Source: a virus (taxonomy: Duplodnaviria; Caudoviricetes). From it: a stretch of 64,000 bases of DNA. The position numbers and the translations under genes were made by a program. The stretch is taken from the IMG/VR virus record IMGVR_UViG_3300037722_000745, positions 1 to 64,000 of that record; one strand, written 5' to 3'. The notes under the pieces were generated by a model. That model saw only the letters and a list, made by a program, of their open reading frames with translations, was not told the origin of the DNA and searched no databases. Positions 1 to 64,000 of the stretch are shown in pieces (position 1 is the first letter of the stretch; the number at the start of each line of letters is the position of its first letter).

Positions 1-257
1 CTTGAGGGAGGTGAAAGCCTCCCTCGTAATTGAAACGTTGAGGACGCGACGTCTGAAGTCAAAACCGCGTTGACCTTGAGGGAGGTGAAAGCCTCCCTCG
101 TAATTGAAACGTGTTCAAAAACTCGGGCGATCCCTTGCGCGCGTAGACTTGAGGGAGGTGAAAGCCTCCCTCGTAATTGAAACGTGAGAGTGGTCCCAGG
201 ATGCCAATCTCTCTGCCGGGACTTGAGGGAGGTGAAAGCCTCCCTCGTAATTGAAAC
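1..257 (+). CRISPR. CRISPR array 1 (4 repeats, 3 spacers; may continue left of the window)
   Basis: Identical 36-nt repeat CTTGAGGGAGGTGAAAGCCTCCCTCGTAATTGAAAC at 1, 75, 148, 222; unique spacers of 38, 37, 38 nt; repeat has a GAGGGAGG/CCTCCCTC stem, GAAA loop and ATTGAAAC 3' handle. Confidence 0.97.
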
Positions 258-272
258 GAACAAACAAACGAC

Positions 273-713
273 CTACACGATGAGCCGAGTTCGCACCCAG
301 TCGGGTAAAGGATCACTCACCCGAAACCCGAATGCCAACCAGTAGGGAGGTTCGGTGGGTAATTGCAGAACTCGTCCTGCAATTACGATCTTCTGGAAGA
401 GGATCCCATACCCCACGATGATGGCGCTTGCGTTGGGCATAGTCTTGGCCCTATCGAAGATCGCTTCTGCCGTGGTGTTGAACACGTCCAGCACCCACTG
501 TTCTTGAGCAGGGGGTGCAAAAATATAGACCCTCTCTCGAGCATCCCCGAAGGTTAGAGCGAGTACAAGCACGGCTTCGAGCACTTCAGGGTTCAGTGCA
601 GAGTCAGAAAACCCTCGAGACTCCGGGAACTTGCTGTACAGCTCATCCTGCACAGCTGTTGGTTTCTTCCCCAGTAATGTGAAATGCTTGGTCTGAATGT
701 TGGACGAAGCCAT
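273..713 (-). CDS. hypothetical protein
   Basis: 146-aa ORF; GGTGTA element 10 nt upstream of the ATG. Confidence 0.7.
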   Translation of the reverse strand: MASSNIQTKHFTLLGKKPTAVQDELYSKFPESRGFSDSALNPEVLEAVLVLALTFGDARERVYIFAPPAQEQWVLDVFNTTAEAIFDRAKTMPNASAIIVGYGILFQKIVIAGRVLQLPTEPPYWLAFGFRVSDPLPDWVRTRLIV

Positions 714-723
714 GTGAGTTGTC

Positions 724-729
724 TACACC
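724..729 (-). promoter_or_regulatory. GGTGTA element (first of at least 14 copies found 9-12 nt upstream of start codons)
   Basis: Minus-strand copies (TACACC/TACACT/TACACG on +) at 724, 2881, 3187, 19452, 20974, 23025, 26534, 31989, 33925, 34205, 36538, 38100, 54830; plus-strand GGTGTA at 48503. Confidence 0.7.
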
Positions 730-879
730 ACGCGGCGACGTCTAGGACCTGAAAACGATCAGATTCGTCAGTGTGCAACACCCATACCAACACAACATGC
801 CCGTTAGTTCTCTTGTCCAGTGTCTAAATCATGGCTGACGCCGGACAGGTGTAGTAACTCCACTCACCAGGAGCAATGG

Positions 880-1713
880 ATGCGGCATTTAGGTATTGTT
901 CTTCTCTTCCTAACGTCTTGTGTCGGGGAGGCTCAAGAGGTTGCAACCCCAACAGCGGCGATTGTCCGGGAGGTTCCTTCTTCAGTGGAGCCGGTGCCAG
1001 TTGAGCCCACTCGAATGGTAGTGGTACCGGAGCGAGATCGTAAACGCCACACTGCAGTGCTGCTAGCGCGTGTGGCGATCAACGAAAACACTCGCCCCCT
1101 GCGCCCAGTCGAAGACAAGGGGACGGGAGGTCAGCCGACGGCTGATGCTAAGGCGATGATCCAAGAGCAAGTCGCTTTCGCTGAGTGGAAGAACGTCAGC
1201 TTGCGAGGAGCGATTGAATGGCAGTCCAAGTATGTGGCCGGAGTAGAAGAACCGAAAGAGGGTTCGCAACACGCTTGGACCTCGACGCTACCATCTCGAG
1301 GCGATGCCATGCCTAGAGGTTGGGTAGAGTGCACCAAAGAGATCCGAGCCGCCGGCACCGAGTGCGACGGGAATTGGGAAGTCTACGCTGACAACTGGGT
1401 TCGTTTCCGCACTTGGATGATCCAAGTCATTGTCCACGAGGGGCAAATCGAAGCTGAATGCGACGGAAACCCTATCACCTGGGGCTGCAGTGATGACGAC
1501 AAAATTGCCATCAACAGAGGTTTGTGTGTCATCGAGGGCTGCGGGGACCGTAACACATGGTGGGCATTCCCAGGTCATGGGTGTGATGAGCCAATGCGGG
1601 AGGTATTGGTAAGGGAGGGCTTGAAAAGGGAGTCCAGTTCCGTGTCCGCCCGAGAGATTATGAAGTCACTGAGAGAGAACTCCGACGACGACCAGTATGA
1701 CGACCCGTCCTGA
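880..1713 (+). CDS. putative lipoprotein, Cys-rich C-terminal part
   Basis: AGGAG 6 nt before ATG 880; hydrophobic N-terminus ending in lipobox-like LTSC. Confidence 0.65.
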   Translation: MRHLGIVLLFLTSCVGEAQEVATPTAAIVREVPSSVEPVPVEPTRMVVVPERDRKRHTAVLLARVAINENTRPLRPVEDKGTGGQPTADAKAMIQEQVAFAEWKNVSLRGAIEWQSKYVAGVEEPKEGSQHAWTSTLPSRGDAMPRGWVECTKEIRAAGTECDGNWEVYADNWVRFRTWMIQVIVHEGQIEAECDGNPITWGCSDDDKIAINRGLCVIEGCGDRNTWWAFPGHGCDEPMREVLVREGLKRESSSVSAREIMKSLRENSDDDQYDDPS

Positions 1714-2167
1714 GGATTCCTTTATTCCGCCACTACTGAGAGCGAGGTTAAGGATGACCGAACAAGATCTACTAGACTTTCGTCGCCGCTGCGTGGCGGC
1801 TCAGACAAACCATCGCACGATCGCGAAAGCAGAACACTACGCAGCTAGGTTGGAAGAGATTGCAGGGTCAATGCCCCTTGATCGAGGGATGCCAAAGAAT
1901 TCGACCCAACACTTGCTAGCTCTAACCGACAAGGCCCTGCGAGTCCTCTCTGGGGAAGAGACCGCAACCGCAAAGGCTGCTCCCAAAAAGGCGGCCAAAA
2001 AGGCGGCCAAAAAGAAATCGTCTAAGACAGCACATAAGCCTGTTGCCGAAACGACTGCTGCAGACAGCAGCGACAGTGAGCCTGCAGTGGATCCTGCAAA
2101 AGATCCTACCGGACCCGAAAGCAGCGACAGTGAGCACGCAGGGGAACCCGAGGACCCGACAGCCTAG
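1697..2167 (+). CDS. hypothetical protein with histone-H1-like KKAAKK tract
   Basis: AKAAPKKAAKKAAKKKSSK followed by an acidic tail with a duplicated SSDSE. Confidence 0.65.
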   Translation: MTTRPEDSFIPPLLRARLRMTEQDLLDFRRRCVAAQTNHRTIAKAEHYAARLEEIAGSMPLDRGMPKNSTQHLLALTDKALRVLSGEETATAKAAPKKAAKKAAKKKSSKTAHKPVAETTAADSSDSEPAVDPAKDPTGPESSDSEHAGEPEDPTA

Positions 2168-2871
2168 ATCAGCGTCGAGACCGCTTTAGTTGTAGCCTCA
2201 CGTAGATGGTCTAACGTTTGGTTGTTTTGAACCACGCTATCGAATTCGGAATCGGGAATTCCTCGCTGCTCCGATTCCGATTGGTGCCTTCCGTAGACAC
2301 CTTCTAGACCGGCGCCATCACGTAGGACCCGAATCACTTTTCCGCCGGCCTCTTTGATCATCTTGATCTCGTTGCGGAAGCGAACGTCTGGGATCACCAC
2401 ACCGACAAAGGAAGAGGGCTGACACAACAACCCTTCTTTCTGGGTGTAGTTGTAAGCTCCCGTCAGGATTTGATTTGCTGTGCGCACCCCAAGAGCCGCC
2501 CAGGTGTCCGGATAGCACTCGCGGCCCCATTCTGAACCTAACCGTTGAAGGGCCTCCCGAGGGGGCAAACAGGTGATACGAGTCCCGTTACAGTCGGGAC
2601 ACTTTTCGTCTAGCCCTACATGGTCAGCGCTGTAATGACCGTGACCGTGACATGATCGGCAAGGCCGTGGGTAGCGCTCATCTGGGATGTTCCTCGTCTC
2701 ACTGGGCCCCCACAGCTGATCGTCAGTGAACGCGTATACGTCGCGGACTATGCGCTTCAGAGGGTCGGCCAGCGCGACTTTGACAAAGTTGTGATCAGAA
2801 ACCAAGACGTCCGCCACACTATCTTTCCCTGAACTTGCGAAACCAGAGACTCCAATGATGACTTTGGGCAT
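2164..2871 (-). CDS. deoxynucleoside monophosphate kinase with inserted Zn finger
   Basis: N-terminal P-loop GVSGFASSGKD, ALADPLK, LQRLGSEWGR, IPDVRFRNE; CxxCxGxG...CxxCxG insert. Confidence 0.88.
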   Translation of the reverse strand: MPKVIIGVSGFASSGKDSVADVLVSDHNFVKVALADPLKRIVRDVYAFTDDQLWGPSETRNIPDERYPRPCRSCHGHGHYSADHVGLDEKCPDCNGTRITCLPPREALQRLGSEWGRECYPDTWAALGVRTANQILTGAYNYTQKEGLLCQPSSFVGVVIPDVRFRNEIKMIKEAGGKVIRVLRDGAGLEGVYGRHQSESEQRGIPDSEFDSVVQNNQTLDHLREATTKAVSTLI

Positions 2872-2902
2872 GCGGGCCCATACACCAGGCGCTGTGGCTT
2901 GA

Positions 2903-3175
2903 TCACTTCACGAGACCGCGCTGGCGAAGGTGATACAGCTCGTCCCCGAGCCATGTGATCTCTTGCAGACGGAACCACGGAGAGCGCGTTGGTTGCCCTA
3001 TCCCCTGTGTGATGCGCACACGGAAGTAGGGCTTCAGCCTCGGTCCATACGCGATCCCAGTCACCATCCCGGTCACCCCCTTTAGACCCTCTCGTGGGGC
3101 GTTTACCTCTACGATGTCACGGATGCTGATCCCCTTGACCTGGAGGTAAGGATCGCGGCGCTTACCCAGTCGCAT
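2903..3175 (-). CDS. small KOW/SH3-like hypothetical protein
   Basis: 90-aa ORF, IRDIVEV...GVTGMVTGI pattern; GGTGTA element 11 nt upstream. Confidence 0.55.
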   Translation of the reverse strand: MRLGKRRDPYLQVKGISIRDIVEVNAPREGLKGVTGMVTGIAYGPRLKPYFRVRITQGIGQPTRSPWFRLQEITWLGDELYHLRQRGLVK

Positions 3176-3194
3176 GGAGTTCTTGCTACACCGC

Positions 3195-4364
3195 TTACCG
3201 CATCGCCTCGGAGAGCACGGTGAACACCATACCCAGAGTGGCCCAGTCGGTCATCGGATCACGAAGCATATCCCCGACCGTGGTGACCTCTACGTAGGTC
3301 CGCTCGGAATCCTCTTCGACCCCATGGGCTTGACCGCGTAAGGTATGGAAGTAGTCCAGTTCAGCGGCCGTGATCTCTGCCGAGTAGGCATAAGCACAGA
3401 CAGAAGATAGCGTTCCGTAGAGTTGACGAGAAGACGCTGGTATCAAACGATCGGGATCGATATCGAATAATACCTCTTCATTCAACTCCTCGACCGCAGT
3501 GATTTTTGGGTCGGTCCCAGGTTTGGACGATCCGCCCGGCATCTCCCGGATGAAACCGTCTGACGTTCGACTAGGGCTCCTGAACTCCCGAACTAGGACA
3601 ACCTCAGTGCCTCTGAGCGTAGGAGCACGATGCCACAAGACCACCGAGGATATGTCAGGTCGGCCAAACACAAATTCGTTGCTTTTGACACGATCCTCCG
3701 ACGCAACATAGACCGACACCTTCAAGACCCAACAGAAGATGCGACGTGCTTTGGGCATGATGGATAGCCACAAGACCCGAGAGTCTAGAAGCTCGTTTCC
3801 TGCTCCCCTCTGCGCTTGATACCAACTCTGAAAGCTTTCTTGCTGCCAGATGTAAAGAGGTACGGTCGTCTCCCCTCCGGTACGAACGGCTCCCTCGCCA
3901 ACCATGTCAACAGCGGCTTCAAGGGCCTTGAGCAGTGTGGTGGCTTGCGGCACCTGAAGCTTATTGGCGTAGTACCGTTGGTAGGTGACCTTGGGGGCTG
4001 TGTCTGGCGCTCCTAACACCACCTTACCGGAGTATTTCCAGAGGCCCCACTCATCGTTCGTCGTGAATCCGGGCAGCCTCTCCAAGTCCCGCGGGATCCA
4101 GAACAAGATGCAGTCGGCTCGATTGAGAGCTGCCTCTTCCCATTCAACTTGCTCGTCGTAGTTCTCAGCCCACTTACCGTCGGCTGGCTCTGGTATATAC
4201 ACGTGACCGTCATACCCCAGCGACCTGAGGACCTGAAGTGCGGAAGGTCTCCAGCTCTCAACCTCAGACTCCCCTTTCTTGGGTTTGCGAGGGGTCGGTC
4301 CCGCGAGGAAGATGGACTTAGTTACTTTGGTTGGGAGAGGCTGACGTGCGTAGACTGGGATCAT
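3195..4364 (-). CDS. nucleoside 2-deoxyribosyltransferase-like domain fused to NUDIX hydrolase
   Basis: SIFLAGPT..SWR..EQVEWEEAALNRADCILFWIPRD..PGFTTNDEWG (NDT-like); C-terminal LVREFRSP..MPGGSS..TAVEELNEEV (NUDIX box variant). Confidence 0.85.
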   Translation of the reverse strand: MIPVYARQPLPTKVTKSIFLAGPTPRKPKKGESEVESWRPSALQVLRSLGYDGHVYIPEPADGKWAENYDEQVEWEEAALNRADCILFWIPRDLERLPGFTTNDEWGLWKYSGKVVLGAPDTAPKVTYQRYYANKLQVPQATTLLKALEAAVDMVGEGAVRTGGETTVPLYIWQQESFQSWYQAQRGAGNELLDSRVLWLSIMPKARRIFCWVLKVSVYVASEDRVKSNEFVFGRPDISSVVLWHRAPTLRGTEVVLVREFRSPSRTSDGFIREMPGGSSKPGTDPKITAVEELNEEVLFDIDPDRLIPASSRQLYGTLSSVCAYAYSAEITAAELDYFHTLRGQAHGVEEDSERTYVEVTTVGDMLRDPMTDWATLGMVFTVLSEAMR

Positions 4365-6096
4365 TGGTGGCGCCCTCTGACAAGGCTCGAAGCGTTCGCT
4401 TGGCAGCTTCGCGCTTCGCTTCCTTCTTGGAAGTCGCCTTGCCCTCCGCCGCTACACCAAAGAATTCACAATTACACACAAACGATGCCTGAGGATCCCC
4501 CGAGGAAGAAAAGCTATAGGTGGGTAACGCATGCCCTCGGCCTTGGGCCCATTCCTGCAACTCTGAAATGGGGTCCTTCCCGGCAATGACAGGTGACACT
4601 ACTGTGGAGGGTGCAAGAGCGTGGTCGTCCAACTCCAACGCAAAGGCGGCACGCCCCGCGAGAAAGCGTAGGGCCGCATGTTGCTTCGCTTTCTTCTTCG
4701 TGGTGCCAAAGCCAATTGCCCGTTCCTCGCCTTGTTGGGCCGCACACTCGAACTGAGGGGGCGCTGAAGAGAGGGTCGTTTCGTGAAACTCAACCCCTTC
4801 CCAACCCATCTGTGATGCCATGGCGAGAACCGAGACCGCCAACTCAGGCTTCCCCTGCAGGTATTGGACTGCCGCTCGTCGCAGGGGAACCCAGTCTTCG
4901 GGCGCCTCTGTGAAGGCCAAGGTGATGCAGACGAGAGGAAGCTGGTTGTCTCCTAGACGTCGCTCGTACTCGTCTATCAAACCCTCGCTGGGACAACCCC
5001 CTGAACGAGCTTCTACTTTGACAACGCGTTCCAGCTGTTTGTCGTTCAGATGACGTAAGCGTCCCCGCTCAACACGGCGTTGGGCGACCCGCGTTGCCGT
5101 GTTCTTCATGTGATTGGCTTTGGTCCGTCGTAGTTCCTCTAGCCCTGTGTTGATGCGTTCCGCTAGCTCGTCAAGCTGTGACTTATCACGAGGGTAAGGT
5201 CCACCAAGAAGATGCGCCCGCAGTTGCCCGTGGTTGAGCAAGTCGGGGTAGCGTCGGATCGGACTGGTAGCGTGCAGGTAGGCCGGTAGGTTCAGCCCAT
5301 AGTGCCCCGTGAGGGTGGCTCCGTAATGTGCTCGATCGAGCAGTAGGTGTGTCCGCTGGCGGACCGTATCAAGACTCACCAACGGCGTGTGTAGAGCGTC
5401 CTCAATCTGGCGCATCAGCTCAGACCGATCGGGAGCCGCTGCCCGAGCCACGTGGTTGCGAAACAAAAGCGGAATGTCTTGCTCTACAGCGAACTCGGCC
5501 ACGGCAGAGTTCGCCAACACCATAAGCTCTTGGACAACGATGTAGCCCACGGTGGCTTCGTGCTTCTTAATTTGTCGGAGATGCCCCTCTTCCGTGGTGA
5601 CCCACCCCGTGTTTAAGTCATAGAGAGCGAGCGCTCCCTGCAGCCGTCGTTGATTCAGCAACTGGTGGCTCAGAGTCACTGCGTGACGAAGCATCTCGGT
5701 GAAGGGAGTGTCCTGCGTCAGCACTGTTGGGATCTGTTCGTAGGAGAGCTTGGCTCTACTCTTGATGGTCGTCAGTCCCAGGCGGGTGTCGATCCGTTCT
5801 AAGTCGTTGTCGAGCTGGATTTCGATCGCCAACACCCTTCGGATTTTGTTCGGCCAAAGAGATAGGGTGGTCTCAGCCTGCCGGGGGAGCATGGGCAGAG
5901 TCCTGTTGGGTAGGTAACGGGACACAATGAGGTCCCGGGCCCGAAGATCGTCTTCGGAGTTAGGAGGGATTTCAGCCGCGGCATCGGCAATGTATATGAA
6001 GATCTTCCAACGATCTTCATATCTTTCGACCCACAGGGCGTCGTCCATATCCCGGGTCTCACGGGCGTCTATCGTAACAGCGGGCAAATTTCCCAT
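4318..6096 (-). CDS. RNase II/R (RNB) exoribonuclease with two C-terminal dsRNA-binding domains
   Basis: TIDARETRDMDDAL, TLPMLP, VQELMVLAN, HYGLNLPAYLHATSPIRRYPDL; dsRBDs ending FGTTKKKAKQHAA and KDPISELQEWAQ...GKATSKKEAKREAA. Probable start ATG 6096. Confidence 0.92.
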   Translation of the reverse strand: MGNLPAVTIDARETRDMDDALWVERYEDRWKIFIYIADAAAEIPPNSEDDLRARDLIVSRYLPNRTLPMLPRQAETTLSLWPNKIRRVLAIEIQLDNDLERIDTRLGLTTIKSRAKLSYEQIPTVLTQDTPFTEMLRHAVTLSHQLLNQRRLQGALALYDLNTGWVTTEEGHLRQIKKHEATVGYIVVQELMVLANSAVAEFAVEQDIPLLFRNHVARAAAPDRSELMRQIEDALHTPLVSLDTVRQRTHLLLDRAHYGATLTGHYGLNLPAYLHATSPIRRYPDLLNHGQLRAHLLGGPYPRDKSQLDELAERINTGLEELRRTKANHMKNTATRVAQRRVERGRLRHLNDKQLERVVKVEARSGGCPSEGLIDEYERRLGDNQLPLVCITLAFTEAPEDWVPLRRAAVQYLQGKPELAVSVLAMASQMGWEGVEFHETTLSSAPPQFECAAQQGEERAIGFGTTKKKAKQHAALRFLAGRAAFALELDDHALAPSTVVSPVIAGKDPISELQEWAQGRGHALPTYSFSSSGDPQASFVCNCEFFGVAAEGKATSKKEAKREAAKRTLRALSEGATNDPSLRTSASPNQSN

Positions 6097-6180
6097 TTTC
6101 TTTTTAGATTTAGCCGGGCTCCGGTGTAATACTTTCAACTCATCCCGTACTCTTTACCACGAGAGGGATGGATACACCGC

Positions 6181-6849
6181 ATGAGCCCAGACGTAGAAAA
6201 ATATCGGCGAGGTACCACTCGGGTGGAAGCGATCATCCTGAACATTGCTGGGTTCAGCGGGTTGGAGGCTCTTCCAGAGATCCGCGCTCGCTACAGTGAG
6301 CCGGGTCGTTTCTACCACACATGGGGGCACGCTATCGCCGTACTCGGCCGGGTCAACTACGTCTGCGAAGCCTTCTCTGGGGACGACTTGGCTCCCTTCA
6401 CACATGCTGATTTGCGACGGGCCGCCCTGCTCCACGATGTGATCTACGACGTGACGAAAGGCAGCCCACGGAACGAACAAGAGAGCGCCGCCTACGCCGC
6501 GACAGTGTTCTCGGATCCGGAGCGCTGCCAAGAGTTGATTCTGGCGACCGCAGAGCACGGCAAACCGGAAGCCGTCTCATTCCCCCTACCCGTGGCTCTC
6601 TTCCTCGATTCCGACTTGGCTTTCGCGTTCGCAGAAGAACGCTGGGAGAGTTTCGAGCAACGAAACCACGAGATCGAGCAAGAGTACATGCAGCACTTCG
6701 GTGCCATGGAAGTGCGGCGGGGGCGCCTTGCATTCCTACAACGTCTTCAGGGACAGCCTCACCTGTTCCTGACCGAGTATTTCCGAGAGCGCTTCGAGGC
6801 CAAGGCTCGCGAGCACCTGGGGCGCCTCATCGAGACGTACGAAGGGTAA
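6181..6849 (+). CDS. HD-superfamily metal-dependent phosphohydrolase (COG4339-like)
   Basis: RFYHTWGH, LLHDVIYD, NEQESA, LILAT..H, FLDSDLA, IEQEY, GRLAFL. Confidence 0.85.
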   Translation: MSPDVEKYRRGTTRVEAIILNIAGFSGLEALPEIRARYSEPGRFYHTWGHAIAVLGRVNYVCEAFSGDDLAPFTHADLRRAALLHDVIYDVTKGSPRNEQESAAYAATVFSDPERCQELILATAEHGKPEAVSFPLPVALFLDSDLAFAFAEERWESFEQRNHEIEQEYMQHFGAMEVRRGRLAFLQRLQGQPHLFLTEYFRERFEAKAREHLGRLIETYEG

Positions 6850-6852
6850 AGC

Positions 6853-7044
6853 ATGAGCGATGACGCCGGAACAATTCGATACGCCTCCGCGGGAGGCGAA
6901 GTCACCGTGATCCTGATCGGCTGCCAGTTTCTCTGCACTGCATGCGAGCAGTGGAAGCCGGGAGGGGAGTTCGGACTTCGGCGGATGCAGGACGGCAGCA
7001 TCCGTAACCAACCGCAGTGTAAGCCGTGCCGAGGGGAATACTGA
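6853..7044 (+). CDS. small Zn-finger protein
   Basis: CTAC..WKP..EF...CKPC; co-oriented and tightly packed. Confidence 0.6.
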   Translation: MSDDAGTIRYASAGGEVTVILIGCQFLCTACEQWKPGGEFGLRRMQDGSIRNQPQCKPCRGEY

Positions 7045-8147
7045 TGACTTACGACTGGAGCAACTACCACGGCAATCTGAAGAAGTGGCTGCCTGAGCGA
7101 ACTATCTACCTGACCCGCCACGGCAGCCACGCCTACGGCACGAACTTGCCGACCAGCGACCTGGACATCCGCGGCGTCACCATCGCTCCGATCCACTACT
7201 ACCTCGGAATCAGCGAGACGTTCGAGCAAGCTCTCCAGTCGAAGCCCGACGACTTCACGGTCTTCGACATCCGCAAGTTCGTGAAACTCGCGGCCGACGC
7301 CAACCCCAACGCTCTGGAGATCCTCTTCACCGATCCCGAGGATCACCTGCTGGTCACCCCGGCATCCGAGAAGCTGTTCGCTGCACGGCAGCACTTCCTG
7401 AGCAAGAAGGCCAAGCACACCTTCTCGGGTTACGCCCGAGCACAGATGAAGCGGATCCAGGGGCACTATCGGTGGCTCAAGGACCCGCCCAAGGCCCCGC
7501 CGACCCGGGCCGATTTCGGGCTACCCGAACGGACAGTCATCCCCGCAGACCAGCTCGCAGCGGCCCAGGCGGCCATCCAGAAGCAGATCGACCAGTGGGC
7601 CTGGCACGAGATGGAAGGGGTCGACCCTGCCATCCGCCAAGCTCTTCAAGACGAGTTCGCCCGCAGACTCGCTGAGATCACCCTCTGGGGTGAAGACGAG
7701 GTAGGCGATAAGACGTGGCGAGCCGCTTCTCGAGCGGTGGGCTATGACGCCAACTTCATCGAGCTACTGGACATGGAGCGCCGATACACGACCAAGCTCC
7801 GCGAGTGGCAGAATTACCAGAAGTGGCTCCGGGAGCGGAACCCAGCTCGTGCTGAATTGGAAGCTAAGTACGGAATGGACACCAAACACGCATCGCACCT
7901 CGTGCGTATCACTCGCATGTGCCGGGAGCTGTTGACCGAGGGTGTCGTTCGGGTTCGCCGGCCGGATGCTGCGGAGCTGCTGGCAATCCGCAACGGCGCC
8001 TGGACCTACGAAGAGCTGCTGGAGTACAGCGAACGTCAGGATGCAGAGCTGAACGAGCTGGTCAAGACTTCGACGCTGCCCAAGCAGCCAAACCGCAAGG
8101 CCCTCGACCAGCTCTGTATCGATCTGATTCAAGGGGCCAACGCATGA
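7044..8147 (+). CDS. pol-beta superfamily nucleotidyltransferase (RlaP-like)
   Basis: HGSHAYGTNLPTSDLDIRGV, ANPNALEIL, TFSGYARAQ, DTKHASHLVRI, LLAIRNGAW; ATGA overlap with the upstream gene. Confidence 0.88.
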   Translation: MTYDWSNYHGNLKKWLPERTIYLTRHGSHAYGTNLPTSDLDIRGVTIAPIHYYLGISETFEQALQSKPDDFTVFDIRKFVKLAADANPNALEILFTDPEDHLLVTPASEKLFAARQHFLSKKAKHTFSGYARAQMKRIQGHYRWLKDPPKAPPTRADFGLPERTVIPADQLAAAQAAIQKQIDQWAWHEMEGVDPAIRQALQDEFARRLAEITLWGEDEVGDKTWRAASRAVGYDANFIELLDMERRYTTKLREWQNYQKWLRERNPARAELEAKYGMDTKHASHLVRITRMCRELLTEGVVRVRRPDAAELLAIRNGAWTYEELLEYSERQDAELNELVKTSTLPKQPNRKALDQLCIDLIQGANA

Positions 8148-8986
8148 CCCACATGGACGAATCCGCCGCCATCATCGCCATTAAATCCCACATGGACGAT
8201 CTACTGGCCCGTGTCAACTCCGCCACCAAGTACCCTTCCATCGAAACGTATCACCGGCTTGAGCGGGGCAGACTCACGGACGAAGTTCAGGTGGACTTCG
8301 CGGGTGTAGGAGACATCATCGCGACCGAGAAGATCGATGGCACCAACTCGCGCGTCCTCCTGTTTCTCAACCACGAAGTCCTTCCCTGGCTGTTCGAGAA
8401 GTACCTCATCGGCTCCCGGGAAGATCTGCTGCACGCGAGGGGCGACCTCATCTACAACCCCGCCCAAGGTATCGTCGAAGGGGTGCGTCCTTTCGCAGAG
8501 CGGGTCCACAGTGGATCCCTGTGGAATAATAAGATCTACGTGTTCTTCGGCGAGGTCTACGGGGGCCGAGGAGTCACCCAAGCCAGCAAATTCTACTCTA
8601 AAGACGGATCCCAAGTCGGCTTCCGCCTATTCGACGCCATCGAATTCAAGGTACAGGACTTTCGTGACCTCATCGAGATGCCCAAGGAGAAAATCGCGGC
8701 CTGGCGCCAAAGCGGAGGTCAGCCCTTTGTGTCCGAGGCACGACTTCAGGAGTTCGCAGAGATGTTCGAGGTAGAGCTGACTCCTCGATTTGCAGCCCCG
8801 CCCATCCCCACCGAGCCCCACGAGACCCACGAGTGGCTCAAGCAGGTGCTGGCCGAAGGCTCTCGAGCCGTCCTTGGGGACGAGCCTGGCAAAGGCAAAC
8901 CCGAGGGCGTTGTGGTGCGAACCAGCGACCGCTCCAAGATCGCCAAGATCCGCTTCGAGGACTACGAAAGAGCTAACCGCAGATAA
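8144..8986 (+). CDS. ATP-dependent RNA ligase (Rnl2-like)
   Basis: KYPSIETY, motif I TEKIDGTN, FGEVYG, RLFDA, PEGVVVR, KIRFEDY; ATGA overlap at 8144. Confidence 0.85.
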   Translation: MTHMDESAAIIAIKSHMDDLLARVNSATKYPSIETYHRLERGRLTDEVQVDFAGVGDIIATEKIDGTNSRVLLFLNHEVLPWLFEKYLIGSREDLLHARGDLIYNPAQGIVEGVRPFAERVHSGSLWNNKIYVFFGEVYGGRGVTQASKFYSKDGSQVGFRLFDAIEFKVQDFRDLIEMPKEKIAAWRQSGGQPFVSEARLQEFAEMFEVELTPRFAAPPIPTEPHETHEWLKQVLAEGSRAVLGDEPGKGKPEGVVVRTSDRSKIAKIRFEDYERANRR

Positions 8987-9050
8987 ACAGCGTAAGGTTC
9001 TCGAGTTCTGCATTGACCAACGGGCGCTACCACGAGTTGTGGTTAGAACG

Positions 9051-9887
9051 ATGACCCTGATCTTCGTCACGAAAAGGACAGCCTGGGAACAGTATCAGGC
9101 CCACCGTGAGGCGTTCGGGAGCATCAACGGACCCTCCCTCAAGCGCATGAGGGACAGCCACGACCGGCACACCCAAACGGTGGAGTTCGTCCTGAAGGCT
9201 CTAGACAGCCTCCGGGTGACACCCTGGGTCATAGAAGGCGCCGAAACCCTGTTTCAAGCACAACCCGGAGACACCGTCCTCACGGTCGGAGGCGACGGCA
9301 CTTTCCTGTCCGCGAGCCACAATATCGGTCCGGAAGTCGGCATCATGGGGATCAACAGCGACCCCAAATTGAGCCGAGGACGCTTTTGTTCTGTGCTGTC
9401 CCCGACCAACGCCAATCGCGTGCTCAAGAAAGTCGTCTGGAAGCGGCGTAGAAAATTCCTGGTCCCCCGCATGTCCGTGAAAGTGGACGGGCTCGAAGTT
9501 TCTCGTCGAATCCTCAACGAAGCCCTGTTCAGCCACTCGTGCCCCGCTGCCATGACCCGGGTTATGGCCGGCAAGACCCGCTATGCATGCTCGGGCCTGT
9601 GGGTAGGCACCGCCGCGGGCTCGACCGGCGCCATCCGTTCGGCCGGGGGCAAGGTGCTCCCCCTACGGTCGCCTCTACTTCAGACCGTCGTCCGCGAGCC
9701 CTGTGAACTGGAGACTACAGGACACATCGTGTTGTGTAAGAAACGATTCGAGTTCGTGAGCAAAGTCGGTGATGCAACCCTGTACTTCGACGGCCCTTTC
9801 CTGAGAGTTCCCGTGGGGTTCGATCAAAAGATGACTTTCGAACTGTCCAGCGAGCCGCTGGTGATGGTCGGGCCTATACCGAGTTAG
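9051..9887 (+). CDS. NAD(+) kinase
   Basis: LTVGGDGTFLSAS, GINSDP, ILNEAL, SGLWVGTAAGSTGAIRSAGG, FDG. Confidence 0.9.
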   Translation: MTLIFVTKRTAWEQYQAHREAFGSINGPSLKRMRDSHDRHTQTVEFVLKALDSLRVTPWVIEGAETLFQAQPGDTVLTVGGDGTFLSASHNIGPEVGIMGINSDPKLSRGRFCSVLSPTNANRVLKKVVWKRRRKFLVPRMSVKVDGLEVSRRILNEALFSHSCPAAMTRVMAGKTRYACSGLWVGTAAGSTGAIRSAGGKVLPLRSPLLQTVVREPCELETTGHIVLCKKRFEFVSKVGDATLYFDGPFLRVPVGFDQKMTFELSSEPLVMVGPIPS

Positions 9888-9908
9888 CTCTTGTGTGCTT
9901 GCTACAGT

Positions 9909-10076
9909 ATGACCCTACACGAGCTACTGGAGGCGTTACACAAAGAGGGTGGTTTGGAACTACCTCTCGAACGAATCGAACGCCTCAAAGCCAAGTACCA
10001 TGACCTTGAGGGGCTGGCCGAGTGTGTGGACTCGCTAACCGCAAATCAGTCAAGCAACTCGAGTTCGTCTTCGTAG
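9909..10076 (+). CDS. small hypothetical protein
   Basis: Short co-oriented ORF after the NAD kinase gene. Confidence 0.4.
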   Translation: MTLHELLEALHKEGGLELPLERIERLKAKYHDLEGLAECVDSLTANQSSNSSSSS

Positions 10077-10411
10077 ACCTCTTCTCCGTACATCCCCCCT
10101 CCCCCGTCGTACCCATCGTCCAAATATCCAGGGTGGTAACCTTCGTGGACTTCACGATGGCAGTTAGCGCACAACAGTTCACACTTGTCCAACTCAGGCT
10201 TGGCTCTGGCCCATGAAGTTGCTTCCGAAATGGTGAAGTCCTTGGTCATGGGGTCAGTGTGATGGAAATCAAAAGCGGCCAGACACTTATCGTAGTCGCA
10301 GAGCCGGCACTTCCCTCCGAGGTATTCAACCGCCCTTTTCCGCAATTCCATACGCTTGCGGGCTGCCGAATTACGGCTATTCCAACGCTGAAGGTCACTC
10401 GGGGAACGCAT
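10046..10411 (-). CDS. HNH endonuclease
   Basis: LGGKCRLC..FDFHH.DP..KDF..ELDKCELLCANCHREVH. Confidence 0.88.
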   Translation of the reverse strand: MRSPSDLQRWNSRNSAARKRMELRKRAVEYLGGKCRLCDYDKCLAAFDFHHTDPMTKDFTISEATSWARAKPELDKCELLCANCHREVHEGYHPGYLDDGYDGGGGMYGEEVYEDELELLD

Positions 10412-10455
10412 TTACCCCAGTGGGCGTATTGAAAGATCCCGCACTATCGGTGTAG

Positions 10456-10707
10456 ATGAGTTTTACAGTGACCTTCCCACAAGCCCTACTCGCGTTCGGT
10501 TTGGACGAGTCTCTAGTGACGCTTTTGATGGAGCGATCGCTCCGTGATCCCATCATTCACGCCCATCTTACCCTTGCTGAAATTGGACAGCAGTCGGTGG
10601 TAGAAACGCTTGTCCAAGCGCTGGTATCCTCCAGCGAAAATCGGGATCGTCTCGTCAACGACCTGTGTGACGCGAAGGCCCGCCTGCCCTTTCGCGCTGC
10701 TAAGTGA
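10456..10707 (+). CDS. hypothetical protein
   Basis: 83-aa ORF preceded by GGTGTAG; stop lies 4 nt before the solitary CRISPR repeat. Confidence 0.55.
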   Translation: MSFTVTFPQALLAFGLDESLVTLLMERSLRDPIIHAHLTLAEIGQQSVVETLVQALVSSSENRDRLVNDLCDAKARLPFRAAK

Positions 10708-10711
10708 GCAT

Positions 10712-10747
10712 CCTGAGGGAGGTGAAAGCCTCCCTCGTAATTGAAAC
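10712..10747 (+). repeat. solitary CRISPR repeat unit
   Basis: CCTGAGGGAGGTGAAAGCCTCCCTCGTAATTGAAAC, 35/36 identical to the array repeat; no second repeat nearby; 9 nt before the rnhB ATG. Confidence 0.95.
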
Positions 10748-10756
10748 AAACGACCT

Positions 10757-11449
10757 ATGGCCTCCAGTAACCCCTCTATCCCGCCCGCCCTTGCACGGGA
10801 CCTCGCGACCGTTGATCATGTTTGCGGATCTGATGAGGTCGGTCTGGGATGCTGGGCAGGCTCTCTTGTGGTCTGCGCAGTTGTTGCCCACCGGTCCTGG
10901 GCGTTTCCCGGAGTCACCGACTCGAAGAAGCTCACCCCGGCAGCTCGAGAGCAGCTATACCCAAGACTGACCGCAGAAGAGTCTTTGTCCTACAACCTGG
11001 TGGAATTCTCGGCTCAAGAGATCGATGAGATGGGAGTTGGTGTAGCTTGGAAGAAGGCCCATAGCAACGCCATCCAGGGCGCCCTGGACCTCCACGAAAG
11101 CCGCGGGCACTCAGATACCCCTCTGGTCATCGTAGACGGCAACAGGGGACTTCTGGGCGCACTGGCGCTACCTAAAGCCGATTTGCTCATCCCTGCCGTC
11201 TCGGCCGCCTCCATCATCGCCAAGGTTTACCGTGACCGGCTGATGAAGAAACTGGACGCCGAATATCCCGGCTATGGGTTCTCTTCGCATGTGGGCTACG
11301 GGACGAAACAACATCAGAGGGCGCTTAGCCTCCGGGGTGTGTGTCCGATCCACCGGATGAGCTATGCACCGATGAAGTTCATGCGCAAGAAGACGGAAGA
11401 AGACCCCGGCCTCACTGCGTTGGGGACTGGGATCCATTGCGAGGACTGA
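10757..11449 (+). CDS. rnhB: ribonuclease HII
   Basis: GSDEVGLGCWAGSLVVCAV, DSKKLT, IVDGN, KADLLIPAVSAASIIAKVYRD, HVGYGT..H. Confidence 0.93.
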   Translation: MASSNPSIPPALARDLATVDHVCGSDEVGLGCWAGSLVVCAVVAHRSWAFPGVTDSKKLTPAAREQLYPRLTAEESLSYNLVEFSAQEIDEMGVGVAWKKAHSNAIQGALDLHESRGHSDTPLVIVDGNRGLLGALALPKADLLIPAVSAASIIAKVYRDRLMKKLDAEYPGYGFSSHVGYGTKQHQRALSLRGVCPIHRMSYAPMKFMRKKTEEDPGLTALGTGIHCED

Positions 11450-11509
11450 GTCTCGCCGCAGCGAGCAATGAGTGCGTGACTACACCAAGCCAACCCAATT
11501 CGGCTTCGG

Positions 11510-11746
11510 ATGTTGGGCTGGCCCTTAATGCGAGAGGCTCACGGTGTGTACCCACAATACACATTTGATACATCAGTGGGTTATGGCACGAAGGCACACC
11601 TAGAAGCGATTGAGTGTCACGGTCTCTGCTCTCTGCACCCCACACCGCCGAAGTTTCTCCCCTATGGCCGAAATCATCAGACGAGACGAAGACGAGTTCG
11701 ACATCTTCCAACTCGATCTTCAGGAGCTGGAATAGCTACGGTGTAG
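11510..11746 (+). pseudogene. C-terminal fragment of a second RNase HII
   Basis: YPQYTFDTSVGYGTKAHLEAIECHGLCSLH aligns with YPGYGFSSHVGYGTKQHQRALSLRGVCPIH of the upstream rnhB; catalytic N-terminus absent. Confidence 0.75.
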
Positions 11747-11858
11747 TCCGCCCAGGTGACAACTGAAAAATTTGAACGATCCCTCCAGGTGCTGTTGAGG
11801 GCTGGGATTGAGCGCACATCGCAGGCCACAGTTTGCAGAATACGAAAGGGCTTGCGAT

Positions 11859-12809
11859 ATGAGGACTAAACCGATCTTGAAGTGGGTCGGAGGCAAGAGC
11901 CAACTGCTCAAGCCGCTGGCTGAACTCATCACCAACAAGAGCCGCACCTACTACGAACCCTTCCTCGGTGGCGGGGCCGTGTTTTTCCATTTCGCCGATC
12001 ACTATCGCTTCCGGTCGGCTGTCCTCAACGACTACAACTCCGATCTGATCAACTGCTACGAGGTCGTGCGGGATCGACTACCAGAGCTGCTGCGACGCCT
12101 GGATGCTATCAAGCGCGAGCCCGACTGGAACACACGAGAATACTTCGAGGCCGTCCGAGCGCAAGAGCCCACGGACCCTATCGAACGGGCCGCTCGGCTC
12201 ATCTACCTCAACAAGACGGCCTTCAACGGACTGTATCGGGTCAACCGCGCCGGCAAGTTCAACGTTCCGTTCGGCAAGTACAAGAACCCGACGCTCTACC
12301 ATCATGCTACGATGATCGCGTGCTCTGAAGCGTTGCAAACTTACGCTACTCTTTGCACTGGCGACTATGCTGATGCGGTGAAGGACGCAAAAGAGGGAGA
12401 CCTTGTCTACTTCGATCCGCCCTACGTTCCCGTCTCGGAGACTTCCAACTTCACGTCCTACTCCAGCCAATTCGGGCCAGATGAGCAGCAACAACTCGCC
12501 ACCCTATTCCGAGAACTGTATGACCGTGGGGTGATCGTCGTCCAATCGAACTCAGATGCGCCACTGGTCCGCGAACTGTATGCAGGGTTTGACCAACACG
12601 TTGTGGGGGCAAAACGCAGCATCAATTCCAAGGGGGATAGGCGAGGCGAGGTCAACGAATTGGTGATCGTGGGAAAGCCTAAGGACCTAAGAATCGAAAT
12701 ACCTGCGGCACCTCACATGACCGACATCAGCCCTGTAGAATGCACTACTTGCGGCACTGTCTATAGTTCCTCAGCTATTGTCTGCCCATCCTGCTCTTTT
12801 GGAGCCTGA
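11859..12809 (+). CDS. dam: Dam-family DNA adenine methyltransferase with C-terminal Zn ribbon
   Basis: LKWVGGKSQL, EPFLGGGAV, YLNKTAFNGLYRVN, YFDPPY; CTTC..CPSC tail. Confidence 0.93.
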   Translation: MRTKPILKWVGGKSQLLKPLAELITNKSRTYYEPFLGGGAVFFHFADHYRFRSAVLNDYNSDLINCYEVVRDRLPELLRRLDAIKREPDWNTREYFEAVRAQEPTDPIERAARLIYLNKTAFNGLYRVNRAGKFNVPFGKYKNPTLYHHATMIACSEALQTYATLCTGDYADAVKDAKEGDLVYFDPPYVPVSETSNFTSYSSQFGPDEQQQLATLFRELYDRGVIVVQSNSDAPLVRELYAGFDQHVVGAKRSINSKGDRRGEVNELVIVGKPKDLRIEIPAAPHMTDISPVECTTCGTVYSSSAIVCPSCSFGA

Positions 12810-12932
12810 AATATGCCGACCAAACAACTCTTAAACTCTATTTCGACTGGAGCAAAGTCGGTTACGTGGCGGTCCCGGTTTGCTAGGCAAAGCTCTCCTG
12901 CGCCGATAATCTGTTTCTCGAGTATTGTGAGT

Positions 12933-13268
12933 ATGCCCAGTTACGATCGACGTCATGTTGTTGCAGCTCTTTCAGACGGGCCTGTAGGGCGTGCGCTACA
13001 ACCGGTGTGGAACAGACTCCACGACCTCGAAACTGACCTGGAGACAGCCGCCCATGAGTATGATGTGGCAGGCAGTTACATCGGTAAACCCGCGGAACGC
13101 GATGCCAAAGACATGGTACGTAAGATCCAAGAGGTCGTGAAGGAGTTGGAAGCGCTCTCAATGAAGAAGTTCGATCAGCTAGTAGACGCTGAAGCGAAAT
13201 TCCTTCGCAAGTACGGAAAGCCCGACGTCTACGTTGATCAAGTGCGGCGAGAAATCTTTCCTGATTAG
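12933..13268 (+). CDS. hypothetical protein
   Basis: Helical 111-aa ORF from ATG 12933. Confidence 0.6.
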   Translation: MPSYDRRHVVAALSDGPVGRALQPVWNRLHDLETDLETAAHEYDVAGSYIGKPAERDAKDMVRKIQEVVKELEALSMKKFDQLVDAEAKFLRKYGKPDVYVDQVRREIFPD

Positions 13269-13283
13269 GACCCGCGGTTCGAC

Positions 13284-13439
13284 TCAGTGTTGTTCGATCG
13301 TTTCTAGTTTGTCGTAGTAACGAGGGTCTTCGGTCAGATGATCGATCGCGATCTCGAGAGCTAAATCTCGATCGGACGTGTGCTCCGTCTCAACCTTGAT
13401 CCCCTTGGCAATCTGCTTAGGATCGAAGTCGCCGGGTTT
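13284..13439 (-). pseudogene. DUF5661-like domain remnant
   Basis: My translation: KPGDFDPKQIAKGIKVETEHTSDRDLALEIAIDHLTEDPRYYDKLETIEQH*; two in-frame TGA stops immediately upstream and no start codon. Confidence 0.7.
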
Positions 13440-13504
13440 TCAGCGGCTTCACAGCCGAGTGCAGGGCTCGATCACACGATCCGCAGGGGGTGTCTCCGTA
13501 CTCC

Positions 13505-14303
13505 TCACGGTATCGAACCAACACTCAGTCTCGCCTCGCTTTTCTCTTGCCGCTTACGTTGAGCCTTCGACATCTTAGCACGAGTCTCTGCACTCAACTT
13601 ACGCCCTAACCCTCTACCTTTGTTGGCAGCAGATATCTTGTCCTTGACTTCTTGACTTCTCGATTTACCAGTAATTGCTTGTGTGGCTTTTTTGGTTTGC
13701 CCTTTTCGGTATAGAGGGTTCCACCCACTAGCAATTTTTTTCTGCCAAGCCTCCTTGATAGCGGCGTTCCTCCTAGCTATGACTTGAGGTGATAGCTTAG
13801 GCCCAGGTTTGCCTCTTTTAGTGTCTGCCATTTTTCGGTAACTGGCCTCAGTTAGTACAGGACCTCTTCCCCTTTTGGCCGCAGACATGTTAGCTCTAGC
13901 TTCAGCCGTGTGAACCCTACCCTTATTGGCTTTAGATAGCTTGGCCTTTGTCGTAGAGGATTTTGGGTGGCCAGGAGATGCGCCCTCACCTCCATCAGTC
14001 GTATTGCACAGATTGCACCCTTGATCTCTGTGCCAAGCTATTTGCTTCTTCTCGGCCTCTTCCCAATCACCCACCCGACCCTGTCTCTAGTATTTTGAAA
14101 TCAGGCCGCAGGTCTTGTTGCAGCAAGGAACGAAGCTAACAAACAAGATGCGTGTTGGTCTTGGCTCTTTTCGCGTAGTGCAGATGATTCCTAAGCCGTT
14201 TAGGTACAGTCTGACAGGTCTTACCCACATAACGGATATCATCCGGGAACCTAGGATCAACCAGAGCGTAAATCACCCAAATGTTGTCAGAGAATTTTTC
14301 CAT
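13505..14303 (-). pseudogene. GIY-YIG/NUMOD3 homing endonuclease, inactivated
   Basis: From ATG 14303: VIYALVDPRFPDDIRYVGKT; TAG at codon 56 (14136-14138); frameshift near 14075 into the NUMOD3-repeat frame (TRAKMSKAQR); AT-richer than the flanks. Confidence 0.85.
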
Positions 14304-16455
14304 CTTTGAGGTAGGTGTCTTCTAGACCCGGTATAAGATATTGGCTATTAAGGGTAGTGGGTTCGTGGCCCACTTTCGCAGCCGCCAATTCTACAGCGTC
14401 CTTGAATTCTTTCTTCAACTGTTCTGCCTTCTTGGCCTTATCCTTAGGTAAAGGACCGCCTTTAGTCCGTGTCTGTCTTAAGGAAGATCTAACTTCGTCA
14501 TTGGCGTGGTAGCCGCGAATGTCCTTAGCCGTTGCGCCGAAGGGTTCGAGATAGGCGTTGACCTTCTCGGCGGTAACACAACCGTCGTCCCACGACAGAA
14601 CGCACGTGTCATCGCCTTCGAGCGAATTGTAAGCTTCACGTAGCGCCTTGCGGATGCCGGCGTCAGTGACTCTCTTCTCGTGCTTAACACCGGACTTGCC
14701 CGTGTACCGGATGAGCGCCCCGTCGGACTTGAAACTCACGTGGCGGCGTTGCCAACCCGTTACACCGAAGTGCCCCTCACTCGCAGACTCGTCGTTGCCG
14801 ACCCGTTCGTACGTGTGGTCCATGAGGGCGACCGCCAAAGCCGTCAACTTCGTCTCCGGGTCGCTCGACTTCAGATCCCGCTTGACCTGGGCTCGCAGCT
14901 TCTTGAGCGCCTTTCCGAGCTTGGCGATGCGCTCGGCCTTCTTATTGTTGCGCAGGGCCACCTGGCGCTCACTATAGAGGTAGATGGTGTTGCCTTTATC
15001 AGACTCCCGCTTGGCTTTGTATCTGGCGACAACAGTCTTGGCGTCAATCATAGGCCACCATACAGAGCTAGAATTTCCTTGGCCCAAGCAACTTTGTCCT
15101 CGACTCTCTGGCCCCTCTCGCATCTGCATGTAGGGCCTCTCGCAATGCCTTCGCATCGGAGAAAACTCGAAACTGGCCACGACCTGAGCTGATAGTAGGC
15201 TGCGCCCCAGAGCGGCTTTCTGGATGGTGCGGTCAATCCCTCCCCGTTTGGCAATTCGAAGACCTGCGACACGGAGATTGGGCAGAATCATCTGCACCCA
15301 ATGACGGATCAGCGGGTCAACTGTTCGAGGCCCATACCCAATGAGCATCCCCAGAGCCTCGCAGAAGGCTTCCTCTGGGTTCTTGCCTGCATACCCGGTG
15401 ACGGGGTTCTGCGGAACCGCGAAGGTATCCCCGCGGGCGACAGCAGCCTCGAAGTCCTCCTTCTTGCGGATTTCCCGCACCTCGCCGTGCCCGAACCCGA
15501 GCAGTTCAAGCTGGATGGCCAACGTCGGGTCCACGTCCTTGAGCAATTCACCCATTTCGTGGATCCACGCACCGTCAGGCCACAAGCGCAACGCCTTGTC
15601 GATATCGATCGGTCCGTAATTACCACGAATCGCGGTATCCCAGAACGTGCGATCCTTCTGCCCTAAGTACACCTTGTAGATGTGGTGGCCCATCTCATGC
15701 GCGAGGATCTTCGCGAGCATCTCGGGGCGCTCCCCTGCCGTCAACGACACCTCGATGTACCGACGCTCGTACCGACCCCCTTCATCAAGTTTCCCAACTA
15801 CCTTGGCGTGGATAGGTAGCATCATCCTGAGCATCGGCGGAAACACCTTGCCCGCCCTCTTCCGAAAGATCCGTAGACCGGCTCGGAAGCGCTCCCAGCT
15901 CCCCGCGTACTCACCCTCGATGTCTCCAATTACACGAACCTGGAAACCCTCGACCTCTACCTGGTCAACGTTGGTGATCGGCACATCGTAGTGCTCACGC
16001 CCGATCTCCGACAGGAAGTCGTCCAAGACCTTCCACAGCTCGCGGGCGATCCGCTTGAGCTTGGCGTCCCACTTCTTACTCGCTCGCTGATACTGCTGGA
16101 AGGCCCCTTCCTCCGTGAAATTCTCGTTGTATTTGTGCGGACGGTCCAGCGGCATCTCGTTCAGTGCGAGGTAGAAGTCCCAGCCGGTCTTCCGAAGCTT
16201 CCGCTCGTGCCAGTCTCTGAGATGCTCCGAGATCGAGTCGTCATATTTGAGCTGTTGGTTGACGAATTCGTCGAAGTAGATGCGGTTGAAGCGGTTGCGA
16301 AAAACCTTGAACGCCTCCCGCAGCTCGCTCGCCTGCTTGTAGTCTCGGACCCGCGGGATGTTCTTCGAGAGTTGCAGGAAGTCCTTCCGAAGCTTCTGGA
16401 TGGCGTCTCGGTCGATGCGAATCGACCGGGCAAGGACGGCAGCGGCAGTGGTCAT
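14287..16455 (-). CDS. zincin metallopeptidase-like domain in frame with DNA topoisomerase IB (topo domain 14287-15051, possibly with its own start)
   Basis: LAHEMGHH and YAGKNPEEAFCEAL; topo IB motifs TYERVGN, YTGKSG, TAKDIRGYHA, VGHEPTTLNSQYL; probable start ATG 16455 overlaps the upstream stop. Confidence 0.88.
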   Translation of the reverse strand: MTTAAAVLARSIRIDRDAIQKLRKDFLQLSKNIPRVRDYKQASELREAFKVFRNRFNRIYFDEFVNQQLKYDDSISEHLRDWHERKLRKTGWDFYLALNEMPLDRPHKYNENFTEEGAFQQYQRASKKWDAKLKRIARELWKVLDDFLSEIGREHYDVPITNVDQVEVEGFQVRVIGDIEGEYAGSWERFRAGLRIFRKRAGKVFPPMLRMMLPIHAKVVGKLDEGGRYERRYIEVSLTAGERPEMLAKILAHEMGHHIYKVYLGQKDRTFWDTAIRGNYGPIDIDKALRLWPDGAWIHEMGELLKDVDPTLAIQLELLGFGHGEVREIRKKEDFEAAVARGDTFAVPQNPVTGYAGKNPEEAFCEALGMLIGYGPRTVDPLIRHWVQMILPNLRVAGLRIAKRGGIDRTIQKAALGRSLLSAQVVASFEFSPMRRHCERPYMQMREGPESRGQSCLGQGNSSSVWWPMIDAKTVVARYKAKRESDKGNTIYLYSERQVALRNNKKAERIAKLGKALKKLRAQVKRDLKSSDPETKLTALAVALMDHTYERVGNDESASEGHFGVTGWQRRHVSFKSDGALIRYTGKSGVKHEKRVTDAGIRKALREAYNSLEGDDTCVLSWDDGCVTAEKVNAYLEPFGATAKDIRGYHANDEVRSSLRQTRTKGGPLPKDKAKKAEQLKKEFKDAVELAAAKVGHEPTTLNSQYLIPGLEDTYLKDGKIL

Positions 16456-17840
16456 GTGACGAGCCTCCAGCGGATCTGTACCTGGTCTGGCATGGGCTTG
16501 CCCAGAACGAAAAAGGCGAACGTCTCGGCGAAGTCTTCCGACACGTTCGTTTTGGCGTAAGCGCTCACCGTCTCCACAGAGGCGTTGTTGTCCGGGCTCA
16601 CATATCGCTGCTTCGGCCGAACGAAGTTCTTCTCGACCCAACCTTCACCACGTTCATGGGCGGCGACGAGGTCTTTCTGACGTTGGTTTCCAAACACGTA
16701 GCTAACCCAAGCGAGGAAGGGGGCCTCTAAAGAGGGATCCGACAAGAATCCTACCGCCCTGCGCGGCGAGAACTGAGCCTTCACGAGCGCCTGGAACATG
16801 TCCTGGCGCCCCTTAAGGTCGATACCCTTGCCACTGTAGGCGTCCTCGTAGGCATCCCGCTGGGCGGCGCTGAGCATTTTGTTCCACCACCGGTGGCCCA
16901 GCTCGTGGACCAACGTGTGGAGATCGTCGAAACGCTTTCGGGACTCGACGTTTAGCTTCAAGAGGTCGGCCGACTCGACGTACTTACCTGCAAAGCCCTT
17001 GCCGCTCTTGGCCCCCACCAGCTCAACCTTGCCGTACAGGGCCTTACCGAACCCCTTGGACTTGAGCCGGTCGGCCGCGGTGTCCAGGACCGCAAGGCTT
17101 TCAGCGTACTCGCTGGAACGGTAACCGTACTTGTTGACGATCTGGAAGGGCCCGTGCCGGAACTCCTTCTCGACCTCCGTGTACTCCTGAAGGCGGTTCT
17201 GAACCCGACGCAGGGAGGCCAGAGTCTCGGCGATGGAGTCTAGCGACAAGTTGATCCACGCCCGGGTCTCCCCATCCTCCTGATTGACGTAGCGCGACTC
17301 GAACGGGTACTGGAGCCGGCGAAGCCAGCTCAAGACGTTCTTCATCTTCCGTTGCTCGTCCTGGCGCTCGAACCGAACTCCCTCGAACATCGTCGCCAGG
17401 GGCTCCAGCATCTCCCCTAACCGGACAAAGAGGCGACGGGCTGTCGGGATGTCTCCTTCCTCGATAGCGCGCTCGATGGCCGGCCGGGCCTCGGTGAAGT
17501 CGCGAATATAGTCCGCCACGGGGCGGACCTCTGTTCCTGCGAACCGCATCACGACCCGCTGCGACTCTGAGGCGAGCTTGTCCAGGGCCTTAGTCTCAGG
17601 CACCGCTGCGGCCGGCAGCTTCCGAATCGTGTAGAGCCCCATGATCCGGTTGCTCTTGCGCCCCTTTGGGACGGGCTCGATCTCGATGTAGGGGATCCCG
17701 CTGGAGTCTAGGAACATGCGGACGATTTTGCCGCGCTTGTTCTTGAACTTTCCATACAGGATGTACTCGCCCGGTTTGAAGTAGGCAATCAGGTGGCGGG
17801 TGGCTACGCGGGCGGCCGGCTGGCGGAGTTCCTCGAACAT
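16452..17840 (-). CDS. modular protein with SH3/KOW-like N-domain and zincin (HELGH) domain
   Basis: LVHELGHRWW, YAKTNVSEDFAETF; VATRH and VVMRF motif copies. Confidence 0.78.
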   Translation of the reverse strand: MFEELRQPAARVATRHLIAYFKPGEYILYGKFKNKRGKIVRMFLDSSGIPYIEIEPVPKGRKSNRIMGLYTIRKLPAAAVPETKALDKLASESQRVVMRFAGTEVRPVADYIRDFTEARPAIERAIEEGDIPTARRLFVRLGEMLEPLATMFEGVRFERQDEQRKMKNVLSWLRRLQYPFESRYVNQEDGETRAWINLSLDSIAETLASLRRVQNRLQEYTEVEKEFRHGPFQIVNKYGYRSSEYAESLAVLDTAADRLKSKGFGKALYGKVELVGAKSGKGFAGKYVESADLLKLNVESRKRFDDLHTLVHELGHRWWNKMLSAAQRDAYEDAYSGKGIDLKGRQDMFQALVKAQFSPRRAVGFLSDPSLEAPFLAWVSYVFGNQRQKDLVAAHERGEGWVEKNFVRPKQRYVSPDNNASVETVSAYAKTNVSEDFAETFAFFVLGKPMPDQVQIRWRLVT

Positions 17841-17855
17841 GCCACCTAAAGTGGC

Positions 17856-18194
17856 CTACGCATGAATTATCCCCGATGTGTAGACGTAATCGCCGCGCTG
17901 AGCAGCGGAGGCCATGACAACCGCATCCACGACGCTGACCTTGCTGAGGCCAACAAGGGCCTCCCCCGCGATCCGGGCAAGACGCTCACACAGTGGCTCG
18001 ATGATGATCGCGCTCAGGATCGGGTTGATGCGGGATGGCTTGCCGCGGAACCACTCGACCAGAACCGGCGAGGGAACGGTCACGACCAGATCATCTTGCT
18101 CGGCCGCCGCAAGCACTGCCATCATTCGCCGTTCTTGTCGCTCAAGCGCGATGAGCGCACCCGTGTCGAGCGTCAGTCCGCAGCTGGCGCCCAT
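17856..18194 (-). pseudogene. PIN-domain (VapC-like) toxin, C-terminally truncated
   Basis: LTLDTGALIALER, VLVEW, VVDAVVMASA, then YTSGIIHA* where the TSD acidic residue and last strands are expected. Confidence 0.72.
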
Positions 18195-19441
18195 TCCCGC
18201 CGAATCTCCGCGATCTCGTCCTCCGAAGGGTTAACCCCAAGAGCGGCGGCGTCTTGCAGCAACTCTTTTCGCGCGGCTCGGGTTCTCTCGTACTCAGCAT
18301 ACCGCGCGTCGTAGTCGGCTGCGACCTCGTGACCGTGACGGCGGCAGTACGGTCGGTCAAGATCGTCGACCGCGACCGGCTGATTCCTGCCAGGATCTGC
18401 CGCAGGCGCTGGGTTTGTGACCGCCTTCTGTGCCTCATAGGCTTCGAGCAAGCCGCGGAACGTGATGAAGGGGTTGGCACCCTCTTCGAGCAGGGGGTTG
18501 AACTTGAGCGTGAAGCCGGCGGCGGGGGTGTGTCCGCCTCCCCCGTGCGCCTTGCAGAAGGCCCCGCAGTCGTAGCCGGTGTGAGACCGCGTCGAATAGA
18601 CCAGGCTCGCTGTCTGGTTGTCCGTGACTCCCATGTAGTCGAAGCCAACCACGAAGTCTGCATCCTCGTGGAGTAGCTCAGCGGCGTCGCTCGACAGCCG
18701 TGTCCCCGAGAACATCACGACCCGAGTGCCCAGAGGCGTCGTGAACCGCCACGAGTTCTCGATGGCTCGCTTAACTGCTTTCTCAGTGCGCTCGAACAAC
18801 GTCTTACCCATGATCCGACGCTCCGCCCACCAGCTCTGGTGGATCTGGGAGAAGGTGTCAGACTTGTCGATCCAACTCTCCGCGGGGAAGAACCTGAACG
18901 CCTCCGCCAGGTAGCAGGCGGGCTTCCACTCGGGGTCATTGCGACGCCACGTGTCGCGAATCCCGGACAGCCGAGCGATGGTCTCGACATTGTGCTGCTC
19001 GTAGCTGTCCCGCTCGCCACACAACGGGATCCAGACTTCCTCGTAGGCCAAGTTGGCTCCGGCAATCCCAGGGCGCTCGATCTCGTCGGCAAAGACGCCC
19101 ATGTCCCCGAACCCCATAACGATATCCTTGGCCTGCCTGTGATGGTCTAGAAGCATCGTGCCGGCAGCAGCGTATCGCTCGCCAATCTCACGCTCGATCT
19201 CGGCTTTAGCTTCTAGGTCCATCGCCTCCGAGCGGTTGACCCCCGGCGGGGAAAAGTTGCAGATCAACAACCCCTCTTCGGGCTCCATCGCCGTGTGCTC
19301 GGGCGTGTTGTACAGGATGAACCGGATCTCGGCGTCGGGAAGTACATCGTGCAAGATGACGGCCGAAGCCATCCCATCAGCGCAAGACTTGTGGACGATG
19401 ATCTTCTTGACGGCTCGGAGTTTGTCGATAGGTAGGGGCAT
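18173..19441 (-). CDS. DHH/DHHA1 phosphoesterase with antitoxin-like C-terminal extension
   Basis: VHKSCADGMASA, LLDHH, YSTRS, AHGGGGHTPAAGF; tail ELLQDAAALGVNPSEDEIAEIRREW overlaps the PIN start. Confidence 0.88.
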   Translation of the reverse strand: MPLPIDKLRAVKKIIVHKSCADGMASAVILHDVLPDAEIRFILYNTPEHTAMEPEEGLLICNFSPPGVNRSEAMDLEAKAEIEREIGERYAAAGTMLLDHHRQAKDIVMGFGDMGVFADEIERPGIAGANLAYEEVWIPLCGERDSYEQHNVETIARLSGIRDTWRRNDPEWKPACYLAEAFRFFPAESWIDKSDTFSQIHQSWWAERRIMGKTLFERTEKAVKRAIENSWRFTTPLGTRVVMFSGTRLSSDAAELLHEDADFVVGFDYMGVTDNQTASLVYSTRSHTGYDCGAFCKAHGGGGHTPAAGFTLKFNPLLEEGANPFITFRGLLEAYEAQKAVTNPAPAADPGRNQPVAVDDLDRPYCRRHGHEVAADYDARYAEYERTRAARKELLQDAAALGVNPSEDEIAEIRREWAPAAD

Positions 19442-19776
19442 TGGTGGCCTCTACACCGCGGATCAGCTCGGAATCGTAACTAACTCGGGGCGCCCGACCG
19501 GATCGATTCCGGCCCCAAGCAGCCGCGTTGCTGCCTGCACCGCGAAGCACTTGTCACTGGAGTGGATGCTCGAATAGAAGGTCAACAACGTCCGCGGTTC
19601 GACGACGCGGAAGCCGCCGGGTCGCACCAAGAAAGGGACGGCCCGGACGAAAAAGTCGATCGTGAGCCGAAAGGATTCCTCAGCGAAGCACCGCGAGCCC
19701 ATAGTTGATGCGATGCTCGGGCCACGTCATGAAGGAACCTTAATCCGTTCGATGGTGATGCGGTTGTGCACTCTAG

Positions 19777-20292
19777 TCACGGATCATACTCGTAGACAAA
19801 AACCAGCAGATCTTCAAGTGTACGCTGAATGATTGGCTCGATCACACTCCAATCCCCCTGGGCCAATCCGGTTCCAATTTTCGGCATATGAATGCTCGCC
19901 CCCTTGTCGCCCACCCCACTCCTAACCTCATGCAGACACTTCTCCAAAGCGTCGTAGCGGATTGGTGGACGGGTGTTCGGCTCCGACCCCTGATGCCGCC
20001 CCCGGTTGGCCTTCCCGTACCCTTCCTGTGCGATCATGTTCACAACTGACAGCGGCGGTTCCCCCTGCACCGGGACGATCTGAATCTCCCCTAGCTTGAA
20101 ATCGCCGGCAAGTAGGGTGCGGCCCTCTCGATACCATTTTCGGTACTCCCGCTCCGGCTCCGGCCACCGCTTCGAAAGGGCTAAGACAAAGCCCCTACCC
20201 CACCCGCCACAGTTGTTGCACACATGCGCGATGAAACGGGGCCCGCCCGTATCGATAGGCTTGGTAGCGTCCCCTTTGCGGTAGTAGATCAT
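19777..20292 (-). CDS. macro-domain (ADP-ribose processing) protein
   Basis: YRKGDAT, IAHVCNNCGGWGRGFVLAL, VVNMIAQ, IRYDAL, HMPKIGTGLAQGDW. Confidence 0.92.
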   Translation of the reverse strand: MIYYRKGDATKPIDTGGPRFIAHVCNNCGGWGRGFVLALSKRWPEPEREYRKWYREGRTLLAGDFKLGEIQIVPVQGEPPLSVVNMIAQEGYGKANRGRHQGSEPNTRPPIRYDALEKCLHEVRSGVGDKGASIHMPKIGTGLAQGDWSVIEPIIQRTLEDLLVFVYEYDP

Positions 20293-20314
20293 CTTGTTGA
20301 ATCTCGTAAGTCAG

Positions 20315-20587
20315 ATGTTCAGCCCTGAAGATATCCACGCGATCAACAACTTGCACCAAGTCCTCTTGATTGGCACTGATGCCGGCTACGGACTCACCAA
20401 GGAGAACAAATCCTGTGTGTTGGAGTTCGCCTTGCCTGTGGTTGATCAATCTCCAGTGGTGGTGAGAGTTGCCCCCAACGTGTTCGGCTCAGAACGCCTC
20501 CATGAATGGACGGGGTCAACGATTAAAGAAGCTGTGGAGAACGCTCACGAGAGCATCCGCACTTGGGTACAAGCTACACCAAGATAG
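20315..20587 (+). CDS. hypothetical protein
   Basis: Plausible ORF filling the gap between the macro and SLOG genes. Confidence 0.45.
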   Translation: MFSPEDIHAINNLHQVLLIGTDAGYGLTKENKSCVLEFALPVVDQSPVVVRVAPNVFGSERLHEWTGSTIKEAVENAHESIRTWVQATPR

Positions 20588-20963
20588 GCGGGAACAGGAT
20601 CTCAAATCGGACTTTAGCGACCCACAGCTTATGGGCCATGTCCCGGGTTCCACGATTTTCGTGGTGGGTTGAGAACCCGAACGCCTTGTCGATGCGGATG
20701 CCGTTCTTGTCCGGGTGTTCCTCAGAGAGCATCCGGGCGTTGCGACGGTGGCCGGCGGCTTTACCGTATTCCTCCCAGTCCTCGTCAGGGATAGGGTACT
20801 CACGGATTTCAAACCCTAGACTTTTGCCAACCTGGCCGGCGAGGCGATCCGCTCCGTGCGCTCCGCCGTGTACTAGGACAGTGTCTTTCGGAAGCTTAGA
20901 CAGGATCCGGTAGATGATCCCATCCCACAACCATTCCCGAGAGCCGAAGACGAGGATCTTCAC
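20574..20963 (-). CDS. SLOG-family (DUF2493/YspA-like) protein
   Basis: MKILVFGSREW, LVHGGAHGADRLA, AAGHRRNARM, GTRDM. Confidence 0.88.
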   Translation of the reverse strand: MKILVFGSREWLWDGIIYRILSKLPKDTVLVHGGAHGADRLAGQVGKSLGFEIREYPIPDEDWEEYGKAAGHRRNARMLSEEHPDKNGIRIDKAFGFSTHHENRGTRDMAHKLWVAKVRFEILFPPILV

Positions 20964-20984
20964 TCAGCGGGGCTACACCAACCT

Positions 20985-21644
20985 TTAGAACGAATTTCGC
21001 TTGGCTCGGATGGCATCCAGCAGCTCGTTGCGGATCTCCTGGTTCACCACTTTGTCCCGGCGAGGCTTGGTGTCGGCGTACCAAGCGTTGAGGTCCTCCA
21101 TGCTCCCTAATGCCTCCAGCTCCGCCAGCAACCTCCGCTGATCGTCTAGCTCATGGAACTGTGCCGGTGACTCTTTGAAGATTTTCGAATCCTCGCTTGT
21201 AGCAGCCTCAGGCACATCCGAGAGTTTCACCGTGATATCAGTCGCCCAGCGAGCGGCTTCGAAAGCTCTGTCGAGCACCGCTCTCCCTCGCTCCTCTTGC
21301 GCCGCGTCCCCACCCAAGATGGCATTTAGGATTTCCCTGACGGCTTCTAGCGCACCTACTACGGCGTCGTACTGGGCCTGGGTCTTGATGCCTGGCATCT
21401 GCCGTCGAAGCAGTTCGGCCATCATCAATTCAGGGTCCTTGAGGGCTTCCTCGTTCTGCGCACTCTTAACAAGCGCTTCCCAATCCAACCATTCGTACCC
21501 TTGGGTGAGGCCCTTCCAATACGAGGCGTGTGTGTCTCCCTTACGAATAGCCTGGAGAGCTAATCGGGTGACCTCACTCCGCCAGGCTTCCTCACCATGC
21601 AACTCTTTGAACTGTTCCAAATGATCCACAACCGTTGTCTGCAT
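20985..21644 (-). CDS. hypothetical protein
   Basis: 219-aa helical ORF in a tightly packed operon. Confidence 0.7.
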   Translation of the reverse strand: MQTTVVDHLEQFKELHGEEAWRSEVTRLALQAIRKGDTHASYWKGLTQGYEWLDWEALVKSAQNEEALKDPELMMAELLRRQMPGIKTQAQYDAVVGALEAVREILNAILGGDAAQEERGRAVLDRAFEAARWATDITVKLSDVPEAATSEDSKIFKESPAQFHELDDQRRLLAELEALGSMEDLNAWYADTKPRRDKVVNQEIRNELLDAIRAKRNSF

Positions 21645-21916
21645 CAGTTTTCGTCCTTAGGCTTGATCAACCTGTCGTAGAGCCGTTGAGACAAGACGCC
21701 ATGCTCGACCACACCAGATTCTCGCAACAGCATCTCGTACAACCCCTTGAGCAGCTCAGCTCCCGTCGTCCGATCTTGCATAACCCTAAGACAGGGGGAG
21801 CAGTAAGATACTTCATCCGGGGCCGTCGGCCCGATGGCTGCCTTCTCTTCCTCGGTGAGGGTGAACGTGTCCCCTTGCTCGTAGTCTTTGTTGCAGACCA
21901 CACAAGTGTTAGCCAC
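21644..21916 (-). CDS. small Zn-binding hypothetical protein
   Basis: CVVC...CSPC; overlaps both neighbours. Confidence 0.65.
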   Translation of the reverse strand: MANTCVVCNKDYEQGDTFTLTEEEKAAIGPTAPDEVSYCSPCLRVMQDRTTGAELLKGLYEMLLRESGVVEHGVLSQRLYDRLIKPKDEN

Positions 21917-22508
21917 GAACTCTCCTCACATACGTTCTGGCCGCGTCCTCTATCGCAATTTCTCCTAGGTCAACCGACTCTCCTAGTAGCACTGCCGCCG
22001 GAAGAGGCATCAACAGAGGTATGACCCCTATCCGCCGTAGGTGTCGTCCTACGTCTTCCGTGTACCTCGCAATGAGTTCGGTGTTAGGTACAAAATCCCC
22101 ATCTAGTTCGTGAGGATGGCAACGGTAGGGATCTCCCCGAGCGAAGGTTGTTCGGCAATGTAAGGGTCTAGCATTGTACCCCAAACAACACCCCTCTGAA
22201 AGCAGTGCGCATGGGATGTTGCTCAGCATCCACACCTCCATCGCCAAGCCGGCCACTCTGTCTTGAGCCGCCCCAAGACGTGCCCTTAAGGACGAGGTCC
22301 ACAGGCTCTGAGATTTCAAATGCCGATAGAGCAACAACCCCTCTACCAAGGTGATCAGAAACGGATGGTGGCAGCAATGCGAACACCCTTTAGAGCATGT
22401 GACAGGGCCACCCTGCCTAACTTTCTGCTCATGGTCCGAACTGGTCTGGATTTGAATAGCCTTCACATCTGCTACGGACCGTTCGACCAGCACAGAAAGG
22501 CGTCTCAT
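21909..22508 (-). CDS. YkgJ-like Zn/Fe-chelating Cys-cluster protein
   Basis: CSKGCSHCC, PCALLSEGCCLGYNARPLHCR. Confidence 0.85.
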   Translation of the reverse strand: MRRLSVLVERSVADVKAIQIQTSSDHEQKVRQGGPVTCSKGCSHCCHHPFLITLVEGLLLYRHLKSQSLWTSSLRARLGAAQDRVAGLAMEVWMLSNIPCALLSEGCCLGYNARPLHCRTTFARGDPYRCHPHELDGDFVPNTELIARYTEDVGRHLRRIGVIPLLMPLPAAVLLGESVDLGEIAIEDAARTYVRRVRG

Positions 22509-23014
22509 GTGTCGTCATCCGTCAGCAGATGCGAGTACAGATTGCCGATCTTAGGGGCGGGTTGGGCTGTCGTACTCTGCTGCGGACCACGACTTGGTCT
22601 ACGTTGGGAAGAAGACAGGAAGCCTCGTGGGATGTTCACCGGGAAACTGCGCCCACCATTGTTGGTTAGGGTGAGACGATCCCTGAACCCTAATCCTAGT
22701 GTAGAGTTCACAAACAATGCCCCACCCATCTGAAAGGGGTCGACCTTAACCCAATCGACTAGCCAAGCCAGAGGCTGCGACCCGTTGTGTACCGAGACAA
22801 GACGTCCGGGGCGGTTAGTCAATGTGACAAAAGGCCAATCTCGGGTAGGATTACAGAGGATCTCTGCCCCCAGAGCCTCAGCTTCACCATCCACAGCCCC
22901 CAAACTCTCTGTGGTGTGCTGCTCAGATTCTAAAATCGCAGTCCCAGTGGTAGCGTCGATCTTATGGACAAACCATAACAGGGACTTCCAACGCACCAGG
23001 TCGCCTACTTCCAT
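22505..23014 (-). CDS. hypothetical protein
   Basis: Start ATG 23014 (MEVGDLVRWK) supported by GGTGTA 10 nt upstream. Confidence 0.65.
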   Translation of the reverse strand: MEVGDLVRWKSLLWFVHKIDATTGTAILESEQHTTESLGAVDGEAEALGAEILCNPTRDWPFVTLTNRPGRLVSVHNGSQPLAWLVDWVKVDPFQMGGALFVNSTLGLGFRDRLTLTNNGGRSFPVNIPRGFLSSSQRRPSRGPQQSTTAQPAPKIGNLYSHLLTDDDT

Positions 23015-23187
23015 GGGCCTAACATACACCACGTGAGGCCGTCGTAGTACTCGGCCACCCCTCGTGTCGCGTCCTCCACGCGCTCGTCGTAGCACACGCT
23101 GCAGTAGGGGTTCTCGGCGAACGAGCGCGGCGACTCCGCCATCGGTCGGCCACAGTATCGACAGCATTGGACGCGCTCGTAGATCAT
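23005..23187 (-). CDS. small Zn-finger protein
   Basis: CRYCG...YCSVC. Confidence 0.5.
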   Translation of the reverse strand: MIYERVQCCRYCGRPMAESPRSFAENPYCSVCYDERVEDATRGVAEYYDGLTWCMLGPWK

Positions 23188-23311
23188 CTCTTAGCCGCCC
23201 GCGAGCCAGTCTTCAGACTGAGCTTCGGCGTTTCCACGAACTCCTGCAGCGCTCGGTCGATGAAACTTCCCAAGCTTCGATGTGGGATTCGAACAACGGT
23301 TCTTCATCCCT

Positions 23312-23349
23312 AGAAAGAGGGGTCGAACGTCTGTCCGACCCCTCTTTCT
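23312..23349. terminator. 14-bp perfect hairpin
   Basis: AGAAAGAGGGGTCG-N10-CGACCCCTCTTTCT just downstream of the H1-like gene. Confidence 0.55.
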
Positions 23350-23384
23350 CGAGAGGCGTGGGCCTCCCAAAGATGATCCGTCGA

Positions 23385-24179
23385 TCAGCTCAACTGTGAT
23401 GAGAGGTCGGCCATGTTCAGGCCAGACTCAGCCAGCATAGTCTCTGCCGGGGACTCTGTGGGGGTGTCCGGCGACTCGTTAGTTTCAATGGGCGCTGCCT
23501 TCGTGGTAGATTCTTCAGGCTCCGCCGGGGCTTCCTGCTGCTTGGCGGCACCGTTCTTCTTCCCCGACTTACCCTTCTTTGGGCCTCGACGCGATCGCCC
23601 CTTCATGGCATTCAGGGTCTCTGCTCTCACGACGTCCGTCAAGAACTTGGCGACTCGATACTGACCTCGAACGATCTCCCCGCCATTCAAGGCCGGCAAG
23701 AACAAGGGCCCATGAACATCCTTCGCCGCACTGAAAGTCGTGGCAACATGGGCCTTGAGTTTCTTCCCATCCGAGGTGGACAACCCCTCAGCGATGAGAA
23801 GGTCTGCCACTTCTTTCGCTCTGTGGGCCTTCCGGCCCATGACCTTCATCATTTTGCTAGCCATGCTACCGCCCTCTTTGGGCTTACGACCCTTCGTGGT
23901 GGGCGCGGGCGTAGCGGAAGCCTTGGCCTTTCTACCAGCCTTCTTCTTGCCAGCCTTCTTCTTGGCCTTTCTACCGGCTTTCTTCTTACCCGTCTCCGCA
24001 TCCGGGAAGACTTCCGCAAACTTCGAGGCTTGTGTCTGGAGGGTCTCAACTGCCGCATACGCGGTGTCGAAATCCTTCTTGGCTTTCAGCAATGCCGCTT
24101 CTGTTGTTGCCTTGGCCTTCTGAGCGGCAGCAAGGCTCTTGCTCAGCTCTTCCCGCGCTTTCTTCAAAATCGCATCCAT
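23385..24179 (-). CDS. Lys/Ala-rich histone-H1-like DNA-binding protein
   Basis: Tandem GKKKAGRKAK repeats, central wHTH-like segment, acidic tail; AGGAG 6 nt before ATG 24179. Confidence 0.7.
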   Translation of the reverse strand: MDAILKKAREELSKSLAAAQKAKATTEAALLKAKKDFDTAYAAVETLQTQASKFAEVFPDAETGKKKAGRKAKKKAGKKKAGRKAKASATPAPTTKGRKPKEGGSMASKMMKVMGRKAHRAKEVADLLIAEGLSTSDGKKLKAHVATTFSAAKDVHGPLFLPALNGGEIVRGQYRVAKFLTDVVRAETLNAMKGRSRRGPKKGKSGKKNGAAKQQEAPAEPEESTTKAAPIETNESPDTPTESPAETMLAESGLNMADLSSQLS

Positions 24180-24244
24180 GCTCATCTCCTGATTCGATGT
24201 TATCGTTATCGTCGGCCGATGGGCAGGGCCGGAAACTTCGTTCC

Positions 24245-24274
24245 AGCTCAATAAGATTCACACCCTATTGAGCT
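24245..24274. promoter_or_regulatory. 9-bp inverted repeat, operator-like
   Basis: AGCTCAATA-N12-TATTGAGCT upstream of the H1-like gene. Confidence 0.45.
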
Positions 24275-24409
24275 AACAACGCGCCTCGAATCTAACCCTC
24301 GGAATACAACACTGCAATAGCAATGTGTGGAATTCAACAGGACGAGATCCACAAAAACTATGGAGCCTGCTTCAATCGGGACCCGAATTACACTCGTAAA
24401 TACACGATA

Positions 24410-24649
24410 CTATTCGGTGAATTCCCGGTCCAGGTCACGATCATGAATAACTCCAAGGCGGCGCAAGCATTGCTCCTCTCGACCCGAGCTTAGCGCCTTG
24501 CGCAGTTCCTGGGTCCGTCGATCATTGGCCGACTCAGCGCGTTGGAGCGCTCTACGAGCAAGCCGTCTCCAGTCCTCCTTACGACTGGGGGCTTGAGGTC
24601 GTTGAGCACTCTTTTTCTGCGGGCGCTGGCCCAGGTGTCTTAGAGGCAT
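24410..24649 (-). CDS. small basic hypothetical protein
   Basis: 79-aa ORF. Confidence 0.45.
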   Translation of the reverse strand: MPLRHLGQRPQKKSAQRPQAPSRKEDWRRLARRALQRAESANDRRTQELRKALSSGREEQCLRRLGVIHDRDLDREFTE

Positions 24650-24986
24650 GGTTGTCCGTGGGGGCTAACTGTTGCTGAATAGCCTCTTCCATCGAAAGAA
24701 CTTCGTCGCGCGTGGCTCCCATCGAAGTCGCGATCAATTGCAGGACGATTTCCCGTTGCAGCGCCAGCTCCCCCCGAAGAGCCTCGATGTCTTCTCTCAT
24801 CTTGTCAAAGGCGGGTCGGATGGTCTGAACAGCCCGACCGAACTCCTCCATCCGTGCGCTGAACGCCTTCATTTCCTCTAGGTGGGGCTGGACCTCACGG
24901 GCCAGCTTCTCAGCGATGTTCTCTAGAGAGCCGCCGGGAGAGGATCCTGTTCTCTTGGCATGTGATCGTCGTGCGTGACGGTTCAT
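24579..24986 (-). CDS. coiled-coil hypothetical protein
   Basis: 135-aa ORF beginning MNRHARR. Confidence 0.6.
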   Translation of the reverse strand: MNRHARRSHAKRTGSSPGGSLENIAEKLAREVQPHLEEMKAFSARMEEFGRAVQTIRPAFDKMREDIEALRGELALQREIVLQLIATSMGATRDEVLSMEEAIQQQLAPTDNHASKTPGPAPAEKECSTTSSPQS

Positions 24987-24991
24987 AGCCG

Positions 24992-25393
24992 TTATTGGGC
25001 AAAAGGCGGTTTGCCACGAAACAGAGCGTAGAATGGGATGGACCCGCTGTTGTGGGGTTGGTTGAGGAGAGCCTGCTCCACATCAGATTGCTCTACCGTA
25101 GGCAGCTTAGGGACTGTCTTCGCGAGGTTGATCAGACCCTGGTCCGAAGTCACTTTCAGCAGATCACTCCTCGCCTTATCGTCCCGTTCGAGAACATGGA
25201 TGATTTGCTCATCGCACATCGTATCGAGGAGACAGATGCCAGGAGCACTTGCATCGTTTGGGCTACAACCTCGTTCGACCCACACGTTCTCTGTACCGGG
25301 GACGTAAAGATCACATCGAGTCGCTGTTGGGGTTTCACACTCCGCTGGAATCTCGCAGGTACATGGAGTGGACTGGCAGCCGCAAGTAGACAT
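24992..25393 (-). CDS. Cys-rich hypothetical protein
   Basis: 133-aa ORF, N-terminal CGC..CTC. Confidence 0.6.
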   Translation of the reverse strand: MSTCGCQSTPCTCEIPAECETPTATRCDLYVPGTENVWVERGCSPNDASAPGICLLDTMCDEQIIHVLERDDKARSDLLKVTSDQGLINLAKTVPKLPTVEQSDVEQALLNQPHNSGSIPFYALFRGKPPFAQ

Positions 25394-25408
25394 AGGTGAG
25401 ACCTCAGT

Positions 25409-25705
25409 CTAAGGGTTGGGAAAAGTGGATTCTGATTGGAGCCAGTCGACCCGAAAAACCAGGGTGCTCTCGTGCTGTTCTGGGTTAGCACAAACCACCC
25501 TCATACGAGCGTATAGATGGGGAGCCCTACGGCGTAGGGCATGGTTGCTTGGGGCTCCTTCGGTAGGCTGCCCGCAGCGTTCGCACTTCCATGCTTTCAC
25601 ATGTGCGATCAGCTCATCCACACCGCACGTAATGATGGAGCGATCTACTTCAGCGTGCGTGAGATCTTCCGAATCCTCCACCAGTGCTGTATCTAGGTCA
25701 TCCAC
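25409..25705 (-). CDS. Zn-ribbon hypothetical protein
   Basis: GTG 25705 overlaps the upstream stop; CERCG...C..H. Confidence 0.55.
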   Translation of the reverse strand: MDDLDTALVEDSEDLTHAEVDRSIITCGVDELIAHVKAWKCERCGQPTEGAPSNHALRRRAPHLYARMRVVCANPEQHESTLVFRVDWLQSESTFPNP

Positions 25706-26522
25706 GGGTGACTGGCAAACGGGATGGGGTTGTGTTCCGTTTTTTGGGGGACAAGGTCTTATCCCCCACATAACAGTACGCACACCCATAGTTGCACGAT
25801 TCGTTGACTGTGAAGGGATCGATCGCAACAACACAGCCACAGTCCATTACGTGGCTGCTCCCATCGAAATCCGTGGGAAACACGCAAGCACCCGTTCGAA
25901 ACAACGCTCCGGAATGGTGGATGAAGCTCTGATCATCCGCACACAGGATCGTTTGTAGCCCGAACACCTTTGCTTCCTCAGATAGGGCGTTCAATAGGTC
26001 AAAACGCTCTGACACCCCTCGGGTCTCAGGTAGCCCATCGTTGTTTTGGAGGTAAGAGACGAAGACATGCCTGAGCCCAGCTATCGAAGCGTAGGCAAGC
26101 AGTCGCTGGAAACGGCTGTACAATTCGTGTTCCGGAAGCTGGGGAATAGGACTGAACCGCCAGTAGGTGTGCTCGTACGCTCGAGACGTCTCAATGAGTA
26201 GCCTGCCAGCCTCGTCCAACGAAGGGGCCCCTTTCTCAACTTCCCCCCAACCCGTGATCGTCATCTGCACGACCGTACGGTAAGGATCTAGCAGCTTTTG
26301 ATCCAGAAGGAGATTCGTGGGGTTCTTCGTCCAAAAGATCAACCCAAGCGTGTCGGCTGGAGATAAGGACCAGACGCTTGGAGACGCAGTGCGAGGATCA
26401 ATTGCCACCATTTGACGTAGTTCCAGACAGGACTTAAACCACGACCACTTCGACACTGGGAGATCGGTCCAGCGGGAAAGGCTGTAAGGCACACGGTCTA
26501 CAACGCCACTGCGAAGGGACAT
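25698..26522 (-). CDS. DUF1848-family radical-SAM-like protein
   Basis: SLSRWTDLP, LIFWTKNP, QMTITG, WRFSPI, C-terminal CGC...SCNYGCAYCY. Confidence 0.85.
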   Translation of the reverse strand: MSLRSGVVDRVPYSLSRWTDLPVSKWSWFKSCLELRQMVAIDPRTASPSVWSLSPADTLGLIFWTKNPTNLLLDQKLLDPYRTVVQMTITGWGEVEKGAPSLDEAGRLLIETSRAYEHTYWRFSPIPQLPEHELYSRFQRLLAYASIAGLRHVFVSYLQNNDGLPETRGVSERFDLLNALSEEAKVFGLQTILCADDQSFIHHSGALFRTGACVFPTDFDGSSHVMDCGCVVAIDPFTVNESCNYGCAYCYVGDKTLSPKKRNTTPSRLPVTRG

Positions 26523-26578
26523 AGTCCATAGACTACACCAGTCCGCACCATTCGTGTGGGCCTACCGTGAAAAGTCGA

Positions 26579-27118
26579 TCAAGTCTTTCGCGTCACCGGA
26601 CGGTAGCCAGCCCGAGACGGCTCGACCCGGAAGCCCAATTTCTTACCGAGGGCCGCTAACGCCGCAAGGGCCGCTCGAGCAGAGGTTCTAGGGTTCCCGC
26701 CCTCATCAACCGGGTGCTCAAGGTCAACACGGCTTTCCTGACGCTCTCCAGCGCTCTCCTGGTGGAAGGCCAGCGGTCCGGATGTCTGGTGGCCGATTAC
26801 GCGAAGCGGCGCCTCGTAGGTACCCCCATCGTCTGCCACAACCTTGATCGTCGTATTGTTGATGTCTTGAATCGTGTCCCGATTGAACGGCTTGCTCTTG
26901 CTCTTTGGAACGAACACGACACTCATCCGAGACACCCCATAACCGTAGCCGGCCTGGTGGTACCGCCCCACTACCCTTTCAGCGGAGGTTTTGAAACGGT
27001 CCTTGTTCTTCTCGTGTTCCTCTCGCCATTTCTCAGCGTCTTCAGGACTCATGTCCTTCGTGGGGTCGGCAGGTTTACCCTCCTCAAACCGCGACAGGAC
27101 TTCCGTATTTGTCATCAT
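26579..27118 (-). CDS. hypothetical protein carrying VLSRF and VVGRY motifs
   Basis: MTNTEVLSRFEEG...KTSAERVVGRY. Confidence 0.7.
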   Translation of the reverse strand: MMTNTEVLSRFEEGKPADPTKDMSPEDAEKWREEHEKNKDRFKTSAERVVGRYHQAGYGYGVSRMSVVFVPKSKSKPFNRDTIQDINNTTIKVVADDGGTYEAPLRVIGHQTSGPLAFHQESAGERQESRVDLEHPVDEGGNPRTSARAALAALAALGKKLGFRVEPSRAGYRPVTRKT

Positions 27119-27125
27119 CTTACCC

Positions 27126-27844
27126 TCAAGTCCACTGCGAGAAGTGGGTGCTGTAGCTAATCTTGTTCTTCTTCAACCAATCAGAGAATTGGCCCCAAGA
27201 TACGTTCTTGAGAGCCTTCGGATCGCCCGACAGCATCTTGTACATCTTCCGACCCGCAGCAGGAGAGGATGCTTCGTAAAGCGTGTAGTGAGGGTCGTGA
27301 TTCTGCAGATCCGAGTTCGGGCTGTACGCCTTAAAGTTGGTCCACTCGACCTTCACCGTGAAGTCCTTGCCTTCGACGCTGAACGGGTCTATGCCCTCTG
27401 GTTCGACCTGCAGGTAGAAGACTTGCGCTTCCCGCCATTTGGAACTATCGATGATCCAGGGCCTCTTTACGTCAAGCTCCTCGGTCACCGCTTTGGCCGC
27501 CTCCTGCACAGCGTCACCGATCTTCTTCTTGATCTTGTCGTAGTCATCCGACTTGCTCAGGCTAGCCTTGGCCAGGATGTTCGGTACGAGGAAGCGACCC
27601 CAAGCACGTTCCTGGCTGCCGCGCTCGCTGAGATTCTCGTCAGCATTCCACCGGGGCAGGATTGGTCGGGCTACTTGAGTTCGCAAAGTCGCAACTTTCG
27701 CTTGCCCTTTTGGGGCAGCTCCTCCAGCTTCCAGCCGTGCCGCCACCAGGTCAAACGCGCATCACGACCGATGAACTTCCCCTCCCCAACCGCCGCCATA
27801 CGGCGTTGGTAGCGGGCGACCACTCGAAGCACTGAACTGTCCAT
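27126..27844 (-). CDS. VVARY-motif protein split by a -1 frameshift
   Basis: 57-aa ORF 27671-27844 (MDSSVLRVVARYQRR...PQKGKRK) overlaps the -1 frame ORF that runs to 27126. Confidence 0.65.
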
Positions 27845-27867
27845 GCTCTACACAGAGCATAAAAACT

Positions 27868-29121
27868 CTAAGCCGTGCCTGCCGCGGGTGAGCGACCGAT
27901 CAGTGCGGCCCCTGGGTTATGCACAGCTTCAGCGGTGATCCGAATGGAGGCTATATCGCACTGGTCCGGGACCTCGAACGAATAGGACTTGAGCACCGCC
28001 TTCATAATGGCTCGCAACGCCCTAGCTCCCGTAGACCGTTTCTTCGCCAACCTTGCGATTTCGCGAAGGGCCTCGGGGTCAAATTGTAGGTCCACCCCGT
28101 CCAAGGAAAAGAGCCCTCGAAATTGCTTGCAAAGGGCATTCTTGGGCTCGATCAGAACTCGTACCAGCTCATCCTCGGTAAGCTCATAGATTGAGGTGAT
28201 GACGGGCAGCCGGCCGACGATTTCCGGGATCATGCCGAACTCCTCGATATCGTCCGTCGTCACATGCCGATAGAGAGCTGTTTTGTCGTACTTTTCCCGG
28301 CGGCTCGAGCCAAATCCTATCCCCGCTGACTTGTTGAGCCGGTCAGCAATGACTTCCTCAATCCCTGCAAACGAGCCCGCCGCGATGAACAGGATGTTCT
28401 TGGTGTCCACCGTGTCGCAGCGCGTGAGCCCCGAAACGGATCGGACCCCCATCCCCCGCGGGACGGCCACCTTCGAGCCCTCCAGGAGCTTCAGGAGGGC
28501 CTGCTGGACGCCTTCCCCCGTCACGTCCCGGTACCCTGAGACGCCCCGACCCGATTTCCGTCCGAGCTTGTCGAACTCGTCAAGGACCACGATCCCCCAC
28601 TCAGCCTGCTCGATACTCTGGTTGGCATCCGCCAGGAGCCCCTGAAGCACGGACTCCACATCGTCACCCACGTAGCCGGATTGAGTGAGTCTCGTGCAAT
28701 CGGCAACGTAGAAAGGCACACCCAACGTTCTAGCCACACCTCGCGCAATGTGCGTCTTACCGCACCCTGATGGTCCCAACATGAGGATGTTGGACTTCTC
28801 CACCTCGATCTCTTCACCATCGACCTGGACAATCCCGTTCGTTGCCCGTCGTCGGTAATGCTCGTAGACCGCGATTGCAACCTCGCGCTTGGCTTCGTCC
28901 TGCGCGATGACCGTCTCGCTCAAAGCCTCGAAGATCTCCCGAGGTCTTTTTAGGGTAAGGACGTCAGAGTTCTCTGCCTTGCCGGCCTCTCGGGCGAGCA
29001 CTTGGGAGGCTCCGTCCACACAGTTGTTGCAAATGTGCGTGCCGTCCTTGGCCCCAATCAGATGCTGTACCTCATTTCTAGGCCGACCGCAAAAGTTACA
29101 GCGCTTTAACTCTTTCGGCAT
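27868..29121 (-). CDS. clpX: ATP-dependent Clp protease ATP-binding subunit ClpX
   Basis: CNFC/CNNC Zn domain, GPSGCGKT, TQSGYVGDDVE, LDEFDK, GEGVQQALLK, IGF loop, PEIVGRLP, GARALR. Confidence 0.96.
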   Translation of the reverse strand: MPKELKRCNFCGRPRNEVQHLIGAKDGTHICNNCVDGASQVLAREAGKAENSDVLTLKRPREIFEALSETVIAQDEAKREVAIAVYEHYRRRATNGIVQVDGEEIEVEKSNILMLGPSGCGKTHIARGVARTLGVPFYVADCTRLTQSGYVGDDVESVLQGLLADANQSIEQAEWGIVVLDEFDKLGRKSGRGVSGYRDVTGEGVQQALLKLLEGSKVAVPRGMGVRSVSGLTRCDTVDTKNILFIAAGSFAGIEEVIADRLNKSAGIGFGSSRREKYDKTALYRHVTTDDIEEFGMIPEIVGRLPVITSIYELTEDELVRVLIEPKNALCKQFRGLFSLDGVDLQFDPEALREIARLAKKRSTGARALRAIMKAVLKSYSFEVPDQCDIASIRITAEAVHNPGAALIGRSPAAGTA

Positions 29122-29194
29122 TCCGTGGTCCTTGGCGGTGTCGACACGCTCGTCATACTACACCGCCAAACGCCAAACCGAAATCCACTGGTTA

Positions 29195-30415
29195 CTACAC
29201 CGACAGGCCCTCCCGCGTCAGCGGACTCATAAACCGCCGGATCACTCGCGCAGCCGCATCCTTCTTGCGCTTCTTGGGTTTGGGGTTCTTGCGCTTGCCC
29301 TGAAGCCAACCCTCATTTTTGTTTGTGATCTTGAGCTTTAGCGGCTTGACCTTTGAGGCGGCGGTCTTCTTACCCTTACCCCCTTCACTGATGATCGTTC
29401 CCGTGAGGTCGGAGGCGCCCATGATTAAAAACTCCGCTTCGTCGAACGAATACGGGTAGGTCTCGGATCCAATCTCCGGCCGAACGAGCGAGCTTGCAAA
29501 GATGCGCTCGACAGGGATCTTGTACTCGACGACACGGCCAAAACGCTTAGCGATGTCCGGGTTCGCCGTGAATGACGACAGCTCGCGGGACTCTACGTTC
29601 ACAGGTGTCCCCACAGATGGTGGTACGTCGCCAACCCCCTGGCCCTGAAACCCACGGTAGAGAGTCAGCTCTTTGATGCCTTGGCTCCTGAAATACGCCT
29701 GTTGGAAGTCGTATAGCTTCTTTACGTACGTCTTCAATTTAGGGTTGCTCGCCGCCTTTTGTCGCGCTTTTGTGAGCGCCCCACCGGTCGCTCCGTCAAC
29801 CTCTTTGTCTTCCGGGGCAATGTGCCCGCTAACACCCAAGGACGACACAAGGCCCTGCATTTCCGAGCTGGAGTGATCCCAGTTCCCGTAGTTGTCGTAC
29901 TGGTAACTACCTGCCGAGGTCGTCCATTGACGAAAGAAACGTTCGTGCAACTTACTCTCGGACTTGTTCAAGACCTTCTTCTGGAAGTGGGACCCGATCT
30001 CGTGGCCACCCACATAGATAGCCTTCTCCGCCTCCGATAGCTTAGGGAATAACTTCCCGACAAGGTCCTCGTCAGAACCATAGGTGTTGAATTTGTTCTT
30101 CTTGGGCTCGAAGGCGTCGAGATCTTCTTTGGCCTCTTCAGTGATCCGGTCGAATGTCTTACCGTGCTGGGCAATGACCGCCTCAAGGTCCTCATTCGTC
30201 GACTTCAGAACACCCTTGAAGGTTGACTTTTCGCTGCTCGGCCTCCCGCTGTAGTCTCCTCCGCCTTCCTCAGAGAACTCTTGCTTCGGCTTGCGGACCC
30301 AATGTTTCTTAAGATCAGCCTTCGGGTGCTCCTGTAAATACGTTCGGAGCGCTTCCTCGGTGGAAAACTCCTTGGCGTACCGATCAACAACACGCCGAGC
30401 AACGAGGGAAGACAT
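29195..30415 (-). CDS. ADP-ribosyltransferase (R-S-E clade), probably virion-associated
   Basis: LTLYRG, LSSFT, FDEAEFL; N-terminal ARRVVDRY; probable start ATG 30415. Confidence 0.78.
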   Translation of the reverse strand: MSSLVARRVVDRYAKEFSTEEALRTYLQEHPKADLKKHWVRKPKQEFSEEGGGDYSGRPSSEKSTFKGVLKSTNEDLEAVIAQHGKTFDRITEEAKEDLDAFEPKKNKFNTYGSDEDLVGKLFPKLSEAEKAIYVGGHEIGSHFQKKVLNKSESKLHERFFRQWTTSAGSYQYDNYGNWDHSSSEMQGLVSSLGVSGHIAPEDKEVDGATGGALTKARQKAASNPKLKTYVKKLYDFQQAYFRSQGIKELTLYRGFQGQGVGDVPPSVGTPVNVESRELSSFTANPDIAKRFGRVVEYKIPVERIFASSLVRPEIGSETYPYSFDEAEFLIMGASDLTGTIISEGGKGKKTAASKVKPLKLKITNKNEGWLQGKRKNPKPKKRKKDAAARVIRRFMSPLTREGLSV

Positions 30416-30416
30416 T

Positions 30417-31187
30417 TCAGACCCCGCCGTAGACGATGCAGTCCTCGCTCCAGCGAAGACCGTCACACTGCACTTTCCCCTCTGGAGAGACGATACAGAC
30501 ACCCCCCTCACCGAAGTCGTTTGGAACTTCCTTCCCGTAACGATTGCCCACGATAAGGTGAGAGTTGTTGTCGCGAGCGAACTCTATCCAAGGAGTCGCT
30601 GGAAAGGCCCCGTCACCCCAATTCGCCGAGAGCGCCACGATGTCAGCATCCCCAACCTCGTAGAACGCCTTCCAAGCATCGTCCTTCTTGTCACGAACAT
30701 CTCGGCACACAAGCAACCCGAGCTTTCGCGTCTTGCCATCCCGACCGACGATCTTCCGGATCGGGGGGTTTGCCCGCCCCTCGGTCGCCCATAGGTAGTC
30801 GTTGCCGAAGAAGTTGACCTTCCTGTGCGACTCGAAGGCCCCGTCAGGGCACATAAGCACCTGCGAGTTGTAAAGATCGCCTGTTCCGGGATCTCTTTCC
30901 ACAATCCCCCAGGCCAGGTACGTTTGATACGCCCTAGCAATGGCAAAGAAAGCCGACAGACTCGACCAAGGCTTCGGAGGCGACTTAGGGTCAAAATCCG
31001 TTAGCACCTCCGCCATCGGTTCTGCCTCAGCTCTGCTCATCATTGAATAGCCCGACAATGCCAGCTCCGGCATGACTAGGATCTCCGCTTGGGATCGTGC
31101 CGCCGTAAGCGCTAATTGCCCGAGACGCTTTAAGTTACCTCGGACGTCGCGCGGTTTAGGACAGAACTGGATTGCTGCAACCTTCAA
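30417..31187 (-). CDS. carbon-nitrogen hydrolase (nitrilase superfamily)
   Basis: KVAAIQF, MPELA (E), HRKVN (K), LLVCRD (C), GNRYG. Confidence 0.92.
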   Translation of the reverse strand: MKVAAIQFCPKPRDVRGNLKRLGQLALTAARSQAEILVMPELALSGYSMMSRAEAEPMAEVLTDFDPKSPPKPWSSLSAFFAIARAYQTYLAWGIVERDPGTGDLYNSQVLMCPDGAFESHRKVNFFGNDYLWATEGRANPPIRKIVGRDGKTRKLGLLVCRDVRDKKDDAWKAFYEVGDADIVALSANWGDGAFPATPWIEFARDNNSHLIVGNRYGKEVPNDFGEGGVCIVSPEGKVQCDGLRWSEDCIVYGGV

Positions 31188-31228
31188 TGGAGGGACTCCT
31201 CACCATGGGTCTCTCCATAGGTAAAATG

Positions 31229-31978
31229 TCAGGCCGCGAATTGTTGTCTCCATCGCCTGATGCGGGTACCAACGAACATACGGCCGAATCCAACTTTCGG
31301 TCCGACACACATGGCTGAAGTTGGGTACTTACCCGTCCTGCCTGAGGGGTAGTTCGCATAGTACCCGCCATCCACGCCTTGGGTAATGATCGCTCTTTCA
31401 AGCAGCCCGCAGACAACCTTATGAGCGTCGTCGACATCTGATCGGAAACGCACAAACATAGAGCCACCCACAGACGCTACGTCCAGCACTTGCAACTTGC
31501 GGAAAAGCACTCCTAACTTCTGCGCCTCATTCAGAACTAGGAAAGCTACCTGAGCGTAATCCTCACCTCGCAGAAGCTGCACCGCGAAGTAGGTGTTCAA
31601 AAAGGAGGGCCCGACATCCACCTTTGGCCGGATATCTGATCTAGACCGAGGGCGGGCTAGTCGTGTTGGTGGGGGATCCTTCAATGATCCCATCTCTGCG
31701 GTGGGTACAGGCGGGACCGGAGGCACAGTCACGCTGGTTGCGATTGCGATCGGCGATGGGGGAGGGGTAATTTCATCCGGCATAGCACTAGCCCTCGGTG
31801 GATCTGGGACCTTCACAGCCGGCATCTGAATGGCTGGTTTCAAAGGTGCTGGGCCTTGTCTCAGACGCCAAATCGTCTTTCGGCTCACACCGTACTTGGC
31901 AGCCAACTTGGTATCAGATGGCTCAGCGTGAAGCTCCACAAGGATTTGCCCTTTCAGTTCATCAGTTAACCGTGTCAC
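31229..31978 (-). CDS. HTH-containing hypothetical protein
   Basis: N-terminal SDTKLAAKYGVSRKTIWRL; Pro-rich linker. Confidence 0.65.
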   Translation of the reverse strand: MTRLTDELKGQILVELHAEPSDTKLAAKYGVSRKTIWRLRQGPAPLKPAIQMPAVKVPDPPRASAMPDEITPPPSPIAIATSVTVPPVPPVPTAEMGSLKDPPPTRLARPRSRSDIRPKVDVGPSFLNTYFAVQLLRGEDYAQVAFLVLNEAQKLGVLFRKLQVLDVASVGGSMFVRFRSDVDDAHKVVCGLLERAIITQGVDGGYYANYPSGRTGKYPTSAMCVGPKVGFGRMFVGTRIRRWRQQFAA

Positions 31979-32077
31979 TGGGTATTCCTACACTCCCGTT
32001 AGGTACAACAGATCAAAAACATCGAATGAACTTCGATGTTGTGCTGACCCTACCCCCGAGAGAAAAATGGACTAGGT

Positions 32078-33364
32078 TTATTTGGCCTCAATGTCTTGAG
32101 AGCCCCGACGGATGCTCCATGCATCGGGCGACTTGTCTTCGTGTATCGTCAATTCAGGGTACAGGGTACGTAGAGCTGACGCCATCTTCTGGGCTACGAC
32201 CCGCAAGGTAGGATGCACCATGGCTCCGGAACGCAGTTCGATGAGATACAGCGTGCCAGGAAGTCCGCGTGTGACATGACACGGAACGTTGTAGCCCATT
32301 GCGACATAGTGCTGCTTCTCACTGTCTGGAGCAGGTAGGGCTTGGATTGCAGCCGTCTGTCTTTCGAGTAGCCAAGCAGCCTCTTCGACCAGAGCTGGCG
32401 CCAAATTATCTAGGTACCACTGATTGAAGCCCCATCTAGTTCTCAGAAGGGGCATCCGACACACACCGTTTCGATGCCTCTGTAAGTCTCTAAAGCTGCC
32501 GAAGTCCAGGAGGAACCGATAGGCCACTTGACCCAGAGAGTCGTAACGATGGGGTAGCCGGCAATGCGGTGGTCGGTCTTTGAGGATCGGATCCTCCCAC
32601 CATGAGCCTGAAATCAATCGTGCCTCACACACGACGTCGTCATCCAGAGCCTCATTTGGATCGTACAAGTGATCCACGTTAGCCAGAGCTAGGTACTGTT
32701 CAGTAGCTTCATAGCGCTTGTGGCCGAAACTGTGAGGGTACTTGTCTTGGAGTTCGAACAGTAACTTGTGAGCGGTTTCTCTCACCTCTCTCACTGGGTA
32801 GTACCGCAAGTTAGCTAAGTGATCAGCAGCCTGTCTCAAGTCTGAGTGCCACGACACGTACGTCCTACAGCCCGCGGGCAGGAAACCACGCAACACATCA
32901 AAAGCACGGGTTTTGATCGCCTTCGTGTACTCCTTAGAGTCTTCGCCTTGACAAGGATACAACTCAGTTAGATGTTGGATCTGAGGAGCCATAGACGAGC
33001 TGTAGAAGGACATCCAACGATCTTGAACCTCTTTCCCTTCCAATGTGCCCAGGGGGTTCAACGCTCCTTGCCGAGTCATGTCCATGTAGCGAGTAGACGC
33101 CTCTTGGCCCCTATATAGAGGCGTATCCTGGATCGCTTTAGCCACGAGCATCGAGACATTTTCGATGTAGATTGTAGTGCTACCGCAATCCCCAATCGAA
33201 GCGTGGTTATAGCCTACGTAGTACTGGCCCATGAAATTACCAGAGCCTACCTCCCTGACCTTCGCACGATGATCTACAACACTCTTTGGGCTACGAGAGT
33301 ACAACGCCTGCATCATAGCATTGTCCTCAGGGTGCTCATCGTCAATGATGTGGATTTCAGTCAC
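32078..33364 (-). CDS. thyX: FAD-dependent thymidylate synthase
   Basis: YNHASIG, GQEASTRY, RGFLPAG, FRDLQRHR (long duplicated-type ThyX). Confidence 0.9.
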   Translation of the reverse strand: MTEIHIIDDEHPEDNAMMQALYSRSPKSVVDHRAKVREVGSGNFMGQYYVGYNHASIGDCGSTTIYIENVSMLVAKAIQDTPLYRGQEASTRYMDMTRQGALNPLGTLEGKEVQDRWMSFYSSSMAPQIQHLTELYPCQGEDSKEYTKAIKTRAFDVLRGFLPAGCRTYVSWHSDLRQAADHLANLRYYPVREVRETAHKLLFELQDKYPHSFGHKRYEATEQYLALANVDHLYDPNEALDDDVVCEARLISGSWWEDPILKDRPPHCRLPHRYDSLGQVAYRFLLDFGSFRDLQRHRNGVCRMPLLRTRWGFNQWYLDNLAPALVEEAAWLLERQTAAIQALPAPDSEKQHYVAMGYNVPCHVTRGLPGTLYLIELRSGAMVHPTLRVVAQKMASALRTLYPELTIHEDKSPDAWSIRRGSQDIEAK

Positions 33365-33912
33365 AGGGCTCGTACCTTTCTTAGAACTTCATCCCAGTCC
33401 ATCACCCTAAGATGGTCGTATTGCGTTAGGGTGTGAGTCACCGGCGTATGCCAAACGAGCCCTACACCTGTGGGATGGTGTCGCATCCACTTCGCGACGT
33501 TTTCTGGGTTGTCGTCGAGGAACATATCACCGCTTACGCGATGTTTCGCGGCGGTGTGGATGATCTCCATCTCGTGAAACCCGAAGACGTGGATGAGCCA
33601 CCACGTGCGATCCCAAACCCACGTAGGGCTTGGGAACGGTTGGGTTACAACTGTCACGTCCACGAACCCTCTTAGCTCGGTGATCGCTTCGGTGGCACCT
33701 TCGACAGGCTTGAACTGGCGGCAGAAGCCTGGCTCTTCGAGCACTTTGAAGATCGACTTTCGTTCTTCTTGTTTGAAATCAGCAAAGAGGTCCCACTGAT
33801 CGAAATCTTCGAGAGCCATCTTGCGGCCTAAAGCCTGCCTAATGGCTCTCAAAATCGGGTTGTGGATATCCGCCAGAACCCCGTCAACATCAACAAGAAC
33901 GTGTTTCCGCAT
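33361..33912 (-). CDS. 5'(3')-deoxyribonucleotidase (HAD)
   Basis: LVDVDGVLAD, PVEGA, GDMFLDDNP. Confidence 0.9.
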   Translation of the reverse strand: MRKHVLVDVDGVLADIHNPILRAIRQALGRKMALEDFDQWDLFADFKQEERKSIFKVLEEPGFCRQFKPVEGATEAITELRGFVDVTVVTQPFPSPTWVWDRTWWLIHVFGFHEMEIIHTAAKHRVSGDMFLDDNPENVAKWMRHHPTGVGLVWHTPVTHTLTQYDHLRVMDWDEVLRKVRAL

Positions 33913-33933
33913 GCGGAGGATCAGTACACCGGT

Positions 33934-34194
33934 TCACCCATCCGTTGGTAGAGAAATCACAACGTATCCGTGCTGAAGTGAGTACGTTTGCAGCTCAGCA
34001 TCTGTAGCCGGACGCAAAACCCCCTCAGCTACTAGACGGTCTAGCAGCTCCTCGGTTCGGCGTAGACTGAACCTACCTCGCAACCACGACGCCACAGGGC
34101 CTACCATGACGATTCGACAAGACTCATAGCGTAGGTATTTCAGGACGCTCTGCCGCCCCTGATCCAACGTGAGAGGTTTCTCCATCCAATGCAT
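33934..34194 (-). CDS. small wHTH-like hypothetical protein
   Basis: 86-aa ORF with motif 10 nt upstream. Confidence 0.55.
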   Translation of the reverse strand: MHWMEKPLTLDQGRQSVLKYLRYESCRIVMVGPVASWLRGRFSLRRTEELLDRLVAEGVLRPATDAELQTYSLQHGYVVISLPTDG

Positions 34195-34360
34195 TAACAG
34201 CCTCTACACGAATGCCTTCTGCTTCTAGCAGTACTACAAGTGCTTTCACGTTGGTAGTCAAAACTGTGAAGGCATTCATACCCGGCTCGATGAGGATCAA
34301 CGGGTCTTTGACCTGCAAAGACGTGGTCGAGTATGCGCGTATGGAGTAGTAATGAGGCAT
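34124..34360 (-). CDS. small hypothetical protein
   Basis: TGATG coupling with the upstream gene at 34360. Confidence 0.45.
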   Translation of the reverse strand: MPHYYSIRAYSTTSLQVKDPLILIEPGMNAFTVLTTNVKALVVLLEAEGIRVEAVNALDGETSHVGSGAAERPEIPTL

Positions 34361-35481
34361 CAGAGAATTTCAGCTACGTGCTCCTCTGGCACCACACCTA
34401 GGTCGTAAGGCGTCGCCCGCGCTGAATCTACAACCACTAGGCACTTGACATCTGCACCTACTTCCCACCGATCTAGGAACTCTCGAGATCGACAGACGTA
34501 ACTCCCTTCATCGATACAGATACGTACAATCGGAGTCTTCGACTCGTTCAACAACGTGGGCTTAGCTCCAGGTACAGGGAGCACCCTTCTACCCGGCATG
34601 AAGCGCTCCGCTATCCACAGGGACGTCGGCAGCGAATCGTTGGTGGGAACGGGTTCTGCTTCGTGAACCAACTGCGCTACGAGTTGGGCTATACCGCGGA
34701 CCCACTGACCGAGGATCCGATGCTTGAGCGACCCGAGTGTGTCGTGGTCTACATTCATGGCCAACGGATCCGACACCGGAGTCACAATGCGAGCCGAAGC
34801 CGTGTGGTTCGCACTCTGCGACGCAAGCGGCTCGATGGAACACAAGCGTAGGAATTCGGACACGACCCCCTGCTGTTGCTCGCCCCACAACCCTGGAAGA
34901 GTCTGCTCCAGCAACTCCACCAGGTGTTTGCGACCAGCGGCCGTCGCTCGTAGTAGCCTCGGATCCCCTTCTTGTCGTAGCAGTTCCGTCGTTGAGGACC
35001 GCTGAGTCAGCGTTTCGAGAATCCGTTGATCCCGGCCACGGGTGAACTGCCACTGTACGATTAAGCCTTCCAGCTCAGGTTTGAGACGTGGTAAAGGCTG
35101 GGCCATGTGGCCCGTTTCACGTGCAACGGGTTGCGGAACGTAGATGTCGTCCTCCGAAACCTTAGCGATAGCCTTCCCGGTCTCTCGGGACACAATGAGG
35201 ATGTGTTCGCCGACCTGGCGGAACTCGTCGGCGAGGTACTCGCAGGTCTCCCACAGATCCTGTGGGTCGGTCAGGACTTCCTGGAGGGCTGTAAACAACG
35301 TGTCCGCTAGTGCCCCTGCAGGCTTGTCCTGTGCTCGGACGTCGTGGAAGATGGCCTGGAGATTGGGGCTGGCTTGGATGGCCGCACGGGCCGCCAGAAG
35401 CGTGTCTCGGACTGGTTTAGCAAGGCTGTCAACCGTCACTGCAATTTGCGTGGTTTCCAAGGTGCTCATCTGCACGCTCAC
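34360..35481 (-). CDS. hypothetical protein
   Basis: 373-aa ORF overlapping its neighbours. Confidence 0.7.
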   Translation of the reverse strand: MSVQMSTLETTQIAVTVDSLAKPVRDTLLAARAAIQASPNLQAIFHDVRAQDKPAGALADTLFTALQEVLTDPQDLWETCEYLADEFRQVGEHILIVSRETGKAIAKVSEDDIYVPQPVARETGHMAQPLPRLKPELEGLIVQWQFTRGRDQRILETLTQRSSTTELLRQEGDPRLLRATAAGRKHLVELLEQTLPGLWGEQQQGVVSEFLRLCSIEPLASQSANHTASARIVTPVSDPLAMNVDHDTLGSLKHRILGQWVRGIAQLVAQLVHEAEPVPTNDSLPTSLWIAERFMPGRRVLPVPGAKPTLLNESKTPIVRICIDEGSYVCRSREFLDRWEVGADVKCLVVVDSARATPYDLGVVPEEHVAEIL

Positions 35482-35978
35482 TCGTCCTCATCGACGTCGC
35501 GCAGAATCCTCGCCATAGCCTTGGCAAACTCCACCGGCCGTCCCACCTCCCGCTCAGTGCGAGTCTTTGAGACAACCATCATCTCGATGTCTTGCTTTTG
35601 GCTCATCGTTCTCTCTGGCGCTGCACTACGATGTGGGTACATTGCTGACATGCCTGCTGATGCGACAAAGGCTCGCATCCGCTCGACGGCTGACTCCAGC
35701 TCGCCAGACTCGATCGCCCACGCCTCGTGCATCTTGTCGCTTCGATCGACCAGAAGGCCAACCACTTCGCCTTCCTCGGTTCTGGACAGCCGCGCGTATC
35801 TCGTATGGGAGCCGCTTTCCAGCACTTCCGAGGAAAAGACATAGACTGCTACGCCGCCTTCCGGATCGGAGACGATGCGACTCGGTTCGAGACCATCGGC
35901 CCTCAGGGCCTGCAACAAGCCCACGGCCTCGTCGAGACCGTCCGCCAGCTCTTCAATTTGTGTAGCTTTGCCTAGCAT
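35478..35978 (-). CDS. hypothetical protein
   Basis: Probable start ATG 35978. Confidence 0.55.
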   Translation of the reverse strand: MLGKATQIEELADGLDEAVGLLQALRADGLEPSRIVSDPEGGVAVYVFSSEVLESGSHTRYARLSRTEEGEVVGLLVDRSDKMHEAWAIESGELESAVERMRAFVASAGMSAMYPHRSAAPERTMSQKQDIEMMVVSKTRTEREVGRPVEFAKAMARILRDVDEDE

Positions 35979-36528
35979 CCCATTCTCGTGCGGCAATGAA
36001 CTCTCGATGTAGCACAGGGGCCGTCCCTCTCTCTGATTCCCAGAAGCTCCAGTCTTGTACCCGCGGGCTCGTAATGAACAGCGTCCAAGCACCCTTCGAT
36101 GGATCCCGTAGATCCACCCGATGGTAGGTGTTCCACCGAAGGATGTTGAACGAGCCAGGCCGGAACGTAGACCGCTGCCGTCCTTGAGCGGTCCAACGCT
36201 CTTCGTGATACCCGTTGGTCAGGATGAGGCTGAAAGCCCATCCCCATGGGTGGTTGTGCAACGCTTGGTCGAGATCTCCTCGATAGAAGTAGTGCAGGTA
36301 GATGCTAGGAAGTGGGGGTCGATCCAACCAGCTCTGCACACCATCCGGCAATCTCCACCAGACGTCCCTAGGGATCGCTTCTCGCACCCACGCCCGCCTG
36401 AAGATGTAGCAACGATCCAGGTAGGGATCGCCTTTCGTATGAAAGACCTGGTGAGGCCGCCACTGCTTGATCCGCTCGCAGACAGCAACGATGAGAGGTT
36501 CAGCAAGCTCAACGGTTCGATGGATCAT
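35953..36528 (-). CDS. cupin-like phage protein
   Basis: LHNHPW, SLILTNGYHEE, YHRVDL, WTLFIT. Confidence 0.75.
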   Translation of the reverse strand: MIHRTVELAEPLIVAVCERIKQWRPHQVFHTKGDPYLDRCYIFRRAWVREAIPRDVWWRLPDGVQSWLDRPPLPSIYLHYFYRGDLDQALHNHPWGWAFSLILTNGYHEERWTAQGRQRSTFRPGSFNILRWNTYHRVDLRDPSKGAWTLFITSPRVQDWSFWESERGTAPVLHREFIAAREWDARQSYTN

Positions 36529-36542
36529 GACGGTATCTACAC

Positions 36543-38090
36543 CTAGCCGATCGCTAGGTCCCGATCCGGCCCTCCTGGGTCCGCTGCAAAGCGAGCCCGC
36601 ACCCCATCGTCGACAAGAGCATCGAATCCGACCCAGTCCAGGGTCTCACGAATTTCATCGGTCATCGTTCGGACAATCCGCGGCTTGCGGTTCAGCTCTG
36701 AGACCAAAAGGGCTTCATCGAGTGCTTCTTTACCCGCTACGAAACTTCGGACCATTGCCGCTTTGATGGCTTGTTCAATCTCCCGACCTACCATATCTTT
36801 CGCTGCCTCAGCCAATCGGTACAGGTCGAAATCGGAGTGGTTCTGTCGCCGCTTCAAGAGATGAATCTTGATGATGTCGATCCGATCTACTGTCGAAGGC
36901 AAGTCAAAGAACCACCTCTCATCCATTCGGTTGGTAAACTCTACCGGAAGAGTCTTCAGAGAGTTGGCTGTTAGTGCCAAGCACACTGGGACTTTAGTCT
37001 CTTGGTGCCAAGTAGACAGCGCACCGATCATTCGAGACGTTGTGCCTGCATCCGTGTAGGACGAAGAATGCCCACCGGAGAGGGACTTCTCGGCTTCGTC
37101 GCACCAGACTACGCAGGGCGCCACCGACTCAATGATCTGTATCGCCTGGTAGGTGTTGCTCTCGGAGTCCCCCACGCCAGATTGTCGGAGCTTACCCAGG
37201 TCCAGCTGGAGCAAAGGTAACCCCCAGGCGTTAGCTAGGCACTTAATCGACAACGACTTACCCGACCCCCAGATCCCTACGGCTAGCACCCCCTTCGGTG
37301 GTTCCAACCCAAACTCACGACCCTCAGGGGACCACGCCACAGCGGTCTCTGCAGCCCATGCTTTGAACCGCCCAACCCCGCCGACTTGATCGAAGTCGTA
37401 CGCAGATGCATCTACATAGTCGATCAAGTTTGTCTTCTTCAGCTGCCGAAAGCGGTACTCCGAAAGCATCTTCTCATCCGCGTTGCCTCGAGTCTTCTTG
37501 TACGTCTGGATCAGAGCTGCTTGAATTTCAAACCCAGTGAGACCGGAAAACAAAGTCGACGTCTCAGACGGGACTTCGATCTTAAGAGCCTCACAGGTAT
37601 TAGAGACGATCTCCTGAATCTCCGAGGAGGACAAACCGGAGTCGTAAACGACCTCGGTGTACCTCGCCAGCTTCCTAGGAATCAGACACTGGTTGCCCAC
37701 GCAAATTAGCACCTTGACCGTGTTCACGTCCTGGTGCCCCTGATGGATGATATTCAGGATGCGACGTTGAATATGAGGATCTTTGAGCCATCGCTCCGGG
37801 TCGGTCAGGATGTAAAACTCTTGGCTCTCCGGCGTTGGCTCTTTGTAGATCTCTATCAGCGCATCATGGATGTTGATCGTCTTCTTGTTCTCCGCGTGGG
37901 CCTTCGTAACCCAGTCCTGAGTTAGATTCGCGAGTGGAAGTAACCCGAGAGCGGCGTTGTAGACCTTGACGTGGTCTACCCTGCTCCGCATCGCCTCTTG
38001 AAGCTGCACGAGGAACCGATCCTCTTCCTCCGTAACGAAGTAGATCAGACGGGTCACCGACTTCAAATGGAGTACTAGTTCGTCATGCAT
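36543..38090 (-). CDS. AAA+ ATPase, Ycf46-like
   Basis: FDQVGG, PKGVLAVGIWGSGKS, VVWCDEAEK, TAN..LPVEF..RMDERWFFDLP, GREIEQ. Confidence 0.88.
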   Translation of the reverse strand: MHDELVLHLKSVTRLIYFVTEEEDRFLVQLQEAMRSRVDHVKVYNAALGLLPLANLTQDWVTKAHAENKKTINIHDALIEIYKEPTPESQEFYILTDPERWLKDPHIQRRILNIIHQGHQDVNTVKVLICVGNQCLIPRKLARYTEVVYDSGLSSSEIQEIVSNTCEALKIEVPSETSTLFSGLTGFEIQAALIQTYKKTRGNADEKMLSEYRFRQLKKTNLIDYVDASAYDFDQVGGVGRFKAWAAETAVAWSPEGREFGLEPPKGVLAVGIWGSGKSLSIKCLANAWGLPLLQLDLGKLRQSGVGDSESNTYQAIQIIESVAPCVVWCDEAEKSLSGGHSSSYTDAGTTSRMIGALSTWHQETKVPVCLALTANSLKTLPVEFTNRMDERWFFDLPSTVDRIDIIKIHLLKRRQNHSDFDLYRLAEAAKDMVGREIEQAIKAAMVRSFVAGKEALDEALLVSELNRKPRIVRTMTDEIRETLDWVGFDALVDDGVRARFAADPGGPDRDLAIG

Positions 38091-38119
38091 GAGCTTCTGT
38101 ACACCTTCACAGGGCCAAA

Positions 38120-38151
38120 GTGACAGGCCCTACGCTTAACGGGCCTGTCAC
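38120..38151 (-). terminator. 11-bp hairpin, probable terminator
   Basis: GTGACAGGCCC-N10-GGGCCTGTCAC, followed on the minus strand by TTT, between DUF1257 and AAA genes. Confidence 0.6.
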
Positions 38152-38166
38152 ACACGAACACGGTTG

Positions 38167-38493
38167 TTAGCCCATGCTCCACATGAGGATGACGTTCTCT
38201 TCCTCATCGACCAGACGCTGTTCGATGTGGACACCGTTCTTAGCGTGCTCTGCCCGTGCTTTAGCCTCTCCGTAATATTGACGAAGGAGACCGAATTTCG
38301 ACGAGGTGTGACCGTAGTCACTATCACCTTGAACGCGTCCGGTTCGAAGATCCAGGACAGCATCCCGTAGGTCCCCAGACTTCAAAAAGATCTGGTCTCC
38401 CGCGAGGTCGTACAGGATCCCAGCTTGCTTGAGTGCCTGACACGCAAGATCTGGGTCCGTAATTTCAGTTTGCAGTGTGATTGCCCGTGACAT
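38167..38493 (-). CDS. DUF1257/Ycf35-like protein
   Basis: TLQTEITDPDLACQAL; adjacent to Ycf46-like ATPase. Confidence 0.65.
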   Translation of the reverse strand: MSRAITLQTEITDPDLACQALKQAGILYDLAGDQIFLKSGDLRDAVLDLRTGRVQGDSDYGHTSSKFGLLRQYYGEAKARAEHAKNGVHIEQRLVDEEENVILMWSMG

Positions 38494-38532
38494 GTTTCCG
38501 TTTTCCTTTCTTTTCACCCTCAGGGGAAGTAC

Positions 38533-38706
38533 TCACTCAAACGTGGTTTCGTGCGCCGTGTCGCAATCAGGACCCGTAACTTCCTCGTTCTTCTGAGTCC
38601 CGATATGCTGTGTGAGCTTGTAAACTTCCCGGCAGTCCTGACCGCCTCTCTCGAGCACTTCGACGATAACTTCGCCGTTTTTCTTAATGATGGTACGTCC
38701 GCGCAT
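38533..38706 (-). CDS. DUF2997-like small protein (absent from the ORF track)
   Basis: AGGAGG RBS; MRGRTIIKKNGEVIVEVLERGGQDCREVYKLTQHIG..., 57 aa. Confidence 0.65.
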   Translation of the reverse strand: MRGRTIIKKNGEVIVEVLERGGQDCREVYKLTQHIGTQKNEEVTGPDCDTAHETTFE

Positions 38707-38724
38707 ATGACCTCCTAGCCGCTA

Positions 38725-39378
38725 CTACACCGAATCTCCTCCAACTCGGATCTTCTGCCCAGGTTTAACGATCTTGATGTCAGCGGTATCCGTGGTCGGA
38801 ACGGGCCTGTCCCAATTATTGGACGCAGTAGGTGCCGGCTTTCCGGACCCAATCATCCGTCCCTGTTGTAGGGGGGTGTTGCTGAAAGCGAGGTCAGGGC
38901 CCAACCTACCTGGGGTAGGGGCCTTGACCTCGGATTCCAGTTCGGAAGTTGAAGGCGGCGGTGGAAGCTCAGATCCTTCCACCGCTGACTCGTTTAGGTC
39001 GGATGGTGACGAGGACTCTTGGGGGATTTCCGGCTCTCTCACCTTCAGATCGGGAGTCGGATGAGGAGAAGGTGCTGGCTGAGAAGTTAGAGCTAGTGGA
39101 TCTACCCAACCGGAATTGATCGATGGTTCAAGGCACACAAAACCTTGTGCTGCAAGTTTTGGGTATCTAGGATCCTCCGGCTTGAGACGGGGCACCTCAG
39201 AAAAAAGACGCTCATACCACGTGCTCACACGCGAATCGAAAAGAGACGTGCCGAACTTCGATCTCACGCACTCCGGTTGGATACAATGCTTGCAGCACTC
39301 CTCGGTGAATTGCTGTAACGGTGCCCCCTGAACGTTGCACTCACCGTAAAGATCTCGTCGTTTCTGTGTCACAGTCAA
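38725..39378 (-). CDS. hypothetical protein, Cys-rich N-terminus
   Basis: 217-aa ORF coupled to the polymerase gene. Confidence 0.65.
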   Translation of the reverse strand: MTVTQKRRDLYGECNVQGAPLQQFTEECCKHCIQPECVRSKFGTSLFDSRVSTWYERLFSEVPRLKPEDPRYPKLAAQGFVCLEPSINSGWVDPLALTSQPAPSPHPTPDLKVREPEIPQESSSPSDLNESAVEGSELPPPPSTSELESEVKAPTPGRLGPDLAFSNTPLQQGRMIGSGKPAPTASNNWDRPVPTTDTADIKIVKPGQKIRVGGDSV

Positions 39379-42239
39379 TCCGGGCAGATCAAATTGTACT
39401 CACGTAGAAGAGATACTAATGCTTTCGTATCTACTCGAAGCCCCAACTCAGGTGAGACCAACGTCTCACCTAGAACGTCGGTTACGTGTAACACCGCCCC
39501 GTTCTCACTATCCCCGCTGTCCAACACAAAGCGAACCATCTGATCTACTGTCTGTGAATTGAGTCTCTCTATCCTCAACACCAAGTGCGTCGACTCCTCT
39601 CCCAAAGAAGTTGGCGGAGGCATTGAGGGTCCGTGCTCCTCAGGAGCCCTCACCGCGGTCTCCACAGCGGTAGAGGGCTCCGGCTTCTTCTCTGAGATCA
39701 GCTTCTTCTCTGAGGCCGGCTCCTTAGGAGGGGCTGCAGGTATGTTTGAGAACGGAGCCTCAGGTGTGGTGGGTTCACCACTTCGTGTGCCAGGCTCTTT
39801 TCCCATCAACCATGGAGCGCTCACCACCCGAAAGACGTTGCCTTCAAGTATCTCCTGCTTGTCAGGGGTCTCGACAACCTCACCTTGTTTGTTGACCTTG
39901 GCTTTACGCGTTGTACTGTAAGCGTATCCGTTGAGCACGACCTCTGTGTCCGTGGGCTCGTAGTCCTCCGAAACACGACGTGTCTCGAATCCGGAAGCCC
40001 AGTTGAACCCAATGAGAGGCTCAACGACCAGTGGCACCTTCCATGAGGGATTGCGAGGGATGTGCCACGGAGATTCCATGTACTCCACCAGAACAGGCAC
40101 CACTTCCGCGACTCGATCGTGACGTACTTCCAGCACCACTTCGTCATGCACGGTGAGAAGTAACCGAACTGAGTCGTCCCCCCCGCCGCCTTTGAGCCAA
40201 CCTCGCTTGAAGAACGCTTTGTGTAGCAACACAAGCGCTATCTTCATGATGTCCGCGCCGCAACCTTGGATCGCGTAATTGACCGAGTGCCGTTCGCAAG
40301 CCGCTCGGATCGCACGATCCTCTGAGTTCGCATCCGGAATCGACAGCCAACGACCCATTGCGGTTCGAACCCCCAAGTCCTTCTTGACCGCTCTGTGTTG
40401 GGACTTGAGCCACTTCGAGAAAACGGGCACGGACTTGTCAAACGCCTGCTTCCGACGACGAGCCTCCAAGTCATCGCAATTGGTGGCCCGTACGATGGAC
40501 TGGGGCCCCCCACCGTAAAGCAACGCAAAATTAGCCGTCTTTCCCGCAGAGCGCTCCTCTTTACTGACCTCTTGTTTGCCGAAAAAAGCCCGTGCCGTAA
40601 TAGAGTGGAGATCTCCGGTACCGTGTAGGAACTCGTTGATCCACACAGGCTCCCCAGACACGTTAGCCGCGATCCTAAGCTCTTCGCCCGCGTAGTCCGC
40701 CTTGATCATCGTGAAGCCCTCGCGGGCCTCAAACACTCTACGGATCTCTGAACCGCCGGGGATACCGTGAACCGGGACTCCTGAATAGCCGTGATCGGGG
40801 TTACCCGCAGGAGCTGAAAAACGTCCCGTACCGGCTCCCGTCTGCTTGAAACTGAACCTCAGCTCGTCGTTTTCGTCAGGGTTGTTGGCCAGACTGGTCA
40901 GGTAGGTACTGATGAACTTCTCGACACCACGGAACTCGACAATATCCTTAAGGATGGAAGGGGCATTGTCCTTTGCCGCCAAGGCAGAAAGTGTGGCCTC
41001 ATCCGTTTTGTATTGCTGAGACGCCTCGTTCTTTTCAGGCTTCGGGCTGATGTCCATCCCCTTTGGCGCGGGGGAGAACAAGAACTCCGAAAGTTGCTTC
41101 GGGCTGTTGGGATCTAGACCACGAATCCCCCGCTGCTCAATCGCAAAACGCTGGATGCGCTCCAAAAGCGCCGTACGCTTCAAAGTTTGCTCTTGGAGTT
41201 CTTTACGCACCGCCTCACGAGTGATGCGGACGCGATTACGCTCCATTGGACGAAGAGTGCAAGAAGTTTGCTTCTCCAACTTGTACGTGAAGCTGTAATC
41301 CTTTCCTCTTGCAAACGGCACAAGATCTGGAATCGTGCACAGCTTGTATGTGCAGATCGCGTCGGACCCGGCGTACCTCAACACCCCAGGCTCGTCAGGA
41401 GACAACTTGTCGAACCTGATGTCCTTCTTCTTACCGAAGAACAACTCCTTGAGTTCGATCATCTCGTACGGATTGCCATCCGGATCCCGCAGCAGCTCCT
41501 TGGCCTTGAACTTCAAGCTGAGGCGTTTGTCAGCGGCATACTTCACGAACGCGGCCAACATCCCGTCTTCAAAAGACTCTGGGTGCCACCAGTCTATGCC
41601 GGTGACTGGGAATAGGAACTCTTGATCGAACTGGGCGTTCCAAAACGCGATGACGACTTGTGGCGGTTTGGAGATCTGATACGACAACGGGTCTTTCTGA
41701 ATAGCCTCAGGAGTACCCTCAGGAATCGCGGCATGGCACAAGCGAGTGATGGCAGCGTCGACACCTTCGACCGGTACGTTTAGCTCCTCACCATCGCCCC
41801 CATCAGGACGATGTCTGACAGGAATGTAGAATCCTTCCTCCCCATCATACGAGAGGCAGTATCCCACGATCTTGTCCACCGTCTCAGGCTTACCTTGGTC
41901 GTTGTAGAAGATGCGGTTGTCGAGTCCTTCAGTCTCTAGATCAAGGGAGCAGAAACCGCGCTTGATGCATTCGGTCACAATCGCATCGGCCTGCTCAACG
42001 GAGACGACCCTAGTGAATGTGTGGTACTTCATCCACGGCTTCACAATGTCGGGAACCGATCGATCTAGTTGCAAACCCCCTGTCGTGAACAAAGCTGTGG
42101 GATCGTCGTCTGCACTCTCTTCTAGGAGAGCGGACTTAGAGCTGGGAACCCGAACCGGCTCCCCTGGCTTACCCTCATCCTCGTTCTCGTCCAGCATAGC
42201 GAGGATGCCGTCAAGGTCGTCAAGGTCTTCGTCGCTCAT
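39375..42239 (-). CDS. polA: DNA polymerase, family A, with 3'-5' exonuclease
   Basis: SLDLETEGL, NAQFD, YAGSDA; TGRFS, KADYAGEELRI, GKTANFALLYG, NYAIQG, TVHDE. Confidence 0.96.
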   Translation of the reverse strand: MSDEDLDDLDGILAMLDENEDEGKPGEPVRVPSSKSALLEESADDDPTALFTTGGLQLDRSVPDIVKPWMKYHTFTRVVSVEQADAIVTECIKRGFCSLDLETEGLDNRIFYNDQGKPETVDKIVGYCLSYDGEEGFYIPVRHRPDGGDGEELNVPVEGVDAAITRLCHAAIPEGTPEAIQKDPLSYQISKPPQVVIAFWNAQFDQEFLFPVTGIDWWHPESFEDGMLAAFVKYAADKRLSLKFKAKELLRDPDGNPYEMIELKELFFGKKKDIRFDKLSPDEPGVLRYAGSDAICTYKLCTIPDLVPFARGKDYSFTYKLEKQTSCTLRPMERNRVRITREAVRKELQEQTLKRTALLERIQRFAIEQRGIRGLDPNSPKQLSEFLFSPAPKGMDISPKPEKNEASQQYKTDEATLSALAAKDNAPSILKDIVEFRGVEKFISTYLTSLANNPDENDELRFSFKQTGAGTGRFSAPAGNPDHGYSGVPVHGIPGGSEIRRVFEAREGFTMIKADYAGEELRIAANVSGEPVWINEFLHGTGDLHSITARAFFGKQEVSKEERSAGKTANFALLYGGGPQSIVRATNCDDLEARRRKQAFDKSVPVFSKWLKSQHRAVKKDLGVRTAMGRWLSIPDANSEDRAIRAACERHSVNYAIQGCGADIMKIALVLLHKAFFKRGWLKGGGGDDSVRLLLTVHDEVVLEVRHDRVAEVVPVLVEYMESPWHIPRNPSWKVPLVVEPLIGFNWASGFETRRVSEDYEPTDTEVVLNGYAYSTTRKAKVNKQGEVVETPDKQEILEGNVFRVVSAPWLMGKEPGTRSGEPTTPEAPFSNIPAAPPKEPASEKKLISEKKPEPSTAVETAVRAPEEHGPSMPPPTSLGEESTHLVLRIERLNSQTVDQMVRFVLDSGDSENGAVLHVTDVLGETLVSPELGLRVDTKALVSLLREYNLICPD

Positions 42240-42615
42240 CTGAAGGGGGCTCCAATACAGCCAACACGTACACCTCCGAACGCCATAGCTTGATCACTTC
42301 CCCCGCTAAGGCCCCAGGTGAGACCCCAGCAGGCTCAAAGCACCACGGCATCTTCGAAGACAACACCAAGCAACGCCGTTTCACGTGGAACGGGCATGAC
42401 TTCTCGTGCTCACACCGTTGGGACGGAAGTTTCCGCAGCATTCCTTCGGGCGGTGGTCCGAGCTGATCTACCAAAAGTCGTGTCCAGCCGTGCAGCGCGT
42501 GGTCCATGACTTCTTTGGTGACCTCAGGTATATCCATCACCCCCTGTAGAGGTCGCCACTCCTCTTCCCAAACGCCATCCTCGTTGTAGATGAGATACAG
42601 CTCGATGCGGCCCAT
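42220..42615 (-). CDS. hypothetical protein
   Basis: Cys-containing ORF between polymerase and primase ZnF. Confidence 0.6.
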   Translation of the reverse strand: MGRIELYLIYNEDGVWEEEWRPLQGVMDIPEVTKEVMDHALHGWTRLLVDQLGPPPEGMLRKLPSQRCEHEKSCPFHVKRRCLVLSSKMPWCFEPAGVSPGALAGEVIKLWRSEVYVLAVLEPPSDERRRP

Positions 42616-42616
42616 C

Positions 42617-43240
42617 TCAACGCTTGGTATCGACAGCCGCCGAGGCACGAACCTTCTCTCCGATCTTGGAGACTACTTGAGTCACCAGCTTCTTGGTCTC
42701 GTCGAGTGTCAGAGAGCCTCGATCCCGCATGGACCGAATCTGGTCCAACAAGGACCCGATTCTCAAGTGAGACCCCATCTCAAAATGATCACGTTCTTCG
42801 CGCAATCGGTGCTCGCACGCATCGAAGAGATCCTCGATCTCTTCCACCAGAGGATCGTACTCGTCGGCTAGCTGAGGGATGCTTGCTTTGGGAGGCGTGA
42901 GGCCAAAAGCACGTTCGATGTTGAACAAGGTCTCGCTGAATTTGGCTTCTCCATTGTACTGCCGCCATAGACTGATCGCGTCCCATCGCTTGTGGCAAGC
43001 GAAACACCAAACGTGCGACTTGCTCTGTGGGTCTTCTGGGAAATAGCGAGCACTGGGGTTCTTGTCTTCGCCATGGAACGGGCACGAGATCTGTTCTTCG
43101 CGTTGACCTCCATAACGCAAAGAAATACCGTGACGAACTAGCACATCACCGGCTGTAACCTCGTCGTGGATATGAGCCACTCGAGCTTTCAACCATTGAT
43201 GCATGAGGTCTCTGCGATCGTTGTCGAAGTACCCCATCAC
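42617..43240 (-). CDS. CHC2 Zn-finger primase N-terminal domain protein
   Basis: SCPFHGEDKNPSA..WCFACHKRWDAI; no TOPRIM domain. Confidence 0.85.
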   Translation of the reverse strand: MMGYFDNDRRDLMHQWLKARVAHIHDEVTAGDVLVRHGISLRYGGQREEQISCPFHGEDKNPSARYFPEDPQSKSHVWCFACHKRWDAISLWRQYNGEAKFSETLFNIERAFGLTPPKASIPQLADEYDPLVEEIEDLFDACEHRLREERDHFEMGSHLRIGSLLDQIRSMRDRGSLTLDETKKLVTQVVSKIGEKVRASAAVDTKR

Positions 43241-44715
43241 AACCCAACGTCCAGCTCGTTCAAGTAGGTGTCGTGACCGTCAACCGAGAACCCTTTCGGC
43301 TCCATTCGCCTAGAAGACAGGATCCTACGACAAGAGAAATTGACATGGGCTTCGAAGGGTTCAAACAGAGGGTTGTCGCGGTTCTTTAGGTTAGTGAATT
43401 TAGTCCTGCCTTGCTGCCGTAGTTCTGTGTTGAGGTAAGTCGTAGTGATGATGTCCGCAGTTTTCTCACAAGAATTCGCGTACGTGAGGGCGCGCATCCT
43501 GTAGACACCCTCATTTTTGTCTGCCTCGTCCTTACCCATGCGATTAATTTGGAACAGCATCAGCACCGCTACGCCGTTGTTGTGGTCGAAGTTGAGGGCT
43601 AGACGCTTAGAGTCGTTGATCACAGAGTTGAGTTCGATCGTGTAATCACGGTTCCTGCGTGCCTTGCGGGCTTCAATCCACTGCCCGTGATCTAGGACAA
43701 CAAGTCCGACCTCAAACTCTTTGTGTAGCAGCTCAAGGTGCGACCGGACGTCATCCATCGTCCACTCCCGATCTGGAGTGACGACCTCAAACGTTGTGTA
43801 CCCAGGGTTGTCGCGGAAGTCTGGAACGACGAGTTCGTAGTAGAACTCCTTCTCTTGTTTCGTCAAAGTTCCATCTCGAATAGACCGGTAGTCCAAGGGT
43901 TCGTAGCCCATTCGAGCAAACCGAGGATTGGCTGAGTGTAGTGCGAAGATGTTCCGTCGGATCTGCTCCCGTGGCATCTCAAACGAAACGTAGACGACGT
44001 TCTTCCGGAACTTGGTTACCGCGTTGTAGCACCAGTTGATTGCCAATGTGGACTTCAGCTCACCTGGAAAACCAGCGTGGATCCATAGCTCGCTCTTTTT
44101 AGCTCCCTTGCACGCCTCATCAATTTCATCAATCCCAGACAGGGTGCCGAACACCTTTCCTTTGTCCCGCTCCGCTAAGTCGTACTCCTCTTTCATCTTG
44201 TCCGCATCTTCGCGGATGTCTCCATGAATTTGAACGTTGGTGTCTGCGAGACGCAACTCCTGTGACCGCTGGGCGAAGTGTAGGATGGCGTCGTCGACAC
44301 CCTTCTTCACCTCCCCCGACTTCTTGTCCTCAATTCCCTTGTGGAGGATCTCCGCAGTCTCCTTGAGTAAGGTCATGGCGCGGACCCTACCTTGCTCCTC
44401 CTGAAGCTCCCGCAGCAGGCTAGAGAAGCTGGCACGAATGCGAGGCCGCTCAACTTGCAGATCTTTCAGCCGCTCGATCTCTTCGACACCGCCGATCTTC
44501 TCGAAGTGTTCCAACACCGTCTGAGCCGACGGCATCTCGAAATACTGGGTGAAGAAGCTCTCGAGGTATTTGTAGAGACGATCGTCCTCCGGTCGGCCCC
44601 AGGCAAACTGCTCTATCTCGATACAGCGACGTAGGCGCTGGAAGTTCCTGACCAGCTGCTCGGGAGTGACTTCCTTGTCAAATTCTATGATCGACCGCAA
44701 AAGGCGTTTTGGCAT
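43237..44715 (-). CDS. DnaB-like replicative helicase
   Basis: TLSGIDEID, AGFPGELKS (Walker A variant), YVSFEM, VVLDHG, FQINR, KNRD. Confidence 0.88.
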   Translation of the reverse strand: MPKRLLRSIIEFDKEVTPEQLVRNFQRLRRCIEIEQFAWGRPEDDRLYKYLESFFTQYFEMPSAQTVLEHFEKIGGVEEIERLKDLQVERPRIRASFSSLLRELQEEQGRVRAMTLLKETAEILHKGIEDKKSGEVKKGVDDAILHFAQRSQELRLADTNVQIHGDIREDADKMKEEYDLAERDKGKVFGTLSGIDEIDEACKGAKKSELWIHAGFPGELKSTLAINWCYNAVTKFRKNVVYVSFEMPREQIRRNIFALHSANPRFARMGYEPLDYRSIRDGTLTKQEKEFYYELVVPDFRDNPGYTTFEVVTPDREWTMDDVRSHLELLHKEFEVGLVVLDHGQWIEARKARRNRDYTIELNSVINDSKRLALNFDHNNGVAVLMLFQINRMGKDEADKNEGVYRMRALTYANSCEKTADIITTTYLNTELRQQGRTKFTNLKNRDNPLFEPFEAHVNFSCRRILSSRRMEPKGFSVDGHDTYLNELDVGL

Positions 44716-44717
44716 GA

Positions 44718-45593
44718 TTACCAGGGCCCCTTACGCTTCGGATGGTATTTGGAGCCCGATGACCCGGGCGGCAGCAGATCGTCGGAGTTTGATTGGGATG
44801 GCCTCGAAGTTGATTGGGATGACTTAGACTGGTCAAACAAATTGCTTTTCGGTGGGTCGACTCCCATCCCAATTGCATTGTCGTTATCCTCGACTTCCTC
44901 CTGTACCTCTCTGCGCAATCGGTTGACTCTCTCTCTAGCTTCCTCAACCCCCCCACCCAGATCGACTATGTCATAGTTCTCTTGGATGTAGCCCCAAGCA
45001 CCAGGAGTGTAGGCTTCATGCCCTGGGCCAAAGAACTCAACATCCTCCGCAATCCAGGTGGGTTTGCCTGCGCCCATTCGAATCGCCATCGTTTCATGAA
45101 GCACATCCCCAGCAGCTCTGTTCCGGTGGAGAACCCCGAGCCGTATGATGACTAAGCTCGGCGGTAGAAGAAGATCGTTGAGGTTGTTGTAAGTGGCGAT
45201 CGTCTCCCGGTTTTCCTTGGATCTCTTCGTGTAGGCAAAGTCCCCAAGCCATACCCGCACCAGCTCCTGGTCGTCCGTGGTCCGAAACGTGAAACCCTTG
45301 GAGTATTCCCACTTCACCGAAAGGACCCAACGCAAGTGCCGGCAAACCATCTCCCAGGTCCCCCTCAGGAACAGGTTCTCTTGGGTGGCATCCCGGTCTT
45401 CAGTGTAGAGAGGACTCCGAACGTGCTTCACGCCTGAAATGACGGGACCCAGAAATGCATGAAGCTGCTTGCGTTTGAGACAAATGCACGGAATCGGAAT
45501 CAGGTCCTCGCCGTCGGTCTCATAGCGCCAGTGTTTTCCTTTGCACTGTGGGCATATGGTCTCCTCAGGCACGATTGGTAGATACACCGGCAT
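44718..45593 (-). CDS. possible DnaC/DnaI-like helicase loader
   Basis: CPQC...CIC Zn motif then degenerate P-loop fold (LLLPPSLVIIRLG, KPTWI); next to DnaB. Confidence 0.5.
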   Translation of the reverse strand: MPVYLPIVPEETICPQCKGKHWRYETDGEDLIPIPCICLKRKQLHAFLGPVISGVKHVRSPLYTEDRDATQENLFLRGTWEMVCRHLRWVLSVKWEYSKGFTFRTTDDQELVRVWLGDFAYTKRSKENRETIATYNNLNDLLLPPSLVIIRLGVLHRNRAAGDVLHETMAIRMGAGKPTWIAEDVEFFGPGHEAYTPGAWGYIQENYDIVDLGGGVEEARERVNRLRREVQEEVEDNDNAIGMGVDPPKSNLFDQSKSSQSTSRPSQSNSDDLLPPGSSGSKYHPKRKGPW

Positions 45594-48429
45594 CCGAGTC
45601 TCGCAGACTCTTCATCAGCTCGTAGGAGAAGCTACCCTCACTCTCGAAATTCAAAGCTCCGACCGCAGCTTCCCCAAGCACTTTGTCGATCAGGTCTTTC
45701 TTGCTTTGAAGGATTTGGAGTGTGTAGTGATCGATCGTCTTTTTTGCTCGACCCGGACGCTCCGCTACTAGGTGGATCGCTACGACGTGTTGGTGAGGAG
45801 AGCCGATACGAATCGGTCGCCCGAGAAGCTGGACGTAGTTCCCCCACGACCAAGGAGCATTGTAGAAGATCATCGCCGCAGCGGCTTGTAGGTTGATCGA
45901 CTCCGAACCCGCATCTGAGATGAAGATGACCCGCACATCGGATTCAGGATCCTGAAACTCCAGCATGGCCCTCTGCCGAGCTGGATTGGTCTTGGTGTCG
46001 ACTACTTTGCCTGTGATCGCCGTGCTCTCCACCCCAGCTTTCTTGCACAACTCCTGAAGACGGGGGATGAGGGACGCGAATCGTGTGTACACAATCACCT
46101 TCTCCCCATCGAACTCCCCGGTGATCAGATCCAACATGGCTTCCTCTTTCGAGGACAAGGATTTCACGTTGTCCGCCTCACCCAACAACTCGAGCCCGAT
46201 AGTGTCCCCCTCTTCGAAGCGAAGTAAGCTCAGAGAATCAACCGTTTGTTGGCAGTAGATGAGCGCAGTCAGCGTTTTGGTCTCTTCGTAGTCCCGCACC
46301 TCTCCGTCCCCCAAAGCGAGCACGCCTGACAGTGCCTCCTCGTACTTCGTGTTCTCCGCTTTAGATAACGTGACCCGAACGTCGCGCGTGAGAAGCTTGG
46401 GAAGCTCGTCCGAAATCTCATGCTTCGGCCGTCCGAGGAAGAACGGATCAATGCGCATCCGGAACAGCTCCAGGTTCTTGTACCCGATGATGATCGGAAT
46501 TTTCCTTCGACCTCCTACAGGTTGCCACTTGACCTCGCAGAACAGGTCGAGGAACTTCGTCTTCGTCGTGAAGACTCTTGGGTAGATGCACTTGTAGATG
46601 GCGTAACCCTCGATCAAGTTGTTCTTGAGCAAGGTAGCTGTGAGCCCGTAACAACGATTTGCATGGCTGGCTAGCTCTGAACACACCTGCCACGTCTTTG
46701 TCGACGGGTTCTTGAACGCGGTGCAGTTAGAAACTAGGGCCCCTCCAGCTATGTAGTTATGGTTACCCTCGACCTCCAAGTCATAGACGTAGTCAAGATG
46801 CTCCCGCACCTTGGGGGCACGCTTCCATGGAGTTTTAGCCAGCACCACATCCCGTACCAAACCAACCGTAGGGTTACGATCCAAACTCTCCAACAGGAGT
46901 GGTTCTTTACCTGGAAACTTGTGCTCCACCCCAGGTAAAGAGCCAGGCAACAGCTCTAGGAACCTGTCGGCCGCCTCTGCGTCCAAGTACAACACCCAAT
47001 GACGACCTGACTTGCTAATCTGCGCCTGAACCCCCCACCGCCACCGAAGCCAACCCGCTAACAATTCGTTCTCGCCGTAGGTGAATCCTTGCGTGTTTAA
47101 AATAATACGACGGCGAACCACCCCTTCTTTGGTTGTGTGCGTCTGCAACGATCCGTCATCCCCATACCAGATCGCAAGACCTAACGGGCCAACGCGGCTC
47201 AACCATTCTACAGAGGGGTGCTTACGGCCTTCTCGATGCGTAGTCAGTGTTGAACACAAATGTGGGTTGGCTCGTAGCCTGAACCGGCAAATGGGAGAAC
47301 CCCCGTACCCGCTAGGGGTTGTGCTAATCTCAGAGGTGCCAAGCGAGGCTAACAAGCCCTTCTTGAAATCCAGGTATCTTCGCTGTGCTTGCCCATGTAC
47401 AAAAGACACCCCCCACAAACTACGCTTGGGGTGGGACACACTAGCATCCCCAAGCAAACCCCCCAGAATAATCTGGAGTTGATCATCAGAAGGTATTGTG
47501 TCCGTAAAGGTAGCTGTCTCGGAGCCCTTCCTAAGACGCCCTGCTTCCGTTGGTTTGCCGTCGCATCTGTAGAATTTATGATTTCTGGTTACGATCACGC
47601 TGTTGGCATACCGAAACTCAAGTTTCACCAACCCCTTCGTGCGCAATGGGTTACGGACCCAACGGATTACCCGGCGTGGTTCCATGGAGTTGGTCGCCCA
47701 GTTCCATGACAACACGGATACAGGTTCTCGCCCGCATACGATCTTGCCTATCAACCGCTCAGAGCCATCAGCTAAGCGTATTGGAGTGTGGTACTCGAAA
47801 CATTCGTCGTACACGACAGTGAGGCCGTCGATCTTCTGCATGAGGCCGTTCAACAACCCGGGGCTCATCGGCTTCTTCATGTCCGGCTGCCCGTTCTTCT
47901 TGAGCGGACGGGTGGCTCCCTGATTCCAGTCGCGGACCAAGGGAGCATACCCCATGACCATCACCGCTTTCGGGTCGTCCGGGCCCGTTGGATGATTCAA
48001 AAAAGCGTCGTAGGTTTCCCGACGCTCATCCGGACCTCCGTTTGCCAAGTAGACTTGAATACCTGTGGCGAACTTGTCGATCTCTGCCGCCCACTGACGC
48101 AGGGCGCTCTTGGGGGTGATCACGACCACTTTGTTCGTCGGTTCTTTCTGCCAGGTGTAGCAAAAAGCTGCAATGCAGGTGGGCGTCTTGCCCGTGCCAG
48201 TGGCGTCCCCGAGCACCATCCTCTTCATCGACATCAGATGGAAGACCGCCTGGACTTGATAGTACCGGAGCTTGAACGGCTGGACTTTGCCGTCGATGCC
48301 CACGATCTCAGATCGCAGCATCGAGATGGGCTTGAGCGCTACCGTCTTGCTCTCCCGGACCTTTTTGAGAAGCTCGTAGACCTTCCTGTGCTTCTCTACC
48401 GGATCTTCTTTAGGTGTTTTCGCGGCCAT
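45565..48429 (-). CDS. SNF2-family helicase with intein
   Basis: LGDATGTGKT, YDE|C, LTATLLKN, VIVYTRF, GSESINLQ, WSWGNYVQLLGR. Confidence 0.93.
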   Translation of the reverse strand: MAAKTPKEDPVEKHRKVYELLKKVRESKTVALKPISMLRSEIVGIDGKVQPFKLRYYQVQAVFHLMSMKRMVLGDATGTGKTPTCIAAFCYTWQKEPTNKVVVITPKSALRQWAAEIDKFATGIQVYLANGGPDERRETYDAFLNHPTGPDDPKAVMVMGYAPLVRDWNQGATRPLKKNGQPDMKKPMSPGLLNGLMQKIDGLTVVYDECFEYHTPIRLADGSERLIGKIVCGREPVSVLSWNWATNSMEPRRVIRWVRNPLRTKGLVKLEFRYANSVIVTRNHKFYRCDGKPTEAGRLRKGSETATFTDTIPSDDQLQIILGGLLGDASVSHPKRSLWGVSFVHGQAQRRYLDFKKGLLASLGTSEISTTPSGYGGSPICRFRLRANPHLCSTLTTHREGRKHPSVEWLSRVGPLGLAIWYGDDGSLQTHTTKEGVVRRRIILNTQGFTYGENELLAGWLRWRWGVQAQISKSGRHWVLYLDAEAADRFLELLPGSLPGVEHKFPGKEPLLLESLDRNPTVGLVRDVVLAKTPWKRAPKVREHLDYVYDLEVEGNHNYIAGGALVSNCTAFKNPSTKTWQVCSELASHANRCYGLTATLLKNNLIEGYAIYKCIYPRVFTTKTKFLDLFCEVKWQPVGGRRKIPIIIGYKNLELFRMRIDPFFLGRPKHEISDELPKLLTRDVRVTLSKAENTKYEEALSGVLALGDGEVRDYEETKTLTALIYCQQTVDSLSLLRFEEGDTIGLELLGEADNVKSLSSKEEAMLDLITGEFDGEKVIVYTRFASLIPRLQELCKKAGVESTAITGKVVDTKTNPARQRAMLEFQDPESDVRVIFISDAGSESINLQAAAAMIFYNAPWSWGNYVQLLGRPIRIGSPHQHVVAIHLVAERPGRAKKTIDHYTLQILQSKKDLIDKVLGEAAVGALNFESEGSFSYELMKSLRDSDAGVSTNRA
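46726..47802 (-). mobile_element. intein with LAGLIDADG homing endonuclease (359 aa)
   Basis: Starts CFEYHTPI after YDE; ends VYDLEVEGNHNYIAGGALVSN before Cys+1; internal GGLLGDAS and IWYGDDG. Confidence 0.93.
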
Positions 48430-48517
48430 CTTGCGTGGCCAGCTACACCAACGGGAAGCTCACACTGAGCTTCCCTACGTCCCACGGCGGATGCGGCCGT
48501 TCGGTGTAGCCCCCTGC

Positions 48518-49819
48518 ATGTGGGACTACATCGTCGAAGCTCTTCAACCTCAGCTGAAAAACGAATTCTTTTCGGGTGGCGCCCTTTTGGTGGTGCTCAC
48601 AGCTACCCTGGCCGCTTTACGGAACGTGCCGCGTCGCCTGTGGGCCCTGCTCCAACGTCGATTCGTCACTACGGTCGATATCTCTGATCATGACCCTGCT
48701 TTCTTCTGGGTCCAAAAATGGCTCGGAGATCAGCCTTACACGAAGACCAAAGCCCGCTTGCTAACCGCATCCACTCGAACGGGTCCGGTCAAGGGCGACA
48801 TTGTCTCAAGTCCTTCCGTCGTCGAGCAGTCTGAGCGCAAGCGGCAACTCACCGAGATCGTGTTCAGCCCAGCGCCTGGGGCCCACCTCATCCGTTTCAA
48901 AGGACACTTCATCCTGTTGACCCGTATCCGCCGGGAAGGCGAGAACATTACTGGCGAGGTTGCCTACCATGAGTCGATCGAGTTTCGAGCCCTGTCTCGA
49001 AAGGTCATTCGGGATCTGATCTACGAAGCTCGTGAATACGCCTTTCCGCCTGAGGATGATCGGATTGCGATCATGAAGCCTAACTACCACGGCTGGAGGA
49101 TCTCCCAGCGGCGTCCTCCAAGACCCTTCGACTCAGTGATCCTCTCCGGCGGACAACTCGCGGAGATCAAGGATGACCTCATCTGGTTTTTCGGTGCCAA
49201 GGAGTGGTATTTCGACCACGGGATCCCCTACCAACGGGGCTTCCTCTTCCACAGTCCACCAGGCAACGGCAAAACGTCGGTGGTCGTCGCACTCGCCAGC
49301 CATTTCGATCGAGACATCTACATCATCTCGCTCACAGCGGTTACCGACAACCAGCTTACGAACATCATGGCAGAGCTACCCGAACATTCTATCGTCCTCA
49401 TTGAAGACGTGGATTGCGTCTATCAAGAGCGCAAGAGAGTCGAGGGGCATGAGCAACTAACGTTCGCTGGCTTCCTTAACTCAATTGACGGAGTCAGCGC
49501 TCCCACAGGTCGAGTGCTTGTGATGACCACCAATCACCCCGAACTCCTTGACTCGGCGTTGATTCGACCCGGTCGTATTGATCGGAAATTCGAATTCCGC
49601 AACGCTGATGGGGACATGGCTCAACGGCTGTTCGAACGGTTCTTCCCCCAACACAAAAAACTCGCCACGGAGTTCGGAAAAATCGTGGCTAGCGCCCCAC
49701 GCGAGCTTCCCATGGCCGATTTGCAGGAGCACCTGATCGCGCACCGAAAAGACCCAGAGGCGGCTGTGACCGCTCTGCGTCCAAGTGTGCCCATTGTGGA
49801 TCTGAGACAGTCGGTGTAG
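48518..49819 (+). CDS. BCS1-like AAA+ ATPase
   Basis: N-terminal TM and BCS1_N-like region, RPFDSVIL, YQRGFLFHSPPGNGKTS, IEDVD, FLNSIDG, TTNHPELLDSALIRPGRID; GGTGTA 9 nt before ATG 48518. Confidence 0.88.
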   Translation: MWDYIVEALQPQLKNEFFSGGALLVVLTATLAALRNVPRRLWALLQRRFVTTVDISDHDPAFFWVQKWLGDQPYTKTKARLLTASTRTGPVKGDIVSSPSVVEQSERKRQLTEIVFSPAPGAHLIRFKGHFILLTRIRREGENITGEVAYHESIEFRALSRKVIRDLIYEAREYAFPPEDDRIAIMKPNYHGWRISQRRPPRPFDSVILSGGQLAEIKDDLIWFFGAKEWYFDHGIPYQRGFLFHSPPGNGKTSVVVALASHFDRDIYIISLTAVTDNQLTNIMAELPEHSIVLIEDVDCVYQERKRVEGHEQLTFAGFLNSIDGVSAPTGRVLVMTTNHPELLDSALIRPGRIDRKFEFRNADGDMAQRLFERFFPQHKKLATEFGKIVASAPRELPMADLQEHLIAHRKDPEAAVTALRPSVPIVDLRQSV

Positions 49820-49925
49820 TGTCGCGCTGTTTTTTGATTTGTCGGACATCCGCGATTCGACGCTGTAACCCTGCGGGCAGCAACCGGAAGCCCACCTCCC
49901 TTGAGTGGGACATAGGAGGAACGAA

Positions 49926-50963
49926 ATGACGAATCAATTGCTGGTCCGGTTGGCCCGCGCTTACCAAACTACAAACACGCCTATCCGCCTATCTTCAGAC
50001 GTCTACACGAATGAGTACCTCGACTGCCGGCAAGCCCTAAGCGACCCTCGGACCCTCCAACTTGCCTGTAGGGCCCTCCTGGAGGCGCTGAGAGACGAGG
50101 GTGTAGACATCGAAGCCCTTGGGGGCATGACGATGGGGGCCGACCCCCTGGCGGTCGGAGCTGCCCTTCTCGACCTCGAACGAGAGGCCCCCAACACTTG
50201 TTGTTGGTTCAGCGTGCGGAAGCTTCCCAAGGAACACGGGACGGGACGCAAGATCGAAGGGTTTGTTCGTCCTGGCTCTCGAGTTGCGGTTCTTGACGAC
50301 GTGATCACCACCGGAAGCTCCTTGACGAGTTCGATTCTCAACTGCCGTGACGCCGGCATGGAGGTTGTCCTAGCTCTGGGGCTTGTCAACCGCGGGGCGC
50401 TCGCTGAGGTCGCCGGGGTCAAAGTCGTGTCGATCCTGGACTTCTCCGACGTGGCGTTCGTGGGGCAGGCTCGCGAATTTGCCTTCAAGGCCCATGATGG
50501 ACAAATGTACGGATCGACTCCGTACAGCGAGCACCTGGAAGAGACGGTCCAGGTGCTCGTGACTACGCTGCCTGATTGCCCGCCCGAATTGCTCGCCGCC
50601 GCTTACCTACACGACGTGTTAGAAGACACCTTCTTGACGACAGACGATCTGCATGAAGCCACCTCGGGGCGTGTCGTCGGCCTTGTGGACGCCTGTACGG
50701 ATGGAAAGGGCCAGAACCGCCGAGAACGAAAAGAGAGGCCCTTCGAGCTGATTCCGAAACGGCCTGACTCCATCCTGGTGAAGCTCGCCGATCGCATCGC
50801 CAATGCCGAACGCTGCCGGGCCACCGGAGACAGTCGACTTAACATGTACCGAAAGGAGCATTCGGTATTCATCGCCCGACTCAACCATGCCCCAACCTCT
50901 CCTGGATTGAGTCCCAAGCCCCTGTGGGAGCGGTTGACAAATGCTCTGTCCAACTCAGGATAG
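49926..50963 (+). CDS. orotate phosphoribosyltransferase fused to RelA/SpoT-type HD hydrolase
   Basis: GMTMGADP, RKLPKEHGTGRKIEG, VLDDVITTGSS; then HDGQ..PYSEH, LHDVLEDT, KLADRIAN. Confidence 0.88.
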   Translation: MTNQLLVRLARAYQTTNTPIRLSSDVYTNEYLDCRQALSDPRTLQLACRALLEALRDEGVDIEALGGMTMGADPLAVGAALLDLEREAPNTCCWFSVRKLPKEHGTGRKIEGFVRPGSRVAVLDDVITTGSSLTSSILNCRDAGMEVVLALGLVNRGALAEVAGVKVVSILDFSDVAFVGQAREFAFKAHDGQMYGSTPYSEHLEETVQVLVTTLPDCPPELLAAAYLHDVLEDTFLTTDDLHEATSGRVVGLVDACTDGKGQNRRERKERPFELIPKRPDSILVKLADRIANAERCRATGDSRLNMYRKEHSVFIARLNHAPTSPGLSPKPLWERLTNALSNSG

Positions 50964-51193
50964 CGAAGCCTAAGCAGGCACTGAGTCCCGCTGCGGCGGG
51001 GCCTCGCTATGGTCGCCGCTGATCGTTCGCGAACGGTCGGACTGTGCGTATGACCTCGGACCTTCCCGACAGATCGCGGAGGCGCGCAAGGCGCCGGTAC
51101 CGAGAAAAGACAGGGCCCGCCTAGCCTCTTTCAACGCAGTTTCAAAGTCCTTCTTTACCTTGGAACCACCTCTCGACTATCCCAAACGGAAGC

Positions 51194-52303
51194 TCACCGG
51201 GCGTCGTTTAGGATCTCGACGAATTCAGGCGCCAGGTCCATCCCAAGCACGTAGTGGGCAAACGCCTCCGCGAAGTTCTCCCGCACATTCGTGGCTCCGT
51301 ACGGTGTGACTGCGAGAGGCTCGCGGATGACCTTGTCCGTCATCACGTCGGCGTCCTTCGAGCCCTTGGCCGTGGCATGAAGCTTCGACTCGTCGATCTT
51401 GCCCGCCAAGTAGTCCGCCATATCGCGCTTGATGTTGAGCGGCCCGTCCACGCTTCTCAACCACGTCTCTAGCTCGGGCGACATCTTCGGCAACGGATGA
51501 CCTAAAGCTCGGGTCTTTGCGAGATCAACCACCTCGTCTGCCACCTGATCGCGTAGCTTCGCATCGAAGTGGATGACCTCGTGCTCGCGCTTCGTCGATA
51601 GGCCCCAGAATTTGTTTCGAAGCTGAGATTCCAGGAATTTGTAGTCGAAGCGGTGCCCTAACTCGTGGATGAGGGTGTAGATGTCGTCGAATCGCTTACG
51701 AGCGTTCACACTTAAGTGGACCGTATCATCCGTGTGGACGTAGTGTGCGGCTGTCTTTCGAGACAAGCTCGTCGCCAGAAACACACGCCCATAGAGCACC
51801 TTCGGGAACTTCAGTCGGATCTTAGCCGCAGCGCTGTCCAGGGCGCTGAGCGAAGTATCCAACTGCTTTTTGGTGATGCCAGGCACGGGGATCACCAAAA
51901 ACGGCCCGTGCTGAATCTCGCGTTCCTTGTCCCCCGCGGCGGTAGCCAGTTCTAGAGTTCGGATCGCACGGCCCCAATCCTTCGCCTCACGCAGGGCCAT
52001 GTCCGACAGGATCTGGTTGGAGAGATCTTGGTGCTCGTAGTTCATCTTGAACACACGGATCGCCTTGCGTAAGGAGTTCAGAGAATTGCGCTTGGTCTTA
52101 CCAAGGGCCCAGAACCAGTCCGGGGGCGTGTTCCCGTCGGGTACGATCAACTCTACGACCCTCTCGCCAAACTCAATGAGGGGTTTGGGATCGCTCTTGG
52201 TCTCCAGCGCTTTTAGGGCTCGATCGTACTCGGGCTTGAGCTTGACGCCTGTGCGTGCCCAAAGATATCGCCCAACAACGTGAGCAGAGCGAGTCCGGAG
52301 CAT
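51194..52303 (-). CDS. zincin (HELGH) protein with N-terminal VVGRY motif
   Basis: LIHELGHRFD, YGATNVRENFAEAF. Confidence 0.78.
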   Translation of the reverse strand: MLRTRSAHVVGRYLWARTGVKLKPEYDRALKALETKSDPKPLIEFGERVVELIVPDGNTPPDWFWALGKTKRNSLNSLRKAIRVFKMNYEHQDLSNQILSDMALREAKDWGRAIRTLELATAAGDKEREIQHGPFLVIPVPGITKKQLDTSLSALDSAAAKIRLKFPKVLYGRVFLATSLSRKTAAHYVHTDDTVHLSVNARKRFDDIYTLIHELGHRFDYKFLESQLRNKFWGLSTKREHEVIHFDAKLRDQVADEVVDLAKTRALGHPLPKMSPELETWLRSVDGPLNIKRDMADYLAGKIDESKLHATAKGSKDADVMTDKVIREPLAVTPYGATNVRENFAEAFAHYVLGMDLAPEFVEILNDAR

Positions 52304-52310
52304 TCTCCCG

Positions 52311-53462
52311 TTACCCCTTCATTTGTGCTGCTGCGGCTTCCAGCACCGCTACGGCGTCCTTTGGAAGGTCCTCAAACTTCTCCGTCATCCAAGTCAGGAT
52401 GACCTTGCCCCTCCGAAGCCGAGTTAGGTTCTTCTTCGCTCCGTAGCTATAGTCTCCGAAAATTGCCCTCGGAAGCACCTTTCCGCCCAATCGGGCCCCA
52501 AGATACTTCTGCGTATCCCGCTCACTCAAGTAGTACTGCCTGCCGTTCAGGATCAAGGCGACCTTGTAGTAGTCACCGTGGTATGCGCCATCCCAGAAGT
52601 TGTGACGAGCCTTTGGCTCCGGGTAGTACCCAGGCTTCTCGTTGAACGTCCGCTCCTGGTTGATCTCCACAACCTGTTTCCTACCGGCTACCGCGGGGGA
52701 GTCGCCCGTGACCTCACCGCTGTTGACAAGCCAGTGCTTAATCGAGGTCGGGGCTCCCGTCGGAAGTCTGGTCCCGAGTCTCCAACCCTTGGCGTCGAGC
52801 ACCTTCGAATTGAATCGCCCCGGGAACTTCATCTCCTTAAGCGCCTTGATGACGTTGCGGTATAGCCAGGAGGGATTTGTGCCCTCGTCCTTACTGATCG
52901 TGTGCTCAACTGAACGAAGCGTCCAAACGTCCTCGTTATAGCTACCGCCGATAAAGTGGTCGTGCCGTTGGTGATGGTGCGCTGCTACAAAGACGTGCTG
53001 CCGCTCAGTGCGACCGTATGCCACGAAGTAACGATCACTCAAGCTAGATTCGTCGCCCATCCAGCCCTTACCCCGCTGGTACGGCGTGACGAACTTCCAC
53101 TCCACACCGCCCGGGATCCCTGCCTTGGCTTCAGCTTGCTCGAAAGTGACTTCCTTCTTCGGAGGCGGTGTCCACTGGGTCGTATAGCCTGGATCCTTCG
53201 TAGTCGTACTGGGGCTCGTACTAGGCCCTGAAGGCCGTCGATCGTACGTGGGACGAGCCTTCCCTGTCAGGATGTCGTAGGCCAGGCCGACCGCCTTGAA
53301 GTCCTCTTCCTTCCCCCCTCGGTCAGGATGCATCTGGAGAGCCTTCGCTCGGTAGGCACTCTTGATGTCTCCAGGGCTTGGCGTACTCGTGGGAGGAAAG
53401 CCAAGCACACTCTTGGCCTCTTCCAGAGACATCGCCATCTTTAGGAATTTATGACGATCCAT
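52311..53462 (-). CDS. J-domain protein
   Basis: AKSVLG..IKSAYRAKALQMHPDRGGKEEDFKAVGLAYDIL. Confidence 0.85.
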   Translation of the reverse strand: MDRHKFLKMAMSLEEAKSVLGFPPTSTPSPGDIKSAYRAKALQMHPDRGGKEEDFKAVGLAYDILTGKARPTYDRRPSGPSTSPSTTTKDPGYTTQWTPPPKKEVTFEQAEAKAGIPGGVEWKFVTPYQRGKGWMGDESSLSDRYFVAYGRTERQHVFVAAHHHQRHDHFIGGSYNEDVWTLRSVEHTISKDEGTNPSWLYRNVIKALKEMKFPGRFNSKVLDAKGWRLGTRLPTGAPTSIKHWLVNSGEVTGDSPAVAGRKQVVEINQERTFNEKPGYYPEPKARHNFWDGAYHGDYYKVALILNGRQYYLSERDTQKYLGARLGGKVLPRAIFGDYSYGAKKNLTRLRRGKVILTWMTEKFEDLPKDAVAVLEAAAAQMKG

Positions 53463-53507
53463 TTCACTCTAGGGCAGGACACAAGTTGTTCCGTACACGC
53501 CGGGCGC

Positions 53508-53927
53508 TCAGTAGAGCACTGGCTTTCGCCGATTGATAATCTGCACACTCTCGCTTTTGACCCCAAGCTCAGACCTGACTAGAGCGAGCGGAACTTCCGG
53601 ATCATAGTCCCCACAAGAAAATACGTCCATGCTGAAGAATTCTTGCAGAGGCCAACAGTGGATGGCGATGTGGCTTTTGTTGATTACGCAAAGCCCAGTA
53701 ATCCCACCCTCATCTTCAAAAACACCCGTCTCCTGAGAACGCCTAAGCGTGTCTATATCGATGGGGACTTCGATGAAATCCGGACCAATCAAGATCGTCA
53801 TGTTCAGCGCTTCCACAATTCCATGGAAGAGCGCCCTGAGACGATCCGTCCCGAACACTTTGGGGTCGTGCACGAAGGCGTCAATCGTGACATGAACCCC
53901 AGCGCTTTCAATAATTCGACCTCTCAT
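53508..53927 (-). CDS. S-adenosylmethionine decarboxylase-like proenzyme, paralogue 2
   Basis: GITGLCVINKSHIAIHCWP..MDVFSC; ATGA overlap with paralogue 1. Confidence 0.82.
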   Translation of the reverse strand: MRGRIIESAGVHVTIDAFVHDPKVFGTDRLRALFHGIVEALNMTILIGPDFIEVPIDIDTLRRSQETGVFEDEGGITGLCVINKSHIAIHCWPLQEFFSMDVFSCGDYDPEVPLALVRSELGVKSESVQIINRRKPVLY

Positions 53928-54394
53928 CCTAGAACTCGCTCCACAACCCGAGAAGCTGCTGGACGGAGAGAGCTGGCTGGCGTTGCAAGATCTCGAGTGT
54001 GCTTCCTGATCCCCATGCAAGGGCCGCCCTCTAACCCACGCCCGCGTTCAACGTAGACCAGTTCAGAGACTGTAGCTTGGAGGCCCGATCGCAGAACGTG
54101 GTGGGCTTGATGCGGGTCCCCTTCCCCGCACGTGTAGAAATCAACCGCAGCGTACCCGTGTTCAGGCCAGGTGTGGATCGATAGATGTGACTCCTCGATC
54201 ACCACAACACCGCTCACTCCTTGTGGATCGAACGGCTGGAACTTCGAGAACACGATGTTGGTCCTAGCCGCCACCGCAGCCTGCTTCATCAGCGCTTGTA
54301 TTTGAAGCACATTGTTGAGGGCCTCGAACGGACACCCCATGTACTCAATGAGCAGATGCTTACCGTGAGTGTCCACGTCGAGTCTCCCGGGCAA
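53924..54394 (-). CDS. speD: S-adenosylmethionine decarboxylase proenzyme
   Basis: GKHLL, FDPQGVSGVVVIEESHLSIHTWPEHGYAAVDFYTCG. Confidence 0.92.
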   Translation of the reverse strand: MPGRLDVDTHGKHLLIEYMGCPFEALNNVLQIQALMKQAAVAARTNIVFSKFQPFDPQGVSGVVVIEESHLSIHTWPEHGYAAVDFYTCGEGDPHQAHHVLRSGLQATVSELVYVERGRGLEGGPCMGIRKHTRDLATPASSLRPAASRVVERVLG

Positions 54395-54441
54395 CCCAAC
54401 TGCCGCCCCCTAGCCGAGCTGATAAATCGTTCTGCGAGGGC

Positions 54442-54819
54442 CTAGGTTCGGTCGTAGACCTCGACCGGGGGTTTAGGGTCCGGGAGGCCCAGAGCCACCC
54501 GCTCGGCCGCTGAAAGCTTTTTGAGGGCCCGCTCGCGGACTTCCTCGGTCTTCGCATCGACATGCTCGTCTAGCTTAGCGGGCTCCCCATCGAGAATGTA
54601 CGCGTAGACGGTGTTGCTGCCCGGACGAGTCTGATGGACGATAGCTTTCGCGCTAACAACTTTCCCCGAGTCCCCAGGCCCCCTACCGCCTAGATTCTGG
54701 GCCACTAACTGAGCTTTCCCCTCGGTCGAACAGGCCCCCACGCGCTCCACAAGCTGACCATCCATGTTGGTCGAGTAAACCAACCATACCGTCTTCACGT
54801 TCAGAGAAGCTGTCTCCAT
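54442..54819 (-). CDS. hypothetical protein
   Basis: 125-aa ORF ending RALKKLSAAERVALGL; GGTGTA 10 nt upstream. Confidence 0.65.
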   Translation of the reverse strand: METASLNVKTVWLVYSTNMDGQLVERVGACSTEGKAQLVAQNLGGRGPGDSGKVVSAKAIVHQTRPGSNTVYAYILDGEPAKLDEHVDAKTEEVRERALKKLSAAERVALGLPDPKPPVEVYDRT

Positions 54820-54837
54820 GACTCCTAGTTACACCAA

Positions 54838-55473
54838 CTAGAACGCGAAGAAGACCGAAACAAGCGGGTTGTGACGCCAATCCCCCCAGGTCAGGGCGTA
54901 GCCCGCATAGAGGCCAAAGTTGGTCGTCAGATCGACTCCCAGGCCCGCTCCAATCGAACGAAAGCCAACGTAGGCGTTGACGTTCGCCCAGTCAATGAAG
55001 AAAGGCTCCACCAAGAATCCGCCGTCCAAGGTATCTTGCAACTCATCCGTGTCGTCTTGAAATGCCTCGGCGATCAAGAAGCCGAAGGTTGCCTTGATCC
55101 GCAATCGGAAGCCCCACGTCCGCTCGACCTCCTGGGCTACCTGAAGCTTCACCTGAGACTCGGCTTCGATTTTGTAGTGGCACCACTCTAGATGGACCTT
55201 GAAGGGGTGCTTACCGGTGCCTGAGCCGTATACACGGCCTTCCTTATCGACGATGACCGTAACCGAGTCTGCAGTGGCCTTAGGCGTGTTCTCATCCAGA
55301 CACTTACGCTCTTGCAGAAGCTGGACGAACGTCTCCATGTCCGCATCCGGGACGCACGTGTGGCCCTCCGGACACGGAGGTTCGGGGTTCTCTACCGGTG
55401 GAGGGGGCGGTTCCTGTCCCCATGTCATCTGGACAGGAACTAGCAGGAGTAGAAGTAGAGTTGGGATCGTCAT
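54838..55473 (-). CDS. secreted protein with beta-barrel-like C-terminus
   Basis: Signal-peptide-like N-terminus; alternating aromatic/Gly strands; terminal Phe (VFFAF). Confidence 0.6.
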   Translation of the reverse strand: MTIPTLLLLLLVPVQMTWGQEPPPPPVENPEPPCPEGHTCVPDADMETFVQLLQERKCLDENTPKATADSVTVIVDKEGRVYGSGTGKHPFKVHLEWCHYKIEAESQVKLQVAQEVERTWGFRLRIKATFGFLIAEAFQDDTDELQDTLDGGFLVEPFFIDWANVNAYVGFRSIGAGLGVDLTTNFGLYAGYALTWGDWRHNPLVSVFFAF

Positions 55474-56045
55474 CCGCCGTATTTCGCAAGCAGATCGTCT
55501 ACGGATTTGGCTGGCACCTTCGACTCGCTCTTCACAGTGATCACGAACTTCTCAGGCTTCACCACGACTACTTTGTCGACATCCCGAGCCTTGACCCCAA
55601 CCGGCAATTGGATCTCGACAGGCTTGGGTTCATCAGGAGGCTGAAACACCACTGTATCGGGATTTGAAAAAACGCCTGGGTCCTTGATGGGCACAACAAC
55701 CGCCTGCGTCATACCCTTAGAATCCGGCTTTCCCTGAGGGATGAGTTTCCCCTTGGCGTCAACCCGATCCTCAGGCACGCTGTTCGCCACATCGATAGCT
55801 TTCTTCTCCGGGTTCTTCTTGCCGAACAGCTTACCCAACACCCCGCCGACCTGGACGTTTTTGACCCCGATGGCAACTAGAACGATGGCCACGACAACAA
55901 CGACAAGAGCCGCACCCGGTCCAAGGAGCCAGCGAAGTGCCGCCTTCCCGATCCAAACGAGCTTCTCCCACAGGCTTCTCCACAAGCTGCCCTCAGGCTG
56001 TGAAGGCAGCTGCGGTTCAACTGGGGGTGTTGGAATTGGCTTCAT
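55470..56045 (-). CDS. single-TM membrane protein
   Basis: Hydrophobic ALVVVVVAIVLVAIGV then Pro/Lys-rich domain. Confidence 0.6.
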   Translation of the reverse strand: MKPIPTPPVEPQLPSQPEGSLWRSLWEKLVWIGKAALRWLLGPGAALVVVVVAIVLVAIGVKNVQVGGVLGKLFGKKNPEKKAIDVANSVPEDRVDAKGKLIPQGKPDSKGMTQAVVVPIKDPGVFSNPDTVVFQPPDEPKPVEIQLPVGVKARDVDKVVVVKPEKFVITVKSESKVPAKSVDDLLAKYGG

Positions 56046-56446
56046 TAACCGGTTGACTCTTCTGAAGGCGTGCCCATGGGCTTACTTAGATCGACCCCAC
56101 GCTTCTTGAGCATCTTGTAGACCATAGCCGAACAGCCACCGATAACGATGCCGTTGAAGATACGACCTCCCAACTCCGCGGGGCCAGACTCACCATGCAG
56201 GTAGCTGACGTTCATCAACGCGATCAGCATCCCTACGGTAGGCGGCAAGACATAGAGAATGACCTGGTTCCAGTACCGCCCGAAGGTAGTCGCATAGGTC
56301 ACCTCTGGGTCATTCTCATCGGCCTTCTTTTTGACTGACGGGATGGCCGTCTCAACGATCTTCCGAACTGTAAACGTGAGTATGATGACAGCAACACCGT
56401 AGACCAGACTACCGATATGCCACAACTGATTTAATGCGTTGTCCAT
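56045..56446 (-). CDS. holin-like membrane protein
   Basis: Three hydrophobic segments and a basic C-terminus. Confidence 0.5.
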   Translation of the reverse strand: MDNALNQLWHIGSLVYGVAVIILTFTVRKIVETAIPSVKKKADENDPEVTYATTFGRYWNQVILYVLPPTVGMLIALMNVSYLHGESGPAELGGRIFNGIVIGGCSAMVYKMLKKRGVDLSKPMGTPSEESTG

Positions 56447-56461
56447 AGCTGCCTCCTAGCA

Positions 56462-56740
56462 CTAGTTATTCACACGTTCTTTGTCATCACTTACCCCCCT
56501 ACGAACACACCTCTCAAGTCTCTGAGTCAGCGCAGAACGATCCGAAACCTCATCTACCTTGTGTAATGTCCCCGCTTCCCACCGTTCGATCTTGCTGAGC
56601 TGCTGCCGAAGTTGCGTTGCCTGTGAGGAGACCAACCCAGGAGTCGCAAGAGTCGCTTTGATCCTCGCCCTAGCCGTTCTGGCACCTTCACGGCGTTGGC
56701 TGACGGAGAGATCAAGGTAGCTTCGTTGAATCAAGGGCAT
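56462..56740 (-). CDS. hypothetical protein
   Basis: 92-aa ORF in the late operon. Confidence 0.6.
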   Translation of the reverse strand: MPLIQRSYLDLSVSQRREGARTARARIKATLATPGLVSSQATQLRQQLSKIERWEAGTLHKVDEVSDRSALTQRLERCVRRGVSDDKERVNN

Positions 56741-56742
56741 GG

Positions 56743-59700
56743 CTACGCCTTACGGGTCAACGGGATTGCCGACGAGTCAATGAGCATCCGAGTGTTGTTG
56801 CGCACAAGCGGATGCCCCTCAATTCGATAGAGGTCCGCAGCCGCATACCCCTCTCCGGTGCCATTCGTACCAATACGGATGGGCGTCGGGGCTGAGGACC
56901 CAATGGGCGCATCGTAAACGCTGGTCAGAATCAGCATCATCAGCTCACTGCCAGCCGATGCCTCATTTGAACCCACGTTGGTAACGGAGTTCCGAACCAA
57001 CATGGCCCGTCCTTGAAGCGTACGAACATGATCCGTAGTGGCCGTGGCTACCGAGTTGTTCAGAGATACTGAGCCTCCGGGCCTCGGCCCGGAAGCCACA
57101 AACACGGAGCCACCACGATGCGTGCGGAAGTTCGTGTCCAGAGCGAAGTTGTTGGCCTCCCCATCTACATGGACCAAAACATCTCCAGGAGACCCAACTC
57201 CAGAGGTCGCGGTGCTCAGACGCACCTCGTGATGCTCGAGAGCCGGCGATGCAAGACCTGTGGATTGCCCTGATCCCACGGTATTTCGGTAGACGAGAGG
57301 AGCCATCACGTCCGTGTACCCGAAGTGCTGACCTCGGAAATCCTTGTCACGAAACAACGCTCCTAGAGGCAGCCGCTCCGTGCACCCGAGATACTCGGTA
57401 CCGATGTCCGGCCCGTCTCCAGCGAAGTTCGTAGGGAGAGCCTTGGGTCGTGGGTCCACACCAGAAGACGGCGGGTAGACGGACGGATCCTCGTAGGCCA
57501 CATTGGTGAACACCAAATCAGCGTCCGAAGCGTCTCCTGAATAGCGGCCCGTACCCAACGAGGTCGCGAAACTCAAGGAAGCTAGCACCTCCAACGCCTT
57601 CTCATTAGGCCGAGTCAGGTTGTCCGCATCCAATTCAGTCGACACCACATCAAAGGCATCGTCTGACATGAGCGGTCCAGGGACGTACGGGAGATCGATG
57701 TAGCTGTTCTGAGATCCCCAAGCATCCCCTTGGTACGGGGTGCGACTGTAGTTCACCAGGATCTGATCGGAGGCCGTAGCGGGTCCTGGGAGAAGCGCCG
57801 AAGGACCCGTAACACGCTTGTTGATGTTGTCTTCTCGGCTACCCGCAGCTCCCGGGTCTCCTCCGCTGCCCACATCGTCCCACGCGTTAACATTGCCAGG
57901 GCGGGTCAGTATGAGACGAGCCTCTGAATTCAGATCGAATGTGCCACGGTCAAACCCAAACACGGCCGCCTCTACCACATAGGTGCCCGAGGCGAAGTCC
58001 GCGATGGGGTTCGGCGACCGGGTGATATCGATCGCGTTGGCGTTCAAGATGAAAGTCGAGTCCCCATCCGAGTCAATTTCAATCCACATGGGCGGCCCAT
58101 CGCCCGACCTCATAGCCTGTCGCAGGAGATTCGTTGCGGTGCCGCCTCCGCCTGGCCCGCGCTCATCGGTGAAAGGGGTGCTCGAACTGATGTAGTCCTG
58201 GGCCTCGTAGACACCGAACAGGCGAGCAGCGCCATAGAAGGGCGGCAATTCCAGCCCCTCTCGACCTAGCCCTCGGGAGTCAGTGAAAAAACGCATCCCA
58301 GCAGTCTGATTCCCACTGATAACTCCCGCTGTGTTGAAACTGAGGGGGTTCGACGCAAAATCAATCTGGCTGAATACAGAGTATCGAAAAGAGGTGTTGC
58401 TATACGCAATGTAGTTGAATTGGTTCTCAACCACAGCGCCTGGAGTGCTCCGGATCATGTAGTTGATGCCGCTAGCAAAGTCGCCATCCTCCGCAATCAT
58501 TGGCACGTTCAACTCGCCCCAGCCCGGGACAAGGTGCCGGGGTAGGCTGACATAGATGTTGTTGAACGCGGGGTCCCCCGCTGATTGACTACAAAACAAC
58601 CCAAGGGGGTCTGTCTGTGTCCACTTCGGCGTGACGCCATCGACTGCGTTGAGGGGCATGACTCCTTGGGCGCTGTGAGTCGTGTAGCTGATGCCCACAG
58701 TAGCCTGGGCTCGAACAGGACGGTCGAGGGTGTAGCTAGTGGCTCCAACACTGAGGATCGTATAACGACCGGCGCCGGGTCCAGACGGAATCACCAAGGC
58801 ATCCCCGCCAACCGTAGTCCCTACACCACTCGCGTCCTCAAACACCGGCGTGTTAGCGCTGCTTGTGAAGCCTGTCGCACTGGTCAGTTTGGGAGTTGGA
58901 ACAGGGTTCGCTGCGTCCCCATCCACTGTCAGAAGATTGGGGAATTCGATTCGACGGAAAGGCGTAGCAATCACGGTCTTGCTGCCAAGATCCGCGTACA
59001 TCTCCGTGATCGACGGTAGCAAGCCGTTGAACTCTGCCGTCCGGTACTTCGCCCACAGAGGAGCCCACGCGACACGTGCTACGTGGTTGGTGTCAGGGAT
59101 GCCTCGCTCCTGCACCATCAGCAGCGACGACGGGTTGAGATAGGTGATGTTGTGCAGCGAGTCGGGGCGACGTGCGAGACCGCGTCCCGGACCATAGACT
59201 GCATGCACCCGGATGTGGAGCTGACGCGGAGACGCCGTCGTCGTAAGCTGGCTCGGGAAGCTTCCCGATAGCGTGATGATCAGGTTGTCCGCAGGCCCTG
59301 GGACCGCTGGCGTCACTGTGTACATGGTCGACGGTAGGTCGCCCGTCTCGCCAGCAAGACGCAGTTGAACAGCGCCCGTAACGCTGTCATTCAGCCACCG
59401 GATCTGATCCGTAGCACCCGCTTGAAGCCCCGTTTTGAGTTGGTTGACGGGGATCTCAATGATGTCGCCGGCTGTGAATTGGTTGCCGACCGTCTGGTTC
59501 GTCGTGTTAACGGTCAGAGATAACGACCACGGCTCGTTGATCGCCACACCAGGGCCCGGCGGCACAACACCCGAGTTGGGTCGAACCACGCACTCGATTG
59601 GTTGGATCGTCGCCGCATCAGAGAAGACCGTACGGATGTTGTCTGGAGCGTCGAGTTGCGTCACGCCCAATGACACCGCGGCCGACTGAATCGCATCCTG

Positions 59701-61062
59701 GTAATGGACGAAGGTCCCTTGGGGCCCACCGCCGGAGCGCTTCCAGTTGGCTCGCAGCTCACCCCTCAGCAGCTTGTCGACGTTGTTCTGAAGCAGCGCC
59801 GTGTAGTCCATCCCGTTAGGATTGACCGAGTGCCGTAAGTCGAGAATATCAGTGAGAGCGATCTGGTCTGAAAACAGCTCGTCGGGGCGCCCAGAAATGA
59901 CACGGATCTCAGACCCCGCCAAGTGAGCTTCCCCGATCGTTCCGTTGGTGCCTCGAGTCAGACCATTCAGCGTCGTACCGGTGATCGATGTGTAGGTCAG
60001 GATCTCGTCGCCGATTTGAATCGTCACCGCCGTCGCCGGGGAGGCGGGGAGCGGAATATTCGTGACTGAAGCAAGCGTCGCCGAAGTGGCCGTTGCGTTG
60101 AGATCCGCCGCAAGGGTTGGAACGGTAGAGAACGTCTTAACGCCTGTGCGATCGACTGCCGTCGGGTTGCGGTCGAACCCCCCATTCAAGTTCTGCGATG
60201 GGTTTCCATTCCAACCAATCGAGTTCCTACGGAACACCACCGCGATCGGAACGGCATAGCTATAGCCATCCACGGTCCCTAGCGAGGAACTAGTCCCATC
60301 ACCCGCACGCCACAACCCAGGGTCCCCCAGCTCCTCCCGCATGTTTTCAAACGTGAACGCAGTCACAGCCGAAGCCGCACCCTGCGCTTTGACAACCACA
60401 GGATCGAAGCCATCCGGGTATGTCGTCAGACCTACCAAGCCCTTGACCACACGGATGCGGTACTGGATTTGAACTCGCTGCTCTGTCTCAAACCCAAGAG
60501 CAGGATCGAGCAAATCATCTGGGAGAAAAGAGCTGCCAGACTCGACATTACCGTAGCGGTAGATGCCACTAGCAGACGGCTTGTTTGTAGTTGACGGGTT
60601 AGGCTGAATCCTGGCCTTCCACACCTCCAAAAAGACGAAGTCAATCCGGAAGTCCCCTGAATTGGAGGGAGGGGGATCAAGCGCAATGACGTTCGTCGTG
60701 TCGGTGTCATTAGGACTCCCGGGAGGAGTGCCCGTCCGTGTGCCTGTCACCGGGATCAACCACCCGTTGACGTTCGCCCACATGATAGATCGCTGCTCAC
60801 CGGCTCGCTGCGGACCGAACTTGAACCAGTTCGACCATGTGGAGTGGGTTTGGTAACTTGCCTGGGGGTTGGTCTCGTTACCCAAAAACCCAGAAGGTGT
60901 GCCGCGCAAAACCGCAGACTGCAAAGCTTCGTGAGCCAACTGCTGTTGCAGTATCAGAGCTGCGTCGGTTGGAGGCTTGCCCTGCTGCCAAATAGTGGTG
61001 ATGTACTGCGTGTCTGCCGATTGCAGGACACGGGACACTCCGGGACCTAGATTGTCGCTCAT
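56743..61062 (-). CDS. large virion structural protein (tail/baseplate-like), 1439 aa
   Basis: Gly/Thr/Ser-rich beta protein with IQIGDEILTYT..LTRGTNGT..AHLAG module common in tail proteins. Confidence 0.7.
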   Translation of the reverse strand: MSDNLGPGVSRVLQSADTQYITTIWQQGKPPTDAALILQQQLAHEALQSAVLRGTPSGFLGNETNPQASYQTHSTWSNWFKFGPQRAGEQRSIMWANVNGWLIPVTGTRTGTPPGSPNDTDTTNVIALDPPPSNSGDFRIDFVFLEVWKARIQPNPSTTNKPSASGIYRYGNVESGSSFLPDDLLDPALGFETEQRVQIQYRIRVVKGLVGLTTYPDGFDPVVVKAQGAASAVTAFTFENMREELGDPGLWRAGDGTSSSLGTVDGYSYAVPIAVVFRRNSIGWNGNPSQNLNGGFDRNPTAVDRTGVKTFSTVPTLAADLNATATSATLASVTNIPLPASPATAVTIQIGDEILTYTSITGTTLNGLTRGTNGTIGEAHLAGSEIRVISGRPDELFSDQIALTDILDLRHSVNPNGMDYTALLQNNVDKLLRGELRANWKRSGGGPQGTFVHYQDAIQSAAVSLGVTQLDAPDNIRTVFSDAATIQPIECVVRPNSGVVPPGPGVAINEPWSLSLTVNTTNQTVGNQFTAGDIIEIPVNQLKTGLQAGATDQIRWLNDSVTGAVQLRLAGETGDLPSTMYTVTPAVPGPADNLIITLSGSFPSQLTTTASPRQLHIRVHAVYGPGRGLARRPDSLHNITYLNPSSLLMVQERGIPDTNHVARVAWAPLWAKYRTAEFNGLLPSITEMYADLGSKTVIATPFRRIEFPNLLTVDGDAANPVPTPKLTSATGFTSSANTPVFEDASGVGTTVGGDALVIPSGPGAGRYTILSVGATSYTLDRPVRAQATVGISYTTHSAQGVMPLNAVDGVTPKWTQTDPLGLFCSQSAGDPAFNNIYVSLPRHLVPGWGELNVPMIAEDGDFASGINYMIRSTPGAVVENQFNYIAYSNTSFRYSVFSQIDFASNPLSFNTAGVISGNQTAGMRFFTDSRGLGREGLELPPFYGAARLFGVYEAQDYISSSTPFTDERGPGGGGTATNLLRQAMRSGDGPPMWIEIDSDGDSTFILNANAIDITRSPNPIADFASGTYVVEAAVFGFDRGTFDLNSEARLILTRPGNVNAWDDVGSGGDPGAAGSREDNINKRVTGPSALLPGPATASDQILVNYSRTPYQGDAWGSQNSYIDLPYVPGPLMSDDAFDVVSTELDADNLTRPNEKALEVLASLSFATSLGTGRYSGDASDADLVFTNVAYEDPSVYPPSSGVDPRPKALPTNFAGDGPDIGTEYLGCTERLPLGALFRDKDFRGQHFGYTDVMAPLVYRNTVGSGQSTGLASPALEHHEVRLSTATSGVGSPGDVLVHVDGEANNFALDTNFRTHRGGSVFVASGPRPGGSVSLNNSVATATTDHVRTLQGRAMLVRNSVTNVGSNEASAGSELMMLILTSVYDAPIGSSAPTPIRIGTNGTGEGYAAADLYRIEGHPLVRNNTRMLIDSSAIPLTRKA

Positions 61063-61333
61063 CCCTGTTACCTTCTGATCCGATTTGCAAGCCCACTAGA
61101 CAGGCTGTCAAATGGGCCGGCTTATAGGGAGTTTCTCGGTTTTCGAGAGGCCCGGTGGTGTGTTACCCTCGGGAGTCTCTCGCATTCTGCGGGTTCTCTG
61201 AGAATTCAATAGGTTAGAAAGATCCGGATCCCGATCGGCCTCTGGATCCAAGGGGTCCCAACCCATGATCCCACAGGGGGGTCTCGCAAACCGCCTTGTG
61301 AACCTCCGAATTCACACGGTTTCTCAGAATCCC
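61063..61333 (+). promoter_or_regulatory. CRISPR leader, divergent from the structural gene
   Basis: About 270-nt non-coding region ending GGGGGGTCTCGCAAAC...CAGAATCCC before the first repeat; the variant repeat lies at the far end. Confidence 0.6.
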
Positions 61334-61884
61334 CTTGAGGGAGGTGAAAGCCTCCCTCGTAATTGAAACAAGACGGCGAAGGGCAACGCAACCTCGGAAC
61401 CTACGGGCTTGAGGGAGGTGAAAGCCTCCCTCGTAATTGAAACTGCTCGCTGAGTGATCGATCGAGATTGGTGGTGAAGCTTGAGGGAGGTGAAAGCCTC
61501 CCTCGTAATTGAAACCTGGAGCTGGGTAGCCGCTGCCTCCGCTGCCATGGCCCTGCTTGAGGGAGGTGAAAGCCTCCCTCGTAATTGAAACCAGGAAGCC
61601 CAGGCCGTCTACGCGTCGCAGAGCGACCCTTGAGGGAGGTGAAAGCCTCCCTCGTAATTGAAACCAGACAACTGAGTTCCTACGGAACACCACCGCGATC
61701 GGGCTTGAGGGAGGTGAAAGCCTCCCTCGTAATTGAAACGACGGGCGACGTCGTCGCTGGCCTGCCGGGATTCGGCTTGAGGGAGGTGAAAGCCTCCCTC
61801 GTAATTGAAACCAGGCGGCTGCGCTCCTTGACGGCGGCGACGAATCCGCTTGAGGTAGGCGGATGCCTACCTCGTAATTGAAAA
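61334..61884 (+). CRISPR. CRISPR array 2 (8 repeats, 7 spacers)
   Basis: Same repeat at 61334, 61408, 61480, 61556, 61629, 61704, 61776 and variant at 61849; spacers of 38, 36, 40, 37, 39, 36, 37 nt. Confidence 0.98.
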
Positions 61885-61938
61885 CTTTAAGATTTACCGA
61901 CCTTGAACTGTAATACTCTAGAGGGGGCCTAAAAAACC

Positions 61939-64000
61939 ATGACCAGATCCATTTTCGTTTTCTCTCTGATTCTAACCGCCTGTAGTACCGGGGGCCCTAT
62001 CGAACTACCCTCCTCCAAGGAAGGGTTCTCAGATGGAGGGGCTAGTTTCGTTGGCTCTGAACTTAGCGATGACGGGGGTAATAACCCAACGATCTCCGAC
62101 TCCAGCGTCACAGCCGACGGATCGTCTACAGCAGCCGACGGATCGTCTACAGACGCACACAAGCCAGAAGAAGCGGACGGGGGGGCCCCACCAGTCGATG
62201 CTGGGTCTCCCGCCGATGCGGACGCGGAGACAGACACCGAAGACGGAGGGGACTCCGATCTTCGTACTCCTGATGGGGGCGAAACAGAAACGGACGCGAC
62301 TCCCGACGACGATTGCCCAGGCTCTGGCCCGGGAGTAAAGTGTGAAGGTCGGGACAGATTCGCGTGCGTCTCCGGACAGTGGGTCATACAAGAGACTTGT
62401 GACCACACGTGTCAAGCAGGGGCTTGTGTAGGGGAGTGTGACCCGGGAAGCACGGACTGTTTGAACGAGCACCCGCGGACTTGTAACTCCAACGGGCTAT
62501 GGGACGTGGGTTTGGCTTGCTCGTTTGTATGCTCGGAAGGTTCCTGCGTAGGCGAGTGTGACCCCGGGGCCACCGACTGCCAAGGCGATGTGCCTCGAAC
62601 CTGCAACTCGCAAGGGCAGTGGGTAGAGAGTTCGGCCTGCGCGTTTGTATGCTCCGACGGAGCCTGCGTGGGGGTGTGTGAACCAGGCGATCGAAATTGC
62701 TCGGGAGACACTCCTCGTCAGTGCGATGCTTCGGGCCAGTGGGTCAACGAAGCCGCTTGTCCCTTCGTTTGCAGTGAAGGTGTGTGCTCCGGTGCATGCG
62801 ACCCAGGAGCAACAAGCTGCGCAGGGGACACCCCCCGTACGTGCAATGATTCCGGTGTGTGGGTCAACGGAACGACGTGTCCTTTCACATGCTCGGGAGG
62901 TTCGTGTACCGGGGTGTGTGAGCCTGGCGACCGTGATTGCTCGGGCCTGACACCCCGAAGCTGCAATGCCGCGGGGCAGTGGGTCAACGAGACCGCTTGT
63001 CCCTTCGTTTGTTCGGGAGAGGGCGTCTGTATCGGAAGCTGCACTCCGAACGACACTGATTGCCAGGGAGATGTCCCCCGGACTTGCAATTCGCAGGGTC
63101 AATGGGTGAGCGGTTCTGCCTGCCAGTTCGTGTGCTCTGACGGTGCCTGTACCGGCGTGTGCGAACCTGGCGATGTCCAGTGCTCGGGGAGCCAGATTCA
63201 AACCTGCAACTCGCAGGGCCAATGGGGCACTGCGGCCAACTGCCCAAGCGTGGCCGGTGCCAATGCTTACTGCCTGAACGACGCCTGCACCTTCGACTGC
63301 CAGCTCGACTACGACGATTGCGACGGCAACCCTGCCAACGGCTGCGAAGCCCACCTGGAGACCGACAGCAACAACTGCGGGAGCTGCGGACACTCTTGCT
63401 GCGGGGGTGCTTGTGGCAGCGGGACATGCGAGGTCTACGATTCCGGACTCCGCACCGTTTCCACCTGGGAGGTAGACTCCAACAGCATTTATACGACCGC
63501 CGTTAACGGTCAGACGGTGACCATCCAGCAGACACCACGTGAAGGGGGCGCCACATCGGCGATGGCCTCAATCACTGGCGACACAACATCCCCCCGGGTC
63601 ACCGATTTGGCCTCAAACGGAACCAACCTGTTTTGGAGCCTTCGAGAAGGGGGGGTGTTGTCGGTGCCGCTCGACGGTTCTGGACAGTACGAGTCCTGGT
63701 ACATAAACACCATCGACACATTCACCGTCAGTTCCAATCACGGGGCGTACACGTGGTACAACCTCTCAGCCACCGGAGAGCTATTGTTGGATGCTACTCG
63801 GGTTTACTGGTTCGGGACCAGCTCCGGTTTCGTCAACTGGAAGTGGCTGGTGACCCCCACACAGACCGGCGGGTCATTCGTGCTACCTGACGCTCCGACC
63901 CATCTAGTCTCAGATGGGGATTATATCTACGCGACGCCCCATACGGCACTGAATCCAATCAGCCGTCACAACCTTGCGTTCGACAACAACGAGAGCTTCG
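61939..64000 (+). CDS. myxobacterial-type Cys-rich repeat lipoprotein (runs off the window)
   Basis: MTRSIFVFSLILTAC lipobox; acidic DAG-rich linker; 40-aa six-Cys repeats; DCDGNPANGCE..NNCGSCG motif; open to 64000, so missing from the ORF track. Confidence 0.85.
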   Translation, partial: MTRSIFVFSLILTACSTGGPIELPSSKEGFSDGGASFVGSELSDDGGNNPTISDSSVTADGSSTAADGSSTDAHKPEEADGGAPPVDAGSPADADAETDTEDGGDSDLRTPDGGETETDATPDDDCPGSGPGVKCEGRDRFACVSGQWVIQETCDHTCQAGACVGECDPGSTDCLNEHPRTCNSNGLWDVGLACSFVCSEGSCVGECDPGATDCQGDVPRTCNSQGQWVESSACAFVCSDGACVGVCEPGDRNCSGDTPRQCDASGQWVNEAACPFVCSEGVCSGACDPGATSCAGDTPRTCNDSGVWVNGTTCPFTCSGGSCTGVCEPGDRDCSGLTPRSCNAAGQWVNETACPFVCSGEGVCIGSCTPNDTDCQGDVPRTCNSQGQWVSGSACQFVCSDGACTGVCEPGDVQCSGSQIQTCNSQGQWGTAANCPSVAGANAYCLNDACTFDCQLDYDDCDGNPANGCEAHLETDSNNCGSCGHSCCGGACGSGTCEVYDSGLRTVSTWEVDSNSIYTTAVNGQTVTIQQTPREGGATSAMASITGDTTSPRVTDLASNGTNLFWSLREGGVLSVPLDGSGQYESWYINTIDTFTVSSNHGAYTWYNLSATGELLLDATRVYWFGTSSGFVNWKWLVTPTQTGGSFVLPDAPTHLVSDGDYIYATPHTALNPISRHNLAFDNNESF
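62437..63243 (+). repeat. tandem ~120-nt coding repeats
   Basis: Six full and one partial copy of C[DE]PGxxxCxGxxPRxCxxxGQWVxxxxCxFxCSxGxCxG. Confidence 0.85.

Follow-up and report, generated by a model that had tools for sequence, protein, structure and literature searches.

Canonical bacterial type I-C systems, such as that of Desulfovibrio vulgaris, consist of Cas3-Cas5c-Cas8c-Cas7-Cas4-Cas1-Cas2. In these systems, Cas5d/Cas5c cuts the repeats at the base of their hairpin, which leaves an 11-nt 5′ handle on the CRISPR RNA (crRNA). A "type I-C variant" of CRISPR-Cas has been described from huge phages (Al-Shayeb et al. 2020, Nature 578:425, PMC7162821, Extended Data Fig. 9), and the type of that system, its missing adaptation genes, and the existence of phage-borne arrays without adjacent cas genes have all been known since 2020 (PMC7162821). 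Virus-borne mini-arrays exploit host Cas proteins in conflicts between viruses (Medvedeva et al. 2019, reviewed in PMC11656645), and the arrays that viruses carry target close relatives of their carriers (PMC11656645). Finally, solitary repeat units, termed Racr, are known to act as RNA anti-CRISPRs (PMC11656645).

Here we set against these systems two CRISPR arrays found in a window of 64,000 nt, the whole stretch of DNA that was analyzed, which comprises bases 1-64000 of one IMG/VR virus record of 323,174 bp, classed as linear. The two arrays are part of a set of at least four leader-plus-array modules that, together with several solitary repeats, is spread over a huge-phage genome (Table 1). 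On balance, they probably encode the guide RNAs of a type I-C variant borne by the phage, with a cognate cas operon that lies in the unassembled part of the genome and not in the host. The locus resembles the huge-phage type I-C variant: here, too, a huge phage also carries CasPhi/Cas12j, the repeats have the geometry of Cas5d-like processing, the arrays are compact, and the operons of relatives contain neither Cas1 nor Cas2 and have a helicase in place of Cas3. The locus differs in that the cas operon is unseen in this contig, and in that at least four leader-bearing modules and the solitary repeats are distributed across the tail and replication core, whereas those of G014, a complete relative described below, are clustered at the cas locus. 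Dispersed arrays with their own leaders in core genome regions are a modest twist on the known system. With canonical type I-C, the locus shares a hairpin repeat, a predicted 11-nt 5′ handle ending in ATTGAAAC, and, in relatives, homologues of Cas5c, Cas8c, and Cas7c; TTC, the canonical protospacer-adjacent motif (PAM), stands beside the single protospacer-like match. Unlike canonical systems, it is virus-borne, its repeats measure 36 nt rather than ~32 nt, its spacers measure 36-40 nt, and its relatives encode a ResIII helicase and a ~250-aa protein instead of a Cas3 HD nuclease and an adaptation module.

Like viral mini-arrays, the arrays have no adjacent cas genes and at least one spacer that probably derives from a close relative's gene. 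However, mini-arrays hold 1-2 spacers and have host-identical repeats, whereas array 1 holds at least 3 spacers, array 2 holds 7, and the other two hold 12 each; moreover, a Cascade encoded by phages goes with the repeat family, and the search for a host bearing the repeat found none. Single copies on the contig, such as that at 10712-10747, recall Racr. Unlike Racr, the features in question are full arrays with unique spacers and leaders (that of array 1 being off the contig), and any decoy role is putative.

Table 1. Features of the arrays and associated genes. Positions are those of the 323-kb contig, whose bases 1-64000 are the window.
Feature	Position	Strand	Description
CRISPR array 1	1-257	+	4 perfect 36-nt repeats at 1-36, 75-110, 148-183, 222-257
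Array 1 spacers	37-74, 111-147, 184-221		38, 37, 38 nt
Solitary repeat	10712-10747	+	starts CCT- not CTT-; no leader; short gap before RNase HII gene (10757-11449)
Tail-like gene	56743-61062	-	1439 aa, divergent from array 2; bears the protospacer-like site
Protospacer-like site	60209-60250	+	within the 1439-aa tail-like gene; TTC at 60209-60211, then 39 nt (60212-60250)
Array 2 leader	61138-61333	+	196 nt; 93% and 90% identical to the leaders at 64598 and 120214
CRISPR array 2	61334-61884	+	7 perfect repeats and a degenerate terminal repeat; 7 spacers of 36-40 nt
Array 2 perfect repeat starts	61334, 61408, 61480, 61556, 61629, 61704, 61776		
Third array	64598-65526		13 repeats, 12 spacers; same repeat
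Fourth array	120214-121201		12 spacers; same repeat
CasPhi/Cas12j	218308-220464		718 aa; E = 2e-159 to CasPhi-2, PDB 7LYS
Other single repeat copies	223772, 285970 (-), 286131, 322376 (-)		

That the source is a phage is shown by its baseplate and tail genes, by replication genes of phage type, and by its virus record in IMG/VR. Among the gene products of the window are a family A DNA polymerase, a DnaB-type helicase, a type IB topoisomerase, an RNB exoribonuclease, and an SNF2 helicase that a LAGLIDADG intein interrupts; baseplate and tail genes follow directly downstream of the window. By polymerase, the closest deposited relative is an uncultured 485-kb phage, at 32% identity. Two genes are odd cargo for a phage: the RNB-domain exoribonuclease (4318-6138, minus strand) is fused to double-stranded-RNA-binding motifs, and the topoisomerase IB (14287-16641, minus strand) is of the eukaryotic type. 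The gene of the SNF2-family helicase with its LAGLIDADG homing endonuclease intein lies at 45565-48429 (minus strand), and two more genes with inteins, at contig 159633-163910 and 202893-207125, are ribonucleotide reductase-like. The gene that separates array 2 from array 3 (61939-64000 in the window, extending to contig 64380) begins with a lipoprotein-type signal (MTRSIFVFSLILTAC...) and contains 120-nt tandem repeats at 62499-63254; it gave no match to known families. The 3′ end of the contig (322976-323174) is made of identical 52-nt tandem units (…CTCTACCTGAGGCCGAGGAC…), at which the assembly probably broke; they may be another type of repeat array or an artefact.

Arrays 1 and 2 share a 36-nt repeat, CTTGAGGGAGGTGAAAGCCTCCCTCGTAATTGAAAC, and have none of their 10 spacers in common, as the original prediction had stated; mapping of the repeats and of 10 unique spacers bears this out. 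Eleven perfect copies of one 36-mer make chance impossible. Both arrays show the generic features of CRISPR, namely, identical direct repeats of 23-50 nt and unique spacers of similar length, and array 2 is also bounded by a leader at one end and, at the opposite end, by a degenerate terminal repeat. This eighth repeat (61849-61884) carries 6 substitutions, with compensatory changes in the stem (GAGGTAGG/CCTACCTC). With these array features and with the baseplate, tail, and replication genes, the view that real CRISPR arrays lie in a phage stands. Since base 1 of the contig is the first base of a repeat, the assembly truncated array 1, whose leader lies beyond the contig. In effect, the 323-kb contig is an incomplete fragment of a huge-phage genome that starts inside array 1. 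The prediction had missed that the window is the first fifth of this contig, and it had also missed the solitary repeat at 10712-10747 and the near-match at 60212-60250.

The array 2 leader gave no match in a sigma-70-type promoter scan. Its 90-93% identity with the leaders of the third and fourth arrays indicates that the three are copies of one leader-plus-array module. The third array contains two loop variants, ACCC in its first 8 copies and GAAA in the remainder, and two duplicated spacer pairs (S2 = S4, S3 = S7), a pattern suggestive of block duplication through recombination. In the fourth array, two "spacers" are over-long (73 and 65 nt), and one of them includes half a repeat, so that units there have been fused or degraded. 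The whole contig holds 34 spacers, with more than 30 repeat copies of intact stem and handle over 320 kb. The solitary repeat at 10712-10747 is on the same strand as its flanking genes, and the 10 nt that follow it (AAACGACCTA) are seen again after the last repeat of array 1. Since this repeat stands upstream of the RNase HII gene and on its strand, a Cas5c-type nuclease could cut the RNase HII mRNA.

The repeat folds into a stem of 9-10 bp with a tetraloop, followed by a single-stranded tail of 10-11 nt (-18.2 kcal/mol, z = -5.7). The tail ends in ATTGAAAC, recorded likewise as AUUGAAAC, and these last 8 nt of the repeat are the generic class 1 handle. A hairpin with an 11-nt tail is the substrate geometry of Cas5c, and it recurs in the repeats of G001, G014, and a 453-kb JGI contig, all introduced below. 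Rfam CRISPR-DR covariance models gave no match at E <= 1 over window 61000-62000. We class the repeat family as type I-C-like on three grounds: the geometry of the repeat, the linkage to cas5c-cas8c-cas7c in relatives, and the TTC at one protospacer-like match. A host type I system of I-G/I-C-like kind, or a type III system, had been predicted; the I-C-like part of that typing is upheld by the geometry, the relatives' operons, and the TTC, and type III and I-G found no support.

Six-frame Pfam profile searches of the whole contig found none of Cas1, Cas2, Cas5d, Cas7, and Csd1/Cas8c. PADLOC gave no Cas match for any of the window ORFs, nor for the array-flanking ORFs taken singly, and tblastn of the five operon proteins of G001 against the 323-kb contig found no homologue. 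The absence of a cas gene from the 64 kb, which had been claimed, is confirmed by these null profile and PADLOC searches. The cas5c, cas8c, and cas7c genes are likewise not found in the same genome as the arrays within the 323-kb contig, a record that CheckV places at ~68% completeness, a figure that is an estimate only. The prediction had called for a search of the remaining genome, and the outcome was mixed: no type I genes in 323 kb, but a Cas12j gene. The phage is therefore not cas-less as proposed, although its Cas12j is accompanied by an unrelated repeat. The array next to Cas12j (contig 217.7-218.2 kb) has 7 of these repeats, in which the hairpin abuts the spacer, and the window repeat is unlike this type V-J repeat. 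Cas12j, with its own array of an unrelated repeat, is therefore not the window arrays' natural partner. The deposited-phage collection contained no phage with a close Cas7c or CasPhi.

One large ORF beside array 2, of 1439 aa, was considered as a new effector and rejected. Pfam, NCBIfam, and PADLOC gave no match for it, and its PHROG matches, to tail and tail-fibre families, are weak; its role as an effector is also ruled out by a 62% identical orthologue in G001 that lies distant from the G001 cas operon. Judged from these similarities, the protein is a tail- or tail-fibre-like virion protein and no Cas effector.

Relatives of the phage provide the genes that the contig does not show. The exact 19-nt 3′ half of the repeat had 0 matches elsewhere in IMG/VR and 0 in JGI metagenome contigs, and exact-repeat scans of the same two collections yielded no companion contig with the repeat beside cas genes. 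Searching for the 11-nt tail GTAATTGAAAC in an array-shaped arrangement led to G001 (IMGVR_UViG_3300033489_000001), a genome of 411,618 bp with direct terminal repeats that is 100% complete. G001 is collinear with our contig over ~285 kb, and 160/347 ORFs match, mostly at 45-90% amino-acid identity. Its arrays, with ~60 repeats at 189.0-193.6 kb, have the hairpin position and the GTAATTGAAAC handle of the window repeat, along with many compensatory stem variants. Directly upstream of these repeats, on the same strand, lie Cas5c, Cas8c, and Cas7c (PADLOC E 1e-26 to 1e-47), and the operon further includes a 771-aa ResIII helicase and a 256-aa protein matching no known family; Cas1 is missing from this complete genome. 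At 343444-343479, G001 has a single repeat that is syntenic with the third array, of 13 repeats, and that precedes the orthologue of gene 65591-66211. Between the two genomes, array sites appear to be conserved and array size does not.

A clade-wide survey with a conserved core protein located G014 (437 kb, complete), whose arrays flank the same five-gene operon, cas5c-cas8c-cas7c-ResIII helicase-~250-aa protein. The stem of its repeat, GAGGGAGG...CCTCCCTC, is identical to that of the window repeat, with a freely variable loop and a different 11-nt tail. Thus, the window repeat has its handle in common with G001 and its stem in common with G014, which places all three in one repeat family. A search for Cas7c homologues led to the 453-kb JGI contig and to an ENA contig, both with the same five-gene order; the former bears more than 45 repeats with a hairpin and an 11-nt tail ending in ATTGAAAT, and the flanks of its cas locus show no synteny with our contig. 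Physical linkage of the repeat family to cas5c-cas8c-cas7c is seen in relatives only, namely, G001, G014, and these two contigs. Of six complete relatives, two (G001 and G014) have both the repeat family and Cas7, the other four lack both, and none has arrays alone; G002, which is complete and the closest by core protein (96% identical), has neither. Neither G001 nor G014 carries Cas12j. The operon module of the relatives includes a helicase and no recognisable nuclease. A conserved protein of ~240-256 aa always follows the ResIII helicase (L030:8044-8814 in G001, L087:13363-14088, L170:11467-12183) and is a candidate for the missing nuclease or for an accessory function; its AlphaFold model, with a mean pLDDT of 55 from 3 sequences, is too poor for fold assignment.

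It is useful to align the contig with G001 to see where a cognate operon might lie. Positions 0.3-285 kb of the contig correspond to 280.6-411.6 kb plus 1-120.6 kb of G001. The accessory region of G001 at 120.6-280.6 kb, which contains the cas locus at 194-201 kb, faces the poorly conserved 285-323 kb of the contig together with the gap. Array 1 is exactly at the edge of this gap, and the minus-strand repeat copy at 322376 is 0.8 kb from the other contig end. The gap that faces the cas region of G001, the co-occurrence of arrays and Cas7 in complete genomes, and the lack of any host with the repeat together favor an unassembled part of the phage as the home of the operon. The "cas-less" state of the arrays is at least partly an artefact of incomplete assembly. 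Several findings run against a phage-encoded operon. No cognate cas genes are seen in 323 kb, there is no companion contig, and the module is sporadic in the clade, G002 being without it. Moreover, since the contig already contains all of the conserved core and G001's counterpart of the gap is accessory DNA (13/253 ORFs shared), nothing essential is demonstrably missing from the contig, which also counts against this reading.

If the system is indeed phage-encoded, its operation can be outlined from the repeat and from the operons of relatives. Transcription of each array would run rightwards from the conserved 196-nt leader, and a Cas5c-type endonuclease would then cut at the 3′ base of each hairpin, so that every crRNA would have GUAAUUGAAAC as its 11-nt 5′ handle and the hairpin at its 3′ end. 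Cas7, Cas8c, and Cas5 would assemble with the crRNA into a Cascade that recognises TTC-flanked DNA, after which the helicase, with no Cas3 HD nuclease at hand, would aid the destruction of the target, or the complex would silence it. Competing related phages would be the main targets, and the phage's own copy of the tail gene would be protected by seed mismatches. The cognate cas operon itself would sit in an unassembled accessory region of this phage.

The one spacer with a protospacer-like match speaks to this proposal. Spacer 5 of array 2 (61665-61703) matches the site in the tail-like gene at 34/39 positions, with mismatches at positions 3, 4, 8, 9, and 39; four of these five (positions 3, 4, 8, and 9) fall in the PAM-proximal seed. 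The adjoining TTC is the canonical type I-C PAM, seen at 1 site only, which is the phage's own seed-mismatched allele. In the frame of the tail gene, the spacer encodes ...RRNSVVW, the phage's own gene ...RRNSIGW, and G001 ...RRNSVSW. Since the spacer differs from the phage's own allele, it was probably taken from the allele of a related phage, in which case the carrier's copy would escape. A spacer of this kind fits the targeting of close relatives by virus-borne arrays (PMC11656645), and it speaks for a system that puts real pressure on DNA. The wider search for spacer targets that had been suggested yielded none beyond this near-match in the phage itself. Both window arrays, compared by blastn with 50,697 deposited phages, gave no match at E <= 1; 22-24-mers of all 3 array 1 spacers and of the self-like spacer had 0 matches in IMG/VR; the conserved core of the self-like spacer had 0 matches in metagenome contigs; and all 34 contig spacers matched G001 through chance 12-17-mers only.

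The arrays could also be truly orphan, with Cas5c/Cascade provided in trans, whether from the host's type I-C (or I-G) system or from a related phage that co-infects the cell, an explanation that we regard as possible yet unlikely. Consistent with it, no cognate cas gene lies within 323 kb, each array has its own conserved leader so that independent expression is possible, the module is sporadic among relatives, and the generic class 1 handle ATTGAAAC makes cross-use conceivable. The use of host Cas by virus mini-arrays is documented as well, but the documented borrowing arrays have host-identical repeats (PMC11656645), and no such repeat was found here among the genomes of ~185,000 prokaryote species. 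A search of these genomes with exact GTAATTGAAAC handles returned 26 DNA stretches that match the handle-pair pattern, none with the hairpin; they are cyanobacterial and other unrelated repeats. Within the scope of these exact handles, the prokaryote collection holds no repeat identical or near-identical to that of the phage. In addition, every complete relative with the repeat family encodes its own Cascade, and the contig is incomplete and begins within an array. The borrowing of host Cas proteins, which the original prediction favored, is thus the weaker reading, since complete relatives tie the repeat family to a phage-encoded Cascade and no prokaryote genome searched has the repeat. The myxobacterial host that it had in mind likewise gained no support; a 2026 preprint on myxobacterial viruses concerns Cas12m and offers nothing for a myxobacterial host here. 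A related outcome, which we hold to be clearly unlikely, is that the completed genome will contain no type I-C genes, in which case at least four leader-driven arrays of a phage-specific repeat family, with more than 30 spacers, would provide guides only, for the Cascade of a co-infecting relative or of the host.

That the arrays and solitary repeats do not interfere at all, being relics of a lost phage CRISPR system or Racr-like RNA decoys for Cas proteins belonging to the host or to a rival phage, is in our judgment very unlikely. The solitary repeats at 10712, 223772, 285970, 286131, and 322376 would suit such a role, given that single repeat units are known as RNA anti-CRISPRs (PMC11656645). 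The duplicated spacers of the third array and the fused units of the fourth indicate recombination rather than adaptation, Cas1 is missing even from the complete G001, and no spacer target was found in any collection searched. Against this reading stand more than 30 copies with intact stem and handle over 320 kb, compensatory stem changes, leaders conserved at 90-93%, and unique spacers of CRISPR-typical length. The TTC beside the match of the self-like spacer and the seed mismatches of that spacer are, moreover, what selection against self-targeting would produce in an active system. Finally, use of the window arrays by the phage's own CasPhi/Cas12j is barely credible: no CRISPR effector other than this one (E 2e-159 to CasPhi-2) was found on the contig and Cas12j processes its own crRNA, but it has a 7-repeat array of an unrelated repeat immediately adjacent, with the hairpin abutting the spacer, whereas the window repeat places an 11-nt single-stranded tail between the two, the TTC upstream of the 39-nt spacer is type I-C-like (single site), and G001 and G014 carry the repeat family without Cas12j.

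The phage-encoded type I-C variant that we prefer has several implications. First, the phage adds one member to the small set of huge phages that have both the type I-C variant repeat family and CasPhi, which as a discovery is incremental. Second, the arrays of the phage type I-C variant can be dispersed over conserved core regions of a genome, with a separate copy of the 196-nt leader for each array. Were the completed genome to contain no type I-C genes, the phage would act as a CRISPR cheater in warfare among phages, its arrays being seeded deliberately across its core operons. Finally, one spacer looks aimed at the tail gene of a sibling phage, which supports the view that Cas3-less phage systems serve phage-versus-phage competition.

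What the first reader, a model, noticed from the sequence alone, without database searches (positions are those of the whole stretch)
724..54835. GGTGTA element at a fixed 9-12 nt from at least 14 start codons, mostly without a Shine-Dalgarno
Seen: spacing to the start is 10 (713), 9 (2871), 11 (3175), 10 (19441), 10 (20963), 10 (23014), 11 (26522), 10 (31978, AGTGTA), 12 (33912), 10 (34194, CGTGTA), 9 (36528), 9 (38090), 9 (48518), 10 (54819), plus TCTGTA 9 nt before 15051. I saw no shared -35 box. Inference: a single-box phage promoter giving leaderless or near-leaderless mRNAs via a phage sigma/RNAP factor. The spacing is too long for GGTG to act as a Shine-Dalgarno.
Basis: partly seen in the sequence, partly recalled or inferred. 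Interest (0 to 1): 0.72.

Follow-up and report, generated by a model that had tools for sequence, protein, structure and literature searches.

The report
Single-box leaderless promoter of huge phages
A seven-base signal (C/T)GGTGTA that sits 9-11 bases before about one gene in eight of this 323-kb phage, and of its ~400-kb relatives, is most likely a very compact promoter that starts the messenger RNA right at the start codon, so that these genes need no ribosome-binding site.

Summary
All 13 exact GGTGTA sites and both one-mismatch variants lie at the stated spacings; the TCTGTA site before 15051 is not supported.

The window is the first 64 kb of a 323-kb viral contig, a Cas12j-bearing huge phage. 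Of 165 GGTGTA copies in the contig, 44 lie 9-11 nt before a start codon that opens a long frame. Control words give 1-3 per spacing.

The peak recurs in two fully fetched relatives (406 kb and 398 kb) and is kept at orthologous genes.

The promoter reading rests on several indirect lines:
- The TA falls at -12/-11 if the start codon is +1.
- Position -1 is a pyrimidine in 78-83% of motif genes, locked to the start codon in every spacing class.
- Shine-Dalgarno-like words are depleted and ATG is enriched.
- The motif is three times commoner before the first gene after a strand switch.
- It shares TGTA with a two-box element, TTTAGA-N16-TGTAATAC.
- In 12 of 12 related loci an invariant GGTGTA precedes a conserved ~300-nt structured non-coding RNA.

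No phage RNA polymerase was found. A conserved 318-aa protein with a sigma-domain-2 fold is the candidate reader.

The scan noted the same motif in at least 15 other genomes. I found no publication describing it.

The parts
724..729 (-). GGTGTA, 10 nt before ATG 713 (146-aa frame 273-713)
2881..2886 (-). GGTGTA, 9 nt before ATG 2871 (235 aa)
3187..3192 (-). GGTGTA, 11 nt before ATG 3175 (90 aa); the upstream gene's stop codon lies 2 nt before the motif
19452..19457 (-). GGTGTA, 10 nt before ATG 19441 (422 aa)
20974..20979 (-). GGTGTA, 10 nt before GTG 20963 (129 aa)
23025..23030 (-). GGTGTA, 10 nt before ATG 23014 (169 aa; earlier in-frame starts exist)
26534..26539 (-). GGTGTA, 11 nt before ATG 26522 (274 aa)
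31989..31994 (-). variant AGTGTA, 10 nt before GTG 31978 (249 aa); membership uncertain because one-mismatch variants show no clear peak
33925..33930 (-). GGTGTA, 12 nt before ATG 33912 (183 aa)
34205..34210 (-). variant CGTGTA, 10 nt before ATG 34194 (86 aa); membership uncertain
36538..36543 (-). GGTGTA, 9 nt before ATG 36528 (191 aa)
38100..38105 (-). GGTGTA, 9 nt before ATG 38090 (515-aa AAA ATPase); the motif is kept before the orthologue in 8 of 11 related contigs, at 9-29 nt
45583..45588 (-).
48503..48508 (+). GGTGTA, 9 nt before ATG 48518 (433 aa)
54830..54835 (-). GGTGTA, 10 nt before ATG 54819 (125 aa)
38726..38731 (-). GGTGTA, 19 nt before an ATG, with AGGAGG in between: a likely short-leader version of the same promoter
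42269..42274 (-). GGTGTA, 29 nt before the family-A DNA polymerase start (42239): likely a leadered copy
48444..48449 (-). GGTGTA, 14 nt before the SNF2-type helicase start (48429)
29159..29201 (-). two GGTGTA copies (29159-29164 and 29196-29201), 37 and 74 nt before the ClpX-like gene start (29121)
6103..6132 (+). two-box promoter-like element, TTTAGA-N16-(GG)TGTAATAC; here the GGTGTA box and the TGTAATAC box are the same bases
6173..6178 (-). GGTGTA facing the element at 6103-6132, 34 nt before TTG 6138; the two predicted leaders would be complementary
61887..61916 (+). second two-box element, TTAAGA-N16-TGTAATAC, 22 nt before ATG 61939, with AGAGGGGG in the leader

Best explanation
(C/T)GGTGTA is a compact promoter of the -10 type with no -35 box. 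It is used by a family of roughly 400-kb Cas12j-bearing huge phages for one class of genes: replication, nucleotide-metabolism and many small genes, and almost no gene in the 60-180 kb block of large genes. RNA polymerase binds the box and starts about 10 nt downstream, that is, on the A or G of the start codon. The mRNA is therefore leaderless, or has 1-3 nt of leader, and is translated without a Shine-Dalgarno sequence. A minority of copies lie further upstream and give leadered mRNAs with an SD, or non-coding RNAs. The box is most likely read by host core RNA polymerase carrying a phage-encoded, strongly diverged sigma factor, the 318-aa family at contig 255887-256843. Shown: the motif, its spacing, its conservation and the sequence signatures. 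Inferred: that it is a promoter, where transcription starts, and which factor reads it.
For: (1) Spacing peak: 44 of 165 copies lie at gap 9-11 before long frames, and controls are flat. The same peak occurs in relatives: 12/64/47/14 at gaps 9-12 in G003 and 16/26/6/6 in G004. It is also seen in three more distant contigs.
(2) Register: at the modal gap of 10 the TA falls at -12/-11 from the first base of the start codon. This is the geometry of sigma70-type -10 boxes (established knowledge) and of the Deinococcus leaderless '-10 motif' (PMC12340547).
(3) Start-site signature: pyrimidine at -1 in 78-83% of motif genes against 45-55% of other genes (p 0.002, 6.5e-8, 1.8e-5). It stays locked to the start codon in the 9, 10, 11 and 12 gap classes.
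(4) SD-like words are depleted, 7-18% against 39-48%. ATG is used by 87% of motif genes against 64% of others, p 1.6e-11.
(5) First genes after a strand switch carry the motif in 77 of 267 cases, against 117 of 1043 co-directional genes (odds ratio 3.2, p 1.6e-11). Divergent pairs share spacers as short as 20 nt.
(6) Orthologues keep it: G000 against G003 gives the table [[9,2],[6,103]], p 2e-8, at a median 48% protein identity.
(7) In 12 of 12 loci an invariant GGTGTA, back to back with a TACACC that serves the divergent gene, directly precedes a conserved ~300-nt structured non-coding element. 29 of its 42 predicted pairs show compensatory changes, and there is no start codon at 9-11 nt.
(8) It shares TGTA with 13 two-box elements, TTTAGA-N16-TGTAATAC, that sit at variable distance from starts with SD-bearing leaders.
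(9) Extra copies occur 14-90 nt upstream of genes, 27 seen against 7.4 expected, and several are followed by an SD.
(10) A copy lies 16 nt before the phage tmRNA gene.
(11) The motif is class-specific: 1 of 88 genes between 60 and 180 kb carries it.
(12) Reader: no RNA polymerase families were found in this contig, nor in the complete relative G004. For the 318-aa family, 14 of 27 members hit Pfam Sigma70_r2 (best E 1.1e-5). Its model (pLDDT 83) matches sigma domain 2 of many sigma factors, including T4 gp55, at Z 5.5-7.4.
(13) Precedent: phiEco32 middle and late promoters are AATGTA, read by the phage sigma gp36 (PMC12276001).
Against: The -7 T that defines sigma70-type -10 boxes is not conserved, so the register is not certain. 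If TGTA is numbered as in phiEco32 (-12 to -9), the start would lie 1-3 nt before the start codon. Depletion of antisense copies inside genes is only suggestive: Z -3.9, but second of 60 permuted words in a null with a wide spread. The copies before RNA genes are few. The structural matches of the sigma-like protein are in the range where chance helical matches occur (note), Foldseek gave nothing significant, and nothing links that protein to this motif beyond co-occurrence. The host is unknown, so its ability to translate leaderless mRNA is assumed.
Confidence: 0.72

Rival explanations
1. GGUGUA acts on the RNA as a translation-initiation element that replaces the Shine-Dalgarno sequence. It would sit in a 5' UTR at a fixed distance from the start codon and recruit the ribosome or a phage factor.
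For: The spacing to the start codon is fixed and SD words are depleted in the same genes. Many copies lie inside co-directional gene arrays directly after the upstream stop codon, where a translation signal would be useful.
Against: Only GGUG could pair with the 16S tail, and 12 nt from the start codon is too far (established SD geometry). The perfect anti-SD complement GGTGAT shows no peak. The pyrimidine at -1, the enrichment at the first gene after a strand switch, the invariant copy before a non-coding structured RNA in 12 of 12 loci, and copies at 14-90 nt followed by a normal SD have no place in this model.
Confidence: 0.1
2. The motif is an RNA processing signal. A phage or host endoribonuclease cuts polycistronic transcripts about 10 nt downstream and so creates leaderless 5' ends and the 5' end of the non-coding RNA.
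For: It fits the fixed distance, the position after stop codons in gene arrays and the copy in front of a structured RNA. According to earlier notes of this scan, the phage carries many RNA-handling elements.
Against: Back-to-back divergent pairs, and spacers of 20 nt between divergent starts, would need promoters buried in the opposite genes. The enrichment at the first gene after a strand switch and the TGTA shared with a two-box element at a fixed 16 nt from a -35-like box point to DNA recognition by RNA polymerase.
Confidence: 0.07
3. The motif is the operator half-site of a phage DNA-binding regulator, one of its helix-turn-helix proteins, that switches a gene class on or off. The real promoters would lie elsewhere.
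For: The phage encodes several HTH or sigma-region-4-like proteins. The motif is class-specific and conserved.
Against: The site is a single oriented 6-7-mer with no dyad or repeat. It is locked to the start codon within 2 nt and no other promoter-like box is shared upstream. The pyrimidine at -1 is unexplained.
Confidence: 0.08

Closest known systems
Middle and late promoters of coliphage phiEco32, read by the phage sigma gp36 (PMC12276001)
   Same: A single short box near -10, AATGTA, which shares TGTA. It is read by a small, diverged phage sigma on host core polymerase and has no strong -35 consensus. The gp36 complex (9m7y_F) appears among the weak Foldseek matches of the sigma-like protein.
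   Different: GG stands in place of AA. The box is tied to start codons, which is not described for phiEco32. The candidate sigma is 318 aa with an insertion of about 115 aa and has no detectable sequence similarity to gp36. No gp79-like partner was looked for.
Leaderless-gene '-10 motif' TANNNT directly upstream of ORFs in Deinococcus-Thermus (PMC12340547). By my own knowledge, also in mycobacteria and in Thermus phage phiYS40 (Sevostyanova 2007, listed in that paper's references; not readable here).
   Same: A -10-type box at a fixed short distance from the start codon, no SD, a -35 box that is dispensable, and TA in the same register.
   Different: The conserved bases lie upstream of the TA (GGTG) and not downstream of it: there is no T at -7. 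The signal belongs to a phage gene class and not to the host's housekeeping promoters.
T4 late promoters, TATAAATA, read by gp55 (established knowledge; structure 7d7d_F among the fold matches)
   Same: A single-box promoter near -10, read by a sigma-domain-2-like phage protein on host core polymerase and used for one temporal class.
   Different: The sequence is unrelated. T4 late mRNAs have leaders with an SD. The dependence on gp33 and the sliding clamp was not examined here.
Start-associated sequences of cluster K mycobacteriophages (my own knowledge: Pope et al. 2011; not checked here)
   Same: A short conserved word at a fixed small distance upstream of many start codons of one phage group.
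   Different: Those sequences contain the SD and are thought to act in translation. GGTGTA excludes an SD and shows promoter signatures.

Membership tests
sigma70-type -10 element (TATAAT / TAnnnT) | T at -12 and A at -11, about 6-7 nt of discriminator before the start site | tested here: inconclusive
   The TA lies at -12/-11 from the start codon at the modal gap of 10, but the transcription start site is not mapped.
sigma70-type -10 element (TATAAT / TAnnnT) | conserved T at -7 | tested here: not met
   No T preference four bases after the TA in G000; only weak preferences in G003 and G004.
sigma70-type two-box promoter | -35 box 17 +/- 1 nt upstream of the -10 box | tested here: not met
   No information above 0.2 bits from -45 to -3 of the motif in 47-138 aligned sites per genome. 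A separate class, TTTAGA-N16-TGTAATAC, does have such a box.
extended -10 promoter (TGnTATAAT) | TG separated by one base from the TA of the hexamer | tested here: not met
   In GGTGTA the TG abuts the TA directly (seen in the sequence).
phiEco32 gp36-type promoter | AATGTA box near -11.5 | tested here: inconclusive
   TGTA is shared and AA is replaced by GG. AATGTA itself shows no positional peak in these genomes. Where the box is centred depends on the unmapped start site.
sigma70-family sigma factor (the 318-aa protein) | region 2 / domain 2 fold | tested here: inconclusive
   14 of 27 family members hit Pfam Sigma70_r2, best E 1.1e-5, and the query itself scores 15.5 bits, below the cut-off of 24. 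About half of the top 50 structural matches are sigma domain 2, Z 5.5-7.4, rmsd 2.4-3.5 A over 70-90 residues. Foldseek gave nothing significant.
sigma70-family sigma factor (the 318-aa protein) | binding to core RNA polymerase and promoter-specific initiation | not testable with these tools
   Needs biochemistry; the host is unknown.
Shine-Dalgarno sequence | complementarity to the 16S 3' tail at about 5-9 nt from the start codon | tested here: not met
   Only GGUG could pair, and it lies 11-13 nt from the start codon. GGTGAT, GGAGGT and AGGTGA show no peak.
leaderless mRNA | primary 5' end at the start codon | not testable with these tools
Indirect support only: pyrimidine at -1, no SD, ATG preference.

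The most novel reading that the evidence does not exclude
A whole family of uncultivated ~400-kb phages runs an eighth to a quarter of its genes as leaderless mRNAs. They would start from a -35-independent YGGTGTA promoter read by a new kind of phage sigma, whose domain 2 is split by an insertion of about 115 aa. The sigma gene itself would lie behind a GGTGTA-driven ~300-nt structured RNA that controls its own synthesis. Phage gene expression would then be insulated from host promoter and Shine-Dalgarno rules.
Probability: 0.3. Interest if true: 0.8.

Novelty: new variant of a known kind. Interest (0 to 1): 0.62.

Why it matters
- It gives a simple, testable rule for transcription units, true start codons and gene classes in huge phages that cannot be cultured. 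Their annotation otherwise rests on gene finders that expect a Shine-Dalgarno sequence.
- It predicts a minimal 7-bp promoter and a matching sigma-like protein that can be tested in vitro and could serve as an orthogonal expression pair.
- It extends leaderless expression, so far described mainly in Actinobacteria, Deinococcus-Thermus, archaea and a few phages, to a large group of environmental phages.

Tried and rejected
- Close relatives among deposited phages: none by megablast. The DNA polymerase reaches only 32% identity to an uncultured 485-kb phage.
- Second query for relatives: the 422-aa protein gave no relatives in viral contigs.
- Host: the ClpX-like gene found only one weak cellular match. 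The host stays unknown.
- Phage RNA polymerases: PF00623 was not found in this contig. PF00562 and PF00940 were not found here or in three relatives. The PF00940 control rang in no control genome, so that answer is weak.
- Phage ribosome or initiation factors (S21, IF3, IF1): none found.
- Profile of the sigma-like family against solved structures, by sequence: nothing. Foldseek against PDB: nothing significant.
- Terminators just upstream of the motif: no enrichment of hairpins, and a T-run only in G004.
- Antisense depletion of the motif inside genes: Z -3.9, but within the spread of permuted control words. Not used as evidence.
- Whole-genome over-representation of GGTGTA under a 4th-order Markov model: none, 165 seen against 157.5 expected. 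The signal is positional, not compositional.
- Literature: no paper links GGTGTA to a phage promoter or treats Biggiephage promoters. Sevostyanova 2007 could not be read.
- Rfam on the region upstream of the sigma-like gene: no match.
- Complex prediction was not used, because the host polymerase is unknown.


Full report
**What the window is.** The window is the first 64 kb of a single 323,174-bp viral contig with 56% G+C. The contig is classed as linear and about 68% complete. It encodes a family-A DNA polymerase, a DnaB-like helicase, an SNF2-type helicase interrupted by an intein with a LAGLIDADG endonuclease, a ClpX-like ATPase, ThyX and AAA proteins. It has no near relative among deposited phages. 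Eleven viral contigs of up to 416 kb share its AAA protein at 53-70% identity. Earlier notes of this scan identify it as a Cas12j-bearing huge phage.

- The window has 39 copies against 17 +/- 3.9 in shuffles.
- The signal is positional, not compositional. Genome-wide the word is no commoner than a 4th-order Markov model predicts, 165 against 157.5.
- Of the 165 copies, 15, 21 and 8 lie exactly 9, 10 and 11 nt before an ATG or GTG that opens a frame of at least 50 codons. The reverse complement, permuted words and every one-mismatch variant give about 0-6, mostly 1-3, at any spacing.
- GGTGTA is the most enriched hexamer upstream of starts, 34 seen against 1.8 expected.
- Allowing gaps of 8-13 gives 55 candidate sites. 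They cluster at 0-55, 186-229 and 277-322 kb.
- Only 1 of 88 genes between 60 and 180 kb, the block of long genes, carries the motif.
- The logo is Y-GGTGTA-(G/A), with nothing else conserved from -45 onward and no -35 box.
- The TCTGTA site before 15051 is an in-frame internal ATG of a 784-aa frame, and I do not count it.

**It is a family trait.** I fetched two relatives in full.
- G003 (406 kb, 55% G+C) has 12/64/47/14 copies at gaps 9/10/11/12. G004 (398 kb, terminal repeats, complete, 48% G+C) has 16/26/6/6. The control word is flat in both.
- Orthologous genes keep the motif. For G000 against G003, 9 of 11 motif genes have it in both genomes, against 6 of 109 other genes (p 2e-8, at a median 48% protein identity). 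The pairs with G004 behave likewise.
- Before the AAA gene the motif is present in 8 of 11 relatives, at 9 to 29 nt from the aligned start.

**Promoter or translation signal?** Several independent sequence signatures favour a promoter that starts at the start codon.
1. Register. At the modal gap of 10 the TA falls at -12/-11 from the first base of the start codon. This is the register of sigma70-type -10 boxes and of the Deinococcus leaderless '-10 motif' (PMC12340547).
2. Start-site signature. The base before the start codon is a pyrimidine in 78-83% of motif genes against 45-55% of other genes in all three genomes. The bias stays on the start codon whether the gap is 9, 10, 11 or 12. This is the usual pyrimidine(-1)/purine(+1) preference of RNA polymerase.
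3. Translation features. SD-like words are depleted, 7-18% against 39-48%. ATG is favoured, 87% against 64%, as expected for leaderless mRNAs.
4. Position in transcription units. Genes that follow a strand switch, and so need their own promoter, carry the motif three times as often as co-directional genes: 77 of 267 against 117 of 1043, p 1.6e-11. Divergent gene pairs with only 20 nt between their start codons carry one copy on each strand.
5. Leadered copies. GGTGTA is also enriched 14-90 nt upstream of genes that lack it at 9-13 nt, 27 seen against 7.4 expected. Several of these copies are followed by a normal SD, for example 38726-38731.
6. Not an SD. GGTGAT, the perfect complement of the 16S tail, shows no peak at all.

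**A copy before a non-coding RNA.** This is the strongest single item.
- Upstream of a conserved 318-aa gene lies an unusually long non-coding gap of about 740 nt in G000 and 570-800 nt in the relatives.
- At its far end, in 12 of 12 loci from diverged phages, a TACACC serves the divergent neighbour gene at the usual 10 nt. It is followed 5-27 nt later by an invariant GGTGTA pointing the other way.
- That copy is not followed by a start codon. It is followed by a conserved element of about 300 nt with a clear secondary structure: 42 predicted pairs, 29 of them with compensatory changes, including a long-range closing helix.
- Rfam has no match for the element.
- A translation signal has no role there. 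A promoter does.

**A second promoter class shares the core.** G000 has 13 copies of TGTAATAC, most of them preceded at exactly 16 nt by a TTTAGA-like box. In the window they are at 6103-6132 and 61887-61916. They lie at variable distances from start codons, usually with an SD in the leader. This is an ordinary two-box architecture, and its downstream box shares TGTA with GGTGTA. At 6123 the two boxes are literally the same bases, GGTGTAATAC. In the single-box class, the GG plays the part that upstream extensions play in extended -10 promoters.

**Who reads it.**
- No multisubunit or T7-type RNA polymerase family was found in this contig, nor in the complete relative G004. The PF00940 control rang nowhere, so that answer is weak.
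- Helix-turn-helix proteins with sigma-region-4-like domains exist.
- The best candidate is the 318-aa protein at 255887-256843 (-). It has more than 40 homologues, all in such phage contigs.
- 14 of 27 homologues individually hit Pfam Sigma70_r2 at their N terminus, best E 1.1e-5.
- Its model (pLDDT 83) matches sigma domain 2 of SigB, SigI, RpoE, SigK, sigma-28, sigma-32 and T4 gp55 at Z 5.5-7.4, with rmsd 2.4-3.5 A over about 80 residues. The match leaves out an insertion at roughly residues 68-185.
- These Z values are middling, and Foldseek gave nothing significant. I therefore call it a candidate only.
- Its own start codon never has GGTGTA at 9-11 nt.

**Closest known.** phiEco32 middle and late promoters are a single AATGTA box read by the phage sigma gp36, with T-12, G-11, T-10, A-9 (PMC12276001). 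If GGTGTA is numbered that way, transcription would start 1-3 nt before the start codon and not on it. The spacing distribution and the pyrimidine at -1 fit the TA = -12/-11 register better, but only 5'-end mapping can decide. T4 late promoters with gp55 and the leaderless '-10 motif' of Deinococcus-Thermus are the other near analogues. The motif fails the defining features of a canonical -10 box (no T at -7), of an extended -10 box, and of a Shine-Dalgarno sequence.

**Limits.** No RNA data could be consulted. The host is unknown. My gene calls are a simple codon-bias caller, so the numbers for non-motif genes are diluted by wrong starts. The antisense-depletion test was not decisive.

**Earlier notes and literature.** The scan had already noted this motif in at least 15 other genomes, and one follow-up reached the same reading. 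I re-derived the evidence here and added the non-coding-RNA case, the two-box class and the orthologue test. I found no paper that describes the motif.

**Verdict.** This is a real, conserved, previously unpublished promoter class. It is a new variant of known kinds: single-box phage promoters and leaderless-gene promoters.

Noticed in passing
L001:2060-2405 (-), = contig 257238-257583, outside the window; alignment A3: A conserved ~300-nt structured non-coding element lies directly downstream of an invariant GGTGTA, in the long gap upstream of the sigma-like gene, in 12 of 12 phage loci. 29 of 42 predicted pairs show compensatory changes. No Rfam match. It is either a free RNA or a long regulatory leader of the sigma-like gene.
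   Followed up: partly
window 6103-6132 (+) and 61887-61916 (+); 11 more copies in the contig, mostly 260-320 kb: A second, two-box promoter-like class, TTTAGA-N16-TGTAATAC. It sits at variable distance from starts with SD-bearing leaders. The upstream box was not seen in relatives G003 and G004.
   Followed up: partly
contig 255887-256843 (-), L001:709-1665: A family of 318-aa proteins found only in huge-phage contigs. They have a sigma-domain-2-like fold split by an insertion of about 115 aa, and a strongly conserved FRNYL...NH.ANFCRT..RRHKERP helix that resembles region 2.3-2.4 of ECF sigma factors (the resemblance is from my own knowledge).
   Followed up: partly
window 6123-6178: Two GGTGTA boxes face each other 50 nt apart, so the two predicted 5' leaders would be complementary over about 30 nt.
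   Followed up: no
whole contig: GAGCTG/CAGCTC is the most over-represented hexamer under a 4th-order Markov model, 410 seen against 254.5 expected. Unexplained.
   Followed up: no
contig 224455-247748 (-): 43 tRNA and tmRNA genes, all on the minus strand. The phage tmRNA (244897-245295) has GGTGTA 16 nt upstream of its predicted 5' end.
   Followed up: partly
contig 215929 and 220480 (-): Two GGTGTA sites share a nearly identical upstream stretch of about 45 nt, as if a promoter module had been duplicated in front of two different genes.
   Followed up: no
window 45565-48429 (-): An SNF2-type helicase gene interrupted by an intein with a LAGLIDADG endonuclease domain.
   Followed up: no
G004, sites aligned: In the 48% G+C relative the motif is often extended to TTTYGGTGTAATAT. 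A T-run of four or more lies just upstream in 26% of sites, against 7% of other genes.
   Followed up: partly

Follow-up and report, generated by a model that had tools for sequence, protein, structure and literature searches.

RNase II/R-type enzymes are classic agents of RNA decay, and a clamp of CSD and S1 domains is credited with selecting their substrates. In RNase II this clamp limits entry to single strands. The RNase R-type core of E. coli digests duplex RNA unaided, and cores of this type are processive and degradative enzymes rather than trimmers. Among eukaryotic RNB enzymes, Dis3L2 is adapted to structured substrates, namely hairpin RNAs carrying 3' tails; its CSDs and S1 recognise oligo-U tails, and it lacks dsRBDs. 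Canonical dsRBDs span ~12–16 bp of duplex (1DI2) and bind without sequence specificity. In haloarchaea, the RNase R homologue is presumably a short form without dsRBDs. The homologue in Haloferax volcanii is the sole exoribonuclease of its host (Portnoy & Schuster 2006, PMC1635327).

The window, i.e., the whole stretch of DNA analysed (64,000 nucleotides), comes from a huge uncultured phage with a record of 323 kb. An earlier note on this DNA had described one of its genes as a bare RNB core lacking CSD and S1 domains, followed by two dsRBDs. The bare core is confirmed by Pfam, NCBIfam, the AlphaFold2 (AF2) model, and structural superposition, and the C-terminal repeats do model as two dsRBDs, as seen in AF2, the superposition on 1DI2, and the top 50 PDB matches. 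A conserved helical domain between RNB and dsRBD1, here called MID, was absent from that description.

Gene and domain architecture

The minus-strand open reading frame at 4318–6096 is uninterrupted and gives 592 aa from its ATG start, according to the ORF list and translation (Table 1). The IMG gene call is a 606-aa form; in the family alignment, the ATG at 6094–6096 matches the N-termini of homologues better than the upstream TTG. The protein consists of four parts: an RNB domain from residue 1, the helical MID, dsRBD1 packed on MID, and dsRBD2 on a flexible linker. The AF2 model of the whole protein has a pLDDT of 92.6 and a pTM of 0.79.

Searches with Pfam and NCBIfam gave no match in the protein to CSD, S1, or other OB-fold families. 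The RNB domain starts at residue 1, aligning from RNase II residue 190 onward, and the gap to the divergent HD gene is only ~85 nt; thus, there is no space for CSDs. The overlapping minus-strand ORF at 6154–6558 had no Pfam match. The segment after RNB is all-helical in the AF2 secondary structure, with MID placed where RNase II and RNase R have S1.

Table 1. Coordinates of the features discussed in the text (positions in the window)
Feature	Position	Strand	Evidence or remark
RNB-MID-dsRBD-dsRBD exoribonuclease, whole gene	4318..6096	-	ORF and translation; Pfam RNB and 2 dsrm; AF2; stop codon 4318-4320
Alternative TTG start	6136..6138	-	In-frame, upstream; 14 extra basic residues
Structural RNB domain, residues 1-345, including long helix 305-344	5062..6096	-	VIA-align and secondary structure of the model
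Catalytic motif I, T-I-D10 ... D16-x-D18-D19, Mg2+-binding aspartates	6040..6069	-	Conservation, alignment
RNB motif G264-H-Y-G-L ... Y273-x-H-x-T-S-P-I-R281	5251..5304	-	Conserved active-site arginine segment; R282 follows directly, beyond this range
MID, four helices, residues 346-416 (~70 aa)	4849..5061	-	Conservation, model, MID-only profile
dsRBD1, alpha-beta-beta-beta-alpha, residues 417-482	4651..4848	-	Pfam dsrm, secondary structure, tandem-dsRBD structural alignments
Flexible linker, residues 483-508	4573..4650	-	pLDDT 58-75 in both models; length varies across the family
dsRBD2, canonical, residues 509-573	4378..4572	-	Pfam dsrm, structural matches
Same-strand downstream block: NDT-like+NUDIX, 90-aa ORF, dNMP kinase	2164..4364	-	Pfam and PHROG matches

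RNB catalytic domain

Pfam RNB (PF00773) matched residues 3–296 with 220 bits (E 5.8e-65; cut-off 29.3). In VIA-align superpositions, residues 1–341 of the model aligned with residues 265–642 of M. genitalium RNase R (7dcy; Z 37.6, rmsd 2.1 Å, 322 residues), and the RNB model also aligned with residues 175–552 of E. coli RNase R (5xgu; Z 36.8) and, over residues 1–345, with residues 190–561 of RNase II (2ix1; Z 32.9). Motif I aligns with its counterpart in B. subtilis RNase R, and we take its aspartates to correspond to D201, D207, D209, and D210 of E. coli RNase II. D18 and D19 are invariant in the family, and D10 and D16 occur in at least 98 of 101 members. The residues H265, L268, Y273, S278, P279, R281, R282, and D285 are invariant in 101 sequences, both arginines of the S-P-I-R-R-Y motif (R281 and R282) being present in the phage copy. 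The protein belongs to the RNase II/R (RNB/RNR) superfamily, having both its fold and its Mg2+/arginine active site.

The protein is not a canonical RNase R or RNase II orthologue, as its scores lie below all three curated NCBIfam cut-offs: 187.4 bits for TIGR02063 (RNase_R; cut-off 597.85), 184.1 bits for TIGR00358 (3_prime_RNase; cut-off 368.6), and 121 bits for TIGR02062 (RNase_B; cut-off 641.9). The core is nearer RNase R than RNase II because TIGR02063 outscores TIGR02062 (187 versus 121 bits) and the structural matches to RNase R are closer (Z 36.8–37.6 versus 30–33). By range mapping, helix 305–344 sits at the position of the RNase R tri-helix "wedge"; the wedge helix of E. coli RNase R comprises residues 524–545 (PMC5714204).

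MID domain and dsRBDs

MID carries the signature F/L-E-R-V-x-K360 ... R364 ... R380 ... W402, in which E356, R357, K360, R364, R380, and W402 are conserved, and its helices (residues 352–415) are modelled with pLDDT >94. Neither VIA-align run returned a PDB match covering MID, a part that these runs barely tested.

Pfam dsrm (PF00035) matched the protein twice (E 2.7e-19), and in a six-frame search dsRBD2 (50.9 bits) and dsRBD1 (27.6 bits) each lay above the 23-bit cut-off on its own. The C-terminal half was folded separately and then searched against 48,161 PDB chains independently of Foldseek. Its top 50 matches were exclusively dsRBDs, and the alignments with the tandem-dsRBD proteins TRBP, R2D2, Loqs-PB, NF90, DRB4, and ADAR2 span both copies. 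With VIA-align, residues 508–574 superpose on the XlrbpA dsRBD with dsRNA (1DI2) with Z 12.3 and rmsd 1.2 Å over 67 residues, and dsRBD2 matches the Aquifex RNase III dsRBD with Z 11.7. The 323-kb record yielded neither an RNase III nor a further dsrm protein.

dsRBD1 is modelled as rigidly continuous with MID, with high pLDDT in both models, and retains region 3 (K468, A470, K471, and Q472). The dsRBD2 contacts, E515 in region 1 and K557-K558-x-A560-K561 in region 3, are invariant or nearly so. The loop-2 histidine, present in 77 of 101 relatives in dsRBD1 and in 94 of 101 in dsRBD2, is replaced in the phage copy by Pro446 and by Gln at position 536, respectively. The fold, the two-copy score, and RNA-contact regions 1 and 3 are those of dsRBDs, and the region 2 histidine is absent. 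Judging from the alignment, the loss of the loop-2 histidines is a deviation of the phage copy and not a family trait, and their replacement in both dsRBDs could weaken dsRNA binding. The dsRBDs probably bind dsRNA.

Family distribution and evolution

The domain-architecture survey proposed in the earlier note was carried out with a MID-only profile covering 1.84 billion proteins. It recovered 377 clusters (50% identity), the majority of which are ~600-aa RNB-MID-dsRBD proteins. The hosts of the family are huge-phage contigs, a few methanogens, cyanobacterial plasmids (five copies), Actinomycetota, and Chloroflexota, and the cellular carriers of RNB-MID-dsRBD include Methanocella, Methanosarcina, Glycomyces, Ktedonobacteria, and the cyanobacterial plasmids. 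Full-length homologues are 33–54% identical, nearly all with RNB and dsrm; RNB-MID occurs in 72 of the 80 best GTDB loci and in 9 viral loci, with dsRBD(s) in most. The family is defined by an N-terminal RNB domain, the MID signature, and then one to three dsRBDs, and the phage protein qualifies. Among the cellular genomes checked, the RNB-MID-dsRBD protein is the sole RNB enzyme in three: Methanosarcina sp. UBA289, Glycomyces xiaoerkulensis, and Ktedonosporobacter rubrisoli. Its occurrence in the Methanosarcinales sampled is sporadic (4 of 101). In a tree built with FastTree only, the archaeal members adjoin a virus-dominated clade, with transfer between viruses and cells.

The architecture is not a phage invention, and the phage copy is not unique: the family is widespread and also occurs in archaea and bacteria. 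The premise that cellular RNase II/R enzymes use CSD and S1, on which the earlier description had relied, is wrong here, as RNB-MID-dsRBD is widespread in cellular genomes. Two metagenomic homologues, P0003 and P0004, are the nearest relatives of the protein. Among GenBank phage records, none covers at least 80% of the protein, the matches being classical RNB genes only, and our literature search turned up no account of an RNB-dsRBD enzyme, an absence that is not proof that none exists.

MID travels with the dsRBDs as a single module. SNF2/DUF3670 helicases begin with the same MID-dsRBD-dsRBD block (hhalign probability 99.6%, E 2e-23, 313 columns), which, by sequence comparison, appears to be a portable targeting module. 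The equal length (1439 aa) of the SNF2 protein P0243 and the ORF at 56743–61062 is a coincidence, since the two have no similarity.

Genomic neighborhood

The NDT-like+NUDIX ORF (3195–4364) overlaps the 3' end of the RNB gene by 47 nt, and dNMP kinase is encoded at 2164–2871 on the minus strand. Possibly, the RNB gene, NDT-NUDIX, the 90-aa ORF, and dNMP kinase form one transcription unit. In the related phages L083 and L084, dNMP kinase and/or NDT lie near the homologue, together with thymidylate synthase in L083; in tblastn searches against 160 related loci, only dNMP kinase (L083 and L084) and NDT (L083) recur. All flanking ORFs of 81 family loci were also compared by all-against-all BLAST. 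A conserved neighbor gene as a clue to function was rejected, as neighbors recur only within Glycomyces, owing to vertical synteny. The neighbors in other phages are unrelated (AAA ATPases and ADP-ribosylglycohydrolase), and the link to nucleotide salvage thus rests on three related genomes. Full salvage into dNTPs needs ribonucleotide reductase, for which the phage gave a sub-threshold match only.

The divergent neighbor is an operon of HD, RlaP nucleotidyltransferase, and RNA ligase. A functional link to this operon, with its NAD kinase, was rejected after tblastn gave 0 matches in the 160 related loci; the adjacency is just as compatible with a role in RNA repair or RNA processing but is seen in no relative.

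The MID profile and Pfam RNB found nothing in G111 and G112, the complete genomes nearest to the phage (63% identity between DNA polymerases), and the gene was therefore rejected as a core gene of the lineage. Because it is absent from these two relatives, the gene is accessory in the phage lineage. PADLOC returned no family for the protein or five neighbors at E ≤0.01, and membership in a defence system was rejected on this ground.

Proposed function and alternatives

We estimate a probability of roughly 0.55 that the protein is an active RNase R-like 3'-5' exonuclease that docks on long RNA duplexes and serves in auxiliary structured-RNA decay. It is predicted to be a Mg2+-dependent, hydrolytic 3'-to-5' exoribonuclease, with an RNase R-like core without the CSD1, CSD2, and S1 clamp. 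In place of the clamp, a C-terminal MID-dsRBD1 unit would be fixed to the catalytic domain, and dsRBD2 would extend on a 26-residue tether. The dsRBDs would dock the enzyme on A-form duplexes of about a helical turn or longer, possibly rRNA or tRNA helices, long hairpins, or sense-antisense duplexes. Docking would keep the open RNB channel close to a neighbouring 3' end and thereby increase its effective concentration there, and the core would then degrade the strand to 5'-NMPs. For the substrate class and the physiological role, we infer that host stable RNA or dsRNA by-products may be degraded. The released nucleotides might feed the phage nucleotide pool, a suggestion made because the gene heads the dNMP-kinase/NDT-NUDIX block.

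The earlier proposal that the enzyme is retargeted to structured RNA holds in part. Redirection to structured or duplex RNA is reasonable, given that the protein retains its catalytic residues and most of the residues that contact dsRNA. It is not phage-specific, since the architecture occurs in cellular genomes and supplies the sole RNB enzyme in three of them. The crRNA, repeat-hairpin, and defence-RNA targets named in that proposal are unsupported in view of the short repeat stem (8–9 bp, with a GAAA loop, in the window CRISPR repeat), the lack of a PADLOC match, and the absence of the gene from the closest relatives.

A bolder extension, which we consider possible but doubtful, is that RNB-MID-dsRBD proteins form a distinct class of processive exoribonucleases seeking and destroying long dsRNA, the counterpart of RNase III among exonucleases. 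Huge phages would deploy these enzymes against dsRNA, or against immune or regulatory RNAs that contain duplexes, and would trade them with archaea and bacteria; MID-dsRBD would be a portable "duplex-sensor" also used in Streptomyces SNF2 helicases.

Alternatively, the protein could act in 3'-end maturation or quality control of structured phage RNAs (the tRNA array, tRNA-like/Y-like RNAs, and crRNAs), the dsRBDs serving as a stem ruler and RNB trimming the 3' trailer. This role, suggested by the adjoining RNA ligase/RlaP nucleotidyltransferase/HD operon and by a structural match to the tRNA-binding dsRBD of Dus2 (4wft, Z 8.9), is unlikely. RNase R-type cores degrade rather than trim, and the RNA-repair operon lies beside the homologue in no related locus. 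Additionally, RNB genes are missing altogether from the two complete genomes most closely related to the phage, which makes an essential maturation role in this lineage improbable.

Less probable again is a counter-defence nuclease that destroys host crRNAs, CRISPR repeat hairpins, or structured defence RNAs (retron or toxin-antitoxin). The accessory, patchy distribution, the plasmid copies in cyanobacteria, and the virus-cell transfer in the tree are traits of conflict genes, and the phage is rich in CRISPR elements. However, neither the gene nor its neighbors match PADLOC, a conserved partner gene is lacking, and the repeat hairpin of the window is shorter than the usual dsRBD footprint. Selection of defence RNAs is not evident either, as dsRBDs that ignore sequence have no obvious means of choosing them, and a protein that is the only RNB enzyme of three cellular genomes looks like a housekeeping one.

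Ranking below both, it is improbable that the dsRBDs mainly mediate protein interaction or dimerisation ("type B") and recruit the nuclease to the ribosome or degradosome rather than to duplex RNA. Although dsRBD1 is less canonical (region 3, K-x-A-K-Q) and rigidly packed on MID, the loop-2 histidines are gone from both copies, and the protein-binding Staufen dsRBD5 and TRBP dsRBD3 are among the structural matches, dsRBD2 retains the near-invariant region 1 Glu and region 3 Lys contacts to RNA, and structurally it is closest to dsRBDs with bound RNA (1DI2 and Aquifex RNase III). A catalytically dead RNA-binding pseudonuclease like yeast Ssd1, which is among the structural neighbors (7am1, Z 30.5), is very improbable, since the four motif I aspartates (D10, D16, D18, and D19) and the active-site residues H265, Y273, R281, and R282 are all retained in the phage copy and vary little or not at all among 101 homologues.

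With dsRBDs in place of the clamp across a whole natural family, these proteins lend themselves to asking how RNB specificity depends on RNA-binding modules. They may reveal dsRNA-directed exonuclease activity, which we have not found described for prokaryotes. The family is among the few dsRBD proteins in archaea, which to our knowledge generally lack RNase III. Huge phages gain a candidate auxiliary RNA-decay function, and the compact enzyme (~590 aa), with its high-confidence model, might serve as a dsRNA-removing reagent.

Comparison with known systems

The phage protein has the same RNB fold as bacterial RNase R (E. coli Rnr 5XGU, B. subtilis 8CDU, and M. genitalium 7DCY; Z 36.8–37.6, rmsd 2.1–2.5 Å, ~320 residues) and shares with it the motif I aspartates, S-P-I-R-R-Y, and the long helix at the wedge position. 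It differs from bacterial RNase R in lacking HTH, CSD1, CSD2, S1, and the K-rich tail and in carrying MID and two C-terminal dsRBDs instead. The superfamily and catalytic chemistry are shared with E. coli RNase II (2IX1/2ID0), whereas the CSD/S1 clamp of the latter is missing, and the core is a close structural match to that of eukaryotic Dis3L2 (4PMW and 8E28; Z 33–35.7). The Haloferax volcanii homologue is likewise a prokaryotic RNB enzyme beyond the classical bacterial setting; it is the sole exoribonuclease of its host, as the RNB-MID-dsRBD protein is the only RNB enzyme of three cellular genomes checked.

The dsRBD fold and RNA-contact motifs are shared with RNase III and tandem-dsRBD cofactors (Z 11–12), and in TRBP, Loqs, and DRB4 two dsRBDs are similarly joined by a flexible linker. 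The catalytic partner differs, being a predicted processive exonuclease in the phage protein and an endonuclease in RNase III. The entire MID-dsRBD-dsRBD module is shared with the SNF2-DUF3670 helicases of Streptomyces and Kitasatospora (e.g., WP_355916398 and WP_402204866), in which it is N-terminal and the enzymatic head is an SNF2 ATPase, in contrast to the RNB nuclease of the phage protein.

Domain architecture and predicted structure

The nuclease joins an intact RNase R-like RNB core to a conserved C-terminal module, in which a helical domain (MID) is followed by two dsRNA-binding domains (dsRBD1 and dsRBD2), and it has lost the clamp of OB-fold domains (CSD1, CSD2 and S1) that flanks RNB in classical RNase II/R. 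Pfam places RNB at residues 3-296 (E 5.8e-65), and the NCBIfam models of RNase R and RNase II match within this part only, far under their cut-offs. Neither Pfam nor NCBIfam matched any OB-fold family, CSD and S1 included, in the nuclease, the divergent HD gene lies ~85 nt from its 5' side, and the minus-strand ORF overlapping the upstream region has no domain match. The earlier note's description of an RNB core bare of CSD/S1 is thus borne out, and the N-terminal clamp is truly missing from the nuclease. A TTG in frame at 6138 (-) is an alternative start that would lengthen the protein by 14 residues of basic character; the N-termini of homologues lie 6-10 residues ahead of a T-I-D motif, which favours the ATG start.

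The AlphaFold2 model, built from a 101-sequence alignment, reached a pLDDT of 92.6 and a pTM of 0.79. By VIA-align, its RNB domain superposes on M. genitalium RNase R residues 265-642 (Z 37.6, rmsd 2.1 Å over 322 residues), E. coli RNase R residues 175-552 (Z 36.8) and RNase II residues 190-561 (Z 32.9). The final element of the domain is a 40-residue helix (305-344). In E. coli RNase R, helix 524-545 is part of a tri-helix wedge that unwinds duplexes (PMC5714204), and range mapping suggests that helix 305-344 occupies the same position.

MID continues directly into dsRBD1 at pLDDT >94. Both dsrm copies exceed the Pfam cut-off on their own in a six-frame search (50.9 and 27.6 bits) and are modelled with dsRBD folds, in agreement with the two C-terminal dsRBDs previously read from the sequence. 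The C-terminal half folded alone (pLDDT 89.4) was compared with 48,161 PDB representatives without Foldseek, and all 50 best matches were dsRBDs, so the C-terminal repeats do model as such domains. The closest comparisons of dsRBD2 include the dsRNA-bound XlrbpA dsRBD (1DI2; Z 12.3, 1.2 Å, 67 residues) and the Aquifex RNase III dsRBD (Z 11.7), and the tandem-dsRBD proteins TRBP, R2D2, Loqs-PB, NF90, DRB4, ADAR2 and MLE align over both copies. MID had no specific match among these PDB representatives in a search that barely exercised it.

Across the 101 aligned sequences, D10, D16, D18 and D19 (the motif I aspartates), H265, Y273, S278-P-I-R-R282 and D285 are invariant or nearly so and are all present in the nuclease, which is therefore predicted to be catalytically active. 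The conserved signature of MID comprises E356, R357, K360, R364, R380 and W402. Region 1 E515 and region 3 K557-K-x-A-K561 are retained in dsRBD2, as are K468, K471 and Q472 in dsRBD1. The loop-2 His is replaced by P446 in dsRBD1 and by Q536 in dsRBD2, where 94 of the 101 relatives have His and no other has Gln; these changes may relax or alter RNA recognition in this phage.

Features of the nuclease, its neighbours and related loci
Feature	Position or members	Strand	Description	Source
Nuclease ORF	window 4318-6096	(-)	592 aa from ATG	ORF list, translation
RNB	residues 1-345		complete structural domain	AlphaFold2 model, VIA-align
MID	residues 352-415		four helices, pLDDT >94	
dsRBD1	residues 417-482		alpha-beta-beta-beta-alpha	model
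Linker	between dsRBD1 and dsRBD2		26 residues, low confidence	model
dsRBD2	residues 509-573			model
3' neighbours	3' of nuclease	same strand	NDT-like+NUDIX ORF, small ORF, dNMP kinase	
5' neighbours	5' of nuclease	divergent	HD / RlaP nucleotidyltransferase / RNA ligase / NAD kinase operon	
Acaryochloris marina MBIC11017 plasmid loci	L024, L038, L067		pREB2, pREB4, pREB5	
SNF2 proteins with the module	P0135, P0139, P0144, P0147, P0243		DUF3670 + SNF2 + Helicase_C	

Distribution of the family and its module

RNB-MID-dsRBD proteins form a family with a wide but patchy distribution. A word-indexed search returned more than 100 homologues of ~590 aa (33-54% identity), almost all annotated as RNB plus dsrm; they include a chromosomally encoded protein of Methanocella conradii HZ254 that is labelled 'Exoribonuclease R'. 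The architecture had been regarded as a departure from cellular enzymes, a view that the survey does not support: RNB-MID was found in 72 of the 80 best GTDB loci, most with one to three dsRBDs, and is not unique to phages. The hosts include Methanosarcina and bins of Nanoarchaeia and Micrarchaeota among the archaea, and Chthonomonadaceae, Ktedonobacteria, Caldilinea, Glycomyces, Actinomadura, Rhodococcus, many cyanobacteria, Ignavibacteria and some Pseudomonadota among the bacteria. A family member is the sole RNB protein of Methanosarcina sp. UBA289, Glycomyces xiaoerkulensis and Ktedonosporobacter rubrisoli, and is present in 4 of 101 sampled Methanosarcinales. The genome of Acaryochloris marina carries five plasmid copies, an unusual amplification, beside two classical RNB genes on the chromosome.

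Nine IMG/VR contigs, out of the 80 best viral loci, encode the family, spanning 93-536 kb apart from short fragments, and no GenBank phage record encodes a member. A classical RNB protein is carried by ~70 IMG/VR contigs of ~10-150 kb (L091-L161); these proteins of ~625-750 aa have an N-terminal extension of 180-280 residues and neither MID nor dsRBD. Uncultured phages thus commonly carry ordinary RNase II/R-like genes, and only a minority of the best viral loci have the dsRBD form. In an unrooted FastTree phylogeny with SH-like support, the window protein groups with two metagenomic proteins (support 100) inside a 19-row clade of huge-phage and metagenome sequences and methanogens (support 96). 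Further viral sequences and Actinomycetota neighbour this clade, and the cyanobacterial sequences form a separate clade elsewhere.

A MID-only profile matched 377 clusters at E <=1e-3 among 1.84 billion representatives, including several short MID proteins (109-433 aa), some of which may be contig fragments. DUF3670-SNF2 helicases (1368-1545 aa) of Streptomyces/Kitasatospora likewise begin with a MID-dsRBD-dsRBD block, which aligns with that of the nuclease at an hhalign probability of 99.6% over 313 columns and is duplicated in some of them. The occurrence of this block on both RNB nucleases and SNF2 helicases indicates a portable module. Its still uncharacterised combination with a DNA translocase might hint at recognition of R-loops or hybrids.

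Genomic context and dispensability

The source IMG/VR record (323 kb, estimated completeness 68%) is that of a huge tailed phage, as its PHROG matches show: they include tail proteins, a DNA polymerase, thymidylate synthase and several helicases, one type being DnaB-like. The window spans its replication and nucleotide-metabolism region. A 954-aa helicase ORF (45565-48429, -) carries a LAGLIDADG homing-endonuclease PHROG match at residues 314-506, between its helicase matches, an arrangement suggestive of a replication helicase interrupted by an intein or homing endonuclease. Elsewhere in the same record, beyond the window, an open frame of 1421 aa has only a sub-threshold match (17.5 bits; 203109-203456, -) to the ribonucleotide reductase large-subunit C-domain and could encode an RNR in divergent or interrupted form. 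The nuclease is the only dsrm protein in the record, which has no RNase III.

At its 3' end the nuclease gene overlaps the NDT-like+NUDIX ORF, taken from its annotated ATG, over 47 nt (4318-4364), reflecting either a later start than listed or translational coupling. Across 81 family loci, no conserved neighbour was found outside Glycomyces. Only dNMP kinase and NDT recur in related loci, the former in both L083 and L084 and the latter in L083, where thymidylate synthase sits between them; the DNA polymerases of these phages are 49-54% identical to that of the window phage. MID and RNB are both missing from closer relatives (DNA polymerase 59-65% identical), two of which are complete genomes (398 and 411 kb) bounded by terminal repeats, and the lineage therefore treats this gene as an accessory one. 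A related huge phage (IMGVR_UViG_3300020049_006032; DNA polymerase 47% identical) has a strong MID match (23707-23922, -; E 1.7e-17) in an open frame of just 184 aa and no RNB domain anywhere; the frame represents either a MID(-dsRBD) protein in its own right or the remains of a larger gene.

Proposed function

dsRBDs bind A-form duplexes independently of sequence, with a footprint of about 12-16 bp. We propose that the MID-dsRBD module would dock the nuclease onto extended duplexes, and that the RNB core would then degrade a strand from a nearby 3' end. The most economical reading of the phage role is that the enzyme assists in breaking down structured or duplex RNA and that the released nucleotides pass to the kinase and salvage genes beside it. 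That the closest relatives lack the gene makes a role in the maturation of phage RNAs less likely. The specific targets suggested in the earlier note (hairpin RNAs, crRNAs and defence RNAs) are unsupported: the 36-nt CRISPR repeat in the window has a stem of only 8-9 bp with a GAAA loop, and no defence-system model was matched.

Public databases label proteins of this architecture 'RNB domain-containing ribonuclease' or 'ribonuclease R' and leave the architecture itself unnamed; we found no paper describing it. It is a variant not unique to this phage, and what makes it interesting is the family, not this phage's copy.

Follow-up and report, generated by a model that had tools for sequence, protein, structure and literature searches.

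The DNA analysed here, referred to below as the window, is a stretch of 64,000 nucleotides at the very start of an IMG/VR virus record of 323,174 bp, the completeness of which was estimated at 68%. The window codes for a phage replication module with DNA polymerase, helicases, clamp-loader-like ATPases and topoisomerase. Three families of CRISPR repeats are present in the record, designated F1, F2 (the CasΦ family) and F3, and a complete 36-nt copy of the F1 repeat stands alone, in sense orientation, in the leader of rnhB, the gene of RNase HII. The features used in this work are as follows:

1-275, plus strand: 3' end and trailer of F1 array 1 (array 1-257), with repeats at 1, 75, 148 and 222
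10046-10351, minus strand: gene of an HNH homing-type endonuclease (phrog_2255, E 5e-26; weak PF01844 match)
10449-10455, plus strand: the GGTGTAG motif nearest upstream of the solitary repeat, abutting ATG 10456, with an in-frame GTG 12 nt downstream
10456-10707, plus strand: 83-aa open reading frame, probably coding as judged by codon score, with its stop 4 nt before the repeat
10712-10747, plus strand: solitary F1 CRISPR repeat, 36/36 identical to other arrays of the record, with a computed hairpin
10757-11449, plus strand: rnhB, RNase HII, 230 aa (PF01351, E 2e-30)
11450-11469, minus strand: solitary F2 3' handle of 20 nt, directly adjoining the stop codon of rnhB
11470-11494, minus strand: conserved module with GGTGTAG upstream of the F2 handle, with a 24-nt match elsewhere in the record
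61134-61884, plus strand: F1 array 2 (from 61334), preceded by a leader of about 200 nt and made up of 8 repeats, of which the terminal one is degenerate

The repeat in the gap before rnhB

The gap between the 83-aa ORF and rnhB, two codirectional genes, measures 49 nt. From the TGA stop ending at 10707 it reads GCAT (4 nt), the repeat and AAACGACCT (9 nt), which is followed by ATG 10757. An earlier note on this DNA had described the element as a hairpin-forming repeat with 35 of 36 positions matching, lying 4 nt past the stop and 9 nt before the rnhB ATG, solitary and oriented as the arrays are; all of this was confirmed for 10712-10747 on the plus strand. The copy agrees at 35/36 positions with the 11 non-degenerate repeats of the two arrays in the window, the sole mismatch being C for T at repeat position 2, and at 36/36 with those of two further arrays, located in the record at 65190-65383 and 120396-121201. 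Shuffling of the window gave an expectation of 0 repeat matches with up to 3 mismatches allowed. No second partial repeat was detected within 120 nt on either side (best local alignment 11; null 95th percentile 13). Being a single full-length match, intergenic, with no other repeat within about 100 bp and no adjoining cas gene, the element is a solitary repeat unit (SRU) as defined for SRUFinder, and it shares these traits with the SRUs of viruses and plasmids and with the Racrs derived from them (Camara-Wilpert 2023, PMC10651486; Faure 2019 as cited there).

The solitary repeat is not an assembly artefact. Together with its flanks it recurs in independent assemblies from other samples (contigs L006 and L008), and contigs L007 and L009 break within the repeat. 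The contigs of four DNA runs also break at the repeat at this locus, and neither a repeat-less nor an expanded variant was seen among them. Over 12.7 kb every copy of the locus has the same sequence (100% identity); the copies represent one strain, so their conservation is uninformative.

The start of rnhB is firm, since its frame is closed upstream by a stop within the repeat (10742-10744) and, from there to the catalytic DE motif, offers ATG 10757 and no other ATG, GTG or TTG. The frame upstream of the repeat has a codon score of 9.5, which corresponds to the 19th percentile of real-gene windows and to the top 3.7% of open shadow frames. No homologue of its product was found among 5.8 billion proteins, comparison with known families gave no match apart from weak HEAT-repeat-like hits, and its fold was predicted with low confidence, Atlas and PDB searches yielding nothing usable. 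A peptide-word search of IMG/VR also returned no relative of either RnhB or the product of the 83-aa ORF.

The repeat is composed of a 3-nt 5' overhang, an 8-bp stem (10715-10722/10729-10736), a 6-nt loop and an 11-nt tail (10737-10747, GTAATTGAAAC), which ends with ATTGAAAC. In a 445-nt context the hairpin has a pair probability of at least 0.99, and the start region of rnhB is more open than average (0.59 unpaired vs 0.37). A search of Rfam with the repeat, CRISPR-DR families included, gave no family match, and scanning of the 49-nt gap disclosed no terminator-like, promoter-like or sigma-70-like site. The 9-nt spacer is without a Shine-Dalgarno sequence, as the earlier note had stated. The 5' arm of the repeat does contain GGAGGTGA, which was rejected as the ribosome site of rnhB because it is located 34 nt from the ATG and is base-paired in the stem. 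An intrinsic terminator at the repeat was rejected as well, on account of the absent U-tract.

The same features bear on a hairpin that would act independently of any Cas protein, either by protecting the 3' end of the upstream cistron or by pausing transcription. Its GC-rich 8-bp stem, very stable in context, would suit such a role. The lack of a U-tract and the empty terminator scan at the repeat, however, argue against it, and the presence of the full 36-nt repeat with an unpaired 11-nt tail would be left unexplained; we regard this account as very improbable.

Repeat families of the record and the origin of the solitary copy

The record encodes CasΦ (Cas12j), a protein of 718 aa at positions 218308-220464 that matches CasΦ-2 (PDB 7LYS) with E 2e-159, and its gene adjoins an array of the F2 family. 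An F3 array is situated at 243.8 kb. At least five arrays belong to the F1 family. Their repeats flank 34 intervals within the record, and four or more additional spacers lie beyond its start, where array 1 is cut by the contig end and continues upstream in contig L023 with at least four further repeats. Arrays 2-4 of this family (61.3, 64.6 and 120.2 kb) possess leaders of about 200 nt that are 90-93% alike, and the DNA upstream of 10712 shows no similarity to them. One array spacer, a single case, matches the phage's own 1439-aa gene at 34/38 positions (protospacer 60212-60249). Solitary copies of the three families number at least 20 in the record and are nearly all intergenic. An F1 leader with a single repeat is present at 223772, and a degenerate F1 pair at about 286 kb.

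Several of these repeats have changed in sequence and kept their stems. The terminal repeat at 61849 carries a compensatory stem change (GAGGTAGG with CCTACCTC), and in solitary F3 copies CCCAC/GTGGG is replaced by CTCAC/GTGAG or CTCGC/GCGAG with the stem retained. Stems kept by way of compensatory changes argue for selection on RNA structure.

The 10 bases after the solitary repeat, AAACGACCTA, are also found in the trailer of array 1 (bases 266-275), where 8 nt separate them from the last repeat; a flank match of this kind is expected by chance with a probability of about 0.004. As judged from this shared flank, the solitary repeat with its flank and the end of array 1 are probably copies of one another, made in one direction or the other. 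A prophage or other mobile element bounded by the repeats was considered and rejected, as the 10.4 kb between array 1 and the solitary repeat are syntenic with relatives (DNMK, RlaP) and contain no integrase. A common cassette around different solitary repeats was rejected too, the match being limited to the repeats themselves.

The repeat could be a neutral by-product: together with about 10 nt of flank it would have been copied by recombination from the end of an array, or would itself have seeded an array, it would persist for being harmless, and any cutting of it would be incidental and unselected. Such an origin is supported by the AAACGACCTA flank common to the end of array 1, by the absence of the repeat from all relatives (described below) and by the repeats and leader fragments with which the record is strewn, those at 223772 and about 286 kb among them. 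HNH homing-endonuclease genes near two of the solitary F1 copies, 360 nt upstream of 10712 and 43 nt from 223772, point the same way, both marking recombination-prone spots. On the other hand, the copy at 10712 is perfect (36/36), whereas the terminal repeats of F1 arrays have decayed by 6-8 mismatches; the site of a start-associated motif has been displaced and the conserved replication gene behind it retained; and among the solitary copies of F2 and F3 there are compensatory changes in the stem and a promoter-like module common to several, which indicates that solitary repeats in this phage are not generally junk. Altogether, a neutral by-product seems to us a possible, somewhat doubtful explanation.

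Relatives of the locus, the start-associated motif and the second handle

Homologues of RnhB are 55-64% identical, and several of them are encoded on contigs of roughly 290-450 kb. We read four relative loci in full (L010, L011, L013 and L015; RnhB 57-60% identical). A linkage of the repeat to rnhB in related phages, which the earlier note had proposed as a check, did not emerge, for the repeat is absent before rnhB in all four (0/4). Since relatives at 57-60% RnhB identity are without it, the repeat is a recent gain. The block RlaP ... rnhB-dam-topoisomerase is kept in each of the four loci; rnhB belongs to a replication block that is conserved in repeat-less relatives as well, and the special link between this gene and CRISPR suggested before finds no support. 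Between rnhB and dam there are 409 non-coding bases here; in the relatives the two genes are close, with a small ORF between them in two cases.

Three of the four relatives (L011, L013 and L015), with gaps of 16-46 nt before rnhB, carry a TGGTGTAR motif (TGGTGTAA or TGGTGTAG) at a distance of 8-9 nt from the start codon of rnhB. In the phage studied here, the 3' end of the repeat occupies the place where the motif ends in these relatives, and rnhB has neither the motif nor a Shine-Dalgarno sequence.

In the record the core of this motif, GGTGTAG, occurs in 48 intergenic copies vs about 6 expected, and its spacing to the start codon shows a sharp peak at 8-10 nt. The first genes of strings are favoured (a divergent upstream neighbour for 39% of motif-bearing starts vs 20% of all genes), and the motif precedes cas12j as well. 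Its position 10 nt before three non-coding F2 handles favours a promoter over a ribosome site, and we infer from these sequence patterns that GGTGTAG may be a promoter giving near-leaderless RNAs. The copy nearest to the solitary repeat (10449-10455) ends 256 nt upstream of it; for Racrs, the promoter criterion is a distance within 250 bp. By crude gene calling, about one third of the genes likewise have neither of the two signals, motif or Shine-Dalgarno sequence, and rnhB may therefore get by without any particular device.

A second solitary element is found at the opposite end of rnhB. The 24-nt module upstream of the F2 handle recurs at the solitary copies at record positions 242052 and 243439. 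In consequence of their orientation the two handles face inward and bracket rnhB, F1 at 9 nt before the ATG and F2 at 0 nt after the stop, and a second convergent F1/F2 pair (223772 and 224976) brackets an HNH gene.

This arrangement allows the gene itself to be viewed as a source of guides. The F1 handle with the first 35 nt or so of rnhB would form a crRNA-like RNA, and the antisense CasΦ handle would do likewise from the stop end. The phage's own DNA would be spared because the repeat stands at the PAM position, and repeat-less co-infecting relatives would be cut (exclusion) or repaired from this genome (homing-like spread). Besides the two bracketed genes, such guides are consistent with the F2 solitary copies, which retain only the part of the mature handle and in three cases have the promoter-like module 10 nt upstream, with the CasΦ encoded in the record and with the 34/38 spacer match to the phage's own 1439-aa gene, a pattern expected for targeting of close relatives. 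However, no near-identical rnhB without the repeat was encountered, the search giving either 100% identical copies or proteins of at most 64% identity; type I crRNAs normally need a downstream repeat for their 3' end; and any intergenic element faces a gene, so inward orientation is weak evidence. Guides made from rnhB are in our opinion quite unlikely. A similarly low probability is assigned to the more general idea that handles stand at the edges of genes in order to turn these genes of the phage into spacers, and that the elements would spread in a homing-like manner by means of a trans-acting CRISPR nuclease.

A candidate processing site in the rnhB leader

A six-frame search of the 323-kb record (68% complete) revealed no Cas6, RAMP, Cas1, Cas5d, Cas7 or Csd1. 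Searches of the record with the Cas6/RAMP profiles PF10040, PF01881 and PF03787 gave no match, PF05107 and PF09709 gave none either, and PF09704 produced only a sub-threshold match (E 0.037) inside an 1841-aa protein. PADLOC applied to 10 neighbours of arrays and solitary repeats reported no Cas protein, only HNH nuclease. The repeat pattern, used strictly and then loosened to 18 nt, gave just 5 single chance hits in 185,579 species genomes; it was absent from other viral contigs of IMG/VR, and no copy was found in JGI metagenome contigs. Scanning with the leader-proximal spacer of array 1, aimed at reaching the DNA upstream of the array, returned nothing. With no cognate cas gene in the 323 kb, the processing enzyme is hypothetical here. 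The involvement of host machinery, assumed in the earlier note, finds no support in these genomes and contigs.

In type I-C systems Cas5c cuts at the stem's 3' base and leaves an 11-nt handle (PMC8524198), and for phages with CasΦ a type I-C variant has been reported that comprises a Cas5d-like protein but lacks Cas6 (PMC7162821). The F1 repeat resembles type I-C repeats in architecture only, by its short 5' overhang, stem-loop (10715-10736) and 11-nt 3' tail ending with ATTGAAAC, and the CasΦ phage background is shared as well. It differs from them in length (36 nt vs 32), in its 8-bp stem and 6-nt loop (vs 7 bp and 5 nt) and in the first three bases of the tail, which are GUA; moreover, the 323 kb yielded neither Cas5c nor Cas7 nor Cas8c. 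The canonical type I-C tail is UGGAUUGAAAC.

Since the stem base lies 11 nt from the end of the repeat and the layout is that of type I-C, a cut is predicted at about 10736/10737, which would leave a leader of 20 nt, and such cleavage by a Cas5c-type enzyme is in our view no less probable than cleavage by Cas6. The latter had been proposed in the earlier note at 8 nt from the repeat end, and a Cas6-type enzyme would indeed cut at 10739/10740 and leave a 17-nt leader; in the form given there, this version lacks support, in view of the position of the stem base and the failure to find any Cas6 in the record. The ATTGAAAC tag is compatible with Cas6. The likely partner is a Cas5c of the I-C type, possibly phage-encoded, rather than a host Cas6, and its gene may be located in the missing third of the genome. 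Whichever enzyme matures the F1 family should bind and cut the solitary repeat too.

The products of such a cut recall known anti-CRISPR RNAs. Solitary repeat units of phages act as Racrs, the inhibitory product of RacrIF1 is the RNA upstream of the cut, and RacrIC1 is placed downstream of acrIC5 on one bicistronic RNA (PMC10651486). By analogy, the upstream RNA with its hairpin could sequester the nuclease and Cas7 of a type I system belonging to the host or to a competitor, with the 83-aa ORF perhaps encoding an Acr partner. A homologue-less ORF that ends 4 nt before an I-C-like solitary repeat agrees with RacrIC1, a type I-C case which shares its transcript with a small protein gene. Unlike the known SRUs and Racrs, however, the present repeat belongs to a phage that has at least five arrays of its own with 34 repeat-flanked intervals and conserved leaders, and a decoy would blunt the phage's own crRNAs. 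It also has no dedicated promoter adjoining it and no known counterpart in a host, an array with the F1 repeat having been found neither in the species genomes nor in the IMG/VR and JGI contigs searched. Furthermore, it precedes a housekeeping replication gene by only 9 nt, the 83-aa ORF matches no known family, and inhibition is only putative here. The decoy put forward in the earlier note is possible in view of the RacrIC1 precedent and fits poorly to a phage so rich in arrays of the same repeat; we consider it unlikely.

The solitary repeat is an intact, functional-looking copy of the phage's own class 1 (type I-C-like) repeat. Our preferred reading, which we hold tentatively and with a probability of about 40%, is that it may serve as a site for a Cas endoribonuclease which sets the 5' end of the rnhB mRNA in place of the lost motif. 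Transcription would reach the repeat in the rnhB leader by read-through, the promoter-like motif closest on the upstream side being that at 10449. The nuclease maturing F1 repeats, Cas5c-like if the I-C analogy holds and otherwise Cas6, would attach to the hairpin and cleave the RNA either at the foot of the stem or slightly 3' of it (about 10736/10737 or 10739/10740). Two products would arise, an upstream RNA ending in the hairpin and an rnhB mRNA beginning with a crRNA handle 17-20 nt before the AUG. In this way the cut would supply a start-proximal 5' end, as the TGGTGTAR motif presumably does in the relatives, and the fate of the rnhB mRNA would be tied to CRISPR RNA processing. The argument is that in three of four relatives the motif is present where the repeat sits here, and that rnhB is devoid of the motif and of a Shine-Dalgarno sequence, so a cut probably supplies the 5' end. 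Loading of the cut RNA into an effector complex would repress rnhB instead of allowing its expression. From the interpretation offered in the earlier note, a genuine solitary repeat that is an expected substrate for processing remains; what was said there about the nuclease, the place of the cut and whose machinery is involved is mistaken or unsupported.

Such a site would have engineered parallels. Recognition sites of Cas nucleases used as insulators (Csy4/Cas6f and Cas12a; PMC9943656 for Cas12a in yeast) also place a repeat hairpin within an mRNA, where the CRISPR endoribonuclease parts the cistrons and defines the 5' end of the second message; those sites are synthetic, whereas the present one is found in a natural phage and its cleavage is predicted. 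CreA of CreTA and the crlRNAs (bioRxiv 10.1101/2024.12.27.630466) likewise join a repeat-derived handle to native sequence, and the rnhB RNA could, as they do, load into an effector. There, Cascade is guided to a promoter by partial complementarity; here, the handle precedes the gene's own start.

Solitary repeats of phages have so far been understood as decoys against host immunity. The case presented here is unusual in that a core replication gene of a CasΦ phage with many arrays has a perfect repeat in its leader and a second, different repeat handle at its end. If the handles make guides from the phage's own genes, they would constitute a new route by which phages exclude or convert close relatives. 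Should the repeat be cut, natural CRISPR RNA processing would build or control an ordinary mRNA, a use so far known only from synthetic biology.

CasΦ locus and type I-C-like arrays

Coordinates marked "record" refer to the whole 323-kb phage record. The record carries a gene of the CasΦ family together with its own repeat array:
record 217705-220464, CasΦ/Cas12j gene (718 aa, E 2e-159 to PDB 7LYS) with an adjoining array of 7 repeats (L016).

Searches for Cas1, Cas2 and Cas4 gave no match anywhere in the record. In array 2, which belongs to F1, the type I-C-like repeat family, one spacer (window 61665-61702) matches the phage's own gene for a 1439-aa protein (window 60209-60249) at 34 of 38 positions, with the mismatches near the 5' end, a pattern that a spacer targeting the allele of a close relative would be expected to show. 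Array 3 of the same family (record 64708-65116, L020) contains two duplicated spacers (64708 is identical to 64856, and 64779 to 65076), and its loop variant changes midway from TACCCG to TGAAAG; the two features together suggest recombination between arrays. A predicted lipoprotein gene lies between arrays 2 and 3 (window 61939-64000 and beyond) and contains 120-nt tandem repeats (62499-63254).

Other solitary and partial repeats

Besides the solitary F1 repeat ahead of rnhB, further F1 copies were found outside the arrays (loci L017-L019):
record 223772-223807, solitary copy; of the array leader, the stretch of about 200 nt that precedes F1 arrays, only the final 25 nt are present
record 285970-286166, inverted pair around a leader fragment, with the reverse complement of the loop standing in place of the loop in one member
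record 322376-322411, solitary copy with a degenerate 5' end

Two of the F1 solitary repeats are flanked by HNH endonuclease genes (window 10046-10351 (-) and record 223851-224363 (-)), whose proteins show no similarity to each other. A partial copy of F3, the third repeat family of the record, comprising the 5' half (16/18), is located at window 49882-49899 (+), in a gap 26 nt ahead of the gene at 49926-50963. At the record end, a 52-nt unit occurs in exact tandem copies (record 322996-323174, L019) that continue off the contig end; it could be a further array-like repeat or a genome-end repeat. A 954-aa helicase (window 45565-48429 (-)) contains a LAGLIDADG homing-endonuclease-like segment mid-protein (residues 314-506), possibly an intein.

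GGTGTAG motif and the handle at the rnhB end

On the opposite strand, the last 20 nt (3') of a CasΦ-family repeat, its handle, touch the rnhB stop codon. Ahead of the handle lies a 24-nt module that includes GGTGTAG and also accompanies the solitary copies at record 242052 and 243439. The whole (window 11450-11494 (-)) looks like a promoter-plus-handle unit directed antisense into rnhB.

Across the whole record, GGTGTAG or GGTGTAA was counted 48 times in intergenic regions, where about 6 copies would be expected. Most of the copies stand 8-10 nt upstream of start codons (in the window, for example, at 723(-), 848(+), 3186(-), 10449(+), 11740(+), 19451(-), 36537(-) and 48443(-)/48503(+)). The motif is often found in divergent pairs that separate divergent genes, and cas12j is also preceded by one copy. 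The motif is probably a phage promoter giving rise to near-leaderless mRNAs, or else a ribosome site of an unusual kind.
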